A model generated the notes under the pieces. That model saw nothing but the letters and a program-made list of their open reading frames with translations, was not told the origin of the DNA and searched no databases. A stretch of 46,994 bases of DNA from Candidatus Methanobinarius endosymbioticus (GTDB lineage: Archaea > Methanobacteriota > Methanobacteria > Methanobacteriales > Methanobacteriaceae): positions 1 to 46,994 of the forward strand of contig NIZT01000029.1 in the NCBI GenBank assembly GCA_003315655.1, read 5' to 3'. This document shows, one piece after another, positions 1 through 46,994 of this stretch (positions within the stretch are counted from its first letter, which is position 1; every line of letters begins with the position of its first letter). The translations under genes were made by a program, and so were the position numbers.

Positions 1-2
1 TG

Positions 3-188
3 GATGAAATAAATGGAATAAAAATGGAAGATCCAAATGAGTCTATTGAACTTGAAAATGATAACTTTTTGATTTATAAACTTGAAAAAGATCATCATGT
101 TACTGTAGCTAAACCAACTAATGGTCTAACCATGAAACACCATGCTGAAGAAATTCAGAGATTGAAAGAAATGAAATATAGAAACTAA
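3..188 (+). CDS. C-terminal fragment (61 aa, 5' end outside window) of a hypothetical protein. It is paralogous to the C-terminus of the 1729..2399 (-) product.
   Basis: Open frame from the window edge to TAA at 186-188. The tail DEINGIKMEDPNESIELENDNFLIYKLEKDHH aligns with DEIENLELENPKNFIELNTDKFLVYKIKENYH of the minus-strand gene at 1729..2232. Confidence 0.5.
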   Translation, partial: DEINGIKMEDPNESIELENDNFLIYKLEKDHHVTVAKPTNGLTMKHHAEEIQRLKEMKYRN

Positions 189-200
189 AAATTAAATTAT

Positions 201-1070
201 ATGGGATATGATCACATGACAAAAAAACTGAAACTAGCTTTATGTCAAATGAATGTTGTAGATAATAAAGAAAAAAACATCAAAAAAGCTATAGAAATGA
301 TTGAAAATGCAAACAAAGAGGATGTTGATTTAGTTATTTTACCTGAAATGTTTAATTGTCCTTATGAAAATGAAAAATTTGTTGAATATAGTGAATCAAA
401 ATATGATAGCTATACATTGAATTCCATTGGAAATATCGCTAATTCAGAGAATATTCATATTTTAACTGGATCTATTCCTGAAAAAGAGTTAGATAAAAAA
501 AATAATTTAGAAAAAATTTATAATACTAGTTTTTTATTGGATAACAATGGTGAAATATTAGGATATCATAGAAAAATGCACCTATTTGATATCGATGTGA
601 AAGATAACATTTATTTCAAAGAGTCAGATACCTTAAGTGCAGGAAATAGAATTACTGTAATTGATACTAAATCTAAGCTAGGTAAAATTGGAATAGGAAT
701 TTGTTATGATATTCGTTTTCCTGAACTATCTCGACTAATGGCTCTTGAAGGTGCAAAAATAATAATATTTCCTGGAGCTTTTAATTTAACAACAGGACCT
801 GCTCATTGGGAAATACTTTTTAAAACAAGAGCTTTGGATAATCAAGTTTTTACAATTGGTGTTTCTCCTGCATTAGATAAAAAAGCTAACTATAATGCTT
901 ATGGTCATTCATTAATAATTGATCCATGGGGAGAAATCATAAAAGGAGGAAATTTCGAAGAAGAACTAATTTTTGCAGAAATTGACTTAGACAAAATAAA
1001 AACTGTAAGAGAAGAGTTACCTCTTCTTAAAAATAGAAGAACAGATATTTATGATCTTGAAAAATTATAA
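201..1070 (+). CDS. Carbon-nitrogen hydrolase (nitrilase superfamily, omega-amidase/Nit-like).
   Basis: 289-aa intact ORF. Catalytic-triad context is present: [11 protein letters not shown] (Glu), HRKMHLFD (Lys), [13 protein letters not shown] (Cys). It ends with TAA followed by a T-tract. Confidence 0.85.
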
Positions 1071-1204
1071 TTATACTTTTTTATATTACAAATTTAAATA
1101 TTTTTTTATAAAAATTACTGTTATAAATTACTCATATACTTTTTATTTTTATAAAAATCATTTTTATTAAAATTAATAATATTAAAACATGTTTTGAGGA
1201 ATAT

Positions 1205-1697
1205 ATGAGAAGAAAAAATAGAGAAGTTAATGATATTAATAAAATAATTGAAATAATTGAAAAATGTGAAATATGTACACTTTCTTTATTAAATAAGGAT
1301 TATCCCTATACTATTCCTTTAAATTTTGGTTATAATTACGATAAAGTAAAGAAAGAATTATCCTTATTTTTTCATGAAACTAAACTGGTAAAAAGATAGA
1401 TATTATCACAGGTACAATAAAAACAATGATAAAACTACATTTGAAATGCATTGTTCTACAAATTTAATTATTAATGAAACACCATGTAAATGCACTACAG
1501 AATTTAAAAGTGTAGTTGGAAATGGTAAAATAGAAATCTTAAAAAATAACGATGAAATAAATGGTTTAAAATATATAATGAAACAATATTCCGATATAAA
1601 CCGTAAAAACTCTGACTTTAATGAAAAAATACTCAAAACAACAACTGTTTTAAAATTAAAAGTAAATCAAATATCTGGAAAAGCATTTGAAAAATAA
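1205..1697 (+). pseudogene. Pyridoxamine 5'-phosphate oxidase-like (FMN-binding split-barrel) protein, disrupted by about 2 frameshifts.
   Basis: The N-terminal piece MRRKNREVND..CEICTLSL..YPYTIPLNFGY..LFFHETK (1205..1399) and the C-terminal piece ..CSTNLIINETPCKCTTEFKSVVGNGKIEIL..IMKQYS.. (1446..1697) are both PNPOx-like but sit in different frames. The intervening 1391-1450 matches KIDIITG.. / KNNDKTTFEM only after frame switches. Confidence 0.55.
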
Positions 1698-1728
1698 TTA
1701 TTTAGTAATTTTTATTTTTATATAATAT

Positions 1729-2399
1729 TTAAATTGTACTTAATTTTATTTTACTAAGTTCTATAGTACAATTTTTCCTAGTAAATTCATTGGCAGGTAT
1801 TGATAAAACATTACCATGATAATTTTCTTTTATTTTATAGACTAAAAATTTATCAGTATTTAACTCAATAAAGTTTTTAGGATTTTCTAATTCTAAATTT
1901 TCTATTTCATCATGAATATTATGATCTTCTTCTTCAATATCAATTAACCAATCAACATCTTCATTTTTCATGTTGTTGAATGTAATAGCTAAGCCAACCA
2001 TACCATTGATTTTAGCTCCTTTATAATTAAAACTATAATTCCTTATTTCATCCATTATTCTTATTGATTGATTTTTAGTTAATTTAGTAGCTGGTATCTC
2101 ATTATCAATTCTTAATAAGTTTACTTTATAGATATTTTTCCAGTTTTCTGGCCTATATATTACATAATTTTCATCATCAAAGAAAACTAGTTTGTTTTCA
2201 TCTTCATAGAATCTACGAACACATTTACACATAGTTCCACAAGTTCCTCCACATGAACATTGCGAAGATTTTTTCTATTTGATTTCACATTATACATACT
2301 TTTAGAAGGTCCAACTGAGTGAAATTTATTATTTATCATTTGATTTTTGTTTTCATTGTTATTTAGTGATTTATTATATATTATACAATCACCCTCCAT
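1729..2399 (-). pseudogene. Hypothetical protein with an N-terminal Cys-rich motif (CSCGGTCGTMCKC), split by one frameshift near 2235-2250.
   Basis: ORFs 2187..2399 and 1729..2232 are contiguous in different frames. Reverse-complement translation across the junction reads ..NRK|KSSQCSCGGTCGTMCKCVRRFYEDEN... It is a paralogue of the 3..188 fragment. Function is not recognised. Confidence 0.4.
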
Positions 2400-2636
2400 T
2401 AATTTTTAAAAATAATAATTTTAAAAAGATTTAATATAAAATTTAGATATGCCTAAATATTTATTATAAGTATATATAAAGTTATCTCAATACAACAAAA
2501 AATTAACTTAATAAATTGAATATAAAATTAAAATAATAAAAAAATAAAATAAAATATGAAAAAATAGGATAAAATAGAATAGAATAATAATAAAGTAGTA
2601 AAATTAATATTAAAGAAAAAAATAATTAACTAAAAG

Positions 2637-3275
2637 TTATTTTTTCTTTTTAAGAGCTTTTTCAATTTTTTTAATTGCTTTGTTAGCTATTTTTTTGAAA
2701 TCTTTATCTTTTTCTTTTCTTCTAGCTTTTTTAATTGAAGTTATTGCTTCTTCAACTTCCATGTCACCAAGAGCTCTTATGGATGCAAGACGTACACCCC
2801 AATCTTCTTCTTCTAACATTAATGTTTCAATTTCATCTATTTTATCAGTAGCTTGTAATTCACCAAGAGCCCTAACAGCTACTTTACGAACACCAAAATC
2901 TTCATCATTAATAGCTTCTGAAAAGTAGTCAACAGCTTTTGGACTACCTGTTGTTTTTAATGCAAAGGATGCAAATCGTTTATATTCACCTTCTTCATTA
3001 TTAACAACTTCAATTAATCTATCAACTGTTAAATCTCCCATTTTACCAAGATTTTCTGCAGCTTTATGTCTTACAGGAGTGTTTGCATCTTTCATAGCTT
3101 CGATTAAAGGTTCGATGACAGCTTCATCTTCGATTCCTTCTAAACTATTAACTGCTAATTTTCTTATTTCTACATCAGAATCAGTTAATTTAGTTATAGC
3201 TTCATCCATTGGTAATTTTTCTTGATCATTAGTCATAATTTCATCCTCAAAGATAAAAATATTATATAAAAACAA
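2637..3275 (-). CDS. HEAT-repeat protein (PBS-lyase/E-Z type HEAT repeats).
   Basis: 212 aa with repeated motif units ..VRHKAAENLGKMGD.., ..VRKVAVRALGEL.., ..GVRLASIRALGDM.. and a Lys-rich C-terminus. The true start may be the internal MTNDQEKL. Confidence 0.7.
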   Translation of the reverse strand: MFLYNIFIFEDEIMTNDQEKLPMDEAITKLTDSDVEIRKLAVNSLEGIEDEAVIEPLIEAMKDANTPVRHKAAENLGKMGDLTVDRLIEVVNNEEGEYKRFASFALKTTGSPKAVDYFSEAINDEDFGVRKVAVRALGELQATDKIDEIETLMLEEEDWGVRLASIRALGDMEVEEAITSIKKARRKEKDKDFKKIANKAIKKIEKALKKKK

Positions 3276-3631
3276 TTTTTTATTATTTTAATTTATTGAA
3301 ATTAATTATTTAATCTATATTAATTTTATAATTTTAAATATTTGTTATATTAAAATTTATTCATTTCATAATTTAAAAATATAATTAACGTATTATTGAT
3401 TATTTTAAGAATAAATTAAGAATATATTATATAAGAAAATTATAATATAAAAATAACATTATATTATATGAAAAACATGATATTATAAAAATAACAAGTT
3501 CAAACAATAAAATTATTTTAATTTAATTAATTTAATAATAAAAACCTTATTATAGATAAATATTTAGTAAAAGAATATTTAATCAAAATATTTGAAAACT
3601 AGTAATCATTTAAAACGTATCAATTAATTGA

Positions 3632-6273
3632 AATATAAAAGATAAAATTATAAATAAACAAACTGAAAGCTATTCTAAAAAAGATATTTATAAAATTCTT
3701 CACCCATGGGTTAAAGAATGGTTTGATAATACCTTTAATGATTTTACTCCAGCTCAAAAACAAGCTATAGTATATATACATAAAAGAAACAATGTACTTG
3801 TTTCATCTCCGACAGGATCTGGAAAAACATTTACTGCATTTTTATCAGTTCTTAGTGAGCTAACTACACTTGCAGAGAAAAATGAACTAGAAGATAAAGT
3901 TTATTGTATCTATATATCTCCTTTAAAGGCATAAGATAATGATATTGAAAAAAATTTATAAACCCCCTAAATGAAATAGAAAAAATAGTTATTGATAATA
4001 GAGCAACTTATCAAAAAACTGCTAAAAAAACTGAAAAGGATTAGGAATTAGAAAAGCTGTTAGAACTGGAGATACTAGTCAATAGGAACGGTCAAAGATG
4101 CTTAAAAAGCCTCCCCATATTTTAATTACCACTCCTGAAACATTATCAATATTGCTTATAACCCCTAAGTTTAGGGAAAATATCCAATGTAAAATATGTT
4201 ATAATAGATGAAATTCATTCTTTAGCTGAAAATAAAAGAGGAGTTCATTTGAGTTTATCATTAGAACATCTTCAACATTTAATTGGAGGATATACAAGAA
4301 TTGGACTTTCAGCTACAGTTTCTCCTCTAGAAAAAATAGCTAATTTCTTAGTAGGTTATGAATATGGAACACCTAGAGATTGTCTTATTGTAGATGTTAA
4401 CTATTTAAAAGAACTAGATATTGAAGTTCTAAGTCCAGTAGATGATATTGTAGTAGCTTATAGGGAAGAAACAAGATTAGATATGTATAGATTAGTTGAT
4501 GATTTGATTGTTGAACATGAAACAACACTTATTTTTACAAACACTAGAATAGGAACTGAAAGTCTTGTTTATAACCTTAAGAAAATGTTTCCTGAAAATT
4601 ATAATTCTAATAATATTATGGCTCACCACTCATCACTTTCTAAGGAACTTCGACTTGAAGCAGAAAACAAACTAAAAGAAGGAAGTTTACGAACTGTTGT
4701 TTCATTTACATCATTGGAATTAGGAATAGATATTGGTTATATTGATTTAGTTATATTGATAAACTCTCCAAAATCAGTTTCAAGAACATTACAAAGAATT
4801 GGAAGAAGTGGACATAGACTGCATGAAAAATCTAAAGGAAAAATCATCGTTACTGATAGAGACGATCTTGTTGAATGTTCAATTCTTCTTAAAATGCTAA
4901 AGAAGGTAGAATTGATAAGATAAAAATTCCACACAATGCTTTAGATGTTTTAGCTCAACATGTTTATGGAATGAGTATTGAAAATCAATGAGACATTGAT
5001 TATGTTTATGATGTAATTAAAAAAAGTTATTGCTATAAAGACATAAGTCGTGGTGATTATGAAGACGTACTTAGCTATCTTGCTGGGGAATGGTGAATTA
5101 AAAGAAAGGTATGTATATGCTAAAATTTGGATTGATTATGATAAAAACCAGTTTGGAAAAAGAGGCAGACTAACTCGAATGTTATATTCAACAAATATTG
5201 GAACTATTCCAGACAGCACAGTAGTAGCTGTAAAATGTGATGGAGAAACAATCGGAAGAATCGAACAAATTTTCATGGAAAAACTTAAAAAAGGAGATAG
5301 TTTTGTAATAGGAGGAGGCATATATATATTTAACTATGGTAGAGGTATGACTATAAATGTTTCATCAGCTAGTGGACCTCTAATCATCCCTTCTTGGTTT
5401 TCACAACAACTTCCATTAGCATTTGATTTAGCTTTAGATATTCGGAGATTTAAAGCATTACTGGATCAAAAATTTGAGTATAAATGATCTAAAGATGAAA
5501 TTTTAGAGTTTATAAATGAATATCTTTATGTAGATGAATTTGCTGCTAAACTCTATATATGAATTTTTTAAAGAGCAATTCTTATATGCACAAATTCCAA
5601 GTAACAAAAAGTTGTTAATTGAATATTATACAGGATTTGGTGGAAGAAAATTTCTTATATTTCATTCTCTATTTGGAAGACAAGTGAATGATGCATTATC
5701 AAGAGCTATAGCTTATCTTATAGCAAAAAAAATAACATTGATGTTACAATAACTATTTCAGATAATAGATTTTATCTTAGCTCAGATAAAAGAATGAGTG
5801 GACTTGAATCGTTTAAAAGATTAAGTTCAGAAAATCTTAAATTCGTCCTTATAAATGCAATAAATAAAACAGAAACATTAGCTAGTCGTTTTAGGCATTG
5901 TGCAGGTAGATCATTAATGACATTACGTCGTTATAAAAGTCAAGATAAATCTGTTGGAAGACAACAAGCTAAAGGAAAAATTCTACTTAAATTTGTTGAA
6001 GATATGGACGATAACTTTTCCATTCTCAAAGAAGCTAGAAGAGAAGTTATTGAAGATTTCATGGATATCAAAAATGCAAAAAGAGTTCTCCAATGGATAG
6101 AAAGTTGACAATTAGAAATAAAAACAATTGATACTGTAATTCCTTCACCATTTGCATTTAATTTAGTATCAAAAAGCTATTTAGACGTTTTTGCACAAAC
6201 AAATAAAGCTGAATTTTCAAAAAGAATGCATAAAGCAGTTCTAAAAAAAAATCAAAGACCAATTAAAAGATGA
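3632..6273 (+). pseudogene. lhr: Lhr-type large ATP-dependent helicase (DEAD/DEAH box), heavily degraded with at least 3 frameshifts and at least 6 in-frame stops.
   Basis: Recognisable segments run in order across three frames: [47 protein letters not shown] (Walker A); ISPLKA-TAA-DNDIEKNL; [34 protein letters not shown]; [18 protein letters not shown] (DEIH box); [10 protein letters not shown] (motif VI); [31 protein letters not shown]; LAGEW-TGA; Lhr C-domain ..[24 protein letters not shown]..; ..[15 protein letters not shown]..; [27 protein letters not shown]. No ATG lies in frame at the 5' end. Confidence 0.85.
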
Positions 6274-6505
6274 ATATTACTAAAATTATTAAAATTATTA
6301 TATTTTTAAAAAATATCAATAAAGCAATATAATTAAGTTATATAAAATATATAATATTAATATAATAAGTTAAATATCATTTATATAACTGTATTATGAC
6401 TAAAAAAACATCAATATAATCAAAAAATATTAAAAGTGTTGCATAATTGATATTGAATCAAACGTAAAATATAAATAGAATATTAAATATAAAAAAGAGG
6501 AAAAA

Positions 6506-6871
6506 ATGTTTTTAATCCCATTAAACTTTTGGATATTATTTTTTGCTGTATGTTTATTTTTAGAAATAGTTACAACTGGATTTTACCTAATGTCAGTGGG
6601 AATTGGATCAGTTGCAGCAGCAATAGCCAACTACTTAGGTTTTGATCCAACAATCCAATTAATCATTTTTGTTATAATTACCATTATTTGTATAATAGCA
6701 TCTAGACCATTAGCAAATAGATTAACAAGAGAATCACCAGATAAAAAAGTTGCAACTGATAGACTTGTTGGAAAAGAAGGAGTAGTATTTGAAGCTATTG
6801 ATCCAGAAAATTCAGGAATGCTAAAAATATCTGGAGAATTTTGGAGAGATAGTTATTGTGGAAAACGTTAA
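6506..6871 (+). CDS. NfeD-like membrane protein (short form; partner of stomatin). Likely a C-terminal frameshift.
   Basis: N-terminal TM helices plus C-terminal ..[11 protein letters not shown]. Immediately afterwards the +1 frame reads [19 protein letters not shown] (to 6902), which is the expected end of the NfeD OB-fold. The gene sits directly upstream of a stomatin gene, the classic nfeD-stomatin pair. Confidence 0.6.
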
Positions 6872-7095
6872 AGGAATAAGACTAATAGTTAGGAAAAAAT
6901 AAACAATTTTTAACTAAGAATTTAATATTTTCTTTAAAATAGTATTTAATATTTAAATTCAACATTTAAAATAAAAAATAAAATAAAAATAATAATAAAA
7001 ACAATAATATTAAGAATAATATTAATAACACAAATACTAATGTTAATAAAAATAAAAAAAATAAAATAAAAAATAGATATAATGGAGTCTAAAAA

Positions 7096-8099
7096 ATGGA
7101 TATATTCATATTAACTATCATGTTAATAATCATTGTAATTGTTTTAGCATATAAAGCTATAAAAATACTTAGACCTTATGAAAAAACAGTAGTAGAAAGA
7201 TTCGGTAAATATCAAAGAACTGTTGAAAGTGGTTTAATATTCATAATTCCTTTTATTGAATCTATTAGAAAAGTAGATCTTCGTGAACAAGTAGTAGATG
7301 TGCCTCCACAAGAAGTAATTACTAAAGATAATACTATAGTAGTGGTTGATTGTGTTATCTTTTATGAAGTAACGGATCCTTTTAATGCTGTTTACAATGT
7401 TGTAAATTTTTATCAAGCTATAACCAAGTTAGCCCAAACAAATCTTAGAAATATTATAGGTGATTTAGAGCTTGATCAAACTCTCACTTCCAGAGAAATG
7501 ATTAGTAGTCATCTTCGCAAAGTGCTTGATGAAGCTACTGATAAATGGAGAACAAGAGTTGTTAGAGTAGAAATCCAGAGAATCGAACCACCTAAAGATA
7601 TTGTAGATGCAATGAGTAAGCAAATGAAAGCTGAAAGAATGACGCGTGCTGCAATACTTGAAGCAGAAGGATATAAAGAATCTGAAATAAAAAGAGCTGA
7701 AGGTGACAAACAAGCAGCTATATTAGAATCAGAAGGTCGAGCAAAAGCTATCAAAAAAGTAGCAGATGCTCAAAAATACGAAGAAATATCTATAGCTGAA
7801 GGTCAGGCAAAAGCTACAATAGATGTTTATGAAGCTATTCATGCAGGGATCCTACCAATGATTTATTAGCTATAAAATATTTAGAAGCTCTTGAAAAAAT
7901 AGCTGATGGAAATTCTACCAAAATTTTCCTCCCAACTGAAGTATCTGGAATTCTTGGTTCAATCGGAGGAATAGCAGAATTATTTGATGATGACAACAAT
8001 CTAAATAAAAAGGAAACACACGAAAATAAAACTAAAACTTCTAAAATAAATGAAGTAATGGGTAAAATAAGTGAAAAAACAAGAAAACTCAATGAATAA
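7096..8099 (+). CDS. Stomatin/prohibitin (SPFH, band-7) family protein with a frameshift near 7850.
   Basis: N-terminal TM helix, then the SPFH core (..[24 protein letters not shown].. and a coiled-coil EA/KA-rich region). ORF-track frame ends ..HAGILPMIY* at 7869. The conserved C-terminus [32 protein letters not shown].. continues in the +1 frame to TAA at 8097-8099. Confidence 0.8.
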
Positions 8100-8164
8100 A
8101 AAAGAACAAAAAATTAAAAAATAAATAAGGATATTAAAATATATTTACAAATCTTATTTATATT

Positions 8165-8200
8165 CCTTTTTTATTTTTTCTTTTGTTTTTATTTTTATTA
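8165..8200 (+). terminator. Oligo-T tract (archaeal-type terminator signal) after the stomatin gene, preceded by a weak hairpin.
   Basis: cctttttt att tttt ctttt gttttt atttttatt lies directly 3' of the stomatin stop. Archaeal termination typically uses oligo-dT runs. Confidence 0.3.
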
Positions 8201-8237
8201 TTTAACTATCAAAATAATTAAAAAAAGAGAGATTATT

Positions 8238-8492
8238 ATGGGAGAATTAACTAGTTTACCTAATATTGGAAAAGTTATAGAAGAACAATTAAATGAAATT
8301 GGAATATTTACCATAGACGATCTAATCGAAACCGGAGCCAAAGAAGCTTGATTAGCTATTCTAGAGATAGATGATTCTGCCTGTTATAATAGACTTTGTG
8401 GATTAAAAGGAGCTATCCAAGGCATAAGATGGCATGATTTGTCAGAAAAAGACAAAGAAAATTTAAAAGAATTTTATAAATTAAATAAATAA
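8238..8492 (+). pseudogene. Small TfoX C-terminal-domain-like / helix-hairpin-helix protein with a single in-frame TGA at 8349-8351.
   Basis: MGELTSLPNIGKVIEEQLNEIGIFTIDDLIETGAKEA-TGA-LAILEIDDSACYNRLCGLKGAIQGIRWHDLSEKDKENLKEFYKLNK*. The TGA sits where this family has a conserved aromatic/Trp (..KEAWL..). A purine-rich RBS (agagag) lies upstream of the ATG. Confidence 0.45.
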
Positions 8493-8910
8493 CTTTTAAC
8501 AATATTTCTAGATTATACAAATTACAATTTTTTACTAATTTTATATAAATTAATAAAATTCTTATTAAAGTTTTATTCTATTAAATTAACTATTCTATAA
8601 ATTTTTATTTTATTATTTTATATTTATATCATTTTCATTAAAATATAATAATAACAATAACAAGTTTTAAATTTAAATTTAAATAATAATATTATTAAAA
8701 ATATAATTATACTTTTTTTATAAAATCTATTTTTATTAAAAAGTTTCAACTTATTCTTAAAAAGTGAATAAAAATTAAAAATAATATAAAAAAATATAAA
8801 AAATATAGAAATTTATATAAAATTATACAATTTAATAAAAATATGTGAATTGTATAATTTTATATTATAATTTTGCATTAAAAAAGAATTATAATAGATA
8901 AATTTAAAAT

Positions 8911-8939
8911 AAAACTCAAAAGGCTTAGATATGAGTTTT
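8911..8939 (+). promoter_or_regulatory. Perfect 8-bp inverted repeat (AAAACTCA-N13-TGAGTTTT) immediately upstream of the ddh RBS. Candidate operator or 5'-leader hairpin.
   Basis: Read directly from the sequence. The GGAGGG RBS is at 8946-8951 and the TTG start at 8959. Confidence 0.3.
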
Positions 8940-8958
8940 AATATAGGAGGGAAAATAC

Positions 8959-9933
8959 TTGACTGAAAAAACTAAAATTGGAATTGTTGGATATGGAAAT
9001 TTAGGAAAAGGTGTTGAATTAGGTATTGAACAAAATGACGATATGGAATTAATAGCTATATTCACTAGAAGAGATCCAAAATCATTAGATCATCCATTAA
9101 TGGAAAATATGGAAAATATGGAAAGTTATAAAGATAAAATTGATGTAATGATTTTATGCGGAGGTTCAGCTACTGATCTTCCAGAACAAACACCTGAAAT
9201 ATCTAAGATATTTAATACTGTAGATAGTTTTGATACTCATGCAAATATTCCAGATCATTTTGCTAATGTTGATAAAGTAGGAAAAGAAAATGGAACATTA
9301 AGCTTAATATCAACCGGATGGGATCCTGGTTTATTTTCTATGTATAGAATAATGGGAGAAAGTATGCTTCCTGTAGGAAATACCTATACCTTTTGGGGAA
9401 AAGGTGTGAGTCAAGGGCACTCTGACGCAATCAGAAGAATTGATGGTGTTTTAAATGCTAAACAATATACCATTCCTATTGAAAAATCTTTAGATAGAGT
9501 AAGATCTGGAGAAAATCCTGAATTTACTACTAAAGAAAAACATCTTAGAGTATGCTATGTAGTACTTGAAAGTGGAGCAGATAAAGCTAAAATTGAAGAA
9601 AAAATAAAAACTATGCCTAATTACTTTGATGAATATGATACTGAAGTAAATTTCGTCAGTGAAGAAGAATTAGATAAAAATCATAGTGGTATGTCTCATG
9701 GAGGATATGTTATAAGAACTGGTGTCTCCCAAAACGAAACAAAACAACGAATGGAATTTGTTTTGGATCTTGGAAGTAATCCTGAATTCACATCTAGTGT
9801 ACTTATAACTTATGCAAGAGCTGTCCAAAAAATTCATGAAGACGGGAAAAACGGATGTATAACTGTTTTTGACGTTCCTTTAGGTATGCTTTCACCAAAA
9901 CCTAGTGAAGAATTAATAAAAAAACTCTTATAG
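8959..9933 (+). CDS. ddh: meso-Diaminopimelate D-dehydrogenase (Ddh).
   Basis: 324 aa, alignable along its full length to bacterial Ddh: IGIVGYGNLGKGVE; STGWDPGLFS; FWGKGVSQGHSDAIRRIDGV; KHLRVCYVV; MPNYFDEYDTEVNFV; HGGYVIRTG; NPEFTSS. TTG start with a GGAGGG Shine-Dalgarno 7 nt upstream. TAG stop. Confidence 0.85.
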   Translation: MTEKTKIGIVGYGNLGKGVELGIEQNDDMELIAIFTRRDPKSLDHPLMENMENMESYKDKIDVMILCGGSATDLPEQTPEISKIFNTVDSFDTHANIPDHFANVDKVGKENGTLSLISTGWDPGLFSMYRIMGESMLPVGNTYTFWGKGVSQGHSDAIRRIDGVLNAKQYTIPIEKSLDRVRSGENPEFTTKEKHLRVCYVVLESGADKAKIEEKIKTMPNYFDEYDTEVNFVSEEELDKNHSGMSHGGYVIRTGVSQNETKQRMEFVLDLGSNPEFTSSVLITYARAVQKIHEDGKNGCITVFDVPLGMLSPKPSEELIKKLL

Positions 9934-10022
9934 AACTTTTTTTAATATTTTATTTTTATATAAATTATTTTTAATAATTAGTAATTGTAATATTTTTTTA
10001 TATTTAATTTTATACATATTTG

Positions 10023-10051
10023 ATATTGTTATTTCTTATAAATAACAATAT
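10023..10051. promoter_or_regulatory. Perfect 12-bp inverted repeat with a 5-nt loop (ATATTGTTATTT-cttat-AAATAACAATAT) in the convergent intergenic region between ddh and the adhesin-A pseudogene. Candidate bidirectional terminator hairpin or protein-binding palindrome.
   Basis: Read directly from the sequence. The stem is AT-only. Confidence 0.25.
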
Positions 10052-10371
10052 AATTATAAATATTTTTATTATCTTTTGATTTTAAAAAAGTTTAGAGTTT
10101 ATTTTTTCTTTGGACAATTTTTATAAAATATAATCTTTTATAAAAAATAACTTAATAACAAGTGGATTAGTCTATAATAAAATTTATGATTTTAATAATA
10201 TATAAAAAAATTAGTCTCAATGTTAAAAAAGAATGATAAAGTGATAATTATATAGTTAATTTTAAAAATTATCATTAAAATATAGTATTGTGATTAAAAA
10301 ATGTTGTATAAAAAATTAATAGAGGTATAGAAAAGTTAATTATTCCTCAAATTTATAAAATTTTGTTTTGT

Positions 10372-12826
10372 TTATTGGTTTTTATGCTTTTTCCTTCTAC
10401 CAATTAATCCTATTAAACTGATCAATATTAGTATTATTGTAATTATTGGTATTCCAGTTTCTTTCATAACTACAACTTTAGCAGTAGGTGGATCATTGCT
10501 TGTTTTATTTGTATCATTACTAGGAATAGGATCAGGAATAATTGGATCTGGAATTGGAGATATTGGTCTTGGTTTAGGATCAAGTCTCTTTTTAACATTA
10601 AAACTAAATGATTTAACTCTTCCTTCAAAAGTACCATTACCAACAAAGTTCACAGAAATATCTATTGTTCTTGGGCTTTTTGGAGTGTATTTTAAGCTCC
10701 ATCCACTAGTACTATTAGTTGTAACAGTAAATTTTTGACCATCCACAATTATTTCCAATTCTGCATTTGCTATTGGGTTTCCTAATTCATCAGTGATTGT
10801 ACCAGGGATTATGGTTTCCTCATCAACAACACTATCATTAGCACCACCAGTTATATTAGTGTTTAATTTAGCTACATTGAAGCTTGTAGTATTTGTAAAA
10901 CTTAAATGAATGTTATTTACCAGCAAAACTAACAATAACATTAAAAACACCGCTATATTGAGGTGTATTTTAAACTCCAGAAACCATCACTATCAGTTAA
11001 GGTAGTGAATTTTTCACCATTGATTGTGATAGTGATTTCTGCATTAGCTAAAGGATCACCATTATTATCAGTTATAACACCATTAATATTCACACTTTGT
11101 GTAGCATTAGTATCCTGTGCATTGACTGTAGTGTTTGCTGGGATTTTTGAAACAGAAAATACTGAACTATTAGTAAAACCATTATGAATAGAATTACCTC
11201 CCCAGATTACAGCTATATTGTAAAGTCCTTCATTTATTGGAATATAAGTTAAAACCCATAAACCAAGACCATCAGTACTTACAATATAAGATATACCATT
11301 TACATTTACTGTTATCGGAGTATTAGCTATTGGATCTCCATTGGAATCAAGAACTATACCATTTATATTGTTTTGTTGACCAAGTTGACCATTACTGAAT
11401 ATTATTGTTGAGTTAGTACTTGCTTTTGCAACATTAAATAAAGTAGTATTAGTAAAGTCAAGATGAGTAAGATTATCATTCCAAAACACAGTCACATAGA
11501 AACTTCCATCGATATTTGGTGTGAATGTTAATGACCATTTACCGTCACTATTGGTTGCAATGTTGTAAACCCATATGTTTTCATCATTGTTCTCAATGAT
11601 AATTTGGATATTCACAATACCTATAGGATTACCACTTTCATCAAGTGCAATACCAGATATGGTTATATTTTTTACCACACGAGCATTGTTATAAACATTG
11701 ATAGTTGAATTAGTTGCATACTGTGTTACTTCAAACTCAGTAATATTTACAAAGATTGTGTGTGTATCATTACCTACTCATTGAACTATAACATCAAAAA
11801 TACCAGGACTAGTGGCTAAATATGTTAGGTTCCATTGCCCTAGGCTATTGGTTGTTCTAGTAAATTTTTGAGTACCTATAGTAATGTTAACTATGATATT
11901 TGCTAGCGGATTTTCATTTTCATCCTAGCTACACCAGAAATATTAATGTTTGTACCGACTTTTGTACTATTTGTAACATTAATAGTTGATTGTGTTGGTA
12001 TTTTTGTAAGTTCAGTGATATTTAGTTCACCGTTTAAGATGTTGATTGGGTATCCTGTGTGTCCACCATAATCACCAATCACAGGAACAACAGCCGGACG
12101 CATAGAATTATTCACACGGAAAATTATCATAGCTTCCCCATCATTATTACTAGTTGCAAAACCAACAAGTGTTCCATTGACATAGAATGATATTTTTTGT
12201 CCTGTTATAGTATTACCCATATCATCGGTTAAAAGTGCATAAAGAATAACACTAGCACCATCAACCAAAACAGTACTGTTACTGGCGATATGTTAAATTT
12301 AAAATGGCCATACGACCCACATTATAGATCATAGGGCCAAAGATACTTGCAATATTACCAGACATAACATTACAACAATAGACATACTGCCAGAATTACT
12401 GATAGCACCACCACTAGCTGCAGTATTGTTGATGAATGTTATTGTTGAGTTTGAGTAGTTGTTGTTAATCGCTCCTCCGTTATTTGTTGTGTATGCGTTT
12501 ATGAATGTTAGGTTTATGAAGGTTATGTTTCTGTTGTTGCCTATTGTAAAGATTCTGTTGAGTCCTTGTGCGTCGATGATTACCTTATCGGGTGAGCTGT
12601 TTCCTTGTATTGTTAAGTTTTTGTTGATTGTGATTCCACGGTTATTGATTTTGTTGTAGATTCCTTATTGTAGTGTTAATGTGTCTCCTTCTCCAGTATT
12701 TGTTATTCCTGTACTTATTCCAGTTGAATTATCAATAGTCTGATCAGCTGCACTTACAGCTGAAAAACTAAAAACAAAAAATAATAATAGGAATATTGTT
12801 AATATAGTTATTAGCTCTTTTTTCAA
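10372..12826 (-). pseudogene. Adhesin-like surface protein A (about 818 codons originally), fragmented by many frameshifts and stops. It has a Pmp/beta-helix N-domain and repeated Ig-like/CarboxypepD_reg-like domains.
   Basis: TTG start at 12826 with a GGAGGTG RBS. Signal peptide (M)KKELITILTIFLLLFFVFSFSAVSAADQ. Repeating roughly 100-aa units (..NGVITDNNGDPLANAEITITINGEKFTTLTDSDGFWSLKYT..). C-terminus is a Pro-rich linker PKPRPISPIPDPIIPDPIPS, then ETGIPIITIILILISLIGLIGRRKKHKNQ*. The ORF track shows the pieces at 11903..12268, 10953..11678 and 10372..10950 in different frames. Confidence 0.7.
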
Positions 12827-13762
12827 CGTTTTTCACCTCCTTTATGCTCGATTAAATTTATTTATAACTTGATTTTAATATTTAGTAATATGATTTGATT
12901 ATATTACTTAAAAAGATAATATCTCATAAAAAAATTGTATGATATATATTCTTTTTATTTTTTATTAATAGAAGAAAATTACACCATAATAAAAATATGC
13001 TAATTTTCTTCTAACTAATAAAAACTGTAATTATTCAATATTATGTTTAAAAACTCCATTATTTTTCATACTATTTTTTATAATTTTTATCATATTTCAA
13101 TAAAACATATTAATTAATAATGAATAAATCTTTTTCTTTCAGTTTTTTCTTTATACAGTGATATAACGAAGTTGAAATATTAAACATATGAATATACAAA
13201 ATAATAGTGAGGAATCATTCATATTTCAATATACATGATATAGTAAATACTCACTGATAAACGGCTGTAAAGATTTGTGGGTTTATTTTTATTTTTTGAT
13301 ATATGGATTTTTTTCCATGAATAAGTGATATTAATAGAGTGATATTTAAAAATTCATTTTATTATTATTGTCTTATGAGTTATTATAATAATTTTTATTA
13401 GCTATTTACATCTAAAATTTTTTACAAAACAAATTTTTTTAGTGAACCTTTAGTCTTTATTAACTATATTTTCATCCCATAAAAATAGAGGAGAAGATAA
13501 TATAATTTTATTAAATTATTACATTTTTGAGTATATGTGAGAAAAAAATTTTTTGAAAATGATATATTTTCTATGAAGTTATGTTAAATGCCAAAAAAAT
13601 TTTATTTGAATATAATCATTTATATTATTACAGGCGTCATTAAAAATGTTTTTTCAAAACATCTGAAGAAAAATATAGTGAAATAATACATATAACAAAT
13701 AAAATAATCGATATGTTTGAAGAAAAAAAATTATATGAAAAATATAAAAATAAAATTATGAA

Positions 13763-14083
13763 TTGGAAACTATAAGAAAATTTTACAGATTATCTCCTAC
13801 TAAAAACAAAAAAAATTATTTTAAAATCATGAAAAATGATTTTGAAGAGATGGAAAAAGACAGTGTAAAAAACCAAGATTATATTATTAATCTTGAAGGT
13901 AGAAACAAGAATTTTTATTTAAATATATTTAGAGCAGATTCATTCCATGAATTAGATGCTTTAAATAGAATTGATGATTTAAAAATCGAAAATCACGACT
14001 TTAAAGTCAAAAATAGAGATTATAAGAAAAAAATAAAATCATATGAAAAGGAAACAAGAAAAATTTATTCTTCAAAAAGTTGA
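13763..14083 (+). CDS. Hypothetical Lys-rich protein. The annotated start is TTG; an upstream ATG at 13713 in another frame suggests a 5' frameshift.
   Basis: 106-codon ORF ending in TGA. No recognisable domain. MFEEKKLYEKYKNKIMN.. (13713) runs into it with a 1-nt offset at an A8 homopolymer. Confidence 0.3.
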   Translation: METIRKFYRLSPTKNKKNYFKIMKNDFEEMEKDSVKNQDYIINLEGRNKNFYLNIFRADSFHELDALNRIDDLKIENHDFKVKNRDYKKKIKSYEKETRKIYSSKS

Positions 14084-14117
14084 AAAATTACTAAGCCACT
14101 TAGAAAAGTAATGAATA

Positions 14118-15171
14118 ATGTTAAATAGCCTTGAAAAATTTAAAACTAGTTGGATGATAATTTTGAAAAAATTAGTTAATAATATAATTGAATTAAGTAT
14201 TGATGAAATCGATAAATTTAATTTTCATTATGGAGAATTTGAAGGTTTAAAAATAATAGAAGATGAAGTAGAATATGAGTTCTTATTTCGTTTTTCTAAA
14301 GAAAAGCACGATCTAATTTGTTTTAGATCAGATGCAATTGATAGAAATGGCCCTAATGCTTTAGATCCCCCTATATTTAGTAGACATAGTTGGAACAATC
14401 ATTTTAAAGAATCTGTTTTATATTATAATGATACAACATTATATAGATGAGAGTATTGGTGTGGGATGGTGTTTAAGAACTGAAGATAACTATTATCTTG
14501 AAATAATAGCTAAAATTATAGAAAAAATTGTAAAAAGAATTAATGTTAAAAATGAAGATATTTTGTTTTTTGGTAGCTCTGCTGGAGGTTTTACTTCAGT
14601 AATTTTAGGAACAATGTTTAAAAATTCTTATGTAGCAGTAAATAATCCCCAAATAGACTTAAAAAAATATCATCATTATGAAAAAGTTATGAAAGTGTGT
14701 ATGGTAATAAAGACCCAGAATTAGATGATAATTTGAAATACAGAACTAAGTTAATAGAAATATTGAAAAAGAAAAATATGTTCCTCCAATGAGTTATTAT
14801 GTAAATGCTGGGTCATGGGATGATATAATAAACATTGCACAACATTTACAAAAGGACTTAAAAGATTAAGTTTCTTAAAAGAAGTGAATATAAACATCTA
14901 TTTTGATTATAATGGATATGACACTATGAATAATAACGATTCTATACATATTATCAGAACCATGTGTAAAGAACGTTTATATAATTATGGAAAAAATAAA
15001 AGACAAATTAATCCAAATGACCTTATTAAACAACAAAAACGGTTGAAAAAGAAAAATAATCAATTGAAAAAAGAATTAAAAGAATATAAATCACGAAAAA
15101 GTGTTCGTATATTTGATAAAGTATCAAAAGTTAAAATCAAAATTTTAAATATTTTTAAAATAAATTTATAA
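14118..15171 (+). pseudogene. Alpha/beta-hydrolase-fold esterase-like protein, split into at least 3 pieces (14118..14450, 14428..14724, ~14700..14869, 14884..15171).
   Basis: Nucleophile elbow LFFGSSAGGFTSVILG (GxSxG). An Asp lies in ..YYVNAGSWDD.. downstream in a second frame. A candidate His lies in ..NNDSIHIIRT.. in a third piece. This order and spacing fit a Ser-Asp-His triad. The family is not recognised. Confidence 0.4.
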
Positions 15172-15309
15172 CAAACCAATAGAAATAATTATAAAGCATA
15201 ACTTAAAAATAAAATAGTAATATACATAAAAATGAAAATAAGAATAAAAAATTGGATTAAATAATAATAACATGTGAAAAATGTGTTATTTTAATGTATG
15301 GGTGTTTAA

Positions 15310-15669
15310 ATGGAATTAAAGGATATTTATGAAAATATAAATCTTAAGTCTCTTATTATTGGGGCAGCTTTATTTGCTTTTATAGTTGTTTTAGCTACAG
15401 AATACAACTTAGATATATTACTAATCTTTTCATCAGTAGGTCTTTTATATATTGGATACGGATCACGAAACAAACTTCAGAGTGTTGTATTAGGAGCTAT
15501 AGGAACATTACCACTATTTATAGCTACAGTATTCTTTGAAAGACTGGGACCAATCACAGGAGAAAATATAACTCTCTTAATATTAATCTCATTTTTAGCT
15601 ATAGGAGCTTTTTGTGGATTTACAGGATTTTATTTTAGTGAAAATAGGAAAAAAGCTATTGGACAGTAA
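15310..15669 (+). CDS. Small integral membrane protein (3-4 TM helices).
   Basis: 119-aa hydrophobic ORF. No recognisable domain. Confidence 0.4.
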   Translation: MELKDIYENINLKSLIIGAALFAFIVVLATEYNLDILLIFSSVGLLYIGYGSRNKLQSVVLGAIGTLPLFIATVFFERLGPITGENITLLILISFLAIGAFCGFTGFYFSENRKKAIGQ

Positions 15670-15835
15670 GAATCCATAGGAAAAGGAAGAAAAAAGAAGG
15701 AAAAAAGTAAAAAATAATACTTTATAATTAAAAATTAATTATAATTAATAAAAAAGAAAATAAAAAAATGATTAAAATAATAAAATATAATAAGAAAAAA
15801 TAAAACATAATGGATAAAAAAAATAAATTTATCCA

Positions 15836-18578
15836 TTAAAAATAAATATTTAAGTTATTTTTTGTAACAATCAATCCTAAACTACTTAATAAAACTAATA
15901 TTATAGCTAATAATGGAATTCCTGTAGTCTCATTGTTGCATTTGTTTTAGCTAGATTTTTATCAGTAATATTAGAGTTGTTTGTGTTATTAATATTGTTG
16001 GTATTATTAGTATGTTTGTGTTATTGTTTTTTGAAATATAAGTTGAAGTAAAATTATTACTGCCAAAATACATCTCATCTTCTTGGAAGGTTACATTAAA
16101 AGTATATTGTCCAGTTTTTTCGAATTTATAATTCAACTTAGCTATTCCTTTCTCATTAGTAATGGCACTTCCAATTAAAACTCCATTAACATGAAAATTC
16201 ACAGTTTTATTTGCAATTAATGCTTCAATTTCTTTATTTATTAATTTAACAACTAAAGTTACAGTTTCATTAATTTTTCCATTTACTTTTTCGATATTAA
16301 TATTAGTTGGAGTTTTATTTACAACCAAAAAAGCAATACTATTAGAAACAGGATAATCAAGATCTTCTAAAAATTCTGCAAAGATTGAGAAAGTTCCTGA
16401 AGCATTTGATTGATATTCAAATTTTGCAATTCCTTGGCTATCAATTATTTCACTACCCACATAAACTCCATTCACATGAAATCTAATGGTTTTATTGTTT
16501 AATGGATTGTTTGAATTATCAACTAATTTTGCAGTTAAATTAACTTTTTGTCCAGCTTTAACTGAAGAATTATAAACAGTAGTGTTGGTAATTGCAAAAT
16601 TTATTCCAATTATTGAGTTCTCATCGTCAGATGATGCATTCATCGAATAAAAGTTATCACTTGTCCATTTAAAACATGTAAAATATTAGTATCCCTAATA
16701 TCCCCATCCTGAATATTTTCATCAGGTGTTCTTACTGAAACTTCAAAGTAAGGTAAGTTTGTTGGATTATTTATCACAGGACTATTTGTAGATAAAAAAT
16801 AATTTAATTGAGACTTTGATTATTTTTGTAAGAAAGATTTTTATTTTGACTGAATTTTTGATTGTTTACAGATATCTGTAAAAAGTACCAATAATCAAAG
16901 ACTAAACCATTCCCAATATCAATAACTTGGGTTGTTGCAATTATTTACACCCCACCAGTTCAAATTAATATTATTACTGTTTCCAGAATTATATAAACCT
17001 ACTGAGTTTTCTACAATTCTATTATAATTAATATTATTGTTATTTCCAGTTAGATTCAATCCATAACCATCGTTGTTCATAACAGTTGAACTATTAAAGA
17101 TGTTATTACTACCTTGGATTATTATTCCATTACTATTATTTGCTATAGTAATATTTGTTAAATTATTGCCAACAACTGTAGAATTAATTATTAAACCAGT
17201 ATCTGTTAAATTTCCAATAGTAATGTTTTTTAATGTATTATTTACACCATTAATTAAAATTCCATTAAAATTACTTCTATTGATAAATCCATTTGATACA
17301 TTATTCCTATTTCCTTTTATAGCAAAAATATACTGATTGTTATTTACAGTGTTATTTAAAACATCAATATTTAAGTTTATATTTGTATCATCAAAATATA
17401 TTCCTAAAACACCGAAATTATCAGTGAAACTATTGTTTTTTAATGAATTTAATGGTTGATATGTTTCTACTGCAAAGTTATCATGATTTGTGAAACTATT
17501 TTTTTCTATAGTTATATTCCATCCAGTATTATAAATTGCACCACCTCTTGTAGAAGCATGGTTATTGTCAAAGATAGAATTAATTATAGTGACATTATGA
17601 CTTCCGGCAGAGTTCCATATTGTTCCACCAAATGAAGCATTATTATTTGAAAATAGAGTATTATTAATCAAGATATTTGATCAACTCCATTTATTGCTCC
17701 ACCACTGCCAAAAACTTTATTATTGGTGAAATTTGAGTTAATTACATTAATTCCTCCACCTAATGAAGAAATTACTCCTCCTCCAGAAGAAGAATTCTGT
17801 CCAGATACATTGTTATTTTATTAAATCTTGAAGAAATTATGGAAAAGTTAAATCCTGCATTGTTAAATATTGCTGCTCCTTGATATGCTGAATTGTTAGA
17901 GAAAGTAGTATTCATAATTCTTGAATTGCTCCCGTAGTTATTGTATATAGTCCCACCATGAGTAATATTATTTCCTGAAACATAATTACCCATAAAATTA
18001 GAATTTAGAATGTTTAAATTGTTACTAGCATTATTATAAATAGTTCCACCATCAATAATTCTAAAATTATCTTGGAAAGAAGAACCAGATATATTTAAAT
18101 TACCCCTATTAAATATTGCTCCTCCTTGAATAGCACTATTATTAATAAATGTACAATTTACTATTGTGAGCATTCCAGTATTTTTTAATGCTCCACCTTG
18201 ACCATTATAATATGCATTTATAAAAGTTACATTAATAAGAGTTAATTGACCATTTATAGCATTAAATATCCAGCTATTTCTAGAACCATTCATTATTGTA
18301 GAATTATTACCTATAATAATGAGATTTCGAGTATTAAATGTCAAATTAAGATTACCGCCACCAGTATACAGGTTATCATTTAAGTACATAGTTCCATTTC
18401 CACCATTAATAGTTTGTAATCGATTTATCCCGTCAATTAAAGTACTATCATTATTTAAAGAAACATTTCCAACCCCATTATTTATAACAACAACAGTAAT
18501 ACTTCCAATAGCTGAAAAAAGCACAAATAACATTAAAATACTTCATCGAAACAAAGTCGTTTTTTGCATAAATTTCAT
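15836..18578 (-). pseudogene. Adhesin-like surface protein B (about 914 codons) with Pmp-type / right-handed beta-helix repeats, fragmented.
   Basis: ATG at 18578 with a GGGGTGA RBS. Signal peptide MKFMQKTTLFR-TGA-SILMLFVLFSAIGS (in-frame TGA at codon 12). Repeats are of the form GGAIFN.GNLNISGSSFQDN..GGTIYNN. C-terminal Ig-like domains follow (..VNGVYVGSEIIDSQGIAKFEY..). The C-terminal anchor NNETTGIPLLAIILVLLSSLGLIVTKNN..* is reached only after a further frameshift. Confidence 0.7.
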
Positions 18579-18982
18579 GATTTCACCCCCTATCATGCAT
18601 TAGAGTTAATAAAATATATCACTTAGTGACATATAAATTTATCATGAAAATATCATGCAAAGATATGGACATATATATAATTATTCATATCCTTATTTTT
18701 ATTAAAAAATAAATTATTTTAATTTAAAAATAAGAAAAGATATAAATGAAATCTAAAAATATTATAATAAGATCAATATCAGATTATAATTGAAAGTATA
18801 AAAAATTTAACTAATTAAAAAAATAAATAAAATAGATAAAATTTAAAACTAAACATATTTAAGGATAGTTTAATTATTTATCCTTATTTTCTTTTTTTAA
18901 AATAAATTATACAATTTAAATAAATTAAATTAATAAAAAATTCTTGATAACTTAAAAAATATTTAATAATTATTAGTTAATA

Positions 18983-19020
18983 ATTAACAATTAACAATTA
19001 ACAATTAACAATTAACAATT
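18983..19020. repeat. Tandem microsatellite (ATTAACA)x5 plus a partial copy, with degenerate copies upstream (ttaataa / ttaacaa).
   Basis: Read directly from the sequence. It lies in the 656-bp divergent intergenic region between the adhesin-B start (18578, -) and the AKR gene start (19236, +). Confidence 0.9.
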
Positions 19021-19235
19021 TTTTATAATTTAAACAAGTATTTTGATATATAAAATATAGAGAATATTATAATATTATAATTATATATTTATATATTCGA
19101 ATATAAATTAAATATGATAAATTTTAAAATTAATTTCAAACATAATATTTTATAATTAAAACAATATTTATGAATAAAAATTGTAATTTATGATTAAAAA
19201 AATAATTAATTCAATAATAGAGAAGATGAACAGGA

Positions 19236-20378
19236 ATGAAATATAGAAAAATTGGAAATACTGGTATGTCAGCTAGTATTATTGGGCTTGGGACAGAATT
19301 TTTAGATGGTAAGCCATATAGTGTAGTAGAAGAAACTATAAATACTGCATTAGAAAATGATATAAATATCTTTGATGTATTCATGCCAGGAGAAGAAGTA
19401 CGTAAGAATATAGGAAAAGCGATTGGTGACAGACGAAAAAATGTCATCATACAAGGACATATTGGTTCAGTAGATTTAAACCAACAATATGATATTAGTC
19501 GAGACTTACATACATGTGAAAAATATTTTGAAGGATTAATGGAAAATCTCGGTACTGATTATATTGATATAGGAATGTTGTTTTTCATGGATACTGAAGA
19601 AGAACTTGAAAAACTTCATACAAATGGAATTATAGATTATGCTCTAGAATTAAAAGAAAAAGGAATTATAAAATCTATAGGAACTAGCTCCCACAATCCA
19701 AAAGTTGCTAAAAAAGTATTAGAAACAGGAATAGTGGATCTTTTGATGTTTAGTATCAATCCAGCATTTGACATGACATCACCAGATATAAATGTACTAG
19801 AAGAAATTGAAGAATTAGGAAAAAAACAACTTTTCACAGTTGACTCTGAACGGAAAGAACTTTATAAATACTGTGAACAACAAAACATTGCCATCACAGC
19901 CATGAAAGCTTTTGGAGGAGGAGTAATTTTATCTAAAGATGATTCTCCATTTAAAAAGGAAATGACACCAGTTCAGTGTATTGATTATGTATTATCACGT
20001 CCTGGAGCAATAAGTGCAATGGTTGGATGTGAATCTGTTGAACAAGTAGAAGAAAGCATGAAATATCTAAATAGTACACCTGAAGAACGTGATTACATAG
20101 ATATAATTAGTGAATATCAAGAAGGATTTGATGGTAAGTGTGTTTATTGTAATCATTGTCAACCATGCCCTTCTAATATAGACATAGCTATGGTTAATAA
20201 ATATCTTGACATTGCAATATTAGATACTAATAAAATTCCTCCAAGCATTATTCAACACTACAAATCATTACCAGTAAATGGTACAGATTGTATTGCTTGT
20301 GGAAACTGTGAGGAAAAATGCCCATTTTCTGTCCCGGTGATAAAAAATATGGAAAAAGCAGCAAAATTATTAGAATAA
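19236..20378 (+). CDS. Aldo/keto reductase fused to a C-terminal 4Fe-4S ferredoxin-type domain (COG1453-like Fe-S oxidoreductase).
   Basis: MKYRKIGNTGMSASIIGLGTEF.. is an AKR N-terminus. Two Cys clusters follow: CVYCNHCQPCP and CIACGNCEEKCP. 380 aa, intact. Confidence 0.85.
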   Translation: MKYRKIGNTGMSASIIGLGTEFLDGKPYSVVEETINTALENDINIFDVFMPGEEVRKNIGKAIGDRRKNVIIQGHIGSVDLNQQYDISRDLHTCEKYFEGLMENLGTDYIDIGMLFFMDTEEELEKLHTNGIIDYALELKEKGIIKSIGTSSHNPKVAKKVLETGIVDLLMFSINPAFDMTSPDINVLEEIEELGKKQLFTVDSERKELYKYCEQQNIAITAMKAFGGGVILSKDDSPFKKEMTPVQCIDYVLSRPGAISAMVGCESVEQVEESMKYLNSTPEERDYIDIISEYQEGFDGKCVYCNHCQPCPSNIDIAMVNKYLDIAILDTNKIPPSIIQHYKSLPVNGTDCIACGNCEEKCPFSVPVIKNMEKAAKLLE

Positions 20379-20479
20379 TACAAAAATATCACTTTTTAAA
20401 TTGATAAACATTAAAAAAACATGAATAAAAAATTGAATTAAGGATGAAAAAATAATATCCTTATAAAAACTGTTTTAAA

Positions 20480-22615
20480 TTATTTTTTTCTATATACTAC
20501 TCCTATGCTGCTAATGATACTAAGATTATAGCTATTATTGGTAATCCCCTATTGATTTTCATATTAGCATTTGTTTTTATATGATTACTAGTGTTTTTAT
20601 GATTAGGTTTAGGGTTTGGAATTTTATTAATTTCAATAGATAAAGACACGATAATAGCCTGATATAATTCACTACCAATATAATCAGCTGTGATTGTATA
20701 TCGACCTGTTTTATCAAACGTATATTTAATCACTGCAACATCATTTTCATTAGTTATTCCAGAACCATTAATTTTCCCATTGATATAAAAATTAACACGT
20801 TCATTGCTAATTGGATTGCCATTTTCATCAGTTAATGTTCCACTGATAATTACAGTACTACCTGGTTTTTTATCACCAATATCTTCAATAACAAGATTAG
20901 TTGAATATTTTTCAATATTGATAGTTTTATTAGAATTACTAATTATAGTAATCAGCGTTTCCTTGGAAATTAGAGTTTATATCATAAGAACCAACACTAT
21001 TAAATATATGATTTAGAGTTGCAACACCATCTGTATTTGTTATTGCAGAACTATAATTATTTTTCATTGATATAAAAATCGATTTGTTACTTGCTTAATG
21101 GATTATTATTGTCATCAGTTAATTTGCTTTCAATAGTGATATTTTTTCCTAGACTAATGTTATTTTTAATTTTATTTGATTTTTAGTAGAAATTTTATCT
21201 ATTTTCAATAGACCATTATTTAGTATAATAGAAAATCCTTCATGTCCAGAATAATTTCCTGTAACAAGAACTAGTGTATTAGGTTATTAGTAACATTATA
21301 GGTAAAATTTGCATAACCTTCTGTTGAAACTACATCTGCTAAATGAGTACTAGTAAGATAAAAAGAAATAATTTGTCTAGTGACTGTATTTCCCATATCA
21401 TCTGTCAAAGTAGCATAAACAATAATATTTTGACCTTTTTTAGTAGTAATAGTCTCATTATTTAGATAAGTCAAATTAAGAGTCCCTATATTTCCAATAT
21501 TATAAATCATTTGACCTAAATTAGCAGAATTACCAGTTATCTTATTACCTAAAACTGTCATATTACCTTGATTATATATACTACCACCAAAATTTCTAGC
21601 TTTATTATTTACAAAAGTAGAATTTTTTATATTAGAAGTTTTACCATTATTGTAAATAGCACCGCCCTAATAGCATAATTATTCTCAAAATGGAATTAGT
21701 CAAATTCATTAAACCATTTTCATTTATAAATATTGCACCACCATCAACAACAACAGCACCATTGTTCATAAATTTAATATTTTTTATATTAGCTGTTTAA
21801 TTAGGATTAAGAAAAACAGCACCACCATTAACATTAGCAAAATTATCAGAGAATATAGAATCATTAATAGTTAAATCATCACCATTATTAATAAAAATTC
21901 CACCACCTTCAGAAGCAATGTTATTAGTGAAATTACTGTTAGAAATATTGGATTTGGAATTTGTATTAAAAAATATAGCTCCACCATGACCTGAAAATCC
22001 ACCATCACCAATATAGCTTGGACTATTAGAAAAACTGGAATTAATTATATACATATTATTATCACTATTATAAATAACTCATCCTAATCCTCCATAATAA
22101 CTATTAAGAGTGTTATTAATAAAATTTGTGTTCATAATTTTCATATCATCACCAGTATTATAAATAACACCACCTGCACTAGAAAAATGAGTGGTAGCTG
22201 TGTTATTGATAAAATCAAGATTATTTAATGTTATTTTTCCCCCATCATTATAAATAGCACTACCATTATCACTCAAACCATTGATTAAAGTAATATTTAT
22301 TAATGTAAGTGTTCCATTACTATGCATATTAAAAATTCTACCTAGATTTTGAGCATCAATAATCGTGTTTTTCTTATTTTTTCCTATTATTATGATATTT
22401 TTATCTATAGTGATATTAGTAACATTATTTCTATATTTTCCACTATTTAAATGTATAATACTTCCATTAGGAGTATTTTCTATAGTTTGTCCTAAATTAT
22501 CACCACTAGTTATATTAGTTTCAACAGCACTAACACTTGACAAACTAATAGTAAATAAGATTACCAATAATGCTAATAAAATCATGATTGAAGTAGATTT
22601 TGCATTAATTTTCAT
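20480..22615 (-). pseudogene. Adhesin-like surface protein C (Pmp/beta-helix repeats plus Ig-like domains), fragmented.
   Basis: ATG at 22615 with GAGGTGA upstream. Signal peptide MKINAKSTSIMILLALLVILFTISLSSVSA. Repeats include GGAIFFNTNSKSNISNSNFTNNIASEGGGIF. An Ig-like domain (..TLTDDMGNTVTRQIISFY..) is homologous to one in adhesin A. C-terminus ..NRGLPIIAIIL|SIISSIGVVYRKK* needs a frameshift. Pieces in the ORF track are 22079..22615, 21797..22054, 21271..21561 and 20503..20733. Confidence 0.7.
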
Positions 22616-23194
22616 AAATTTCAGATTTTCACCTCTTTTAATTCAGTATATTAAATTTCTAAATATAATCATTATAATTATATAATTATTAATTATAATT
22701 TATTTAATTTATAGTTTTATTGTTAAATATTAATATTTTTTATAAATAATTAATGTAAAATAAAACATGAAATAAATAAATTTTTTGTTGAAAATATAAA
22801 TAAATTATGAAATAATTTTGATAAAAATATTTTTTATAAGAATTGAATATTATATAGCAAAAATAAAAAAGTTAAATGAAGATAGAAAAACTTTTGAATA
22901 AAATTGAAAAATAATGATATAATTTAAAAAATATATATTTAAATATTATATCACTTAAAGAAATAGATAGTAAATATAAAATAATAGAATTTTAAATAAA
23001 ATATAATGGGGCAATTTATTGAATTGAGAATAAATTTTATTATTAAATTTTATTTAATATTTATTTTTTACTGAATATATTTTTAGTTTATTTTAAAATA
23101 TTAAAATAAATTATGATATTGTTTTGAATAAATTTAATTTATGGAGTTAATTTTATCGAAGAATATTTGAAAATTATTTTAGGTGGGTAAATAA

Positions 23195-23859
23195 ATGGAA
23201 AAAAAATAAGCTTTTTATATGTATTATGATTGTGAGTGCTATTGGAATATTAACTGTGGTGGGAGACGGCTTTTTCACAGGGCCTGATTTATCTTTAAGC
23301 AACAAAAATATATTAATATTAGCTAGTGACAAAACTGAACAACCTGGAGGCGGTGTGGACATGGTATTTATGGTTAGATTGGAAAATGGAAGTATAAAAA
23401 ATATGTTGTTGTATATCCAGGAGGGAGAACACATCCTACCCAACCAGCTCCAGGTAATCTTCAAAGAAAAATGCTTCTTCATGATTATCTATGGAATGGC
23501 CCAGAACAAGGAATGCAATATGCAAAAGAAATAGTTGAATCCGGTACTGGAAAAAAGTCACTGCAGTAGTAGTCGTTTATGATGAAGGTTTAGATTCTGT
23601 TATAGATTCTATGAGGCCACTTAAAATTGATGGAGAAGAAACTAATCTCAGTTCAACAGATATTGTAAGATAAAATGACAATTATTCTGATTATATTGGT
23701 AGAAATAATAGTATTACAGGAAATATGTCAAAAGGAGATTCAGTGATGATACTAGTTAAAGCACTTTCACAAGCCGCCACAGATCCAAGTAAAAGAAATA
23801 CTATGGTTCAAACAGCTTTAGATGAATATTCCAAAGGAAATATTATGATGAATCCATAA
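23195..23859 (+). pseudogene. Probable LytR-CpsA-Psr (LCP) family cell-envelope protein, with at least 3 frameshifts and 1 in-frame TAA.
   Basis: AGGTGG RBS, then ATG GAA AAAAAAAA TAA. Removing one A from the run gives MEKNKLFICIMIVSAIGILTVV (TM anchor). Downstream across frames: ..ILASDKTEQPGGGVDMVFMVRLENGSIKNM | VVYPGGRTHPTQPAPGN..YLWNGPEQGMQYAKEIVESGTGKK | VTAVVVVYDEGLDSVIDSMRPLKIDGEE..VR-TAA-NDNYSDYIGRNN.. This resembles the LCP core. The family call is tentative. Confidence 0.4.
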
Positions 23860-23928
23860 GGATCTTTTATGGGCTTATTAACTATAAAAGGACTTGAAAA
23901 TCTTACATAGCTAAAAATAAGATTTTAC

Positions 23929-23961
23929 AAATGAGTTAGTATTAAATAGACTAGCTCATTT
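23929..23961. terminator. 11-bp stem hairpin (aaatgagttag-N11-ctagctcattt, one G-U) followed by T-rich sequence, between convergent genes.
   Basis: Read directly from the sequence. It lies 3' of both the LCP pseudogene (+) and the MBL gene (-). Confidence 0.35.
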
Positions 23962-24109
23962 ACATATAAATTTTTAAAAAAATTATTTCTTTTAATTATT
24001 TTATTTTTTATCTTTAATTATATTTATTTAACTTTATTTTTTCATTAGCTATTATAATTAAATTAGATAAAAAAATACACCAATTTCTATTTTTAATGCA
24101 TTACAATTG

Positions 24110-24913
24110 TTAAACATCAATTAAATCAGTAGGATCGTCCTTTTGGGTGAAAGCTATAATATTAAGAGAATCTGAAAATAAACTGCACTTTTTAGATAAA
24201 ATATCCTTAACTGATTTTAATGCAATAGATTTATTATTGTGGTCATTACTCATATGAGATAATACAATAGTATGTATATTTTCATTAATACAATTAGATA
24301 AAACATTTCCACAGTCTTCATTAGACAAATGTCCAAGTTTACTAAGAATTCTTCGTTTATTAAATTCCGGTCGATTTCCATTTAAAAGTAAATCTACATC
24401 ATGATTACTTTCAATTAAATAAAGATCAGCGGATTTAAGTATTGACAAAAGTTCGCAGTTTACATGGCCAATATCTGATAAACATACTAATTTTTTATTT
24501 TTGTGTTCAATCATGTAAAATTGAGAGTTAACAGAGTCATGACTAGTAGAAAATGCAGTGAACTTTAAATTATCTAAAATAATACTTTCATCAGATTCTA
24601 TAAAATTTAATGAATCTGGATTTATAGAACCTGTTATTCTTTTAAATTTATCACAGGTCAGTGTATCTTTATTTCCATAGAGCAATGTGTCATGACAACG
24701 ATTAATAACTCCAACACCCCTTATGTGATCTACATGTTCATGAGAAACAAAAATAGCTTTAATAACACTTAAATTCTTATCAATTTTGTTTAAAAGAATT
24801 TCAGTTCGTTTTTTACTTAAACCTACATCTAGTAATATTGGAGTTTCATTGCTTTCTATATAAATAATATTTCCACTAGATCCACTGGCTAAAACAGATG
24901 ATTTTAAACTCAA
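24110..24913 (-). CDS. MBL-fold metallo-hydrolase (YycJ/PhnP-like beta-lactamase superfamily).
   Basis: N-terminus ..LASGSSGNIIYIES.. and the HxHxDH motif VSHEHVDHIRG, with further His/Asp ligands downstream. 267 aa, intact. Confidence 0.8.
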   Translation of the reverse strand: MSLKSSVLASGSSGNIIYIESNETPILLDVGLSKKRTEILLNKIDKNLSVIKAIFVSHEHVDHIRGVGVINRCHDTLLYGNKDTLTCDKFKRITGSINPDSLNFIESDESIILDNLKFTAFSTSHDSVNSQFYMIEHKNKKLVCLSDIGHVNCELLSILKSADLYLIESNHDVDLLLNGNRPEFNKRRILSKLGHLSNEDCGNVLSNCINENIHTIVLSHMSNDHNNKSIALKSVKDILSKKCSLFSDSLNIIAFTQKDDPTDLIDV

Positions 24914-25232
24914 ATTGACTCATCCTGATTAAATATATGTTTAATAATACATATTTAGAAAAAATACTTTAAAATAAAATAATTTATAATTAATCTTTAA
25001 AAAGTTTAAATTAATAATATATATTTAAATTATTAATACCTATTTAATAGGCAATTATTTTTTTATTATTAGTAATATAAATCTGTTAAATATTTAAATA
25101 ATATTTATTATATAATTTTATAATGAAATATGTAATATTATAATGATCATATAATAAATTGTAATTAATGATGTAATAACTATTAAAACATGATGATATA
25201 GAAATATAATTAGTTGATTAATATGTCGAAGG

Positions 25233-25820
25233 ATGAAAAACTCTAAAAAAGAATTAATAGATGAAAAACGTTGTGGTTGGGCAGGATCAGATCCTATTTA
25301 CATCAAATATCATGATGAAGAATGGGGAAAAGAAGTTACAGACGATCAAAAAATGTTTGAATTTATAGTATTGGAAAGTGCACAGGCAGTATTAAGCTGG
25401 ATAACAATCCTCAAGAGACGAAATGTTTATAAAAATGCTTTTGCAAATTTTGATCTAGAAAAAGTGTCTAAAATGACTGAAAAGGATGTTGAACGCTTAA
25501 TAGAAGAAGGAGAAATTATTCACCACAGAGGAAAGATAGAAGCTACAATAATCAATACCCAACATTTTTTAGAAATAAAAAAAGAATTTGGTAGCTTTTG
25601 TGATTATTTAAAATCATTTTTACCAGATGATAAGCCTATTGTTTATCATGGGAAAACATTAGATGAAATTCCTGCTTCAACACCTTTATCTGAGACAATA
25701 GCTAAAGATATGAAAAAACGAGGCTTTAAATTTTTTGGACCAGTAATCTGTTATGCTCATTTACAAGCAACAGGTTATATAAATGATCATTTAGAAGAAT
25801 GTCCATTTAAATATGATTAA
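25233..25820 (+). CDS. tag: DNA-3-methyladenine glycosylase I (Tag).
   Basis: CGWAGSDPIYIKYHDEEWGKEV..FEFIVLESAQAVLSWITILKRRNVYKNAF..IIHHRGKIEA.. is collinear with bacterial Tag, including the Zn-binding Cys/His positions. Confidence 0.8.
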   Translation: MKNSKKELIDEKRCGWAGSDPIYIKYHDEEWGKEVTDDQKMFEFIVLESAQAVLSWITILKRRNVYKNAFANFDLEKVSKMTEKDVERLIEEGEIIHHRGKIEATIINTQHFLEIKKEFGSFCDYLKSFLPDDKPIVYHGKTLDEIPASTPLSETIAKDMKKRGFKFFGPVICYAHLQATGYINDHLEECPFKYD

Positions 25821-25981
25821 ATTAGTTCAATGTGTCATTTTAATAATAAATAGAATAATAAAAATAGTAAAATTATGATAATTTGAGTTTGATTTAAAAT
25901 CATTTGATTATTTGATCTTGAGATATTGTAATCATGAGTTAGTGTGATCATTAACTATATTTAAAATATTTATTTAATAAA

Positions 25982-26624
25982 TTAAATAAATATTTTATTT
26001 TTATAATGCATTTCTATTGCAAATGATATTATATCATATATTAGGTGCATTATGAATGATACAAAGACGTTTTTAGTTTTTAGATACCCATACATTATAA
26101 AAAGAGAAATTAATCCTTGTAGAAGTATTACTGATATGATATTTCCATAAGCAGGTAAATGTAATATTCCAAAAATTAATAGAGTTATGTTGGTTGATAT
26201 TGTAATACTTAATTTTCTATTTTCAGTTATTTTATAAAATAAAGTTAATAAAATTAAAAATGGTATTATTTTTATTAATTCTTCACCAAATATTTGGAAT
26301 GGAAATATTAGCCAGAAAAAGAGAGATCCTATTTCAATATCTGCAGAATTAACATGAATATGTAAATTTAATCCTTTAATTAGAATAAAACCTACTACTA
26401 TAATAAAAATAAATTGTAGAATGACTATAGTAATAATAATTTTAATAATTTTTTTGAAGTTTTTTACAGATTAAATTATATTTCCAGTTTGCTACAAATC
26501 CAAATACCAAAAAAGGCATTATGAAATACAAAAGGCTTTCAGCTCTAACCACTAAATGAATAAGGAATTAAAATCAATATCATGGAATTATCACAGATAT
26601 AGCTAATAAAATCCAATTCCCCAT
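25982..26624 (-). pseudogene. CPBP-family intramembrane metalloprotease (CAAX protease / Abi-like), with N-terminal frameshifts and stops. It is not in the supplied ORF track.
   Basis: Reverse-strand translation gives ..IFGEELIKIIPF.. (EExxxR-like motif 1), ..LLIFGILHLPAYGN.. (FxxxH motif 2) and ..SFIMHLIYDIISF.. (HxxxD/N motif 3) in one frame without an ATG. The upstream MGNWILLAISVIIP.. lies in another frame, with TGA/TAA between. Confidence 0.55.
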
Positions 26625-27017
26625 GCTTAATTTAGGATTATTTTTATAAAAAGGAAAATCTAACCCTTTTCTTTCAAATTTAAAAATTCAGATTTCTTAT
26701 CAGAATTTATGTCTTTCAATTTATCACCTTAAAATATTCTTGCTTATAATAATTAAAATAAACTAAAATTATTTTAATCATTCAATTATAAAATTATAAA
26801 GTTTATAAAGTTATTATCTATGTAACAAGTATATTATATTTAATTGGTTAAAAATATATAAAATTAAATTATTCTCATATTAAATTATCCCTTTCAATGA
26901 AAGTTTAATTATAGAATTTTATTTATAAATTTACTAAAAAAGAATAAATAAGAATATAATAAGGAATAGATAAGGATAAAATAATTAATTTATCCTAAAA
27001 CTAAAAATTGTTTATAA

Positions 27018-28970
27018 TTATTGTTTTTTATATGTTAATCCTAAACTAGCTAACAAGACTAAAATAATAGCTAATATATGTATGCTTGTTGGTTTCATAC
27101 TTGCATTTACATTATTTTCAATTGGATTTTTCTTGGTTTTATTTGTTTCATTTTTATCCGGATTTGGTATTGGTGGAACTGGAGGAACTGGAAGAACAGG
27201 AGGTTCTGGTTCTTGAGGCAAGCTAACATTTAATATTATATCTTCATCATCAGATAAAGATTGAATACTGTAAACAACTTTACCTTTAACAAAGTAGCTT
27301 AAACTAGTATTACAAATATCAGCAGTTCTTATTTCTCTATTTGGACCAATAATAGTTACCATGAATTCTGGTAGCTGATTTGGATCATGTTCTGTTGGGA
27401 TATTTGTAGATAATTCGTATTTTAATGTTGCATTGTAACGATTTTGATAATTCTTAGTGGCATTTTTAAGTGTTTCTATTTCTTCAGCTGATAATTTGAG
27501 AACATACCATGTTTTAATTGGGTTAAAACCAGTGAAGTTGAAATTTGGAAAATTAAGTCCCCACCAATTTAATTCAGCACTATTGTTAGCTACAGAATCC
27601 ATTACAATTATTTGATTTTGTATTATTATAAATACGATTATAGGTTATGTTAGTGTTGTTAAGATAGTCAAATAGTCCTTCTAAATATATTCCAATATTA
27701 TTGTTTATTATATCATTAGATTTGATATTATTATTTTAATGAATTTTGAGAAATACTATTTTTATTAAATTCAGAATAAAAATATGATGAATTGGAGCCT
27801 AAACTAATTCTTATTAAATTATTATAAAGAGTGTTATTTTTTATAAAGTTATTATCAGCAATACCATAAATTGAGACATGATATATATTCCACGTTTTAT
27901 TGTTTGTAATTATATTTTTTTCAATAATATTATTGTTTATTATTGAATATATTGTGTTGTTGTTATTTAAACCAACAGCCAAATAATATTCCATTTTCAT
28001 CATTATTATCAATAATATTATTTTTTACAGTATTGTTAATTATATATCCTATATAAAAATCTCCACCAACTTTTAAATAAATACCATTATCAGAATTATT
28101 TTTTGTAACATTATCTGTTATGGTGTTATTTTTAATATTAGGAAATCCTTTGATATAAATACCATTTCCATCGTTATTATTTCCAGTGTTATTACTTACA
28201 GTACTATTTTCAAAAAAGTTACCATTAAAAGAAATTCCACCCCAACTATTATTATTTCCAGTGTTATTTTTTAATATGAAATGATCCATAATATACAGAA
28301 CCACCTATTCCATAATATTTATTATTATTATTAGCTATATTATTCGATACAATACCATTATTTATCACAGATGCTCCAATTGAAATTCCGTATTCTCCAT
28401 TATTATTACCAATATTTCGAGATATTATTGTATTTGAACTATCATAAGCATCATATAAGTAAATTCCAGTCCATAAGTTGTTATTTACCGTATTATTCAT
28501 AATAATAGTATCTGTGAGATTATCTTTATGATAACGGATAGAAGGTATTATATAAATACCATAGGCATTTTTAATTAAATTATTATTTGTTATGGTTGTT
28601 TTACTTGAATTAAAAAATATACCACAGTAATAATTTTCAAAATAAAACCCAAAAATATTCACATGGGTACTGTAATGTTTAATAGTGTAGGACATGAATA
28701 CTTATAACCATCCCATTTTCCAATGCATTTAGTCTGTTTATTTGATTTAATATTCAGTGATTTATTGATTTTAATCTCCCAATCACACTGATCAATGTCA
28801 AATATTACTGTAGATCCTTCATCAGCAGCATTCATCCAATTATTCATATTATAATGATCAATTGTTCTATTATCAGTTATTGTATAGTTAGCTGCACTAA
28901 CTGAGCTTATAAATACTGTTAAAGTTGTTAAGACTAATAAAATAATTAGAATATTTTTTATTTTTTTCAA
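27018..28970 (-). pseudogene. Adhesin-like surface protein D (NosD-like right-handed beta-helix repeats), fragmented into at least 5 frames.
   Basis: TTG start at 28970 with a GGAGGTGA RBS 5 nt upstream. Signal peptide (M)KKIKNILIILLVLTTLTVFISSVSAAN. Asn-rich beta-helix repeats ..NNSWGGISFNGNFFENSTVSNNTGNNNDGNGIYIKG... C-terminal PP-rich linker PEPPVLPVPPVPPIPNP, then KPTSIHILAIILVLLASLGLTYKKQ*. Confidence 0.7.
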
Positions 28971-29163
28971 ATTTTCACCTCCCTGTTTTTATCATATAAT
29001 ACTATATAATTAAAACTATAAAAAATATACTATTCAGTCGGTATTCAAATAGATAAAATGAAATTATAAAATAATATATTGAATATAAATAATGATAAAA
29101 ATTATGAAAAAATGAAAAATGAAAATAAATAAAAATATAATTAATATTTAATTGAGAATAAAT

Positions 29164-29427
29164 TCAATAAATTTTGTTATTAAGATAAGCAAAATTTATC
29201 ACAGTTATATCATTTTTATCAACAGAAGTAGAACCAATTTTATAGACATTTTGATCTGCTTTTTTATTATAATATTGTCCAATTTTATTCGTAAATACTG
29301 CTAATATAGCGAAATAGATAATAACAAAAATAAATGTCCCTATAACACCCATGCCCTCATTGTTTATTGATTCATTAATCCATAGTATAAAATTTAACAA
29401 TAATGGATTGGTTATAATTATAATCAA
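29164..29427 (-). CDS. Small membrane protein (hypothetical).
   Basis: 87-aa ORF with 2 predicted TM helices. No recognisable domain. Confidence 0.3.
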   Translation of the reverse strand: MIIIITNPLLLNFILWINESINNEGMGVIGTFIFVIIYFAILAVFTNKIGQYYNKKADQNVYKIGSTSVDKNDITVINFAYLNNKIY

Positions 29428-29670
29428 TAATAAGAAAAATACACTTAATGTAATAGTTAATATTTCAAAATATTCTTATTCATAATTTATGAATCTCCTA
29501 ATTAAATAATTATGTTATTATTAGCTAAATTAGTATATAAAATTGTATGTTAATCCTCAACTTATATTTTCAATTTTAAGAATTAAAAGAGTAATTATCA
29601 TCAAATTCTATTTTAATTAAAAATAAATACATTTTAAAGATATTGATGAATAAAATTAAAAAATAATTAA

Positions 29671-30762
29671 TTAAGTAATTATTTTCTCTATTCCACCTTC
29701 TTTAAGAGCTGTTTTTATTTCTCTAGAAACTCTTCTACCCATACTCATTGGTTCTCCATAAGTAAGGTAGCTATAAGCAGACCCATTCAGGAAGGTATTT
29801 GTTCCACCATCAGTTCTTGCACTGATTTCAAAGACAATGACTTCTAAATCATCGTTAACTAAAGTTTGCATACAGAAAGGTCCATTCATTCCAGGAGAAA
29901 CTAACTTTGATGCTGCTTCAACTAGCTTATCACCAATTTCAAATACTTGTGGAAGGAGTGATTCTCTCATTACTACTGGATGATTACCTGTTATAACATA
30001 AGAAGGATCTAAGTTTACATCTAATTGATCTTTAGCTGGCATTCTTACTAATCCATCAATACTGGATTCATAACGACTATCTATTCCCATAAGTTCTACT
30101 TCGTCTTTTAAAGCTGAGTAGAAATAATGTATACAATAATTACATCCTGTCACATATTCTTCAATATGTGCTTGAACTACATCAGAATCTTCAATCCAGT
30201 CTCTAGCTTTCATAACTTCTATCTTTTTATCAAATTCTTCAGGTGAAGAAGCTACAAAGTATCCTCGTCCTCCCCTTGCACCAGGGAATTTAACCATAAC
30301 TGTCCTATCAATGTCTTTTGGACTATCATATTTATAAGGTATTCTTATATCATTTTTAACTAAAAGTTGTCTTTCAAGATCTCTTTCAGCTTCCCATCTT
30401 AAGATGTCTCTGTTTCCAAACATTGGTACATTAAAGTCATCTTCAACTCTATCAAGACCTGCATATGCTACAAAAGATCCATGAGGAACAACTATTGCAT
30501 TCATATCTCTAAGTTTTTGTTGAACATCTTCGTTTACAATGTCTTTAAATTCATCTACCATTATGTATTCATCAGCTACATTGAATCTTTTATAAGGTAC
30601 ATCTCTTCCTTTTTCACAAACTATAGCAGTATTGAACCCTTCTGCTTTAGCTCCATTTAATATGTGGAGTGATGTATGACTTCCAAGTGTAGCTATTGTA
30701 ATATCATTTTTGTCATATTTATCTAAGATATCTAATATATCTTGTTTTTTTATCTTTCCCAT
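29671..30762 (-). CDS. purP: 5-formaminoimidazole-4-carboxamide ribonucleotide (FAICAR) synthetase PurP (ATP-grasp; archaeal purine biosynthesis).
   Basis: 363 aa. ..IATLGSHTSLHILNGAKAEGFNT..VCEKGRDVPYKRF.. and the ATP-grasp core are collinear with archaeal PurP (MJ0136-like). Confidence 0.8.
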   Translation of the reverse strand: MGKIKKQDILDILDKYDKNDITIATLGSHTSLHILNGAKAEGFNTAIVCEKGRDVPYKRFNVADEYIMVDEFKDIVNEDVQQKLRDMNAIVVPHGSFVAYAGLDRVEDDFNVPMFGNRDILRWEAERDLERQLLVKNDIRIPYKYDSPKDIDRTVMVKFPGARGGRGYFVASSPEEFDKKIEVMKARDWIEDSDVVQAHIEEYVTGCNYCIHYFYSALKDEVELMGIDSRYESSIDGLVRMPAKDQLDVNLDPSYVITGNHPVVMRESLLPQVFEIGDKLVEAASKLVSPGMNGPFCMQTLVNDDLEVIVFEISARTDGGTNTFLNGSAYSYLTYGEPMSMGRRVSREIKTALKEGGIEKIIT

Positions 30763-31078
30763 GATTTTTTCTCCTTGTAAGACTATAGCTCTTCATTTTC
30801 ATTTAAATGCAAATATGATAATTACTATATTTTAATTATTTAATCGCATCACACAATATCTAATTAAAAACTGTAAAAAATTTAAAATAATTAATAATGA
30901 TAATTCGTATTAATTTATTGCATTTTATACTTTATAATATTATCGATACGTTTCTCAAGAGTATTACCAATGCAAAAAAGGATAGTACCATAGGGCGATC
31001 ATGAATATAATTAGTATTACTATAATAGTAAACTGAAAGGATACTAATATAAGTCTTAATCAGCTCATAATCCACGTA

Positions 31079-31109
31079 TATGAATTCTTAATAAACAATC
31101 AAATTCATA
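31079..31109. promoter_or_regulatory. 8-bp inverted repeat TATGAATT-N15-AATTCATA in the 523-bp intergenic region upstream of the metallophosphoesterase gene.
   Basis: Read directly from the sequence. Confidence 0.2.
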
Positions 31110-31286
31110 GAATAGCTAAATAAGTAAGTAAAAAACCTTTAAAAATGTCCAATAGAACAAAAATCAATAATTAAAAAACAAATTATTACTAAAAAACATC
31201 ACAACAATAGAAGAAATTTATAAATACTATTGAAAACAAATATAAGTGTGATAGTTGAATAAAAGAAAGAAAAATAAAGAGATAAT

Positions 31287-31805
31287 ATGATAATCGGAGT
31301 AATTTCAGACACACATATTCCAGATAGAACAGAACAAATTCCTCCAACTGTTTTAGAAATATTTAAAAATGTTGACCTTATTATGCATGCTGGAGATTTA
31401 ACTTCAATGGGAGTTAAAGAAGAGTTAGAAAAAATAGCTCCAGTATTAGCTGTTCAAGGAAATATAGATAGAGTACATAATTTAGATCTTCCAGTAAGTT
31501 TAAAAACAGAAATCGAAGGAATAACTATTGGAATCAAACATGGTGAAGTGTATCCTAAAGGAAATACACAACAGCTATACTATATAGCTAAAGAACTGGA
31601 AGTAAAAGTTTTAGTTAGTGGACATACTCATAAGGCAGCTATTGAACAAATAGATGATGTACTCTTATTAAACCCAGGAAGTCCAACAGCTCCAAGATTA
31701 ACTGATCCAACTGTAATATTAGTAACAATAGAAGATGGAGAAATTGATGTTGAAATTAAAAAAGTAGGAAAATCAGCCTGTTCAGCACTAAATTTTGAAA
31801 AATAA
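31287..31805 (+). CDS. Metallophosphoesterase (YfcE / MJ0936-family phosphodiesterase).
   Basis: MIIGVISDTHIPDR.. (DxH), ..MHAGDLTS.. (GD), ..GNID.. and ..GHTHK.. form the complete calcineurin-like motif set. 172 aa. Confidence 0.85.
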   Translation: MIIGVISDTHIPDRTEQIPPTVLEIFKNVDLIMHAGDLTSMGVKEELEKIAPVLAVQGNIDRVHNLDLPVSLKTEIEGITIGIKHGEVYPKGNTQQLYYIAKELEVKVLVSGHTHKAAIEQIDDVLLLNPGSPTAPRLTDPTVILVTIEDGEIDVEIKKVGKSACSALNFEK

Positions 31806-31895
31806 TATCATTTACAATAATAATTTTATAATTAAAAATAATTAATTAATTTAATTTATAATACAAAAACAAAACACACGATAAGGAAAGATAGA

Positions 31896-32504
31896 ATGGG
31901 AAATAAATGGCAAGTAGAAAAAAAGAAAGATCCTTATTACAAAAGAGCTAAAGGTGAAGACTATAGATCCAGGGCTTCCTTCAAATTATTACAGCTAGAT
32001 AAAAAATATAAAATAATAAAAAAAGGGAGTGCTGTTTTAGATCTTGGAGCTACTCCTGGTGGTTGGTCACAAATAGCTCTTGAAAAAGTAGATGAAGGAG
32101 GAATCGTTTTAGGAGTAGATTTACAAAAAATCAAACCATTTCCTGAACTTAATTTCCATTTTATAAGAGGAAATTTCACCCAAGTTCCTGTTCAACAAAA
32201 GATGATTGATATTTTAGATGGAAAAGCTGATGTAATAATTTCAGATGCATCTCCATCTCTCAGCGGCATTAAAGACGTTGATCATTTACGTTCAATTGAC
32301 CTTGCAAATTGTGTAATAGATATAGCTGATAATATTCTTGAAACAAATGGAAATCTTTTGATCAAAGTATTTCAAGGTGAAGAATTCAAAAACCTCATTG
32401 ATGGAATGAGAAAAAAGTTCAAAATATTTAAAACAACAAAACCATCTTCTTCAAGAAAAAAAAGCTCAGAAATGTATGTTATAGGATTAAAATATAAAGG
32501 ATAA
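31896..32504 (+). CDS. rlmE: 23S rRNA (uridine-2'-O)-methyltransferase RlmE/FtsJ.
   Basis: ..YRSRASFKLLQLDKKYKIIKKGSAVLDLGATPGGWSQ.. is the SAM-binding motif. The catalytic K-D-K-E context is present. 202 aa. Confidence 0.9.
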   Translation: MGNKWQVEKKKDPYYKRAKGEDYRSRASFKLLQLDKKYKIIKKGSAVLDLGATPGGWSQIALEKVDEGGIVLGVDLQKIKPFPELNFHFIRGNFTQVPVQQKMIDILDGKADVIISDASPSLSGIKDVDHLRSIDLANCVIDIADNILETNGNLLIKVFQGEEFKNLIDGMRKKFKIFKTTKPSSSRKKSSEMYVIGLKYKG

Positions 32505-32545
32505 ATAGATTCTAGATAAATAATAAATAAAAAAAGTAGATCCAT

Positions 32546-32755
32546 ATGGCCATTGCCAAAATATTAAATTATGAATATGATTCAGAACTTGATGCTTTAT
32601 ATATTAAAAATAGAGATTATGATAGTCCAAAAGCTACTTCATTAACTGATAATATCATGTTAGATTTAACTGAAAAAGAAGAAGTTGTAGGTTTAGAAAT
32701 AATAAATATTTCTCATAGCTTAAACACTAGTGTTCAAAATCTTGAAAAATATTAA
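32546..32755 (+). CDS. DUF2283-family small protein.
   Basis: 69 aa. ..ELDALYIKNRDYDSPKATSL..EEVVGLEIINIS.. matches the DUF2283 pattern (D-x-LYI ... G-IE-I). No DUF4258 partner is adjacent. Confidence 0.45.
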   Translation: MAIAKILNYEYDSELDALYIKNRDYDSPKATSLTDNIMLDLTEKEEVVGLEIINISHSLNTSVQNLEKY

Positions 32756-33238
32756 GAGTATAGATTTAACTATCAAAATTATTAAATATCAAATAATTAT
32801 TAGTGTGATTTTTACTATAAATATTCTCAAAATCATGACGAGTTTAAAATCATGAATAAGATTGTTTTAAATGATAATAATCTCCCAATAATGGATACAA
32901 AATCAGCAACTGTATAATCATATTATTTTTATATTTATTTCAAATTTTCATTAATGAATAAATTTTATAATATTAATTAATAACAAACTACAAGATCAAA
33001 ACGTTAATAATATCATGATTATATCTAATTTCTAGGAGAGAGTACTATAGATACTAAAATAAACACTAAATATCAAAGAGCTAAAATAGTAGTTGAAGAA
33101 TTAAGAAAATTTTACCTACAAATCTTACTTTTTCTTGGTTTATTTATTTTTATTATTTTTAAAAGCTTTTTTAGAGGTAGCTATTCCATAAATGATTTTG
33201 CTCCTTCACTTACAAATACTGGTGCTATAGAAGGAAGT

Positions 33239-33706
33239 ATGGAAGGAGGCATGATGGTTCAAAATCCATTGTTCATAATTAGCTATGTAGGATCTGTTTT
33301 TTGTATAATTTTATTATATAAATATTTAAAGATATACAGACTAAAGAAACAATTTAAAGATCAAGAAAAAGGGAACAGAAAGCTTAAAAGATATATGAAA
33401 ACAGATGAACTTCCTAAAAAAGAGGAAGTTTATAATAATTTTCTTGGAGATAAAAAAATATTAGGGAAGGGTTTTTATCTTAGAATAGCTTATTTAATTT
33501 CTGTAGTTGGTCTTTTAATAATTATAAATACTTATTATTTTAAATTAGTATTTTTAGATATTTTAATAATTTTTGTTATTTTAAACTTAATTTATAGATA
33601 CATATTCTTAACTCACTTAGATAAAAAAATATTCAATGAAAGGTGGGAAAAAGAAAAAATAAAAAAGTATATGGATGAATATATATTTAATGAAACAAAT
33701 GAATGA
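33239..33706 (+). CDS. Hypothetical membrane protein (2-3 TM helices, Lys-rich loops).
   Basis: 155-aa ORF. No recognisable domain. Confidence 0.35.
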   Translation: MEGGMMVQNPLFIISYVGSVFCIILLYKYLKIYRLKKQFKDQEKGNRKLKRYMKTDELPKKEEVYNNFLGDKKILGKGFYLRIAYLISVVGLLIIINTYYFKLVFLDILIIFVILNLIYRYIFLTHLDKKIFNERWEKEKIKKYMDEYIFNETNE

Positions 33707-33887
33707 TATAATTAGCTAAAAAAGAGAACAACAGGTAAAAATAGATAAAAAATATAAAAAATAATATAATTAGCTAAAAATAAAAAAGTATAGTGAAATT
33801 AAATAAAAATAATATTAAATTTAGATAATTAAATAATAATAAAATAAATAAAATAATTATAATAAAGAATAAAAAATTAGATAGTAA

Positions 33888-35888
33888 TTAAACTATCTTA
33901 AGATATCCATTGCTTGGTTCAAACACAATACCTTTATGTTTTAATTGTTTTATTATTTCTTCGACTTTTTCTTCACTCATATCATATTGATCTATGAGGT
34001 TAAATGTTAAAACATTTACTGGTGCTTGATCACCGTATTCTTCTTGAAGTTCTCTGATTTCGTCTACAACTTTTTGTAACTTGTCTCTTTCTGATTTAGG
34101 AGTTCTTCCTTCAACCATATCAACATCGATTTTACCTGTTTCTGGATCATAACCGACTTCTTTTAGACATGTCATCTGTAAAGCTATAGCTCTTTTAGCA
34201 TCTTCTTTTTCAACAAAGTCTTTTAATTTAATTTTAGCACTAGCTTCAGCTAATCGAATGATAGCTTCTAATTGCCTTGCTGTGATTGGAACTGGAGCAT
34301 CTTCATCCACTGCACCACTTCTCATGTCAACATAAAAGTCTTCTAAGACTTTATTAGATTCATCAGTAAGTTTTGGGCTGATATTTTTTCTTGCATAAGC
34401 TATGTATTTTCTAAGAAGATCTGGTTCAATTTCATAGTTAACTGAATCCTCTTGATGTATCTTAAGAATATGTTGAGCTAATTCCCTATCATTATCTACA
34501 TTTGGTTTATCTTCAACAACAAAAGTTAAATCAAACCTAGATAGAATTGGAGAAGGTAGATCAATTTGTTCTGCTACAGATTTATATCTATCAAATCTTC
34601 CGAATTTAGGGTTAGCTGCTGCAAGAACAGAACAACGAGAGTTAAGAGTTGCCATGATTCCAGCTTTAGCTATACTTATTGTTTGCTGTTCTAAAGCTTC
34701 GTGAAGTGCAGATCTATCTTCAGATCTCATTTTGTCTAGCTCGTCAACACAAACATTACCTTTATCCCCAAGTACTAAAGCACCGGCTTCTAAGGACCAT
34801 CCACCTAATTCGTCTCTAACAGCCGCAGCTGTTAATCCTGCTCCTGTTGTACCTTTACCACTGGTGTAAATACTTCTTGGAGCTAATTTAGATACATATT
34901 TTAACATTTGAGATTTACCAATACCAGGATCCCCTACAATCAAAATATGAATATCTCCCCTAAGACGTGTTTTATCTTCCAGTTCTTTAGCTGCTCCACC
35001 AAATAATTGGAGAGCTATAGCTTCTTTAACTTGACGATAACCTTTAATAGAAGGAGCAGTAGACTTAATTATTTTTTCATGAATATTAGGATCTTTAGAA
35101 AGTTCGATGATCTTTTCTTCATCTTCTTGACTAATTTCAAGTTCTTCAAACTCTTCCTCTTGAGGTTTGATAAAATTTGCATAGATATAATTTTTAAATT
35201 TACCACTACGTTCTTCTCTGAATGTTTTTAAAGTTCCTGTAATAACAACATTATCACCAGGATTTAAAATATCTACTAAATCATCTTCAAGAATTATTAG
35301 TATTTGTTTAGGTTCAGTTCCTCCAGAAAGGTTTTCAAGGGGTTCTTGAACTCTAGCTGTTTGTGTGTCAACATATTTAGATTCTTCCTGTAGTAATCTA
35401 AATGACCTTCCACCACATTCAGTACATAATGAAGGTTCAACAATAGTGTTACTGTTAGTTTGTTCAACCTCATGTAATCTCATACATCCTCTACATTCGA
35501 AAACACCTGTTTCGATTCTAGGACGGATTTCATCAGTTTTACGGACTATTCCTTCTACTGATACAAATTTACCAATATATTTACTAAGTAAATGCTTGAG
35601 TTGAACAATATTTGTTAGATTTTCCAATCTTATGTTCAAATCTGCATCTTTCATTAATGGATCAATGTTTTTCACAGCTTTAGATGAAGCTAGAAGAACA
35701 TCATCTGGTTTTTCAATTAAAAGATCGGCTAAATCTGGATCAAACATTTCCAAATCAATATAATCAACAACTAACGATCTATCGTCAGGATATTTTTCTA
35801 AAATTCCAAAAACATCATCTTTATACTTTGTTGAGAAAAATTCCTCAAATTTAGTAATAGATGTTTGTGATTTATCACTTCCACTCAT
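33888..35888 (-). CDS. mcm: Minichromosome maintenance (MCM) replicative helicase.
   Basis: 666 aa, intact, no intein. Zn-finger CRGC..(x)..CTECGG; Walker [11 protein letters not shown]; Walker B CVDELDKM; sensor/arginine finger ..SRFDLTF..; C-terminal winged-helix region. Confidence 0.95.
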
Positions 35889-36405
35889 TGTAATTACATT
35901 GATTTTTCTTCTTAATATAATCTTCAGTTTTCCTATTTTACAATATTTTTTTATTAATTAATTATTTATATATTCATATAAATTTTCATATAAACTCACA
36001 TAATTTTTATCATTATTTATTTCATAATTATTTTTATAATCCTATTATTCATATGTTATATTAAAATATAAAGAATTATATTAATAAAAGAAAAAAAATA
36101 AAAAAATATTTAAAGAAAAAATATGATTGACAAAATAAAAATTAAAGAAAAATAAAAAATAAAATAATAAAAATAAAATAAAAATTAAAGAAAAAATTTA
36201 TTGAAAAAATAATAAATAATAAAAATTCTAAGGAAAACTATTTAATATATAAAAAGAAAAATATAAATTATAATAATAAAGATAATATAATAAAAAATAT
36301 TAGTATAAAAAACATTTTACGAAAATCATATTTTTACTATATAGATCATTTTTTTTACTACAGACATATTTGAGAGAATTATAAATTTTAATTTAATTAG
36401 AGGTC

Positions 36406-36834
36406 ATGATTATGAAAAAATCCCGATTAAGTTTGTTTAAATCAACTTCAATGCTAATATCTGTATTAGGAGTATTGATGATAGTTTCAAGCATGATAGT
36501 TGCGGCTTATATTGGTTTTAATGTGATTTCATCAGAAATTTCATCAGAAATTTCATCAGGATCTCAATATGAAATATTAAATTCACTTAAAGCTAATTAT
36601 ACAGAATTAAAAGCTAAATTTAATTCTACTAAACCAACAATATTCACTGGATCTAATAAAACAAAAGAAAAACAATATATTGATGCTGAATTAGAATTAT
36701 TAAGGGCTGATTCGGCAATCAGTGATGTTGAAAGTGTTTTGAATTCTGGAAAACCATCTAGTGATGTGGATGCTAGAATCAAAACAGCTAAAGAAAAATT
36801 AAGTATAGCTAGTAAAGCATATAATGAGCTATAG
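36406..36834 (+). CDS. Membrane-anchored hypothetical protein with a coiled-coil-like C-terminus and a short in-frame tandem repeat.
   Basis: N-terminal TM helix (LISVLGVLMIVSSMIVAAYIGF), then (SSEI)x2.8 encoded by the 12-bp tandem repeat at 36526-36560. Confidence 0.4.
   Translation: MIMKKSRLSLFKSTSMLISVLGVLMIVSSMIVAAYIGFNVISSEISSEISSGSQYEILNSLKANYTELKAKFNSTKPTIFTGSNKTKEKQYIDAELELLRADSAISDVESVLNSGKPSSDVDARIKTAKEKLSIASKAYNEL
36526..36560 (+). repeat. 12-bp tandem repeat ATTTCATCAGAA x2.9, in frame (ISSEISSEISSG).
   Basis: Read directly from the sequence. Confidence 0.9.
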
Positions 36835-37127
36835 AATTTTATTATGAATATATCATCCACATAGTATTTGTATATATTATGAAAACTTATATAAAAAATA
36901 AAATAAATACATTACAATAATATAAGAGATTAGTTTATACTATATATTAATTTATTAAATTTACCATTTATTATTCCTTATTATTTTTAATACTCAATTA
37001 ACTAATTTACATAAATTAATTAATATAATATTGATAATATACTATTAATAAATTTAATTACTTATATTCTTATTAAATATAACCTTTAGATAACATATTT
37101 AAGATATCATTATAAGGAGGAGAGACC

Positions 37128-37535
37128 ATGGAAAAATACAAAGATTTATTGAATAGAGCTATTGATCAGCTCCCACCAGAAGTTTTTGAAACAAAAAGAT
37201 TTAGTGTTCCAAAAGCTTATTCAGTTATACAAGGAAATAGAACTTTTGTTCAAAATTTTAAAGAAATAGCTGAAGCTTTAAATAGAGATCCTCAACATTT
37301 ATTAAAATTCTTACTTAGGGAATTAGGTACTGCTGGGAATTTAGAAGGTGGAAGAGTTATTTTACAAGGTAAATTCACTCATTTTTTAATAAATGAAAGA
37401 ATAGATGAATATGTTGAAAAATTCGTTATGTGTCAAGAATGTAATAGACCAGATACAAGAATTATCAGAGAAGATAGAATATTCATCTTAAAATGTGCGG
37501 CTTGTGGTGCTAAAGCTCCACTAAAAACATTATAA
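37128..37535 (+). CDS. eif2b: Translation initiation factor 2 beta subunit (aIF-2 beta).
   Basis: 135 aa with a C-terminal zinc ribbon ..[29 protein letters not shown] lies upstream. Confidence 0.9.
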
Positions 37536-37732
37536 TCCACATATTGTAGCTATTATAGCTACTCTTTTTTTATTTATTAAATAAATTATTGAATAAATAA
37601 TCAAATTCAATAGATTTAAATACAGAATATATTTGAATAAAATTATTGAATAAAAAATTCAAGTAAATATTACTTAAAAATCAATTTTAACTATATTTTT
37701 ATATTATCTAATTAAGATAAAGAGTGTTGTAG

Positions 37733-38794
37733 ATGTTTTGTCCAGAATGTGGTAGTACAGATACTCCAATGGTTGGAGGAATTTGCCAAAACTGTTTTTT
37801 AAAGAAGTTTTCTATTTTAGAAATTCCTGAAAATATAGAACTTACTATCTGTGCCCATTGTAATGCAAAATTTGAAGAAGGAAAATGGGAAGAATTAGAA
37901 ATTCCTGAAGAAGAAATCATTTACAGAGCTTTAGAAAAAAGTATTAAAGTGGATCCCCAAGTAGATGAAGATAAACTACATGTTGAGCTCGAAATTGTTC
38001 AGATGAGAGGAATCATAGCTGAATGTCATATTGAAGCCAAAACAGAAATCTTTAATGAAACTTTAGAACAATCATTTGACACAGAAGTCAGATTGATGAA
38101 AAGTGTGTGTCCTACCTGTAGTAAACAGCGATCAAGTTATTATGAAGCAGTTATTCAATTTAGGGTCGATAATCGTGAATTAACCTCAGAAGAAGTTGAA
38201 AAAGCTGATGAAATTGTTGTTAAAGTCTTGAACAACCGATTTGAAAGAGATAGGTTAGCTTATTTAGTTCAAAAAGCTAAATTAAAAGAAGGTAATGACT
38301 ATTACATTGGATCTTATAAATCTGGAAAAAAGGTAGTAGAAGCTATACAAGAAGAATTTGGCGGAATAATCAAAGAGTCTCCTAGATTAATAAGTCAAGA
38401 TAAATCTACTGGAAAAGGTTTGTATAGAATATGGATCTCTATACGTCTTCCAAACTTTAAAAAAGGAGATTTTATAAGATACAATAATGTTGATAATGAG
38501 ATATTAGCTATCGATGGTAAACGAATTCTCATGAAAAACTTAAAAACTTTTAAAAAAGTTCCTGTTCAATGGAAAGAATATGATTCAATAGAATATTTAA
38601 AAAACTATGAAGATATTCAAACTACTACTCTAATATCAATTTCACCTTCTACAATACAGCTATTAGATCCTGATGATTATAGTGTAGTAGACATAGAAGT
38701 AAATAATAATTTTAAAAGTCTTGAAATTGGTGAAGAAGTAAATGTTATAAAAATTGAAAACAATATTTATTTACTTGAATTCAATGAAGAATAA
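37733..38794 (+). CDS. Archaeal NMD3-family protein (ribosome biogenesis/export factor homologue).
   Basis: N-terminal Cys4 zinc clusters (CPECGS..CQNCF; CAHCNAKF; CPTCSK), then the NMD3 OB-like body. 353 aa. Confidence 0.7.
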   Translation: MFCPECGSTDTPMVGGICQNCFLKKFSILEIPENIELTICAHCNAKFEEGKWEELEIPEEEIIYRALEKSIKVDPQVDEDKLHVELEIVQMRGIIAECHIEAKTEIFNETLEQSFDTEVRLMKSVCPTCSKQRSSYYEAVIQFRVDNRELTSEEVEKADEIVVKVLNNRFERDRLAYLVQKAKLKEGNDYYIGSYKSGKKVVEAIQEEFGGIIKESPRLISQDKSTGKGLYRIWISIRLPNFKKGDFIRYNNVDNEILAIDGKRILMKNLKTFKKVPVQWKEYDSIEYLKNYEDIQTTTLISISPSTIQLLDPDDYSVVDIEVNNNFKSLEIGEEVNVIKIENNIYLLEFNEE

Positions 38795-38967
38795 ACTAAT
38801 TATAATTAACAAAAATGTAATATTTATTAAAAAATAATAGATATATTTAATAATATATCCTTAATATATCCTTAAAAAATAAATAAATAAAATATTATTA
38901 AAATTATTAGTAAAAAAATACTATAAATAATAAATAATATATATTAGATAATCCTAGAAGTGATTAA

Positions 38968-39930
38968 ATGGATATTAAAGCAAAATTAGACCTAATAGAG
39001 AAAGGAACATTAGAAATGATTAATACAGAAGAGCTAGAAGAAAAACTCAAAAAAGAGAAAGCTGTTGCTTATACTGGTTATGAACCTTCTGGGAAAATTC
39101 ATTTAGGTCATACAATTACTGTTATGAAATTAAAACAAATGCAAGATTTAGGTTTTAAAATAAAAATACTTTTAGCTGATTATCATGCTTATTTAAATGG
39201 AAAAGGAACTATTGAAGAAATAGAAGAAACAGCTAAATACAATGAAAAATGTTTCAAAGCTTTAGGATTAAGTGATGATACTGATTTTGTTTTAGGTTCT
39301 ACTTTCCAAACTAAACCAGAATATACTGATGAAGTTTATAAATTAGCTACACTTACCACTATTGTAAGAGCAAAAAGAAGTATGGATCAAGTAAGTAGGC
39401 ATAGTGAACATCCAAAAGTAGCTAATGTCATATATCCGTTAATGCAAGTAGCAGATATGAGTTCTTTAGAAGTAGATGTAGCTCTTGGTGGAATGGAACA
39501 AAGGAAAATCCAAGTTTTAGCTAGAGAAAATCTTCCTAAAATTGATAAAGAAGCTCCTGTTTGTATTCACACCCCACTTTTACATGGTTTAGATGGTGAT
39601 GAAAAAATGTCCAGTAGTAAAGGTAACTTCATAGCTATAGATGATGAGGAATCAGAAATTAAAACTAAAATAAACAAAAGTTTCTGTCCAATGAAAGAAA
39701 TAGAAGGAAATCCAATTATAGAAATAGCTACTCACTTTGTTTTTCCAAATCAAGCTAAATTATTAATAGAAAGACCAGAGAAATTTGGTGGAAATTTAGA
39801 ATTATCTGAAAAAGAATTAATAGAAACTTATAGTTCTGGTGAACTTCATCCAATGGACCTAAAAAATGCTATAGCTACATTTTTGATCGATTATTTAGCT
39901 AAAGTTAGAGATTATATGACTAATAATTAA
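38968..39930 (+). CDS. tyrS: Tyrosyl-tRNA synthetase (archaeal/eukaryal-type short TyrRS).
   Basis: HIGH-type motif ..PSGKIHLGH.. and KMSKS-type motif ..KMSSSKG... 320 aa. Confidence 0.9.
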
Positions 39931-40063
39931 AAATATATTTAACTATATTATTAATACATTGAAAAAAATTAATTAGATTAAATAATTAAAATTATATTAT
40001 ATTAATTAAGAATATATTTAAATTAAAAAATTGCTAAAAAGAAAATATAATTAAATAAATCAC

Positions 40064-40294
40064 GTGATTATTATGGATTATGAAATGAAATTACCTCTTG
40101 GTGTTGGAGAACAAATATTAGCACATACCATAGAAAAATTTGAAGTTAAATTAAAACATACTGATTATGGACCAGTTCTTATTGGAACAGCTGAAGAATT
40201 AGAAAATGCAAAAGATTATATTGTAAAATCCATAAATGAAAGATTAAGCGAACTCTCAAATAAATATGATGAGAGTGAAAAAGAAGAAGAATAA
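40064..40294 (+). CDS. Small acidic hypothetical protein.
   Basis: 76-aa ORF between tyrS and tmk. No recognisable motif. Confidence 0.3.
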   Translation: MIIMDYEMKLPLGVGEQILAHTIEKFEVKLKHTDYGPVLIGTAEELENAKDYIVKSINERLSELSNKYDESEKEEE

Positions 40295-40342
40295 AAATAA
40301 ATAAAAATTAATAAAAAAGAAAAAGGAATACTAAACATTCAT

Positions 40343-40987
40343 TTAGTCTAGTTCACTAACACAAAATCCTAAAAGAGGTGCAACTACTTTTCGAATATCA
40401 GATTGAACTTTTTTAGGACCATTATTAGCATTTATTATAGTAAATTTATTTTTATTATCATTAATATTTTCATTATTATTTTTAAATTTGTTTTTATTTC
40501 CATTAAATTCTTTAGCTAACTCCAAATAATTATTCTTTACTTCAGTTAAAAAAGACTTTTTTTCAAATTCATCTTCACCAGAACAACGTTCTATAGCTAA
40601 ATCAACATCTAAATCTAAAAGAAGAACTAAATCAGGTTGTTTTGCAAATTTGTTTATTTCAGTTATCCAATCTTTAGGTTTTTGATATACTAAGCTTGAA
40701 TAAAAAGACCTATCACTTATGATTACTTTATTACAGTATTCTTCATTATCTATTTTATCCATAAGCATTAAACGATCAGCTGCAAATAAAAGTCCCAATG
40801 CTTTTTGAAAATTTTCTTTTGTAGCATTTGGATCTTGAAGCATTTTCCTAATTAAAACACCTACATCGGAATCAGTAGGTTCAAGAATAGTTTCCACTTC
40901 AATTCCAGAATCTTCTAACCATTGTTTAAGAACTGTTATTTGAGTGGATTTTCCAGCTCCATCAATTCCTTCTAAAACAATATACAT
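40343..40987 (-). CDS. tmk: Thymidylate kinase.
   Basis: P-loop MYIVLEGIDGAGKSTQ, DRS/DR motif ..ISDRSFYSS.. and a lid region. 214 aa with an Asn/Lys-rich insertion. Confidence 0.85.
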   Translation of the reverse strand: MYIVLEGIDGAGKSTQITVLKQWLEDSGIEVETILEPTDSDVGVLIRKMLQDPNATKENFQKALGLLFAADRLMLMDKIDNEEYCNKVIISDRSFYSSLVYQKPKDWITEINKFAKQPDLVLLLDLDVDLAIERCSGEDEFEKKSFLTEVKNNYLELAKEFNGNKNKFKNNNENINDNKNKFTIINANNGPKKVQSDIRKVVAPLLGFCVSELD

Positions 40988-41248
40988 ATAAGAATACCTT
41001 AGTTTTTAAATTATATAAAAATAATGTTATTTAAATAAATAATATAGTTAAAAAGTAAATAATATGATTGAATTTGTTAAATTATATTATCTAAAATAAA
41101 TTATTACTAAAACAATTTACTAATAAAATTATATTTTATTATTATAAAAATATTTATAAAAATTTATATAATAATATTATGTTTTCATATGATAAAAAAA
41201 TTAAAATAAAAAAAATAATTATAAAGTATTAAAATCTTATTAGTAAAA

Positions 41249-43159
41249 CTACTCAAATTTCTTAAGTATTTCCCCATAAACTTCTTTTAATGTACCTTCA
41301 GAGTTTTCATATATTCTTTTTAAGATAAATTCTGGAGTACTTCTAGCTAAACAATTCATTTTAGGAGTTCTATCCACGATCAAATTGTATTTTTCATCTA
41401 ATCCTTTTGCTTCTATACCATCTACTCGAACATCAGAATAATTCATTAATTCTTTAGCCATATGAGTTACGATAATAGCATAAGAATTAGAATCTTTAAT
41501 CATTTCAATAAAGCTAGATATTATCTTTACTGCAGCTTCTAACTCAGTAATTCCCTCTAATTCATCAAGTAGTATTAATTTTTCTGTATCAGTTGTAACT
41601 ATAGGCATGAAAACATTGAGGAAAGATTCAAAAGCACCTGCATCTAAAGATCTCTTTTTTGAGAAATGATAAATTTCATCCAATAATTTAACTTCTGCTT
41701 CTTTTACACAAACAGGAAGTCCCATATGAGTCATTATAGATATTTGAGCTATTGTTTCAAGAAGTGTTGTTTTACCACCACTATTAGCTCCAGTAAGAAG
41801 AGCTACATTATCAGGACGACTTAAATCATAATCAATTCTTTGAATATAATCTCCTTTTTCAAGTCTTAATTCTAAGTGCAAAGCTCCTTTAAGTTTAAAA
41901 TCATCAGCTAATTTTGCAGGCATTAAATCATATTCATAAGCAAAACTACCTAAAGTAAATTCATAATCAAACTCTAATGTTTCTTTTACCTCATCTATAG
42001 CTTGAGTCTTGATACTAGCTAAATAGTTAGCAGCTGTAATTTTTTTATCAAATAGATTATTTTCTTTTTCAATGCTCTGCATTAGTTTTATCCGTTCTAA
42101 TTCATTTTCATCAATTTCAAGAGGATATTGTCTTAAAAATGGATCAAAATCCATCCCAGTTTCTTCCTTAATTATTACCTTACCTTTACCAATGATTTCA
42201 TCAAATATTTTAGCTATTTTAGGAGGCATGTCATTGTTTAAAAGATCTAGTACTTCATTTCCCTCGAGATCAATTTCTTTAATAGCTACTTTAAGTTCTT
42301 CATCAAGATCAGATCTTACAGAATTAACCACTTTTTCTACATCAACATCTCGTTTTTTAAGAGAATTAACTTCATCCAACATAGGACCTATATCTTCAAG
42401 AATGGTTTTTTCATTGAGAATTCTTCTGATTTCAGCTACTCTATTAAAAAGATCAGAATTTTCATTAAAATAATCTAAAATTAATTCAGGAATAATTTTA
42501 TGCTCAGGAGCTTCTTTACTAATCATGATATAATTATTCATTTCACCTACTTCAAGGAATCCTTCTGTATAAACATAATATATCAATTCATAGCTACGAA
42601 TTTCTTCTTCAAGCATGGTTGAAGAGGAAGCATTTATTATAGGATAATATTGATTAAATCCCAAATCTAATAAATAATCACTGTCTTCATCAGTTTCCAC
42701 AAGTATGGCTTTACTAGGATCATAATCAGGACGAACTTTTTTAGGAAGCTGAAGCTTCTTCATCAGCCCTTTTAATTTAATGATAGGAAGCTTTGAAACT
42801 TTTTCTTTAGCATCCATTACAAAATCAATTTGTTTTTTTATAGTTGTTTTGTCTTTAGAGGGAGATAAAAGAAGTATTCTGTTTTCAGCGTAATTTGTAT
42901 TAGAATAAGATATAATCTTTTCAATAATTTCTTCATATAATTGAAATGCTCTTTCACTTTTTAAAAATTCTTGGCTAGGATTTTCAAGTAGCTGATTCAT
43001 AATTTCTACAGCTTTTCTTTGACTTATACCTTCGATAGCTATCAATCGTTTAAGGTCGAGATCTTTAACAATTTTTTCTAATTCTTCTCTTCCACCAACA
43101 GCTTTCAATATTTTTTCAGATAATTTATCCCCAACCCCATTCACTTCATTTAGATTCAT
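41249..43159 (-). CDS. MutS2-like protein (MutS domain-V ATPase with an N-terminal helix-hairpin-helix).
   Basis: N-terminal HhH ..GVGDKLSEKILKAVGG... C-terminal MutS ABC-ATPase core ..LLTGANSGGKTTLLETIAQISIMTHMGLPV.. and Walker B ..LILLDELEGITE... 636 aa, intact. Confidence 0.7.
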   Translation of the reverse strand: MNLNEVNGVGDKLSEKILKAVGGREELEKIVKDLDLKRLIAIEGISQRKAVEIMNQLLENPSQEFLKSERAFQLYEEIIEKIISYSNTNYAENRILLLSPSKDKTTIKKQIDFVMDAKEKVSKLPIIKLKGLMKKLQLPKKVRPDYDPSKAILVETDEDSDYLLDLGFNQYYPIINASSSTMLEEEIRSYELIYYVYTEGFLEVGEMNNYIMISKEAPEHKIIPELILDYFNENSDLFNRVAEIRRILNEKTILEDIGPMLDEVNSLKKRDVDVEKVVNSVRSDLDEELKVAIKEIDLEGNEVLDLLNNDMPPKIAKIFDEIIGKGKVIIKEETGMDFDPFLRQYPLEIDENELERIKLMQSIEKENNLFDKKITAANYLASIKTQAIDEVKETLEFDYEFTLGSFAYEYDLMPAKLADDFKLKGALHLELRLEKGDYIQRIDYDLSRPDNVALLTGANSGGKTTLLETIAQISIMTHMGLPVCVKEAEVKLLDEIYHFSKKRSLDAGAFESFLNVFMPIVTTDTEKLILLDELEGITELEAAVKIISSFIEMIKDSNSYAIIVTHMAKELMNYSDVRVDGIEAKGLDEKYNLIVDRTPKMNCLARSTPEFILKRIYENSEGTLKEVYGEILKKFE

Positions 43160-43632
43160 TTTTAAGCTCCTAATTAGTATTACTTAAATATTTAAAGTTT
43201 TTTGTTAATAACTGTTATTTTTTACTGTATTTATAAAATATTTTTAAAATTCATTAGAATATTTTAGAATATTAATTAATATATTTATTCAATCAATTAA
43301 TTATTCAATCCAATTATACTGAAATATTTATAAAATAAATATCATTATACTACCATAGTTTACAATATTCTAAATATCATTTAGACATATATATAATAGA
43401 ATTTAACCTACAAAAATGTGGAAAAGTAATATATTATTATATAATTGTTTAAAATAATGATTAAATTAGACCATAATATTGTACTAAAAAGATTAGCTAA
43501 AATAATTAAAATATTATAAATTATTATAAATAATATTATATTATAAATTAAATTTGAATAGAATAGATTGGTTGAATAGATATATTATTAAAATATTATA
43601 AAGTATAATTAGAAATAATTAGAGATAATACA

Positions 43633-46467
43633 TTATAAATTAAAAACATAATTTTTAGATCTCCATCGAGCATCAATAGCAAAATTATTAAGGTTTGATG
43701 AAATAAAATCAGGAATATTCTCCATTAAATTATTTTCAGTACTATTTAATAGTAAATTTCCACCTTCAACTTTTTTAATAGAATAATTATTATTTTTAAA
43801 ATCATTTAAATAAATATTGAAATCATTACTTGATTCATTAATAAACTTAATATGTTTTTTTGTAAGTATTGGATTTCGACTTATCAAAGATTCAATTTTA
43901 CCTTTAACAATAATTTCAAGTTCTGGAGAACTAAAATTTCCTATATCATTTTTGTAATGTTTCATTAATGTTTCTAGATTTTCTTTAGATAATTCTGGAG
44001 ATGTGATATTAATAGATTAAAATCGTTTAATTTTGATGGCGTTTTTGAGTTAAATACATTTAAAGGATAAGCCCCATAAACATCAACATTATAATTATTA
44101 ATCAGAAAATCCTAATGAACTAGTCATTACATCTATCTTAATTTATAATTTTTTAATATACCAATAATTTTTATTAAATTCTCTTTAATGTTTTTATGAA
44201 TTATATCTGGCCATTTCCATATCAATTTATAATTTTGATTTTTTGATAAAAGAATAGATTCTTTTAAGAAATTTAAATAATAGTTAATATCAACAGGTTT
44301 ATCTGTTGAATTAAATGTATCTTGAACAAGAACCTCTAAATATATTCTATTATATTTATTAGCAATATCTTTATTATTTCCAATGTCTTTTAATAATTCT
44401 AAATCATTTATATATAATGATAATGAATATTTTTTAGGATTATCTTCATAATTATCTTTAGAATTATTTTGATGATCAATATTCTTTTTGAAGATTTTAT
44501 ATTATCATAGCTAGGTTTATAGCTATTTACAATAGTTTTTTCTAATTTATTAAAATGATCGCCTAAATTCATTAATTTGACTTATTAGAGCAAATAAATT
44601 TCCAGGATAATTAATAGAAATATTTTCAAAATAAAAAGGAAGATTTCCAATTTTTACTAGCTGTTTTTTCAATTGTTCAAAATTAATTGGTTTATTTTTA
44701 ACTTTTTTCCAGGAATGTTCTCCTTTTTCAACTATATTAATAATCTTACCATTGTCTAAGTTTACAGTTCCCTCTAAGACTGGAATTTTTCCATCATTTT
44801 TATTAGAAGAATCTATAGAAAAATTGATAGAAATAGGAGTCTTTTTGAAGATTTATTCTGCTTCAGCATGTAAAATAGCTTTAGTAAAATCAGATATTTA
44901 TTTTCTTTTAGTTAAATAAACTTTATTTCCTTTTTTAACATCTATATGAACATTTTTATTTTCTTTTACTAAATTAATAGAAATAATAACATTATTATCA
45001 TAGTATACTTATTATCTTTATTTTTTTACTAAATTTATTATTTTTATTAATTTCAGTATTGTGATTTTTATAATTATTATAGATTTTTATGGTTTCTCTT
45101 ATTTTTATTATAATTATCATTAGGATTATTATTAGATTTATTATAATTATTAATATATTAATTATTTAATATTTCAAATCCATAACTACCATTATTAGAT
45201 TATATTAACAAAACATCTCCTTTTTCAGGAATATTTTGTATATTAGAATTTAATGAATCAATAGTTCATTATGATTATTATTAGATTTATTAAAATCAAT
45301 TATTTTACCAATGAATAAACCAAAATGACCTGGTTTCTTTCTACTCATAATAAATTCTTTAAAAACATTATAATAATTATCATTTATATTTTTTATATTC
45401 CCAAAAATATCTTTATTTTTATTATTATTAAGGTTCTTATTAGTTTTATTATTATGATTAAATAATAAAAATGTCCCGATGTAAATCCTCGATTAAAAAC
45501 TAGTTTTAAATTTTCATTTTCATTAATATTGTTTTTAGCTATATTTTTATATTTTTTATTTTTAGATTTTTTTGGATTTTTATTTTTATATTGATTTTTT
45601 ACATTATTTGAAATAAAATTAAGATTAGAATCTTTGAATTTATTTAATTTCTTCCTATATTGATTAACAACATTAGTTACATACTCTGTATTTCTCATTC
45701 GACCTTTTATTTTTAAACTAGCTACACCTAATTCAATCAATTGAGAAATATTGTTGTATAATGAAAGATCTTTTGTAGAAATAAGATAATCTTCATTTTT
45801 ATGATTAGGAATTACTAATTTTTTTCCTTTTTTTTCCATCTTTCTCTTCTAAAAGTATTTGATATTTTTGACGACAAGCTTGAGCACAAATTCCTCTATT
45901 ACCACTTCGACCTCCGATTAAAGAAGAAAATAAACATCTTCCAGAGTAAGAAAAACATATTGCCCCATGGACAAATATTTCTGTTTCAATATTTAATAAA
46001 TAGCATGATCAGTCATTTCTTTAATTTCATCATATTTTAATTCCCTAGAAAGAACAATTCTAGAAATACCATTATCTTTAGTCCAGTTGATTCCTTCAAT
46101 ATTTTGAATATTCATTTGAGTAAAAGCATGAATTGGAATATTGGGAATCATATTTTTCAATGATAAAAGCCCAATATCTTGAATTAAAATAGCATCTACA
46201 CCAATTTTATATAATTCAAAAATATATTCTATAACTTCTAATAACTCATAATCTTTTATTAATATGTTAACTGTGATATAAACTTTAACATTATATAAAT
46301 GTGCAAATTCAACAGCTTTCTTTTATTTCAGAAAGTTTAAAATTTAGAGCATGTTTTCTTGCACCAAATTTTTTCCCAGATAAATAAATAGAACTTGTTC
46401 CTGAAAAAACAGCTAATTTTAAATGTTCCATAGAACCACCTGGAGCTAATAATTCTGGTAGTTTCAT
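43633..46467 (-). pseudogene. Peptidase U32 family (collagenase-like) with a long C-terminal extension, fragmented by many frameshifts and stops.
   Basis: N-terminus MKLPELLAPGGSMEHLKLAVFSGTSSIYLSGKKFGARKHALNF.. then TGA. Next frame ..KAVEFAHLYNVKVYITVN... U32 signature IETEIFVHGAICFSYSGRCLFSSLIGGRSGNRGICAQACRQKY. Then ..HKNEDYLISTKDL..LKIKGRMRN..LVFNRGFTSGHF.. and ..FIMSRKKPGHFGLFIG.., each in different frames. The 3' limit (43633) is uncertain. Confidence 0.65.
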
Positions 46468-46614
46468 TTTTACGCCTACGTTATAAATAATCAAAATATA
46501 AATAATAGAAAATCGATGATAATTTGAATAATAATCATGTTGAATTGAATAATATTAATAATAATGTAATGGAAGTAACTAAAAAAAGTTAAATCTATTT
46601 ATGTTAAGTATTTA

Positions 46615-46790
46615 TATCTTGCCTGTATACTAACTCTCTTGGATCATGGGTAGCTTAACCTTTCCTCCCCGAGTAACCCTCGAAACAGGCAGTCTATCTA
46701 ATGCTGGGTTTCTTCTAGTCATAGACAGCTAACACTTTCCTCTTTAGAAGGACCGTAGGCATCAGTCAAAAAAGATACGACAATATAAAT
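46615..46790. ncRNA. GC-rich island in an otherwise roughly 20% GC context. Candidate structured non-coding RNA (class and strand not determined).
   Basis: A sharp compositional switch; contains no long ORF. A 7-bp helix tgcctgt(46622-28)/acaggca(46686-92) can form, as can a 9-bp interrupted stem gtctatcta..tagtcatagac. GAGGAAAG occurs twice on the minus strand. It lies 150-320 nt upstream of the U32 pseudogene start on the minus strand. Confidence 0.3.
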
Positions 46791-46994
46791 ATATCCGAGA
46801 TAGTATTTATATTTTTTTAATAACATTAAAACTAACAATATAAATTGTAATCTTAAATAAATAATAAATTAATTAGTATATACTTAATTTGATAAAAAAA
46901 ATCTAATAAAAATTCTGATAAAAAATAAATGATAATTATAAAAAGTAATAAATAAATTATATTAAAATTAGTAAAAAAGTAATTAATAGATAAG

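Follow-up and report, generated by a model that had tools for sequence, protein, structure and literature searches.

Stops and frameshifts interrupt many reading frames along a single archaeal contig on which housekeeping genes stand undamaged, which raises the question of whether these are genuine pseudogenes and, if so, what has allowed them to decay. The window analysed here is that entire contig (46,994 bp) of Candidatus Methanobinarius endosymbioticus, also known as Methanobrevibacter sp. NOE, and its MCM, PurP and aIF2-beta proteins are exact matches to GenBank entries RBQ23078, RBQ23073 and RBQ23080. The NOE assembly (GCA_003315655) consists of 70 contigs, and the methanogen, a putatively obligate endosymbiont, inhabits the cytoplasm of Nyctotherus ovalis, a ciliate of the cockroach gut (PMC11287868). 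The identity of the organism thus bears out the original prediction of a host-restricted or endosymbiotic methanogen, the lifestyle itself being taken from the literature. The genera named in that prediction, Methanobrevibacter or Methanosphaera, fit only in so far as Methanobrevibacter is understood in its old, broad sense.

Disrupted and intact genes along the contig

Lesions were called from frameshift-aware protein-to-DNA alignments against intact homologues, together with stop-to-stop fragment structure. At least 68 were found in 14 genes spanning 20.2 kb, in agreement with the approximately 20 kb, and the at least 12 broken genes plus NfeD and stomatin, that had been proposed. Alignment to intact homologues supports 12 of the 14, the other two (adhesin-like genes A2 and A4) being called from fragment structure only. 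Lesion density was approximately 3.4 per kb and homogeneous over the broken genes (chi-square p = 0.78), with per-gene counts reaching 13 rather than the three to eight first suggested. Intact coding sequence makes up 34% of the window, pseudogenes 44% and intergenic DNA 22%, and no insertion-sequence expansion is visible within it.

At least 19 of the lesions are nonsense substitutions located outside homopolymers. The indels are 1–2 nt long, approximately half of them within A/T runs, and the resulting +1, −1 and −2 shifts are mixed with stops. TAA, TAG and TGA all occur in frame and replace codons for L, Y, W, R, G, E and K in no consistent pattern. For eight nonsense codons (five in lhr and one each in the TfoX_C-domain gene, orf240 and mem138), the nearest relative has a codon that can be compared, and each is a single substitution away from it, e.g., TGG to TGA, TAT to TAG or AGA to TGA.

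The PNPOx-like (Pyridox_ox_2) pseudogene (1127–1694, plus strand) changes frame near 1382–1408, with its Pfam match spanning the two-frame junction; it shares 50% identity with a partial orthologue at locus L081, and the orthologue is intact at relative loci L081–L083. The Cys-rich orf240 pseudogene (1732–2471, minus strand), whose C-terminal 167 aa correspond to GenBank protein RBQ23039, has a stop at 2423 (TTA to TAA) and a frameshift at 2267. The Lhr-type DEAD-box helicase pseudogene, lhr (3647–6280, plus strand), contains five in-frame stops (3932, 4083, 4989, 5485 and 6106) and eight frameshifts (near 3959, 4033, 4176, 4891, 5091, 5548, 5732 and 6244). Its frame-corrected product, with the Pfam domains DEAD, Helicase_C, WH_Lhr and DEAD_assoc, has 86% amino acid identity to an intact 880-aa orthologue at L081. 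The damage is lighter in NfeD (6506–6906, plus strand), where a C-terminal frameshift near 6857 leaves an ORF of 121 aa versus 145 aa in relatives, and in stomatin (Band_7/SPFH; 7096–8096, plus strand), where a single frameshift at 7849 places the last ∼80 aa in another frame while the SPFH domain is intact, so the protein may still be functional. One nonsense mutation, of a Trp codon (TGG to TGA) at 8349, interrupts the TfoX_C-domain gene (8238–8489, plus strand).

Further along, a hydrolase-like pseudogene with a GSSAGG motif (14163–15162, plus strand) has frameshifts near 14440, 14703, 14760 and 14828, all four of which were recovered identically against each of six homologues. The homologues match no Pfam family, leaving the earlier label of alpha/beta hydrolase unverified and the gene in an uncharacterised family. 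The fragment at 13754–14080 does not belong to this gene. The gene previously labelled LCP (23193–23907, plus strand; frameshifts near 23400 and 23555, stops at 23671 and 23857) is an LCP-like cell-envelope gene, but its family is DUF4012, its match to LytR_cpsA_psr being weak (E = 0.009). Homologues of 239 aa, at most 69% identical by BLASTP, are conserved across Methanobrevibacter, and the frame-corrected alignment gives 75% identity. On the minus strand, a CPBP (Rce1-like) intramembrane protease pseudogene identified by Pfam (25997–26734) has at least four lesions and no usable start codon, its 247-aa orthologue being intact in the closest relative (L084), and a U32 peptidase pseudogene (43550–46467) has at least 12 frameshifts or stops. 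NCBIfam profiles gave no match for the small pseudogenes.

Four adhesin-like genes, all on the minus strand, carry five to seven lesions each. A1 (10375–12832) encodes a signal peptide, Chlam_PMP/beta-helix and Ig-like repeats and a C-terminal transmembrane anchor, and has at least six lesions (stops at 12667 and 11780; frameshifts near 12376, 12290, 11930 and 10964). A2 (15954–18578) also has at least six, namely a stop within the signal peptide (18543–18545) and five frame changes, and A3 (20506–22642) has at least seven, including stops at 22081 and 21799 and at least five frameshifts. A4 (27021–28988), with a signal peptide, beta-helix and transmembrane anchor, is broken into six overlapping reading-frame segments, equivalent to five frameshifts. 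No close orthologue was found for A2 or A4, which were therefore called pseudogenes from their internal fragment structure.

The remaining genes are undamaged. A block at 29671–43159 is colinear with the closest relative and in a single frame throughout; it holds purP, an MJ0936-type phosphoesterase, rlmE, DUF2283, 2TM, MCM, orf142, aIF2-beta, NMD3, tyrS, orf76, tmk and a MutS-like ATPase. A CN-hydrolase gene (201–1070, plus strand) is likewise intact, as are several accessory genes: a HEAT-repeat gene (2637–3275, minus), ddh (8959–9933, plus), an aldo/keto reductase (19236–20378, plus), an MBL-fold gene (24110–24913, minus) and a Tag glycosylase (25233–25820, plus). The same orthologue alignment, applied to 13 control genes, revealed no internal lesion. 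Over all 20 intact ORFs (15.9 kb) there were no lesions, as had been claimed for the essential genes, an outcome with a Poisson probability of ∼5e-24 at the pseudogene rate. Of the 22 genes in synteny with relatives, none of the eight for information processing or nucleotide metabolism was disrupted or lost, versus 10 of the 14 others (Fisher p = 0.0017), a comparison that is independent of how ‘intact’ is defined. Approximate dN/dS values against L081 were 0.035–0.17 for intact genes, including MCM, purP, aIF2-beta, rlmE and NMD3. The housekeeping genes have escaped damage and evolve under purifying selection.

Relatives and the origin of the lesions

The closest relative of NOE is a Methanobrevibacter known from bioreactor metagenomes, whose MCM protein is 94% identical. 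Seven genes that are broken in NOE remain whole in this relative (TfoX_C, Band_7, NfeD, lhr, orf240, PNPOx and CPBP). Wherever a broken gene has a syntenic orthologue there, that orthologue is intact, and the lesions are therefore specific to the NOE lineage. Comparison with relatives' orthologues, which had been put forward along with the original prediction, gave the same picture more broadly: genes with multiple disabling lesions in NOE are intact at L081–L084 and in other Methanobrevibacter. Outright gene loss has occurred too. A flavodoxin gene adjoins lhr in 12 loci (L001, L016, L081–L083 and seven ruminant-associated Methanobrevibacter loci), whereas in NOE it is absent and a 225-bp gap at 6281–6505 is the scar of its deletion. 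The formate/nitrite transporter gene that lies between the MJ0936-type gene and purP in the closest relative was rejected as a second deletion, as only that relative has it there and the change cannot be polarised.

It is very probable that host restriction has relaxed selection in NOE and thereby led to the pseudogenisation of its surface and accessory genes, and the relaxed selection and ongoing genome reduction first envisaged are well supported by the orthologues kept intact outside a host. Life restricted to a host would relax selection on genes needed elsewhere, which here may include the surface adhesins, the LCP-like cell-envelope gene, the CPBP protease, the Lhr repair helicase, the U32 peptidase, the NfeD/stomatin pair and the PNPOx-like and TfoX_C-domain proteins, and population bottlenecks would probably weaken selection further. 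Ordinary mutation, in the form of nonsense substitutions and 1–2-nt indels, would then build up neutrally and some genes, such as that for flavodoxin, would be deleted outright, while purifying selection would keep replication, translation and nucleotide-metabolism genes intact.

The erosion might instead be that of an ordinary gut methanogen, begun before intracellular life and unrelated to it. Across related methanogens, the highest pseudogene loads are found in arthropod-associated clades, at up to ∼14% of gene content (PMC13135261), and therefore erosion is not exclusive to the intracellular state. Nor does gene spacing set NOE apart. The long intergenic tracts invoked in the original prediction do exist (165–921 bp, with no RNA genes in the long ones by Rfam and tRNA scans), but genes of the syntenic block lie at similar distances in the closest relative, and genome-wide coding density (Prodigal) is 68.3% in NOE versus 66–68.5% in gut-wall relatives (PMC11287868). 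Low coding density thus appears to be shared across the clade and not to be specific to the endosymbiont. An origin of the broken genes before intracellular life is nonetheless very unlikely given their intact orthologues in the closest relative and the youth of the lesions (∼0.03 substitutions per site, compared with a dS of ∼1). Pseudogene counts run the same way. NOE has 187 curated pseudogenes, 95 by PGAP and 209 by Pseudofinder, while the gut-wall relatives have 9–15 and 83–117 by PGAP and Pseudofinder, respectively, i.e., two to eight times fewer by the same pipelines (PMC11287868).

Could the lesions be artefacts of homopolymer miscalls, amplification chimeras or a mixed-strain consensus? 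Several frameshifts do fall in A6–A9 runs (e.g., 5732 and 6244 in lhr, 23400 and 23555 in the DUF4012 gene), the adhesin-like genes contain repeats that make assembly difficult, and the lesions are known from the assembled consensus. The NOE assembly reportedly goes back to picked ciliate cells whose DNA was amplified. Such errors are, however, highly improbable as the general cause, in line with the original prediction. The lesions include the nonsense substitutions outside homopolymers. Runs of ≥6 bases are equally dense in intact and broken genes (4.2 per kb in both), yet the intact ORFs contain 67 homopolymers of at least six bases, 17 of them at least seven, without a frameshift. Error at the pseudogene rate would hardly have spared 15.9 kb of intact sequence, and the single-copy, non-repetitive lhr, U32, DUF4012 and CPBP genes are damaged no less than those with repeats. 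The depositors, moreover, seem to have regarded lhr as a pseudogene, judging from the numbering of locus tags 11590–11640, which give only two proteins.

Continued expression of the interrupted genes, through stop reassignment or read-through, programmed frameshifting or homopolymer phase variation, can be dismissed with near certainty: surface adhesins are phase-variable in many microbes and a few of the frameshifts lie in poly-A tracts, but three stop types replace seven amino acids without a consistent pattern, no intact ORF has an in-frame stop, tRNA and Rfam scans of the window yielded no recoding elements, the adhesin-like genes have their several lesions, nonsense changes among them, in place of one reversible repeat-tract shift per gene, and the 4–13 independent lesions in unrelated contexts within the lhr, U32, DUF4012, CPBP, hydrolase-like and adhesin-like genes exceed anything through which a known recoding system or on/off switch acts.

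Timing of the decay

From these comparisons we infer that the decay is caused by relaxed selection after the move into a host, and that this release came recently and for the different genes at roughly one time. The dN/dS analysis, also suggested at the outset, gave a value of 0.08 for lhr against the nearest relative, within the range of the intact genes, although dS to that relative is ∼1 and near saturation, which makes both dN/dS and timing rough. At this value lhr was constrained for most of the divergence, and its inactivation therefore looks recent. Under neutral decay, its five stops imply roughly 84 substitutions, or the ∼0.03 per site given above. Relative to distant Methanobrevibacter, lhr shows slight acceleration (73.7% versus 76.3% identity) and U32, which is poorly conserved everywhere, shows none. 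The uniform lesion density and the limited decay of lhr might tentatively be read as a single, roughly synchronous release from selection on entering the ciliate, though we regard this as doubtful. If true, an archaeal endosymbiosis could be dated by using lesion density as a molecular clock.

Erosion in NOE and other host-restricted lineages

Genome erosion in NOE is already known. It was published in 2018 and confirmed by comparative studies of 2024–2026, and later papers, which also attribute the finding to Lind et al. (2018; ISME J 12:2655), describe many pseudogenes and an early stage of erosion (PMC12662959, PMC11287868, PMC13135261). The present analysis validates that result, maps the lesions gene by gene and cautions that many fragments in the public record are annotated as ordinary proteins. 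In GenBank, the pieces of the adhesin-like and hydrolase-like genes, and stomatin and NfeD in their truncated forms, are entered as separate ‘hypothetical protein’ coding sequences, and such gene fragments may skew the numbers of pseudogenes and of ‘gained secreted proteins’ published for NOE.

Recently host-restricted bacteria such as Sodalis glossinidius and Mycobacterium leprae are likewise pseudogene-rich, with multi-lesion pseudogenes beside housekeeping genes that are intact; the earliest losses are of surface and environmental-response genes, when the genome has as yet shrunk little. NOE differs from these in being one of few archaeal cases, and in the absence of visible insertion-sequence expansion from the window. 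A closer parallel is Candidatus Methanobrevibacter (Methanovirga) cononymphae, a methanogen of the same family that also lives in a protist, has raised pseudogene numbers (148 curated) and has lost accessory genes with its core functions intact (Kaneko et al., 2024, PMC11287868). Unlike NOE, it belongs to a different genus-level lineage, is a facultative endosymbiont of termite-gut flagellates and has fewer pseudogenes, which are concentrated in defence, repair and the mobilome and include fdhA (PMC11287868).

The methanogen endosymbionts of anaerobic ciliates, whose genomes display the early steps of endosymbiotic decay outside the bacteria, are to our knowledge the sole known intracellular archaea. 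This contig is a dense example, with pseudogene remnants occupying close to half of its length. The first genes to go are surface adhesins, an LCP-like envelope gene, a membrane protease and a repair helicase, while replication and translation remain pristine.

Disrupted accessory and surface genes

Candidatus Methanobinarius endosymbioticus (taxid 2006182), formerly Methanobrevibacter sp. NOE (assembly GCA_003315655), lives as the endosymbiont of Nyctotherus ovalis, a ciliate of the cockroach gut (PMC10684969). The window is very AT-rich (GC 20-32% in 2-kb windows), and tRNA and Rfam scans of its whole length found no RNA genes. Lesions were called with a purpose-written frameshift-aware protein-to-DNA aligner, for which 85 related loci and protein searches supplied intact reference homologues. 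These alignments, together with fragment structure, bore out the original prediction that accessory and surface genes are disrupted.

The lhr gene (3647-6280; Pfam DEAD, Helicase_C, WH_Lhr and DEAD_assoc) carries five in-frame stops and eight frameshifts, and, with frames corrected, shares 86% identity with its 880-aa orthologue, which is intact in the closest relative. At least 12 lesions were found in the U32 peptidase remnant (43550-46467; Peptidase_U32), at least four in the CPBP protease (25997-26734) relative to the 247-aa orthologue that the closest relative's genome carries intact, and two frameshifts and two stops in the DUF4012/LCP-like gene (23193-23907) relative to 239-aa homologues conserved across Methanobrevibacter. 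The PNPOx-like gene, orf240 (1732-2471, minus strand; the predicted Cys-rich gene), NfeD, stomatin and TfoX_C have one or two lesions apiece. Pfam also confirmed the assignments to Pyridox_ox_2, Band_7, NfeD, TfoX_C, Rce1-like and DUF4012. The SPFH domain of the stomatin is intact and conserved (dN 0.076), and judging from its sequence the truncated protein may still work. The gene at 14163-15162 shows four frameshifts that are identical against six different homologues. Its predicted disruption thus stands, but the label of alpha/beta hydrolase is still a guess from a GSSAGG motif, since the homologues match no Pfam family.

The four adhesin-like genes, A1-A4 (10375-12832, 15954-18578, 20506-22642 and 27021-28988, all minus strand), contain Chlam_PMP, Beta_helix, Big_1, Big_3_5 and CarboxypepD_reg domains. 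Each begins with a signal peptide and ends in a C-terminal membrane anchor, its sequence spread over 6-7 reading-frame segments. For A1 and A3, the successive frames line up colinearly with full-length homologues; the pseudogene status of A2 and A4 is based on fragment structure.

In GenBank, the tested adhesin-like fragments (A1, RBQ23047, 10953-11678; A2, RBQ23057, 16919-17671; A3, RBQ23064, 22079-22615; A4, RBQ23067, 27018-27602), the truncated stomatin (RBQ23043, 7096-7869), the truncated NfeD (RBQ23042, 6506-6871) and the orf240 C-terminus (RBQ23039, 1729-2232) are deposited as separate "hypothetical protein" CDS. None of three tested lhr and U32 fragments was found in the protein collection. 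Locus-tag and accession numbering suggests that the record also carries the hydrolase-like fragments as CDS and that its depositors marked lhr as a pseudogene. UniRef carries pseudogene fragments on as Ig-like or beta-helix domain proteins, and fragments may inflate NOE gene tallies as well as those for secreted or adhesin-like proteins. At the extreme 5' end of the contig, a fragment at 3-167 (plus strand) has 36% identity to the orf240 C-terminus, which suggests an orf240-family paralogue severed by the contig end.

Intact genes, sequencing error and recoding

The same aligner found no internal lesions in 13 control genes, including purP, rlmE, MCM, aIF2-beta, NMD3, tyrS, tmk and the MutS-like ATPase; the names originally given to the intact genes agreed with Pfam. 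MCM, PurP and aIF2-beta are deposited as RBQ23078.1, RBQ23073.1 and RBQ23080.1, and the MCM helicase shares 94% identity with its counterpart in an uncultured Methanobrevibacter MAG and 91% with the M. cuticularis protein. Overall, pseudogenes totalling 20.2 kb contain at least 68 lesions and intact ORFs totalling 15.9 kb contain none, the probability of the latter at the pseudogene rate being ∼5e-24. Because it is circular to call genes "intact" when they lack lesions, genes were also classified by function. Of the 22 genes in synteny with relatives, eight belong to information processing or nucleotide metabolism, and none of these was disrupted or lost, versus 10 of the 14 others (Fisher p = 0.0017). 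The small membrane protein at 15310-15669 was scored as intact in the counts; it has 119 aa versus 138 in the closest relative, an AAA to TAA change at 15667 ending it 19 codons early, and this may be one more early lesion.

Random sequencing error, which the sparing of housekeeping genes had been predicted to exclude, fits these data poorly. Homopolymers of at least 6 occur at 4.2 per kb in both intact and broken sets (at least 7, about 1 per kb), so miscalling there would hit intact genes too. Moreover, at least 19 lesions are nonsense substitutions, and all eight nonsense codons comparable with the relative are a single base change away (e.g., TGG to TGA, TAT to TAG, AGA to TGA, GGA to TGA). 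Recoding is ruled out, as TAA, TAG and TGA all occur in frame in place of many different amino acids.

Gene order in the closest relative

The closest relative (loci L081-L083) comes from uncultured Methanobrevibacter genomes, some of whose proteins are also on record from a bioreactor metagenome. As in the window, its gene order is tyrS, NMD3, aIF2-beta, MCM, rlmE, phosphoesterase, purP, membrane protein, TfoX_C (84 aa), Band_7 (333 aa), NfeD (145 aa), flavodoxin, lhr (880 aa), HEAT-repeat protein, orf240 and PNPOx, except that the window lacks the flavodoxin. All of these counterparts are intact, as expected if the lesions arose in NOE's lineage. The original prediction had proposed this comparison with orthologues as a check.

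The flavodoxin gene lies directly downstream of lhr in 12 loci across the family, including the closest relative, the related locus L016 and seven ruminant-associated Methanobrevibacter loci. In the window it is missing entirely beside lhr, where only 225 bp are left (6281-6505), which indicates a clean deletion rather than a pseudogene; outright deletion thus goes along with pseudogenisation. A 279-aa Form_Nir_trans formate/nitrite transporter (L081, 8497-9336) sits between the MJ0936-type phosphoesterase and purP in the closest relative, with no trace in the window at 30763-31286. It occupies that position in no other locus, so the change could be either a loss in NOE or a gain in the relative. 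The difference may be relevant because, in Ca. M. cononymphae, loss of fdhC has reportedly been tied to endosymbiosis.

Compared with the closest relative, the window has two additional segments, at about 8.5-15.3 kb (8490-15300) and 15.7-29.6 kb (15700-29650), which break up the conserved gene order purP - membrane protein - TfoX_C. Within them lie all four adhesin-like genes along with ddh, an aldo/keto reductase, an MBL-fold gene, Tag, and the DUF4012 and CPBP genes, and they look like a variable accessory island. Between rlmE and MCM (32546-33706) lie a DUF2283 gene (69 aa) and a 2TM-domain membrane gene (155 aa), whose open frame continues for 70 codons 5' of its first ATG; this interval is only about 220 bp in the closest relative. 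An 18-codon Asn/Lys-rich low-complexity insertion in tmk (40343-40987), as compared with the closest relative, shows that AT-biased low-complexity expansion reaches even an intact housekeeping gene, and the U32 remnant has about 166 additional codons that are similarly N/K-rich.

Timing and extent of erosion

Pairwise dS to the closest relative is about 1, making dN/dS and timing estimates rough. The dN/dS, another proposed check, is 0.035-0.17 in intact genes and 0.08 in the broken lhr, which was constrained through nearly all of the divergence. About 6% of random lhr substitutions create stops, so its five stops correspond to some 84 substitutions (about 0.03 per site) since it was inactivated; the ratio of indels to substitutions is near 1:10. 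Lesion density does not differ detectably across the 14 disrupted genes (chi-square 8.9, 13 df, p = 0.78; small counts, with lower bounds for adhesin-like genes without orthologues), which is compatible with roughly simultaneous release from selection.

The high non-coding fraction had been read as fitting erosion. Long AT-rich spacers are indeed present, but they appear to be a clade trait rather than specific to the endosymbiont, since whole-genome coding density is 68.3% in NOE versus 66-68.5% in gut-wall relatives (PMC11287868, Table 1) and intergenic spacing in the syntenic block is similar in the closest relative. Mean predicted CDS length, computed from the table in PMC11287868, is about 600 bp in NOE versus about 880-925 bp in relatives, which fits widespread gene fragmentation.

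NOE, a likely obligate endosymbiont, has 187 manually curated pseudogenes, 95 by PGAP and 209 by Pseudofinder, versus 9-15 and 83-117 in relatives by these two pipelines (PMC11287868), and PMC12662959 credits Lind et al. (2018) with "a large number of pseudogenes". The pattern seen here is thus a published result, correctly found again; what value remains lies in a map of lesions for each gene, the deletion of the flavodoxin gene, the uniform density of lesions and the warning about fragment CDS in the public annotation. The lesions, the intact orthologues and the endosymbiont source support, as the best explanation, the relaxed selection originally proposed, with early-stage genome erosion in an endosymbiotic methanogen.

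Follow-up and report, generated by a model that had tools for sequence, protein, structure and literature searches.

A predicted meso-diaminopimelate dehydrogenase gene of probable Bacillota-like ancestry, retained among decaying neighbours in Candidatus Methanobinarius endosymbioticus

Introduction

Candidatus Methanobinarius endosymbioticus is a methanogen that lives as an endosymbiont in Nyctotherus ovalis, a ciliate of the cockroach gut, and is called strain NOE in the literature. One of its genes is, judged by sequence, a genuine member of the meso-diaminopimelate (meso-DAP) D-dehydrogenase family (Ddh, EC 1.4.1.16). Comparison with its relatives gives good support to the view that purifying selection keeps this gene while its neighbours decay. 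Methanogens of the gut are textbook users of DapL. We consider it probable that the gene provides a working Ddh for lysine supply, and that it goes back to a single old transfer of a Bacillota-type gene, followed by vertical descent and selective retention. A methanogen clade carrying ddh, and a ddh that resists genome erosion, appear to be undescribed in the searchable literature; diaminopimelate dehydrogenase and Methanobrevibacter were not found mentioned together in searchable full texts.

The gene lies on contig NIZT01000029.1, whose 46,994 nucleotides were analysed as one stretch, referred to below as the window. The window has a G+C content of 24.6%, and intact-looking genes make up only about 30% of it. 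Archaeal genes on the contig encode an MCM protein with an archaeal winged helix, aIF2-beta, NMD3, PurP, and TyrRS.

Results

Identity of the enzyme

The coding sequence occupies positions 8959..9933 on the forward strand (RBQ23045.1, locus tag ALNOE001_11680) and specifies a protein of 324 amino acids. It is the only long open reading frame listed for the region, and runs from a TTG start to a TAG stop. A protein database search gave a match of 100% identity to RBQ23045.1 (P0001). A first-pass annotation of this DNA had described an intact, full-length ddh, and this was confirmed by the 324 codons without an internal stop.

The protein was scored at 444 bits by the NCBIfam equivalog model TIGR01921, for which the cutoff is 180.6, and residues 4-324 were aligned with model positions 3-324 of 324. 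The Pfam domain DAPDH_C (PF16654), which covers the C-terminal dimerisation and substrate domain, was matched over its entire length (3.3e-74, positions 1-154 of 154). Among solved structures, the top match was the meso-DAP dehydrogenase of Ureibacillus thermosphaericus (3wyb, E = 5.6e-142), which is about 64% identical to the window protein over the full length. Another meso-DAP dehydrogenase entry, 3wgo, also matched closely (9.6e-130), and the Corynebacterium glutamicum enzyme 1dap was a more remote match (E = 1.2e-86). The early reading of the gene as a bacterial-type meso-DAP dehydrogenase in a methanogen is thus borne out by the family model, the Pfam domain, and the structure matches.

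Conserved residues were examined in an alignment with the verified C. glutamicum sequence and with 41 archaeal and 55 bacterial relatives. The NADP and substrate residues that we take to matter were chosen from the C. glutamicum structure. All 11 substrate positions are identical, with D92, D122, S151, Q152, G153, H154, D156, T171, R197, H247, and N274 of the window protein corresponding to D90, D120, S149, Q150, G151, H152, D154, T169, R195, H244, and N270 of the C. glutamicum enzyme. The dinucleotide-fold signature GYGNLG, a GxGxxG-like sequence, is retained (G8, G11, Y12, G13, N14, L15, and G16), as is T36-R37-R38, the T/S-R-R motif by which the 2'-phosphate of NADP is recognised. The substrate-site positions and the T-R-R motif are nearly invariant among the 41 archaeal sequences, and the R-R of the motif occurs in 55 of 55 bacterial sequences. 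The glycine-rich N-terminal positions are found in about 30 of the 41 archaeal sequences, the rest being N-terminally truncated and hence without them. Five of the substrate positions (Q152, D156, T171, R197, and H247) are those at which 3wyb differs from 5gz1, an engineered D-amino-acid dehydrogenase, and the window protein is wild type at every one of them. With all the checked NADP and substrate residues found in place by alignment, the ddh identity stands.

The enzyme family has long been known, and the sequence-level tests of membership that were applied to the predicted protein all came out in favour of its belonging there. Annotation of RBQ23045.1 differs between databases, NCBI giving 'hypothetical protein' and UniRef meso-diaminopimelate D-dehydrogenase.

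Relatives, gene order, and origin

Arthropod-gut metagenomes and named archaea are the sources of the 44 sequence clusters closest to the window protein, which share 70-83% identity with it. Orthologues are present in cultured M. arboriphilus (WP_080460760.1, which is that of the type strain DSM 1125, and WP_042701911.1), in Methanobrevibacter sp. TMH8 (WP_224426275.1), in Ca. Methanorudis spinitermitis (MDR2966885.1), and in two MAGs of Methanobacteriaceae or Methanobrevibacter. RefSeq/GenBank already name the orthologue diaminopimelate dehydrogenase in M. arboriphilus, TMH8, and Ca. Methanorudis spinitermitis. Bacterial relatives start at 68% identity with Natranaerovirga, Clostridium, and Halanaerobiales, and the best bacterial identities span 64-68%; Ureibacillus, Lysinibacillus, Selenomonas, and others follow at lower values. 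When genome contigs were searched with the Ddh protein, bacterial loci of 58-67% identity were among the matches listed.

A neighbour-joining tree that included the 41 archaeal sequence clusters was rooted on C. glutamicum and evaluated with 300 bootstraps. Archaeal Ddh was monophyletic in 298 of the 300 replicates, and the archaeal clade was nested deep within a Bacillota-dominated radiation. Its candidate sister, a protein encoded on a 1.7-kb contig (P0104), was weakly placed, being recovered in that position in 133 of 300 replicates.

The chromosomal context was read at eight loci, sampled from the 41 clusters, and agreement on at least one side of ddh was counted as a match. By this count the locus is shared in seven of the eight, where ddh is preceded by NfeD/Band_7, followed by PurP, or both. 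Two related contigs (L003 and L004) show the complete arrangement, which is Lhr, (flavodoxin), NfeD, Band_7, (TfoX_C), ddh, DUF5518, PurP, Metallophos, FtsJ, and MCM. In a MAG that represents the deepest archaeal branch (P0037), ddh resides at another, still archaeal, locus, which may reflect either a single transfer after which the gene moved, or two separate transfers whose donors were alike. The GC3 of the window ddh is 0.138, and the neighbouring genes have values of 0.10-0.17.

The single clade nested in Bacillota types, together with the native codon usage, speaks for a single ancient transfer from a bacterium to an archaeon and for vertical inheritance thereafter; the donor was probably Bacillota-like and the recipient an ancestor of Methanobinarius and Methanorudis. 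The first-pass annotation had set a bacterial source against descent within a vertically inherited archaeal clade. Bacterial ancestry was upheld by the nesting of the enzyme among those of Bacillota; the opposition to vertical descent was not, as the gene does belong to an archaeal clade, recovered in 298 of 300 replicates, that is inherited vertically. Since Bacillota enzymes surround this clade in the tree, a bacterial source still holds, and the transfer would be ancient rather than peculiar to the endosymbiont genome. A recent genomic island or a private acquisition by the endosymbiont was ruled out by the native GC3 and by synteny in seven related contigs. The gene is not universal in the family, because the GapMind sheets of a 2026 comparative study that cover four vertebrate-associated species list dapL, dapF, and lysA, with no ddh candidate entered in them (PMC13135261).

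Decay of the neighbouring genes

The state of the neighbouring genes was judged by tblastn against intact relatives. Frameshifts disrupt Pyridox_ox_2 (1205-1694) and, near 7848, Band_7; Lhr (3647-6249) survives as five or more fragments, NfeD (6506-6871) is truncated, and what remains of TfoX_C (8238-8489) contains no open reading frame. The flavodoxin gene has been lost from the locus. The impression that most nearby accessory genes are dead was therefore correct, with frameshifts, stops, or truncations in these five genes. Both ddh and purP are whole.

At the high dS values of 0.5-1.0 that apply here, the dN/dS estimates are approximate; they amount to 0.16 for ddh against its closest relative L001 (dS 0.51), to about 0.17 for ddh on the window's own branch, and to about 0.05-0.07 for purP. 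Two relatives are eroding as well. In L001 the Lhr and TfoX_C genes are dead, and in L209 the Lhr, NfeD, Band_7, TfoX_C, and DUF5518 genes are dead, and ddh is intact in both. The low dN/dS and this survival in two other eroding lineages agree with the earlier proposal that ddh is under selection, and the maintenance of ddh by purifying selection amid decaying neighbours is well supported by these comparisons.

Signals flanking ddh

A Shine-Dalgarno-type ribosome-binding site, AGGAGGG, was read from the sequence at 8946..8952 on the forward strand, and 7 nt separate its GGAGG core from the TTG codon. A strong Shine-Dalgarno sequence and a TTG start had both been annotated, and both are present at these positions. 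The GGAGG is invariant in 6 of 6 aligned orthologous leaders. At the position of the start codon, three relatives in the leader alignment share the TTG and two others have ATG, so the assigned start is supported by relatives.

Upstream of this site lies a perfect inverted repeat, TAAAACTCA-N13-TGAGTTTTA, which spans 8910..8940, has no assigned strand, and consists of two 9-bp arms at 8910-8918 and 8932-8940. The palindrome was originally described with 8-bp arms, and that core is exact (AAAACTCA at 8911-8918, 13 nt, and TGAGTTTT at 8932-8939); the arms in fact extend to 9 bp each. It had been suggested to act as an operator or a translational hairpin. In such a role it would either be an operator close to the transcription start, bound by an archaeal repressor dimer, or form an RNA hairpin that modulates translation. 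Its perfect 9-bp arms situated 6 nt upstream of the ribosome-binding site, and the occurrence of the full 29-nt pattern as a single copy in the window, speak for a regulatory site. The leader RNA also folds somewhat better than shuffled sequences (-9 kcal/mol, z = -2.2), 6 of 200 shuffles being equally good. However, the predicted stem stops before the ribosome-binding site and leaves both this site and the start codon free.

The abundance of such repeats likewise speaks against a regulatory function. Perfect 8-bp inverted repeats with short loops number 154 in the window, and the subset whose arms each contain two or more G/C and enclose a loop of 3-20 nt was observed 16 times, against 15.2 +/- 5.6 in dinucleotide shuffles. 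The half-sites occur 3 and 2 times in the window, compared with about 2.3 expected. The right arm is absent from seven related loci (L001, L002, L003, L004, L209, L210, and L211), and a search of the five closest orthologous leaders, which include those with 81-83% protein identity, found it in none. The repeat is lacking in relatives because its right arm arises from about 13 nt of leader sequence that only the window has. The genes next to ddh in the window include no regulator. No Rfam family was matched in the whole window at gathering thresholds, nor in 8090-9000 at E <= 1, and neither a lysine riboswitch nor another known RNA was thus found in the leader. Considering the chance frequency, the absence from relatives, and the uncovered ribosome-binding site, we regard a regulatory function as unlikely; most likely, the repeat is lineage-specific and arose by chance when an indel altered this very AT-rich spacer.

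Downstream, the terminator scan found no bacterial-type hairpin terminator at 9934..9975. The scan for bacterial promoters and terminators gave results at chance level, and is uninformative since its models are bacterial and the host is archaeal. Archaeal transcription terminates at oligo-T. A T-rich tract, AACTTTTTTTAATATTTTATTTTTAT..., which was read from the sequence at 9934..9975 on the forward strand immediately 3' of the ddh stop codon, is a putative transcription stop of this archaeal type.

Search for DapL and the lysine pathway

No dapL was found on the window contig. DapL was searched for with a Methanothermobacter sequence, which scored 682 bits with TIGR03542 and matched P0138 at 100%. 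The best 120 matches in the protein search were all from Methanobacterium or Methanothermobacter. A DNA pattern encoding the CYPNNPTGT motif with biased codon choice retrieved 120 DapL loci from metagenomes; 0 of them could be assigned to arthropod-gut clades, and none shared flanking genes with the window. Lysine or DAP terms were not found in the supplements of PMC11287868. In Table S3 of the 2026 comparative study, M. endosymbioticus is scored positive for lysine synthesis and negative for the synthesis of Val, Ile, Leu, Phe, Tyr, and Trp (PMC13135261). This plus/minus score is the basis for supposing that dapA, dapB, and lysA are present, which would supply Ddh with its substrate and make use of its product.

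Discussion

On the explanation that we favour, an NADP(H)-dependent Ddh would convert tetrahydrodipicolinate and ammonium to meso-diaminopimelate in one step, and LysA would decarboxylate the product to L-lysine, for use in protein and in the lysine-containing pseudomurein wall. The arthropod-gut genera Methanobinarius and Methanorudis would descend from an ancestor that gained a ddh of the Bacillota (Clostridia/Bacilli) type a single time; the gene would have become lodged between the NfeD/Band_7 pair and purP, acquired the codon usage of its host, and been inherited vertically since. The enzymatic activity, the role in lysine supply, and the donor group are what we infer. We propose that the Nyctotherus endosymbiont has retained ddh amid decay because it still makes its own lysine. 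Pseudomurein contains lysine and no DAP, so that DAP itself has no known structural use here.

The survival of ddh might be fortuitous, a dispensable gene having merely not yet been struck by a disabling mutation. According to PMC13135261, the genome is just moderately eroded, and many of its genes would be intact by chance. Against this stand the dN/dS of 0.16-0.17, which includes the window's own branch, the nearly invariant catalytic positions, and the intactness of ddh in three independently eroding contigs, where flanking genes have accumulated many stops; survival by luck is therefore highly improbable. If the gene is selected, its benefit could lie outside lysine synthesis, in the deamination of meso-DAP scavenged from peptidoglycan that the ciliate digests, or in the formation of D-amino acids from 2-oxo acids. 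The ciliate ingests bacteria, so DAP may be available, and some Ddh enzymes can be engineered to a broad D-amino-acid activity, as in 5gz1. The window protein, however, is unaltered at all five of the positions that relax specificity (Q152, D156, T171, R197, and H247), and the nearest characterised enzymes are meso-DAP dehydrogenases, presumably strictly specific for DAP. The gene is also equally conserved in free-living M. arboriphilus, and pseudomurein is devoid of DAP. We thus find a role outside lysine synthesis improbable, and regard lysine supply as the probable function for which ddh has been kept.

A related question is whether the endosymbiont, and perhaps all of the Methanobinarius/Methanorudis group, has lost dapL and dapF or retains them as pseudogenes, which would make Ddh the sole route to meso-DAP. 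GapMind accepts either meso-DAP route. It was used to refine the amino-acid pathway calls of the 2026 study, which in its Table S3 scores the lysine pathway as complete and six other amino-acid pathways as lost (PMC13135261). That pattern, and the selective retention of ddh in three eroding lineages as neighbours die, would fit a dependence on Ddh. On the other hand, DapL is abundant in Methanobacterium and Methanothermobacter, and M. ruminantium has both dapL and dapF according to the pathway data of PMC13135261. Coexistence of the two routes has a precedent, in that Bacteroides fragilis and Clostridium thermocellum contain DapL and Ddh together (Hudson et al. 2011, as cited in PMC4176475). 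Exclusive reliance on Ddh is accordingly possible, though we lean against it. If true, this would be the first case of a dehydrogenase-type lysine pathway in archaea, and an obligate intracellular archaeon would rely, for the lysine of its wall and its proteins, on an anciently transferred bacterial gene. If dapL does persist in the endosymbiont, the bacteria with both enzymes, B. fragilis and C. thermocellum, are the likely model.

Taken with the favoured explanation of lysine supply, the data suggest that a sub-lineage of gut methanogens carries a one-step dehydrogenase route, obtained anciently from Bacillota-like bacteria and kept even by an eroding intracellular archaeon. This would make a small and clean case of an inter-domain transfer that was fixed and selectively maintained. 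The sparing of ddh in three decaying lineages further suggests that self-sufficiency in lysine matters to these symbionts while branched-chain and aromatic synthesis lapses.

Among known systems, the C. glutamicum Ddh (1dap), the founding member of the DAP dehydrogenase branch, is of the same family and has the same catalytic residues, but is more distant and serves as the outgroup in the tree. It runs beside a second DAP route, the succinylase branch, whose place in Methanobacteriales would be taken by DapL/DapF. The Ureibacillus thermosphaericus enzyme 3wyb and the 3wgo chain share identical substrate and NADP residues and the same domain layout with the window protein. Their bacterial hosts need meso-DAP for peptidoglycan as well as lysine, whereas the methanogen wall has lysine and no DAP. 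Closest in kind are the orthologues of M. arboriphilus (WP_080460760.1 and WP_042701911.1) and TMH8 (WP_224426275.1), which belong to the same archaeal clade, are of equal length, and have about 77-79% identity to the window protein; the TMH8-like contig L003 also has the same chromosomal locus. Those hosts are free-living or live at the gut wall and have intact neighbouring genes, in contrast to the pseudogenes that surround ddh in the window. The gene reveals no new enzyme, mechanism, or regulatory element, and its naming by RefSeq in the cultured relatives is already correct; the label of RBQ23045.1, 'hypothetical protein', ought to become diaminopimelate dehydrogenase.

Degraded genes 5' of ddh and gene fragments 3' of it

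Directly upstream of ddh, the gene for meso-diaminopimelate dehydrogenase (8959-9933, plus strand), the window carries a block of degraded genes on the same strand (6506-8489). The NfeD gene is truncated, encoding 121 aa versus about 142, the Band_7/SPFH gene has a frameshift near position 7848, and TfoX_C persists as a remnant without an open reading frame (8238-8489, plus strand). The flavodoxin gene present in relatives is absent from the window. Farther 5', an Lhr-type large helicase pseudogene (3647-6249, plus strand) is broken into at least five ORF fragments in two frames with internal stops. L001 and L209, two related contigs, likewise carry a dead copy of this helicase gene, and L003, a contig resembling Methanobrevibacter sp. 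TMH8, has an intact one encoding 880 aa. At the left end of the window, a pyridoxamine-oxidase-like gene (Pyridox_ox_2; 1205-1694, plus strand) is divided between two frames and is therefore a pseudogene; its neighbours, a CN_hydrolase gene (201-1070) and a HEAT-repeat gene (2637-3275, minus strand), are both intact.

On the 3' side, about 19 kb (10372-29427) separates ddh from purP, compared with only 2-4 kb in relatives. This interval is packed with fragmented adhesin-like surface proteins (Ig-like, CarboxypepD_reg, and beta-helix). It also contains genes at 19236-20378 for an aldo/keto reductase that carries Fe-S motifs, at 24110-24913 for a protein with a metallo-beta-lactamase fold, and at 25233-25820 for a DNA-3-methyladenine glycosylase.

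Annotation and start codon of ddh

The ddh product, RBQ23045.1, is labelled 'hypothetical protein' in GenBank despite scoring 444 bits against the diaminopimelate dehydrogenase equivalog model, and its orthologues are correctly named in UniRef and RefSeq. The L003 orthologue (8001-9014) has CTG at the codon aligned with the TTG start of the window gene. The gene caller placed its start 13 codons farther 5', giving 337 aa, and the real start of that orthologue is uncertain.

ddh loci in related genomes

The Ddh proteins of L209 (Logan SRR29082275) and L001 (Logan SRR33769981) are 81-83% identical to that of the window. In both contigs ddh is intact and the surrounding gene decay is comparable to that in the window or worse, which suggests that more endosymbiont-like Methanobinarius lineages exist in public read sets.

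Among the archaeal Ddh proteins, the one that branches deepest (P0037; 70% identity) is encoded on L206 (GCA_051649785.1, contig JBOFHT010000105.1), where the neighbourhood is archaeal but different, with LonB, PRPP synthase, HypA, and thiolase/HMG-CoA synthase. This difference implies either relocation of ddh or a second acquisition.

In the related contigs L211 (3185-3619, minus strand) and L004 (8738-9295, minus strand), a MarR-family gene lies divergently just 5' of ddh or a PadR-family gene just 3'. Both kinds of neighbour, found in some relatives, are absent from the window; in the genomes that carry them, such genes may serve as local regulators.

Follow-up and report, generated by a model that had tools for sequence, protein, structure and literature searches.

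Four large adhesin-like protein (ALP) genes, A–D, lie on one contig of Candidatus Methanobinarius endosymbioticus (= Methanobrevibacter sp. NOE), an obligate intracellular endosymbiont of the ciliate Nyctotherus ovalis, and raise the question of whether they are still functional and what role the C-terminal module closing each of them plays. The window, i.e., the whole stretch of DNA analysed, is this complete contig of 46,994 bp.

Four dead adhesin-like protein genes

The initial annotation gave the coordinates, the minus-strand orientation, and the content of A–D correctly (Table 1). The Shine-Dalgarno site that it reported for each gene was confirmed, being perfect in A and D, the only two perfect sites in the whole window, and carrying one mismatch in B and C. 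The likely original start of gene C, now CTG, is an addition to that annotation. A classical signal peptide, claimed for all four genes, was found in A, C, and D (ending in SAVSA or SSVSA), but that of B is interrupted by a TGA, and its cleavage region is degenerate. The reported Pmp/right-handed beta-helix or Ig-like repeats were matched by the Chlam_PMP, Beta_helix, and NosD models in the N-terminal halves and by Big_1, Big_3_5, and CarboxypepD_reg in the C-terminal halves. In agreement with the claim of many N-x-S/T sequons, their numbers exceeded those in composition-matched shuffles in A (35 vs 19.5 ± 3.9), B (53 vs 29.6 ± 4.3), and D (31 vs 17.1 ± 3.5), with a weak excess in C (26 vs 19.5 ± 3.6). 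The linker described as Pro/Thr-rich throughout is instead Asn/Thr-rich in B. In their signal peptides, right-handed beta-helix/Pmp repeats, archaeal Ig-like repeats, Asn/Thr richness, and direct homology to annotated ALPs, A–D resemble the ALPs of Methanobrevibacter and Methanosphaera (M. ruminantium, M. smithii, and M. stadtmanae), from which they differ in all being pseudogenes. The stitched gene A had 222 homologues, headed by intact ALPs from M. cuticularis, strain TMH8, and M. arboriphilus.

Table 1. Coordinates of genes A–D and their features in the window
Feature	Position	Strand	Description
Gene A, ALP pseudogene	10372..12826	-	~817 codons; Pmp/beta-helix N-terminal, then ~5 Ig-like/CarboxypepD_reg repeats; at least 5 frameshifts, 2 in-frame stops (TAA 12667-12665; TGA 11780-11778)
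RBS of A	12833..12840	-	perfect GGAGGTGA; TTG start 6 nt downstream
Signal peptide of A	12749..12826	-	LKKELITILTIFLLLFFVFSFSAVSA
C-terminal module of A	10372..10467	-	MKETGIPIITIILILISLIGLIGRRKKHKNQ, then stop; sole undamaged copy among A–D
Gene B, ALP pseudogene	15836..18578	-	~919 codons; Pmp/beta-helix, NWWG-type domain, 2 Big_3_5/Big_1 domains; at least 5 frameshifts, 5 in-frame stops
RBS of B	18583..18590	-	GGGGGTGA, one mismatch; ATG 4 nt downstream
C-terminal module of B	15836..15933	-	M-R-L, 1-nt deletion within motif, then TGIPLLAIILVLLSSLGLI
Gene C, ALP pseudogene	20480..22615	-	~712 codons; at least 7 frameshifts, 3 in-frame stops
Likely ancestral start of C	22624-22622	-	today CTG (cf. 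MKFM start of B)
RBS of C	22629..22636	-	AGAGGTGA, one mismatch; CTG 4 nt, first ATG 13 nt downstream
C-terminal module of C, degenerate	20480..20562	-	MKINRGLPIIAIILVSLAA, 1-nt deletion, then IGVVYRKK and stop; T->R and one additional residue (MKINRGLP...)
Gene D, ALP pseudogene	27018..28970	-	~654 codons; parallel beta-helix/NosD repeats, NWWG-type domain, Pro-rich linker; at least 5 frameshifts, 0 in-frame stops
RBS of D	28975..28982	-	perfect GGAGGTGA; TTG start 4 nt downstream
C-terminal module of D, degenerate	27018..27098	-	MKPTSIHILAIILVLLASLGLTYKKQ, then stop; G->S, P->H (MKPTSIHILAIIL...YKKQ, stop)

Counted as minima along the homology-supported reading path, the lesions of A–D comprise at least 22 frameshifts and 10 in-frame stops, and all four genes are broken, as had been proposed; the homology-guided paths change frame 5-7 times per gene. 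These 32 lesions fall within 9.3 kb of ALP genes, compared with none in the 13.6 kb of 14 intact genes on the same contig. The module of B probably carries a second frameshift in its tail (...YKK and stop in another frame), placing the present stop 7 codons late. A–D are dead ALP genes. That they are alive, with the apparent lesions arising from faulty sequencing or assembly, from phase-variable switching, or from recoding (by programmed frameshifting or stop-codon reassignment), is very improbable, although the assembly derives from an uncultured endosymbiont and TGA is the terminal stop of none of the 14 intact window genes. The clustering of lesions in the ALP genes and the absence of long homopolymers at the frameshift junctions argue against it, as do the in-frame stops, which comprise five TAA and five TGA codons and thus fit no single reassigned codon; the intact genes contain no in-frame TGA, which together with the two stop types indicates the standard genetic code. 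Moreover, B, C, and D carry substitutions at motif residues that are near-invariant elsewhere, a pattern that relaxed selection would produce, and independent reports give 95-209 pseudogenes for this genome.

A C-terminal module of Methanobrevibacter surface proteins

The C-terminal motif was described initially as a hydrophobic helix opening with T/R-G and followed by a basic tail. The shared module, helix, and basic tail all stand, but the invariant core begins two residues earlier, at M-K, giving the consensus A-x-A-x-M-K-x-T-G-[IML]-P, in which A-x-A-x forms a lead-in of small residues, then ~18-19 hydrophobic residues and an R/K tail of 3-5 residues. Alignment of 79 modules revealed information contents of 4.2 (M), 3.7 (K), 4.2 (T), 4.0 (G), and 3.8 (P) bits, above those of the helix (~1.3-3.4 bits, mostly 2-3). 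The suggestion that the module deserves definition as a family was borne out by an exhaustive profile search of 1.84 billion proteins, which yielded 317 clusters at E ≤ 1e-3. About 147 of the 150 best profile matches end no more than 3 residues from the C-terminus, and MKxTGxP is exact in 161 of 191 modules, with the gap to the basic tail fixed at 18 residues. Against the family profile, the copy in gene A (as P0001) reached a score of 53.4 bits.

The module stands at the end of ~78 of 120 homologues, and inspection of the last 50 residues of the others revealed no terminal transmembrane helix. In free-living relatives, it closes uninterrupted ORFs of 459-1495 aa, the carriers with intact ORFs being M. 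cuticularis, M. filiformis, M. arboriphilus, strain TMH8, and termite-gut genomes, and its documented range is confined to arthropod-associated Methanobrevibacter clades. It is the only part shared by A and D, and B and D share only the module and the NWWG-type domain; small proteins without a Pfam domain carry it as well. The module DNA is merely 58-71% identical among A–D, indicating that the similarity does not stem from recent gene conversion. At the sequence level, these alignments show a conserved, strictly C-terminal cassette on unrelated ectodomains, pointing to a genuine position-specific family motif rather than generic hydrophobicity. The module, named here MKxTGxP-CTERM, is covered by none of the Pfam and NCBIfam models, and its definition was not found in the published ALP literature searched, where descriptions mention no more than "a C-terminal TM domain" in some of the ALPs (11 in M. 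smithii and 14 in M. ruminantium M1) or the M1-C domain. MKxTGxP is apparently an uncatalogued, highly conserved sorting or anchor signal on hundreds of Methanobrevibacter surface proteins.

Possible processing of the module

Among known models, LPXTG_anchor resembled the module best, though weakly (17 of 79 copies with the NCBIfam and 2 of 79 with the Pfam model), and where the aligned region is shown (gene A), it spans the helix and tail, not the motif. Besides LPXTG_anchor, Heimdall-CTERM matched weakly in 10 of the 79 copies, as did further CTERM models; PEF-CTERM and PEP-CTERM each gave one weak match, and GlyGly-CTERM none. The PGF-CTERM model likewise matched none of the 79, consistent with the earlier view of the module as analogous but not identical to it. 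By its T-G core, the module finds its nearer analogue in the LPXTG-type sortase signals rather than in PGF-CTERM. Like the Gram-positive LPXTG/LAXTG signals (sortase A/E; TIGR01167, PF00746), it closes Sec-exported adhesins rich in repeats at their extreme C-terminus, combines a short motif closing in T-G with a hydrophobic helix and an R/K tail, and occurs on numerous substrates per genome unlinked to the enzyme gene, in hosts whose wall (pseudomurein) is described as cross-linked by peptides and which are reported to have a single class-E-like sortase. Unlike them, it opens with M-K, not L-P or L-A, and lacks their Pro/Ala, has an invariant Pro two residues past the G, and abuts the helix without a 3-8-residue spacer. 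In this motif-helix geometry, the exosortase, archaeosortase, and rhombosortase signals appear closer. PGF-CTERM (archaeosortase A; TIGR04126) is also archaeal, C-terminal, and three-part, with its motif flush with the helix and a low-complexity glycosylatable linker ahead, and is carried by surface glycoproteins; however, the module has no PGF motif, and PGF-CTERM proteins are lipid-anchored in S-layer organisms, whereas the module hosts have a pseudomurein wall.

The account that we favour, with a probability of about 0.5 for the whole, is that A–D are decayed ALP genes whose module served as a sorting signal for a sortase. The ancestral products would have been Sec-exported, heavily N-glycosylated surface proteins of beta-helix and Ig-like repeats, each closed by this lineage-specific three-part signal. 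The helix and basic tail would keep the exported protein membrane-bound and expose the motif on the outer side, where a dedicated enzyme, most likely the single class-E-like sortase that is conserved in pseudomurein-walled methanogens and among archaea restricted to them, may recognise it, cut between T and G, and attach the protein to pseudomurein in the way that LPXTG proteins become linked to murein. Adhesion being useless within the host cell, selection would have lapsed, and AT-biased mutation and small indels would have destroyed A–D, including three of the four motifs. One PF04203/cd05830 sortase is present per pseudomurein archaeon and absent from other archaea (PMC11915815 supplement), and only 1-2 canonical LPxTG proteins were found in each genome (PMC2812497; PMC11532034). 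In M. smithii and M. ruminantium, both with a sortase, 11 and 14 ALPs, respectively, carry a C-terminal helix, and in M. stadtmanae, which reportedly has no sortase, nearly all ALPs are anchored at the N-terminus only (PMC2812497; PMC11532034). Counting against the sortase, it is reported in all pseudomurein archaea, but the module is documented only in the arthropod-associated clades, and the gene conserved next to that of the sortase encodes a DUF515/CpaB protein rather than an ALP.

We infer processing of the module rather than permanent anchoring. A permanent C-terminal transmembrane anchor, in which MKxTGxP would act without cleavage or transfer as a structural cap (a helix N-cap Pro and a Lys snorkel) or as a point of contact with a different envelope component, is equally compatible with the sequence and is a possible, though rather unlikely, alternative. 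The motif lies flush with the helix at a fixed distance of 18 residues from the basic tail, no dedicated enzyme gene adjoins the module genes at any of 20 loci examined, and the C-terminal helices of Methanobrevibacter ALPs were treated as membrane anchors earlier (PMC2812497; PMC11532034). Such an anchor, however, leaves unexplained why five extracellular residues are conserved above the helix itself, and why the motif is kept on unrelated ectodomains and across species with diverged DNA; in every other known case, moreover, a motif followed by a helix and a basic tail is a processed sorting signal (PMC6098224).

Processing by another enzyme, either archaeosortase/exosortase-like or a rhomboid/rhombosortase-like intramembrane protease, with lipid anchoring or ectodomain release as the outcome, appears improbable. 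The flush geometry is that of the PGF-, PEP-, and GlyGly-CTERM signals, and the weak Heimdall-CTERM and other CTERM matches point the same way. Around T|G-I, M would occupy P4, with a small residue in P1 and a hydrophobic one in P2', an arrangement that would fit the published recognition pattern of rhomboid substrates. In contrast, the nearly complete lack of PGF-, GlyGly-, PEF-, and PEP-CTERM matches and the known presence of a sortase in these organisms argue against it, and a Methanobrevibacter archaeosortase was not found in the literature searched, where reviews assign archaeosortases to "a subset of Euryarchaeota" and do not mention Methanobacteriales.

Decay of the endosymbiont genome

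Gene decay in Ca. M. endosymbioticus is already known, and it is the MKxTGxP motif that appears undescribed. The earlier proposal that the organism no longer needs its adhesin repertoire gained support, loss of the need for surface adhesins being the natural reading for an obligate intracellular endosymbiont with ~187 curated pseudogenes (PMC11287868). As in other obligate intracellular symbionts undergoing genome erosion, many frameshifts and stops fall in envelope and adhesion genes with housekeeping genes spared, in an AT-rich genome with numerous pseudogenes; the present case differs in being archaeal, for which few examples are known. The decay of A–D is at an early stage, since the remnants are still recognisable over the full gene length. 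A 2026 survey listed 0 annotated ALPs in Ca. M. endosymbioticus compared with 45-114 in its closest relatives (PMC13135261 Table S3a), a zero that may be an annotation artefact because the survey went by NCBI product names and the genome was annotated by its submitters. Further, non-ALP pseudogenes are also present in the window, consistent with the published genome erosion.

Disruption of the four adhesin-like protein genes

The four adhesin-like protein (ALP) genes A, B, C and D were confirmed on the minus strand at the positions first assigned to them (table below), and ALNOE001_11690 was identical to the C-terminal open reading frame (ORF) of gene A. Their reading paths were stitched by eye on the paralogous repeats and checked by tblastn with 120 intact homologues. 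As the initial annotation had claimed, all four genes were broken on these homologue-guided paths, with 5–7 frame changes per gene and 10 in-frame stops, unlike the homologues of relatives, whose ORFs were uninterrupted. The frameshift junctions lay in ordinary mixed sequence without long homopolymers, and homopolymer sequencing error and slipped-strand phase variation are therefore disfavored.

Positions of the features discussed, with lesions of genes A–D on the stitched reading paths (lesion counts are minimum values)
Feature	Coordinates	Strand	Frameshifts	In-frame stops
Lhr-type large helicase	4249-6108	+
ALP gene A	10372-12826	-	5	2
Four consecutive short ORFs	13763-15171	+
ALP gene B	15836-18578	-	5	5
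ALP gene C	20480-22615	-	7	3
Start region of gene C	22613-22636	-
CTG codon of gene C	22624-22622	-
Two overlapping 102-aa ORFs	23174-23534	both
ALP gene D	27018-28970	-	5	0
Gene preceded by GGAGGAGA	37128
U32 peptidase region	43633-45839	-

The in-frame stops comprised five TAA and five TGA, including one TGA in place of a Trp codon (TGG to TGA) that is conserved in the adjoining repeats. Reassignment of TGA was rejected, as the in-frame stops were both TAA and TGA and the intact genes had no in-frame TGA. The 14 intact genes of the contig (13.6 kb, including those for MCM, a MutS-like protein and TyrRS) carried neither a lesion nor an in-frame TGA, indicating a standard genetic code and gene-specific damage. 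These genes ended in TAA (12) or TAG (2) and never in TGA, which reflects AT bias and not reassignment because in-frame TGA was likewise missing from them.

Used as a query, the 192-aa C-terminal ORF of gene A matched only itself, but the stitched gene A (821 aa) reached 222 homologues, the best being a "beta strand repeat-containing protein" of M. cuticularis (9.8e-134) and one other an "adhesin-like protein" of M. arboriphilus. In tblastn, these homologues covered A–C in the window and, of D, the C-terminal part. Signal peptides (interrupted in B), repeats, homology, and richness in Asn, Thr and sequons all place A–D among the ALPs. No synteny was found between the intact genes of the window and the fetched related loci.

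A perfect GGAGGTGA occurred only twice in the 47-kb window, 6 nt (A) and 4 nt (D) upstream of TTG starts, and one-mismatch versions preceded the ATG of B and a CTG in C, each by 4 nt, so the strong ribosome-binding sites described for all four genes held, with one mismatch in B and C. In gene C, the spacing from this site was right for the CTG, and the first ATG was 13 nt away; the original initiator was probably mutated, because the CTG aligns with the "MKFM" start of B. Scanning the window for GGAGGTGA-like sites before other genes revealed none comparable except GGAGGAGA before a single gene. The ALP genes thus seem to have once had unusually strong translation signals, which outlived their coding regions.

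The classical signal peptides reported for all four proteins were present in A, C and D, each with a K-rich n-region, a hydrophobic core and an end of the ...SAVSA/SSVSA type, but that of B was cut by a TGA stop. Beta-helix/Pmp and Ig-like repeats were verified by Pfam matches on the ORF fragments (Chlam_PMP, Beta_helix and NosD, followed by Big_1, Big_3_5 and CarboxypepD_reg) and by the NCBIfam model para_beta_helix. Asn accounted for 13–20% of residues, and N-x-S/T sequons were 1.3–1.8 times as frequent as expected from composition-matched shuffles; the excess was clear in A, B and D (z ~4–5) and weak in C.

A conserved C-terminal module

The C-terminal module shared by A–D and many of their homologues, here termed MKxTGxP-CTERM, consists of a motif, a hydrophobic helix and an R/K tail. 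Its alignment and profile show position-specific M, K, T, G and P, so that a conserved family motif beyond generic hydrophobicity is indeed present, and the earlier description can be sharpened to A-x-A-x-M-K-x-T-G-x-P followed by the helix and the R/K tail. In the alignment of 79 modules (A1), information content was 4.22 bits for M, 3.65 for K, 4.22 for T, 3.99 for G and 3.76 for P, against ~1.3–3.4 bits (mostly 2–3) along the helix, and Ala three residues before M reached 2.8 bits; the conservation of T (78/79) and G (75/79), but not that of M, K, P and A, arises partly by construction, since selection of the sequences required [TS][GSA] plus a hydrophobic run. Columns 16–19 of this alignment, immediately ahead of M-K-x-T-G, formed an A-x-A-like lead-in of small residues, [ATVSG]-x-A-[ATS]; it is reminiscent of a -3/-1 peptidase site and may belong to the recognition element.

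An hmmsearch of the A1 profile against 1.84 billion representative proteins returned 317 matches at E ≤ 1e-3, 59 of them at E ≤ 1e-10, and in ~147 of the best 150 of the 317 the match ended at most three residues from the C-terminus of the protein. Geometry was similarly constant in 191 modules, of which 161 had an exact MKxTGxP, with a gap of 18 residues (interquartile range 18–19) from the G to the first basic residue and a tail of ~4 residues containing ~3 K/R. Moreover, 105 of 149 apparently full-length members had an N-terminal signal-like segment by a crude rule of K/R plus a hydrophobic run.

The module is combined with different ectodomains. The likeness of A and D was confined to the last 45 residues, and B and D shared, besides the module, an NWWG-type domain. 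Nine matched proteins of only 170–520 aa (P0136, P0151, P0173, P0199, P0203, P0212, P0175, P0228 and P0180) had a signal peptide and an MKxTGxP module without any Pfam domain, and are predicted to represent unclassified ectodomains on the same anchor. Module DNA was only 58–71% identical among A–D, with synonymous differences; the likeness is therefore attributed to past selection on the peptide, and recent gene conversion was rejected as its explanation. Among A–D, only A has kept the consensus module, whereas B has a 1-nt deletion within the motif, C a T-to-R change, an insertion and a frameshift, and D the changes G to S and P to H, as relaxed selection predicts.

In relatives, the module closes uninterrupted ORFs of 459–1495 codons in M. 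cuticularis (11 loci), M. filiformis and termite-gut MAGs. It was documented only in arthropod-associated Methanobrevibacter lineages, a range limited by the contig scan of species-representative genomes, which used a narrower alignment (A2) reduced to the pattern MK[ENK]TGIPI. A homologue search with 14 divergent modules, probing other clades, gave one weak match. The genome of Ca. Methanobinarius endosymbioticus (NOE) was not found in the species-representative collection scanned, and the module data for this organism are those of the present contig. Seven paralogues of one M. cuticularis genome (loci L001, L004, L005, L006, L009, L011 and L012) were nearly identical in their last 36 residues (DNPVA[TI]ATMKNTGIPII[AT]IILVL...), suggesting that one ALP subfamily has evolved in concert or expanded recently. 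In addition, the module occurred in Methanobrevibacter-type proteins encoded on two short contigs labelled "MAG: Bacteroidota bacterium" (L002 and L013; 27% G+C), which were probably mis-binned and of archaeal origin.

A module-type tail, e.g., ...ATATMKNTGIPIIAIILVLITIFGISIRRKQN, ended ~78 of the 120 homologues listed (of 222). The remaining listed homologues were truncated fragments or had a basic, non-hydrophobic ending of another type, and inspection of the last 50 residues of these non-module homologues revealed a terminal transmembrane helix in none. A basic, non-hydrophobic tail, "...KLKLKVYRPIK", recurred as a second ALP ending in eight proteins (P0022, P0023, P0058, P0059, P0066, P0070, P0075 and P0084); it and the module were mutually exclusive among homologues, and it may reflect a different, wall-binding mode of attachment.

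A candidate sorting signal and its putative enzyme

The 79 modules were scanned against NCBIfam release 20 at E ≤ 10 and against Pfam. None matched PGF-CTERM (TIGR04126) even at this threshold, and the motif is M-K-x-T-G-x-P, not P-G-F, in line with the initial annotation, which had considered the module analogous to but not identical with that signal; common to the module and the PGF-CTERM substrates of archaeosortase A is the three-part layout of motif, helix and basic tail at the extreme C-terminus. Weak matches to LPXTG_anchor (TIGR01167) were obtained for 17/79 modules (best E 0.0037), that of gene A spanning profile positions 12–34, i.e., helix and tail only, and Gram_pos_anchor (PF00746) matched 2/79. 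Like LPXTG-type substrates, the module proteins join a motif, a hydrophobic segment and a positive tail on a signal-peptide protein, and the T-G core is shared, but positions 1–2 are M-K instead of L-P, L-A or N-P, so the pentapeptide of LPXTG-type signals (L-P-x-T-G, L-A-x-T-G or N-P-x-T-G) is absent. With its T-G core, the module has a form closer to that of LPXTG than to that of PGF-CTERM.

Curated CTERM models gave only sub-threshold matches among the 79 modules (Heimdall-CTERM 10, JDVT-CTERM 3, CGP-CTERM 2, PEP-CTERM 1 and PEF-CTERM 1), and the intact homologues bore no anchor annotation in their NCBI names or precomputed Pfam lists. A full-text literature search found no description of the motif or of archaeal sortase substrates, the supplement of a 2024 ALP paper contained no motif strings, and, for a subset of ALPs, the literature on these proteins mentions just "a C-terminal transmembrane domain" (PMC2812497, PMC11532034). 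By these searches, the module seems to be a hitherto undescribed variant of a known signal type. A class III (prepilin-like) signal, suggested by resemblance to the N-terminal MKK..G-hydrophobic signal and weak Flp1_like matches, was rejected for its reversed topology, since the motif is extracellular and prepilin peptidases work at the cytoplasmic face.

The module was shown to be a conserved cassette, at a fixed position on signal-peptide proteins, with the order motif, helix, basic tail, a layout that is a C-terminal sorting signal in every characterized case, namely LPXTG/sortase, PEP-CTERM/exosortase and PGF-CTERM/archaeosortase (PMC6098224). Once exported by Sec, the protein would be held by its helix and positive-inside tail so that M-K-x-T-G lies at the outer face of the membrane, where an enzyme, with a sortase as the leading candidate, would recognize it. 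A processed sorting signal with sortase as the likeliest enzyme is proposed at about even odds (~0.5); a sortase specifically is less probable than that, as is a simple permanent anchor whose juxtamembrane motif is conserved. No sortase-like [LIVM][TSA][LIVM]xTC ORF was found in ~149 kb of related loci, and no enzyme was linked to a module-bearing ALP among its neighbors in one complete genome.

Several lines of evidence point to a sortase. The T-G core is shared with LPXTG signals, a pangenomic study found class-E-like sortase (PF04203/cd05830) among archaea only in those with pseudomurein, with exactly one in each (PMC11915815), the pseudomurein wall of the hosts is peptide-cross-linked, and canonical LPxTG proteins are nearly absent from these genomes (PMC2812497). 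Furthermore, M. stadtmanae, reported to be without a sortase, has ALPs that are almost exclusively N-terminally anchored, and a sortase is present in M. smithii and M. ruminantium along with 11 and 14 ALPs, respectively, that bear C-terminal helices (PMC2812497, PMC11532034). Against a sortase stand the M-K at positions 1–2, the restriction of the observed motif to arthropod-associated Methanobrevibacter, and the conserved neighbor of the sortase gene, a DUF515/CpaB gene and not an ALP gene (PMC11915815). The helix also adjoins the motif without a spacer, which brings the geometry nearer to that of exosortase- or rhombosortase-type signals. Processing by an enzyme class other than sortase is considered improbable. 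A bolder version of the sortase reading, held tentatively, takes MKxTGxP-CTERM as the substrate signal that has been missing for the archaeal sortase: the single class-E-like enzyme of pseudomurein methanogens would cut ALPs between T and G and join them covalently to pseudomurein. If true, Gram-positive surface-protein anchoring would have an archaeal counterpart, with the whole system decaying in the intracellular symbiont.

Methanobrevibacter ALPs are the main candidates for the attachment of methanogens to hosts, protozoa and hydrogen-producing bacteria in gut and rumen and are also anti-methanogen vaccine targets. Little is understood of how they are fixed to the cell envelope. A model of the module would let annotators tell envelope-anchored ALPs from other Asn-rich repeat proteins. 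Moreover, the module offers a concrete, testable candidate substrate for the sortase of all pseudomurein archaea, and thus a handle on archaeal sortase function, as well as a marker for surface-proteome loss on the way of methanogens to endosymbiosis.

Erosion of the contig

NOE, formerly Methanobrevibacter sp. NOE, is a putatively obligate methanogenic endosymbiont of Nyctotherus ovalis, a ciliate of the cockroach gut, with a 1.9-Mb genome of ~25% G+C and ~187 manually curated pseudogenes (95–209 by automatic methods) (PMC11287868); G+C across the window was 20–32%. Pseudogenization of ALPs is ordinary for this known endosymbiont, and A–D represent an unsurprising but clean case of early genome erosion in a rare intracellular archaeon. 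In a 2026 comparative study (PMC13135261, Table S3a), M. endosymbioticus has no annotated ALPs, against 114 in M. arboriphilus, 80 in M. cuticularis and 45 in TMH8. This zero may be an annotation artefact, because the survey relied on NCBI product names for its counts and the annotation of this genome is that of its submitters; whether or not it is, the present contig shows that remnants of the ALP repertoire persist as pseudogenes.

In the otherwise unassigned stretch from gene C to a metallo-beta-lactamase gene, two 102-aa ORFs overlapped on opposite strands, and a family scan of the plus-strand one gave no match. Between A and B, four consecutive short ORFs (95–110 aa) probably represent another decayed gene, the sole match there being a weak one of a single ORF to UPF0227 (esterase-like). 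The Lhr-type large helicase gene, broken up into three or more ORFs (Helicase_C, WH_Lhr and DEAD_assoc), is a further pseudogene, unrelated to the adhesins. Peptidase_U32 was matched by two ORF fragments, which look like a fragmented and possibly duplicated gene. Both the broken helicase and the U32 peptidase are consistent with general erosion of the contig.
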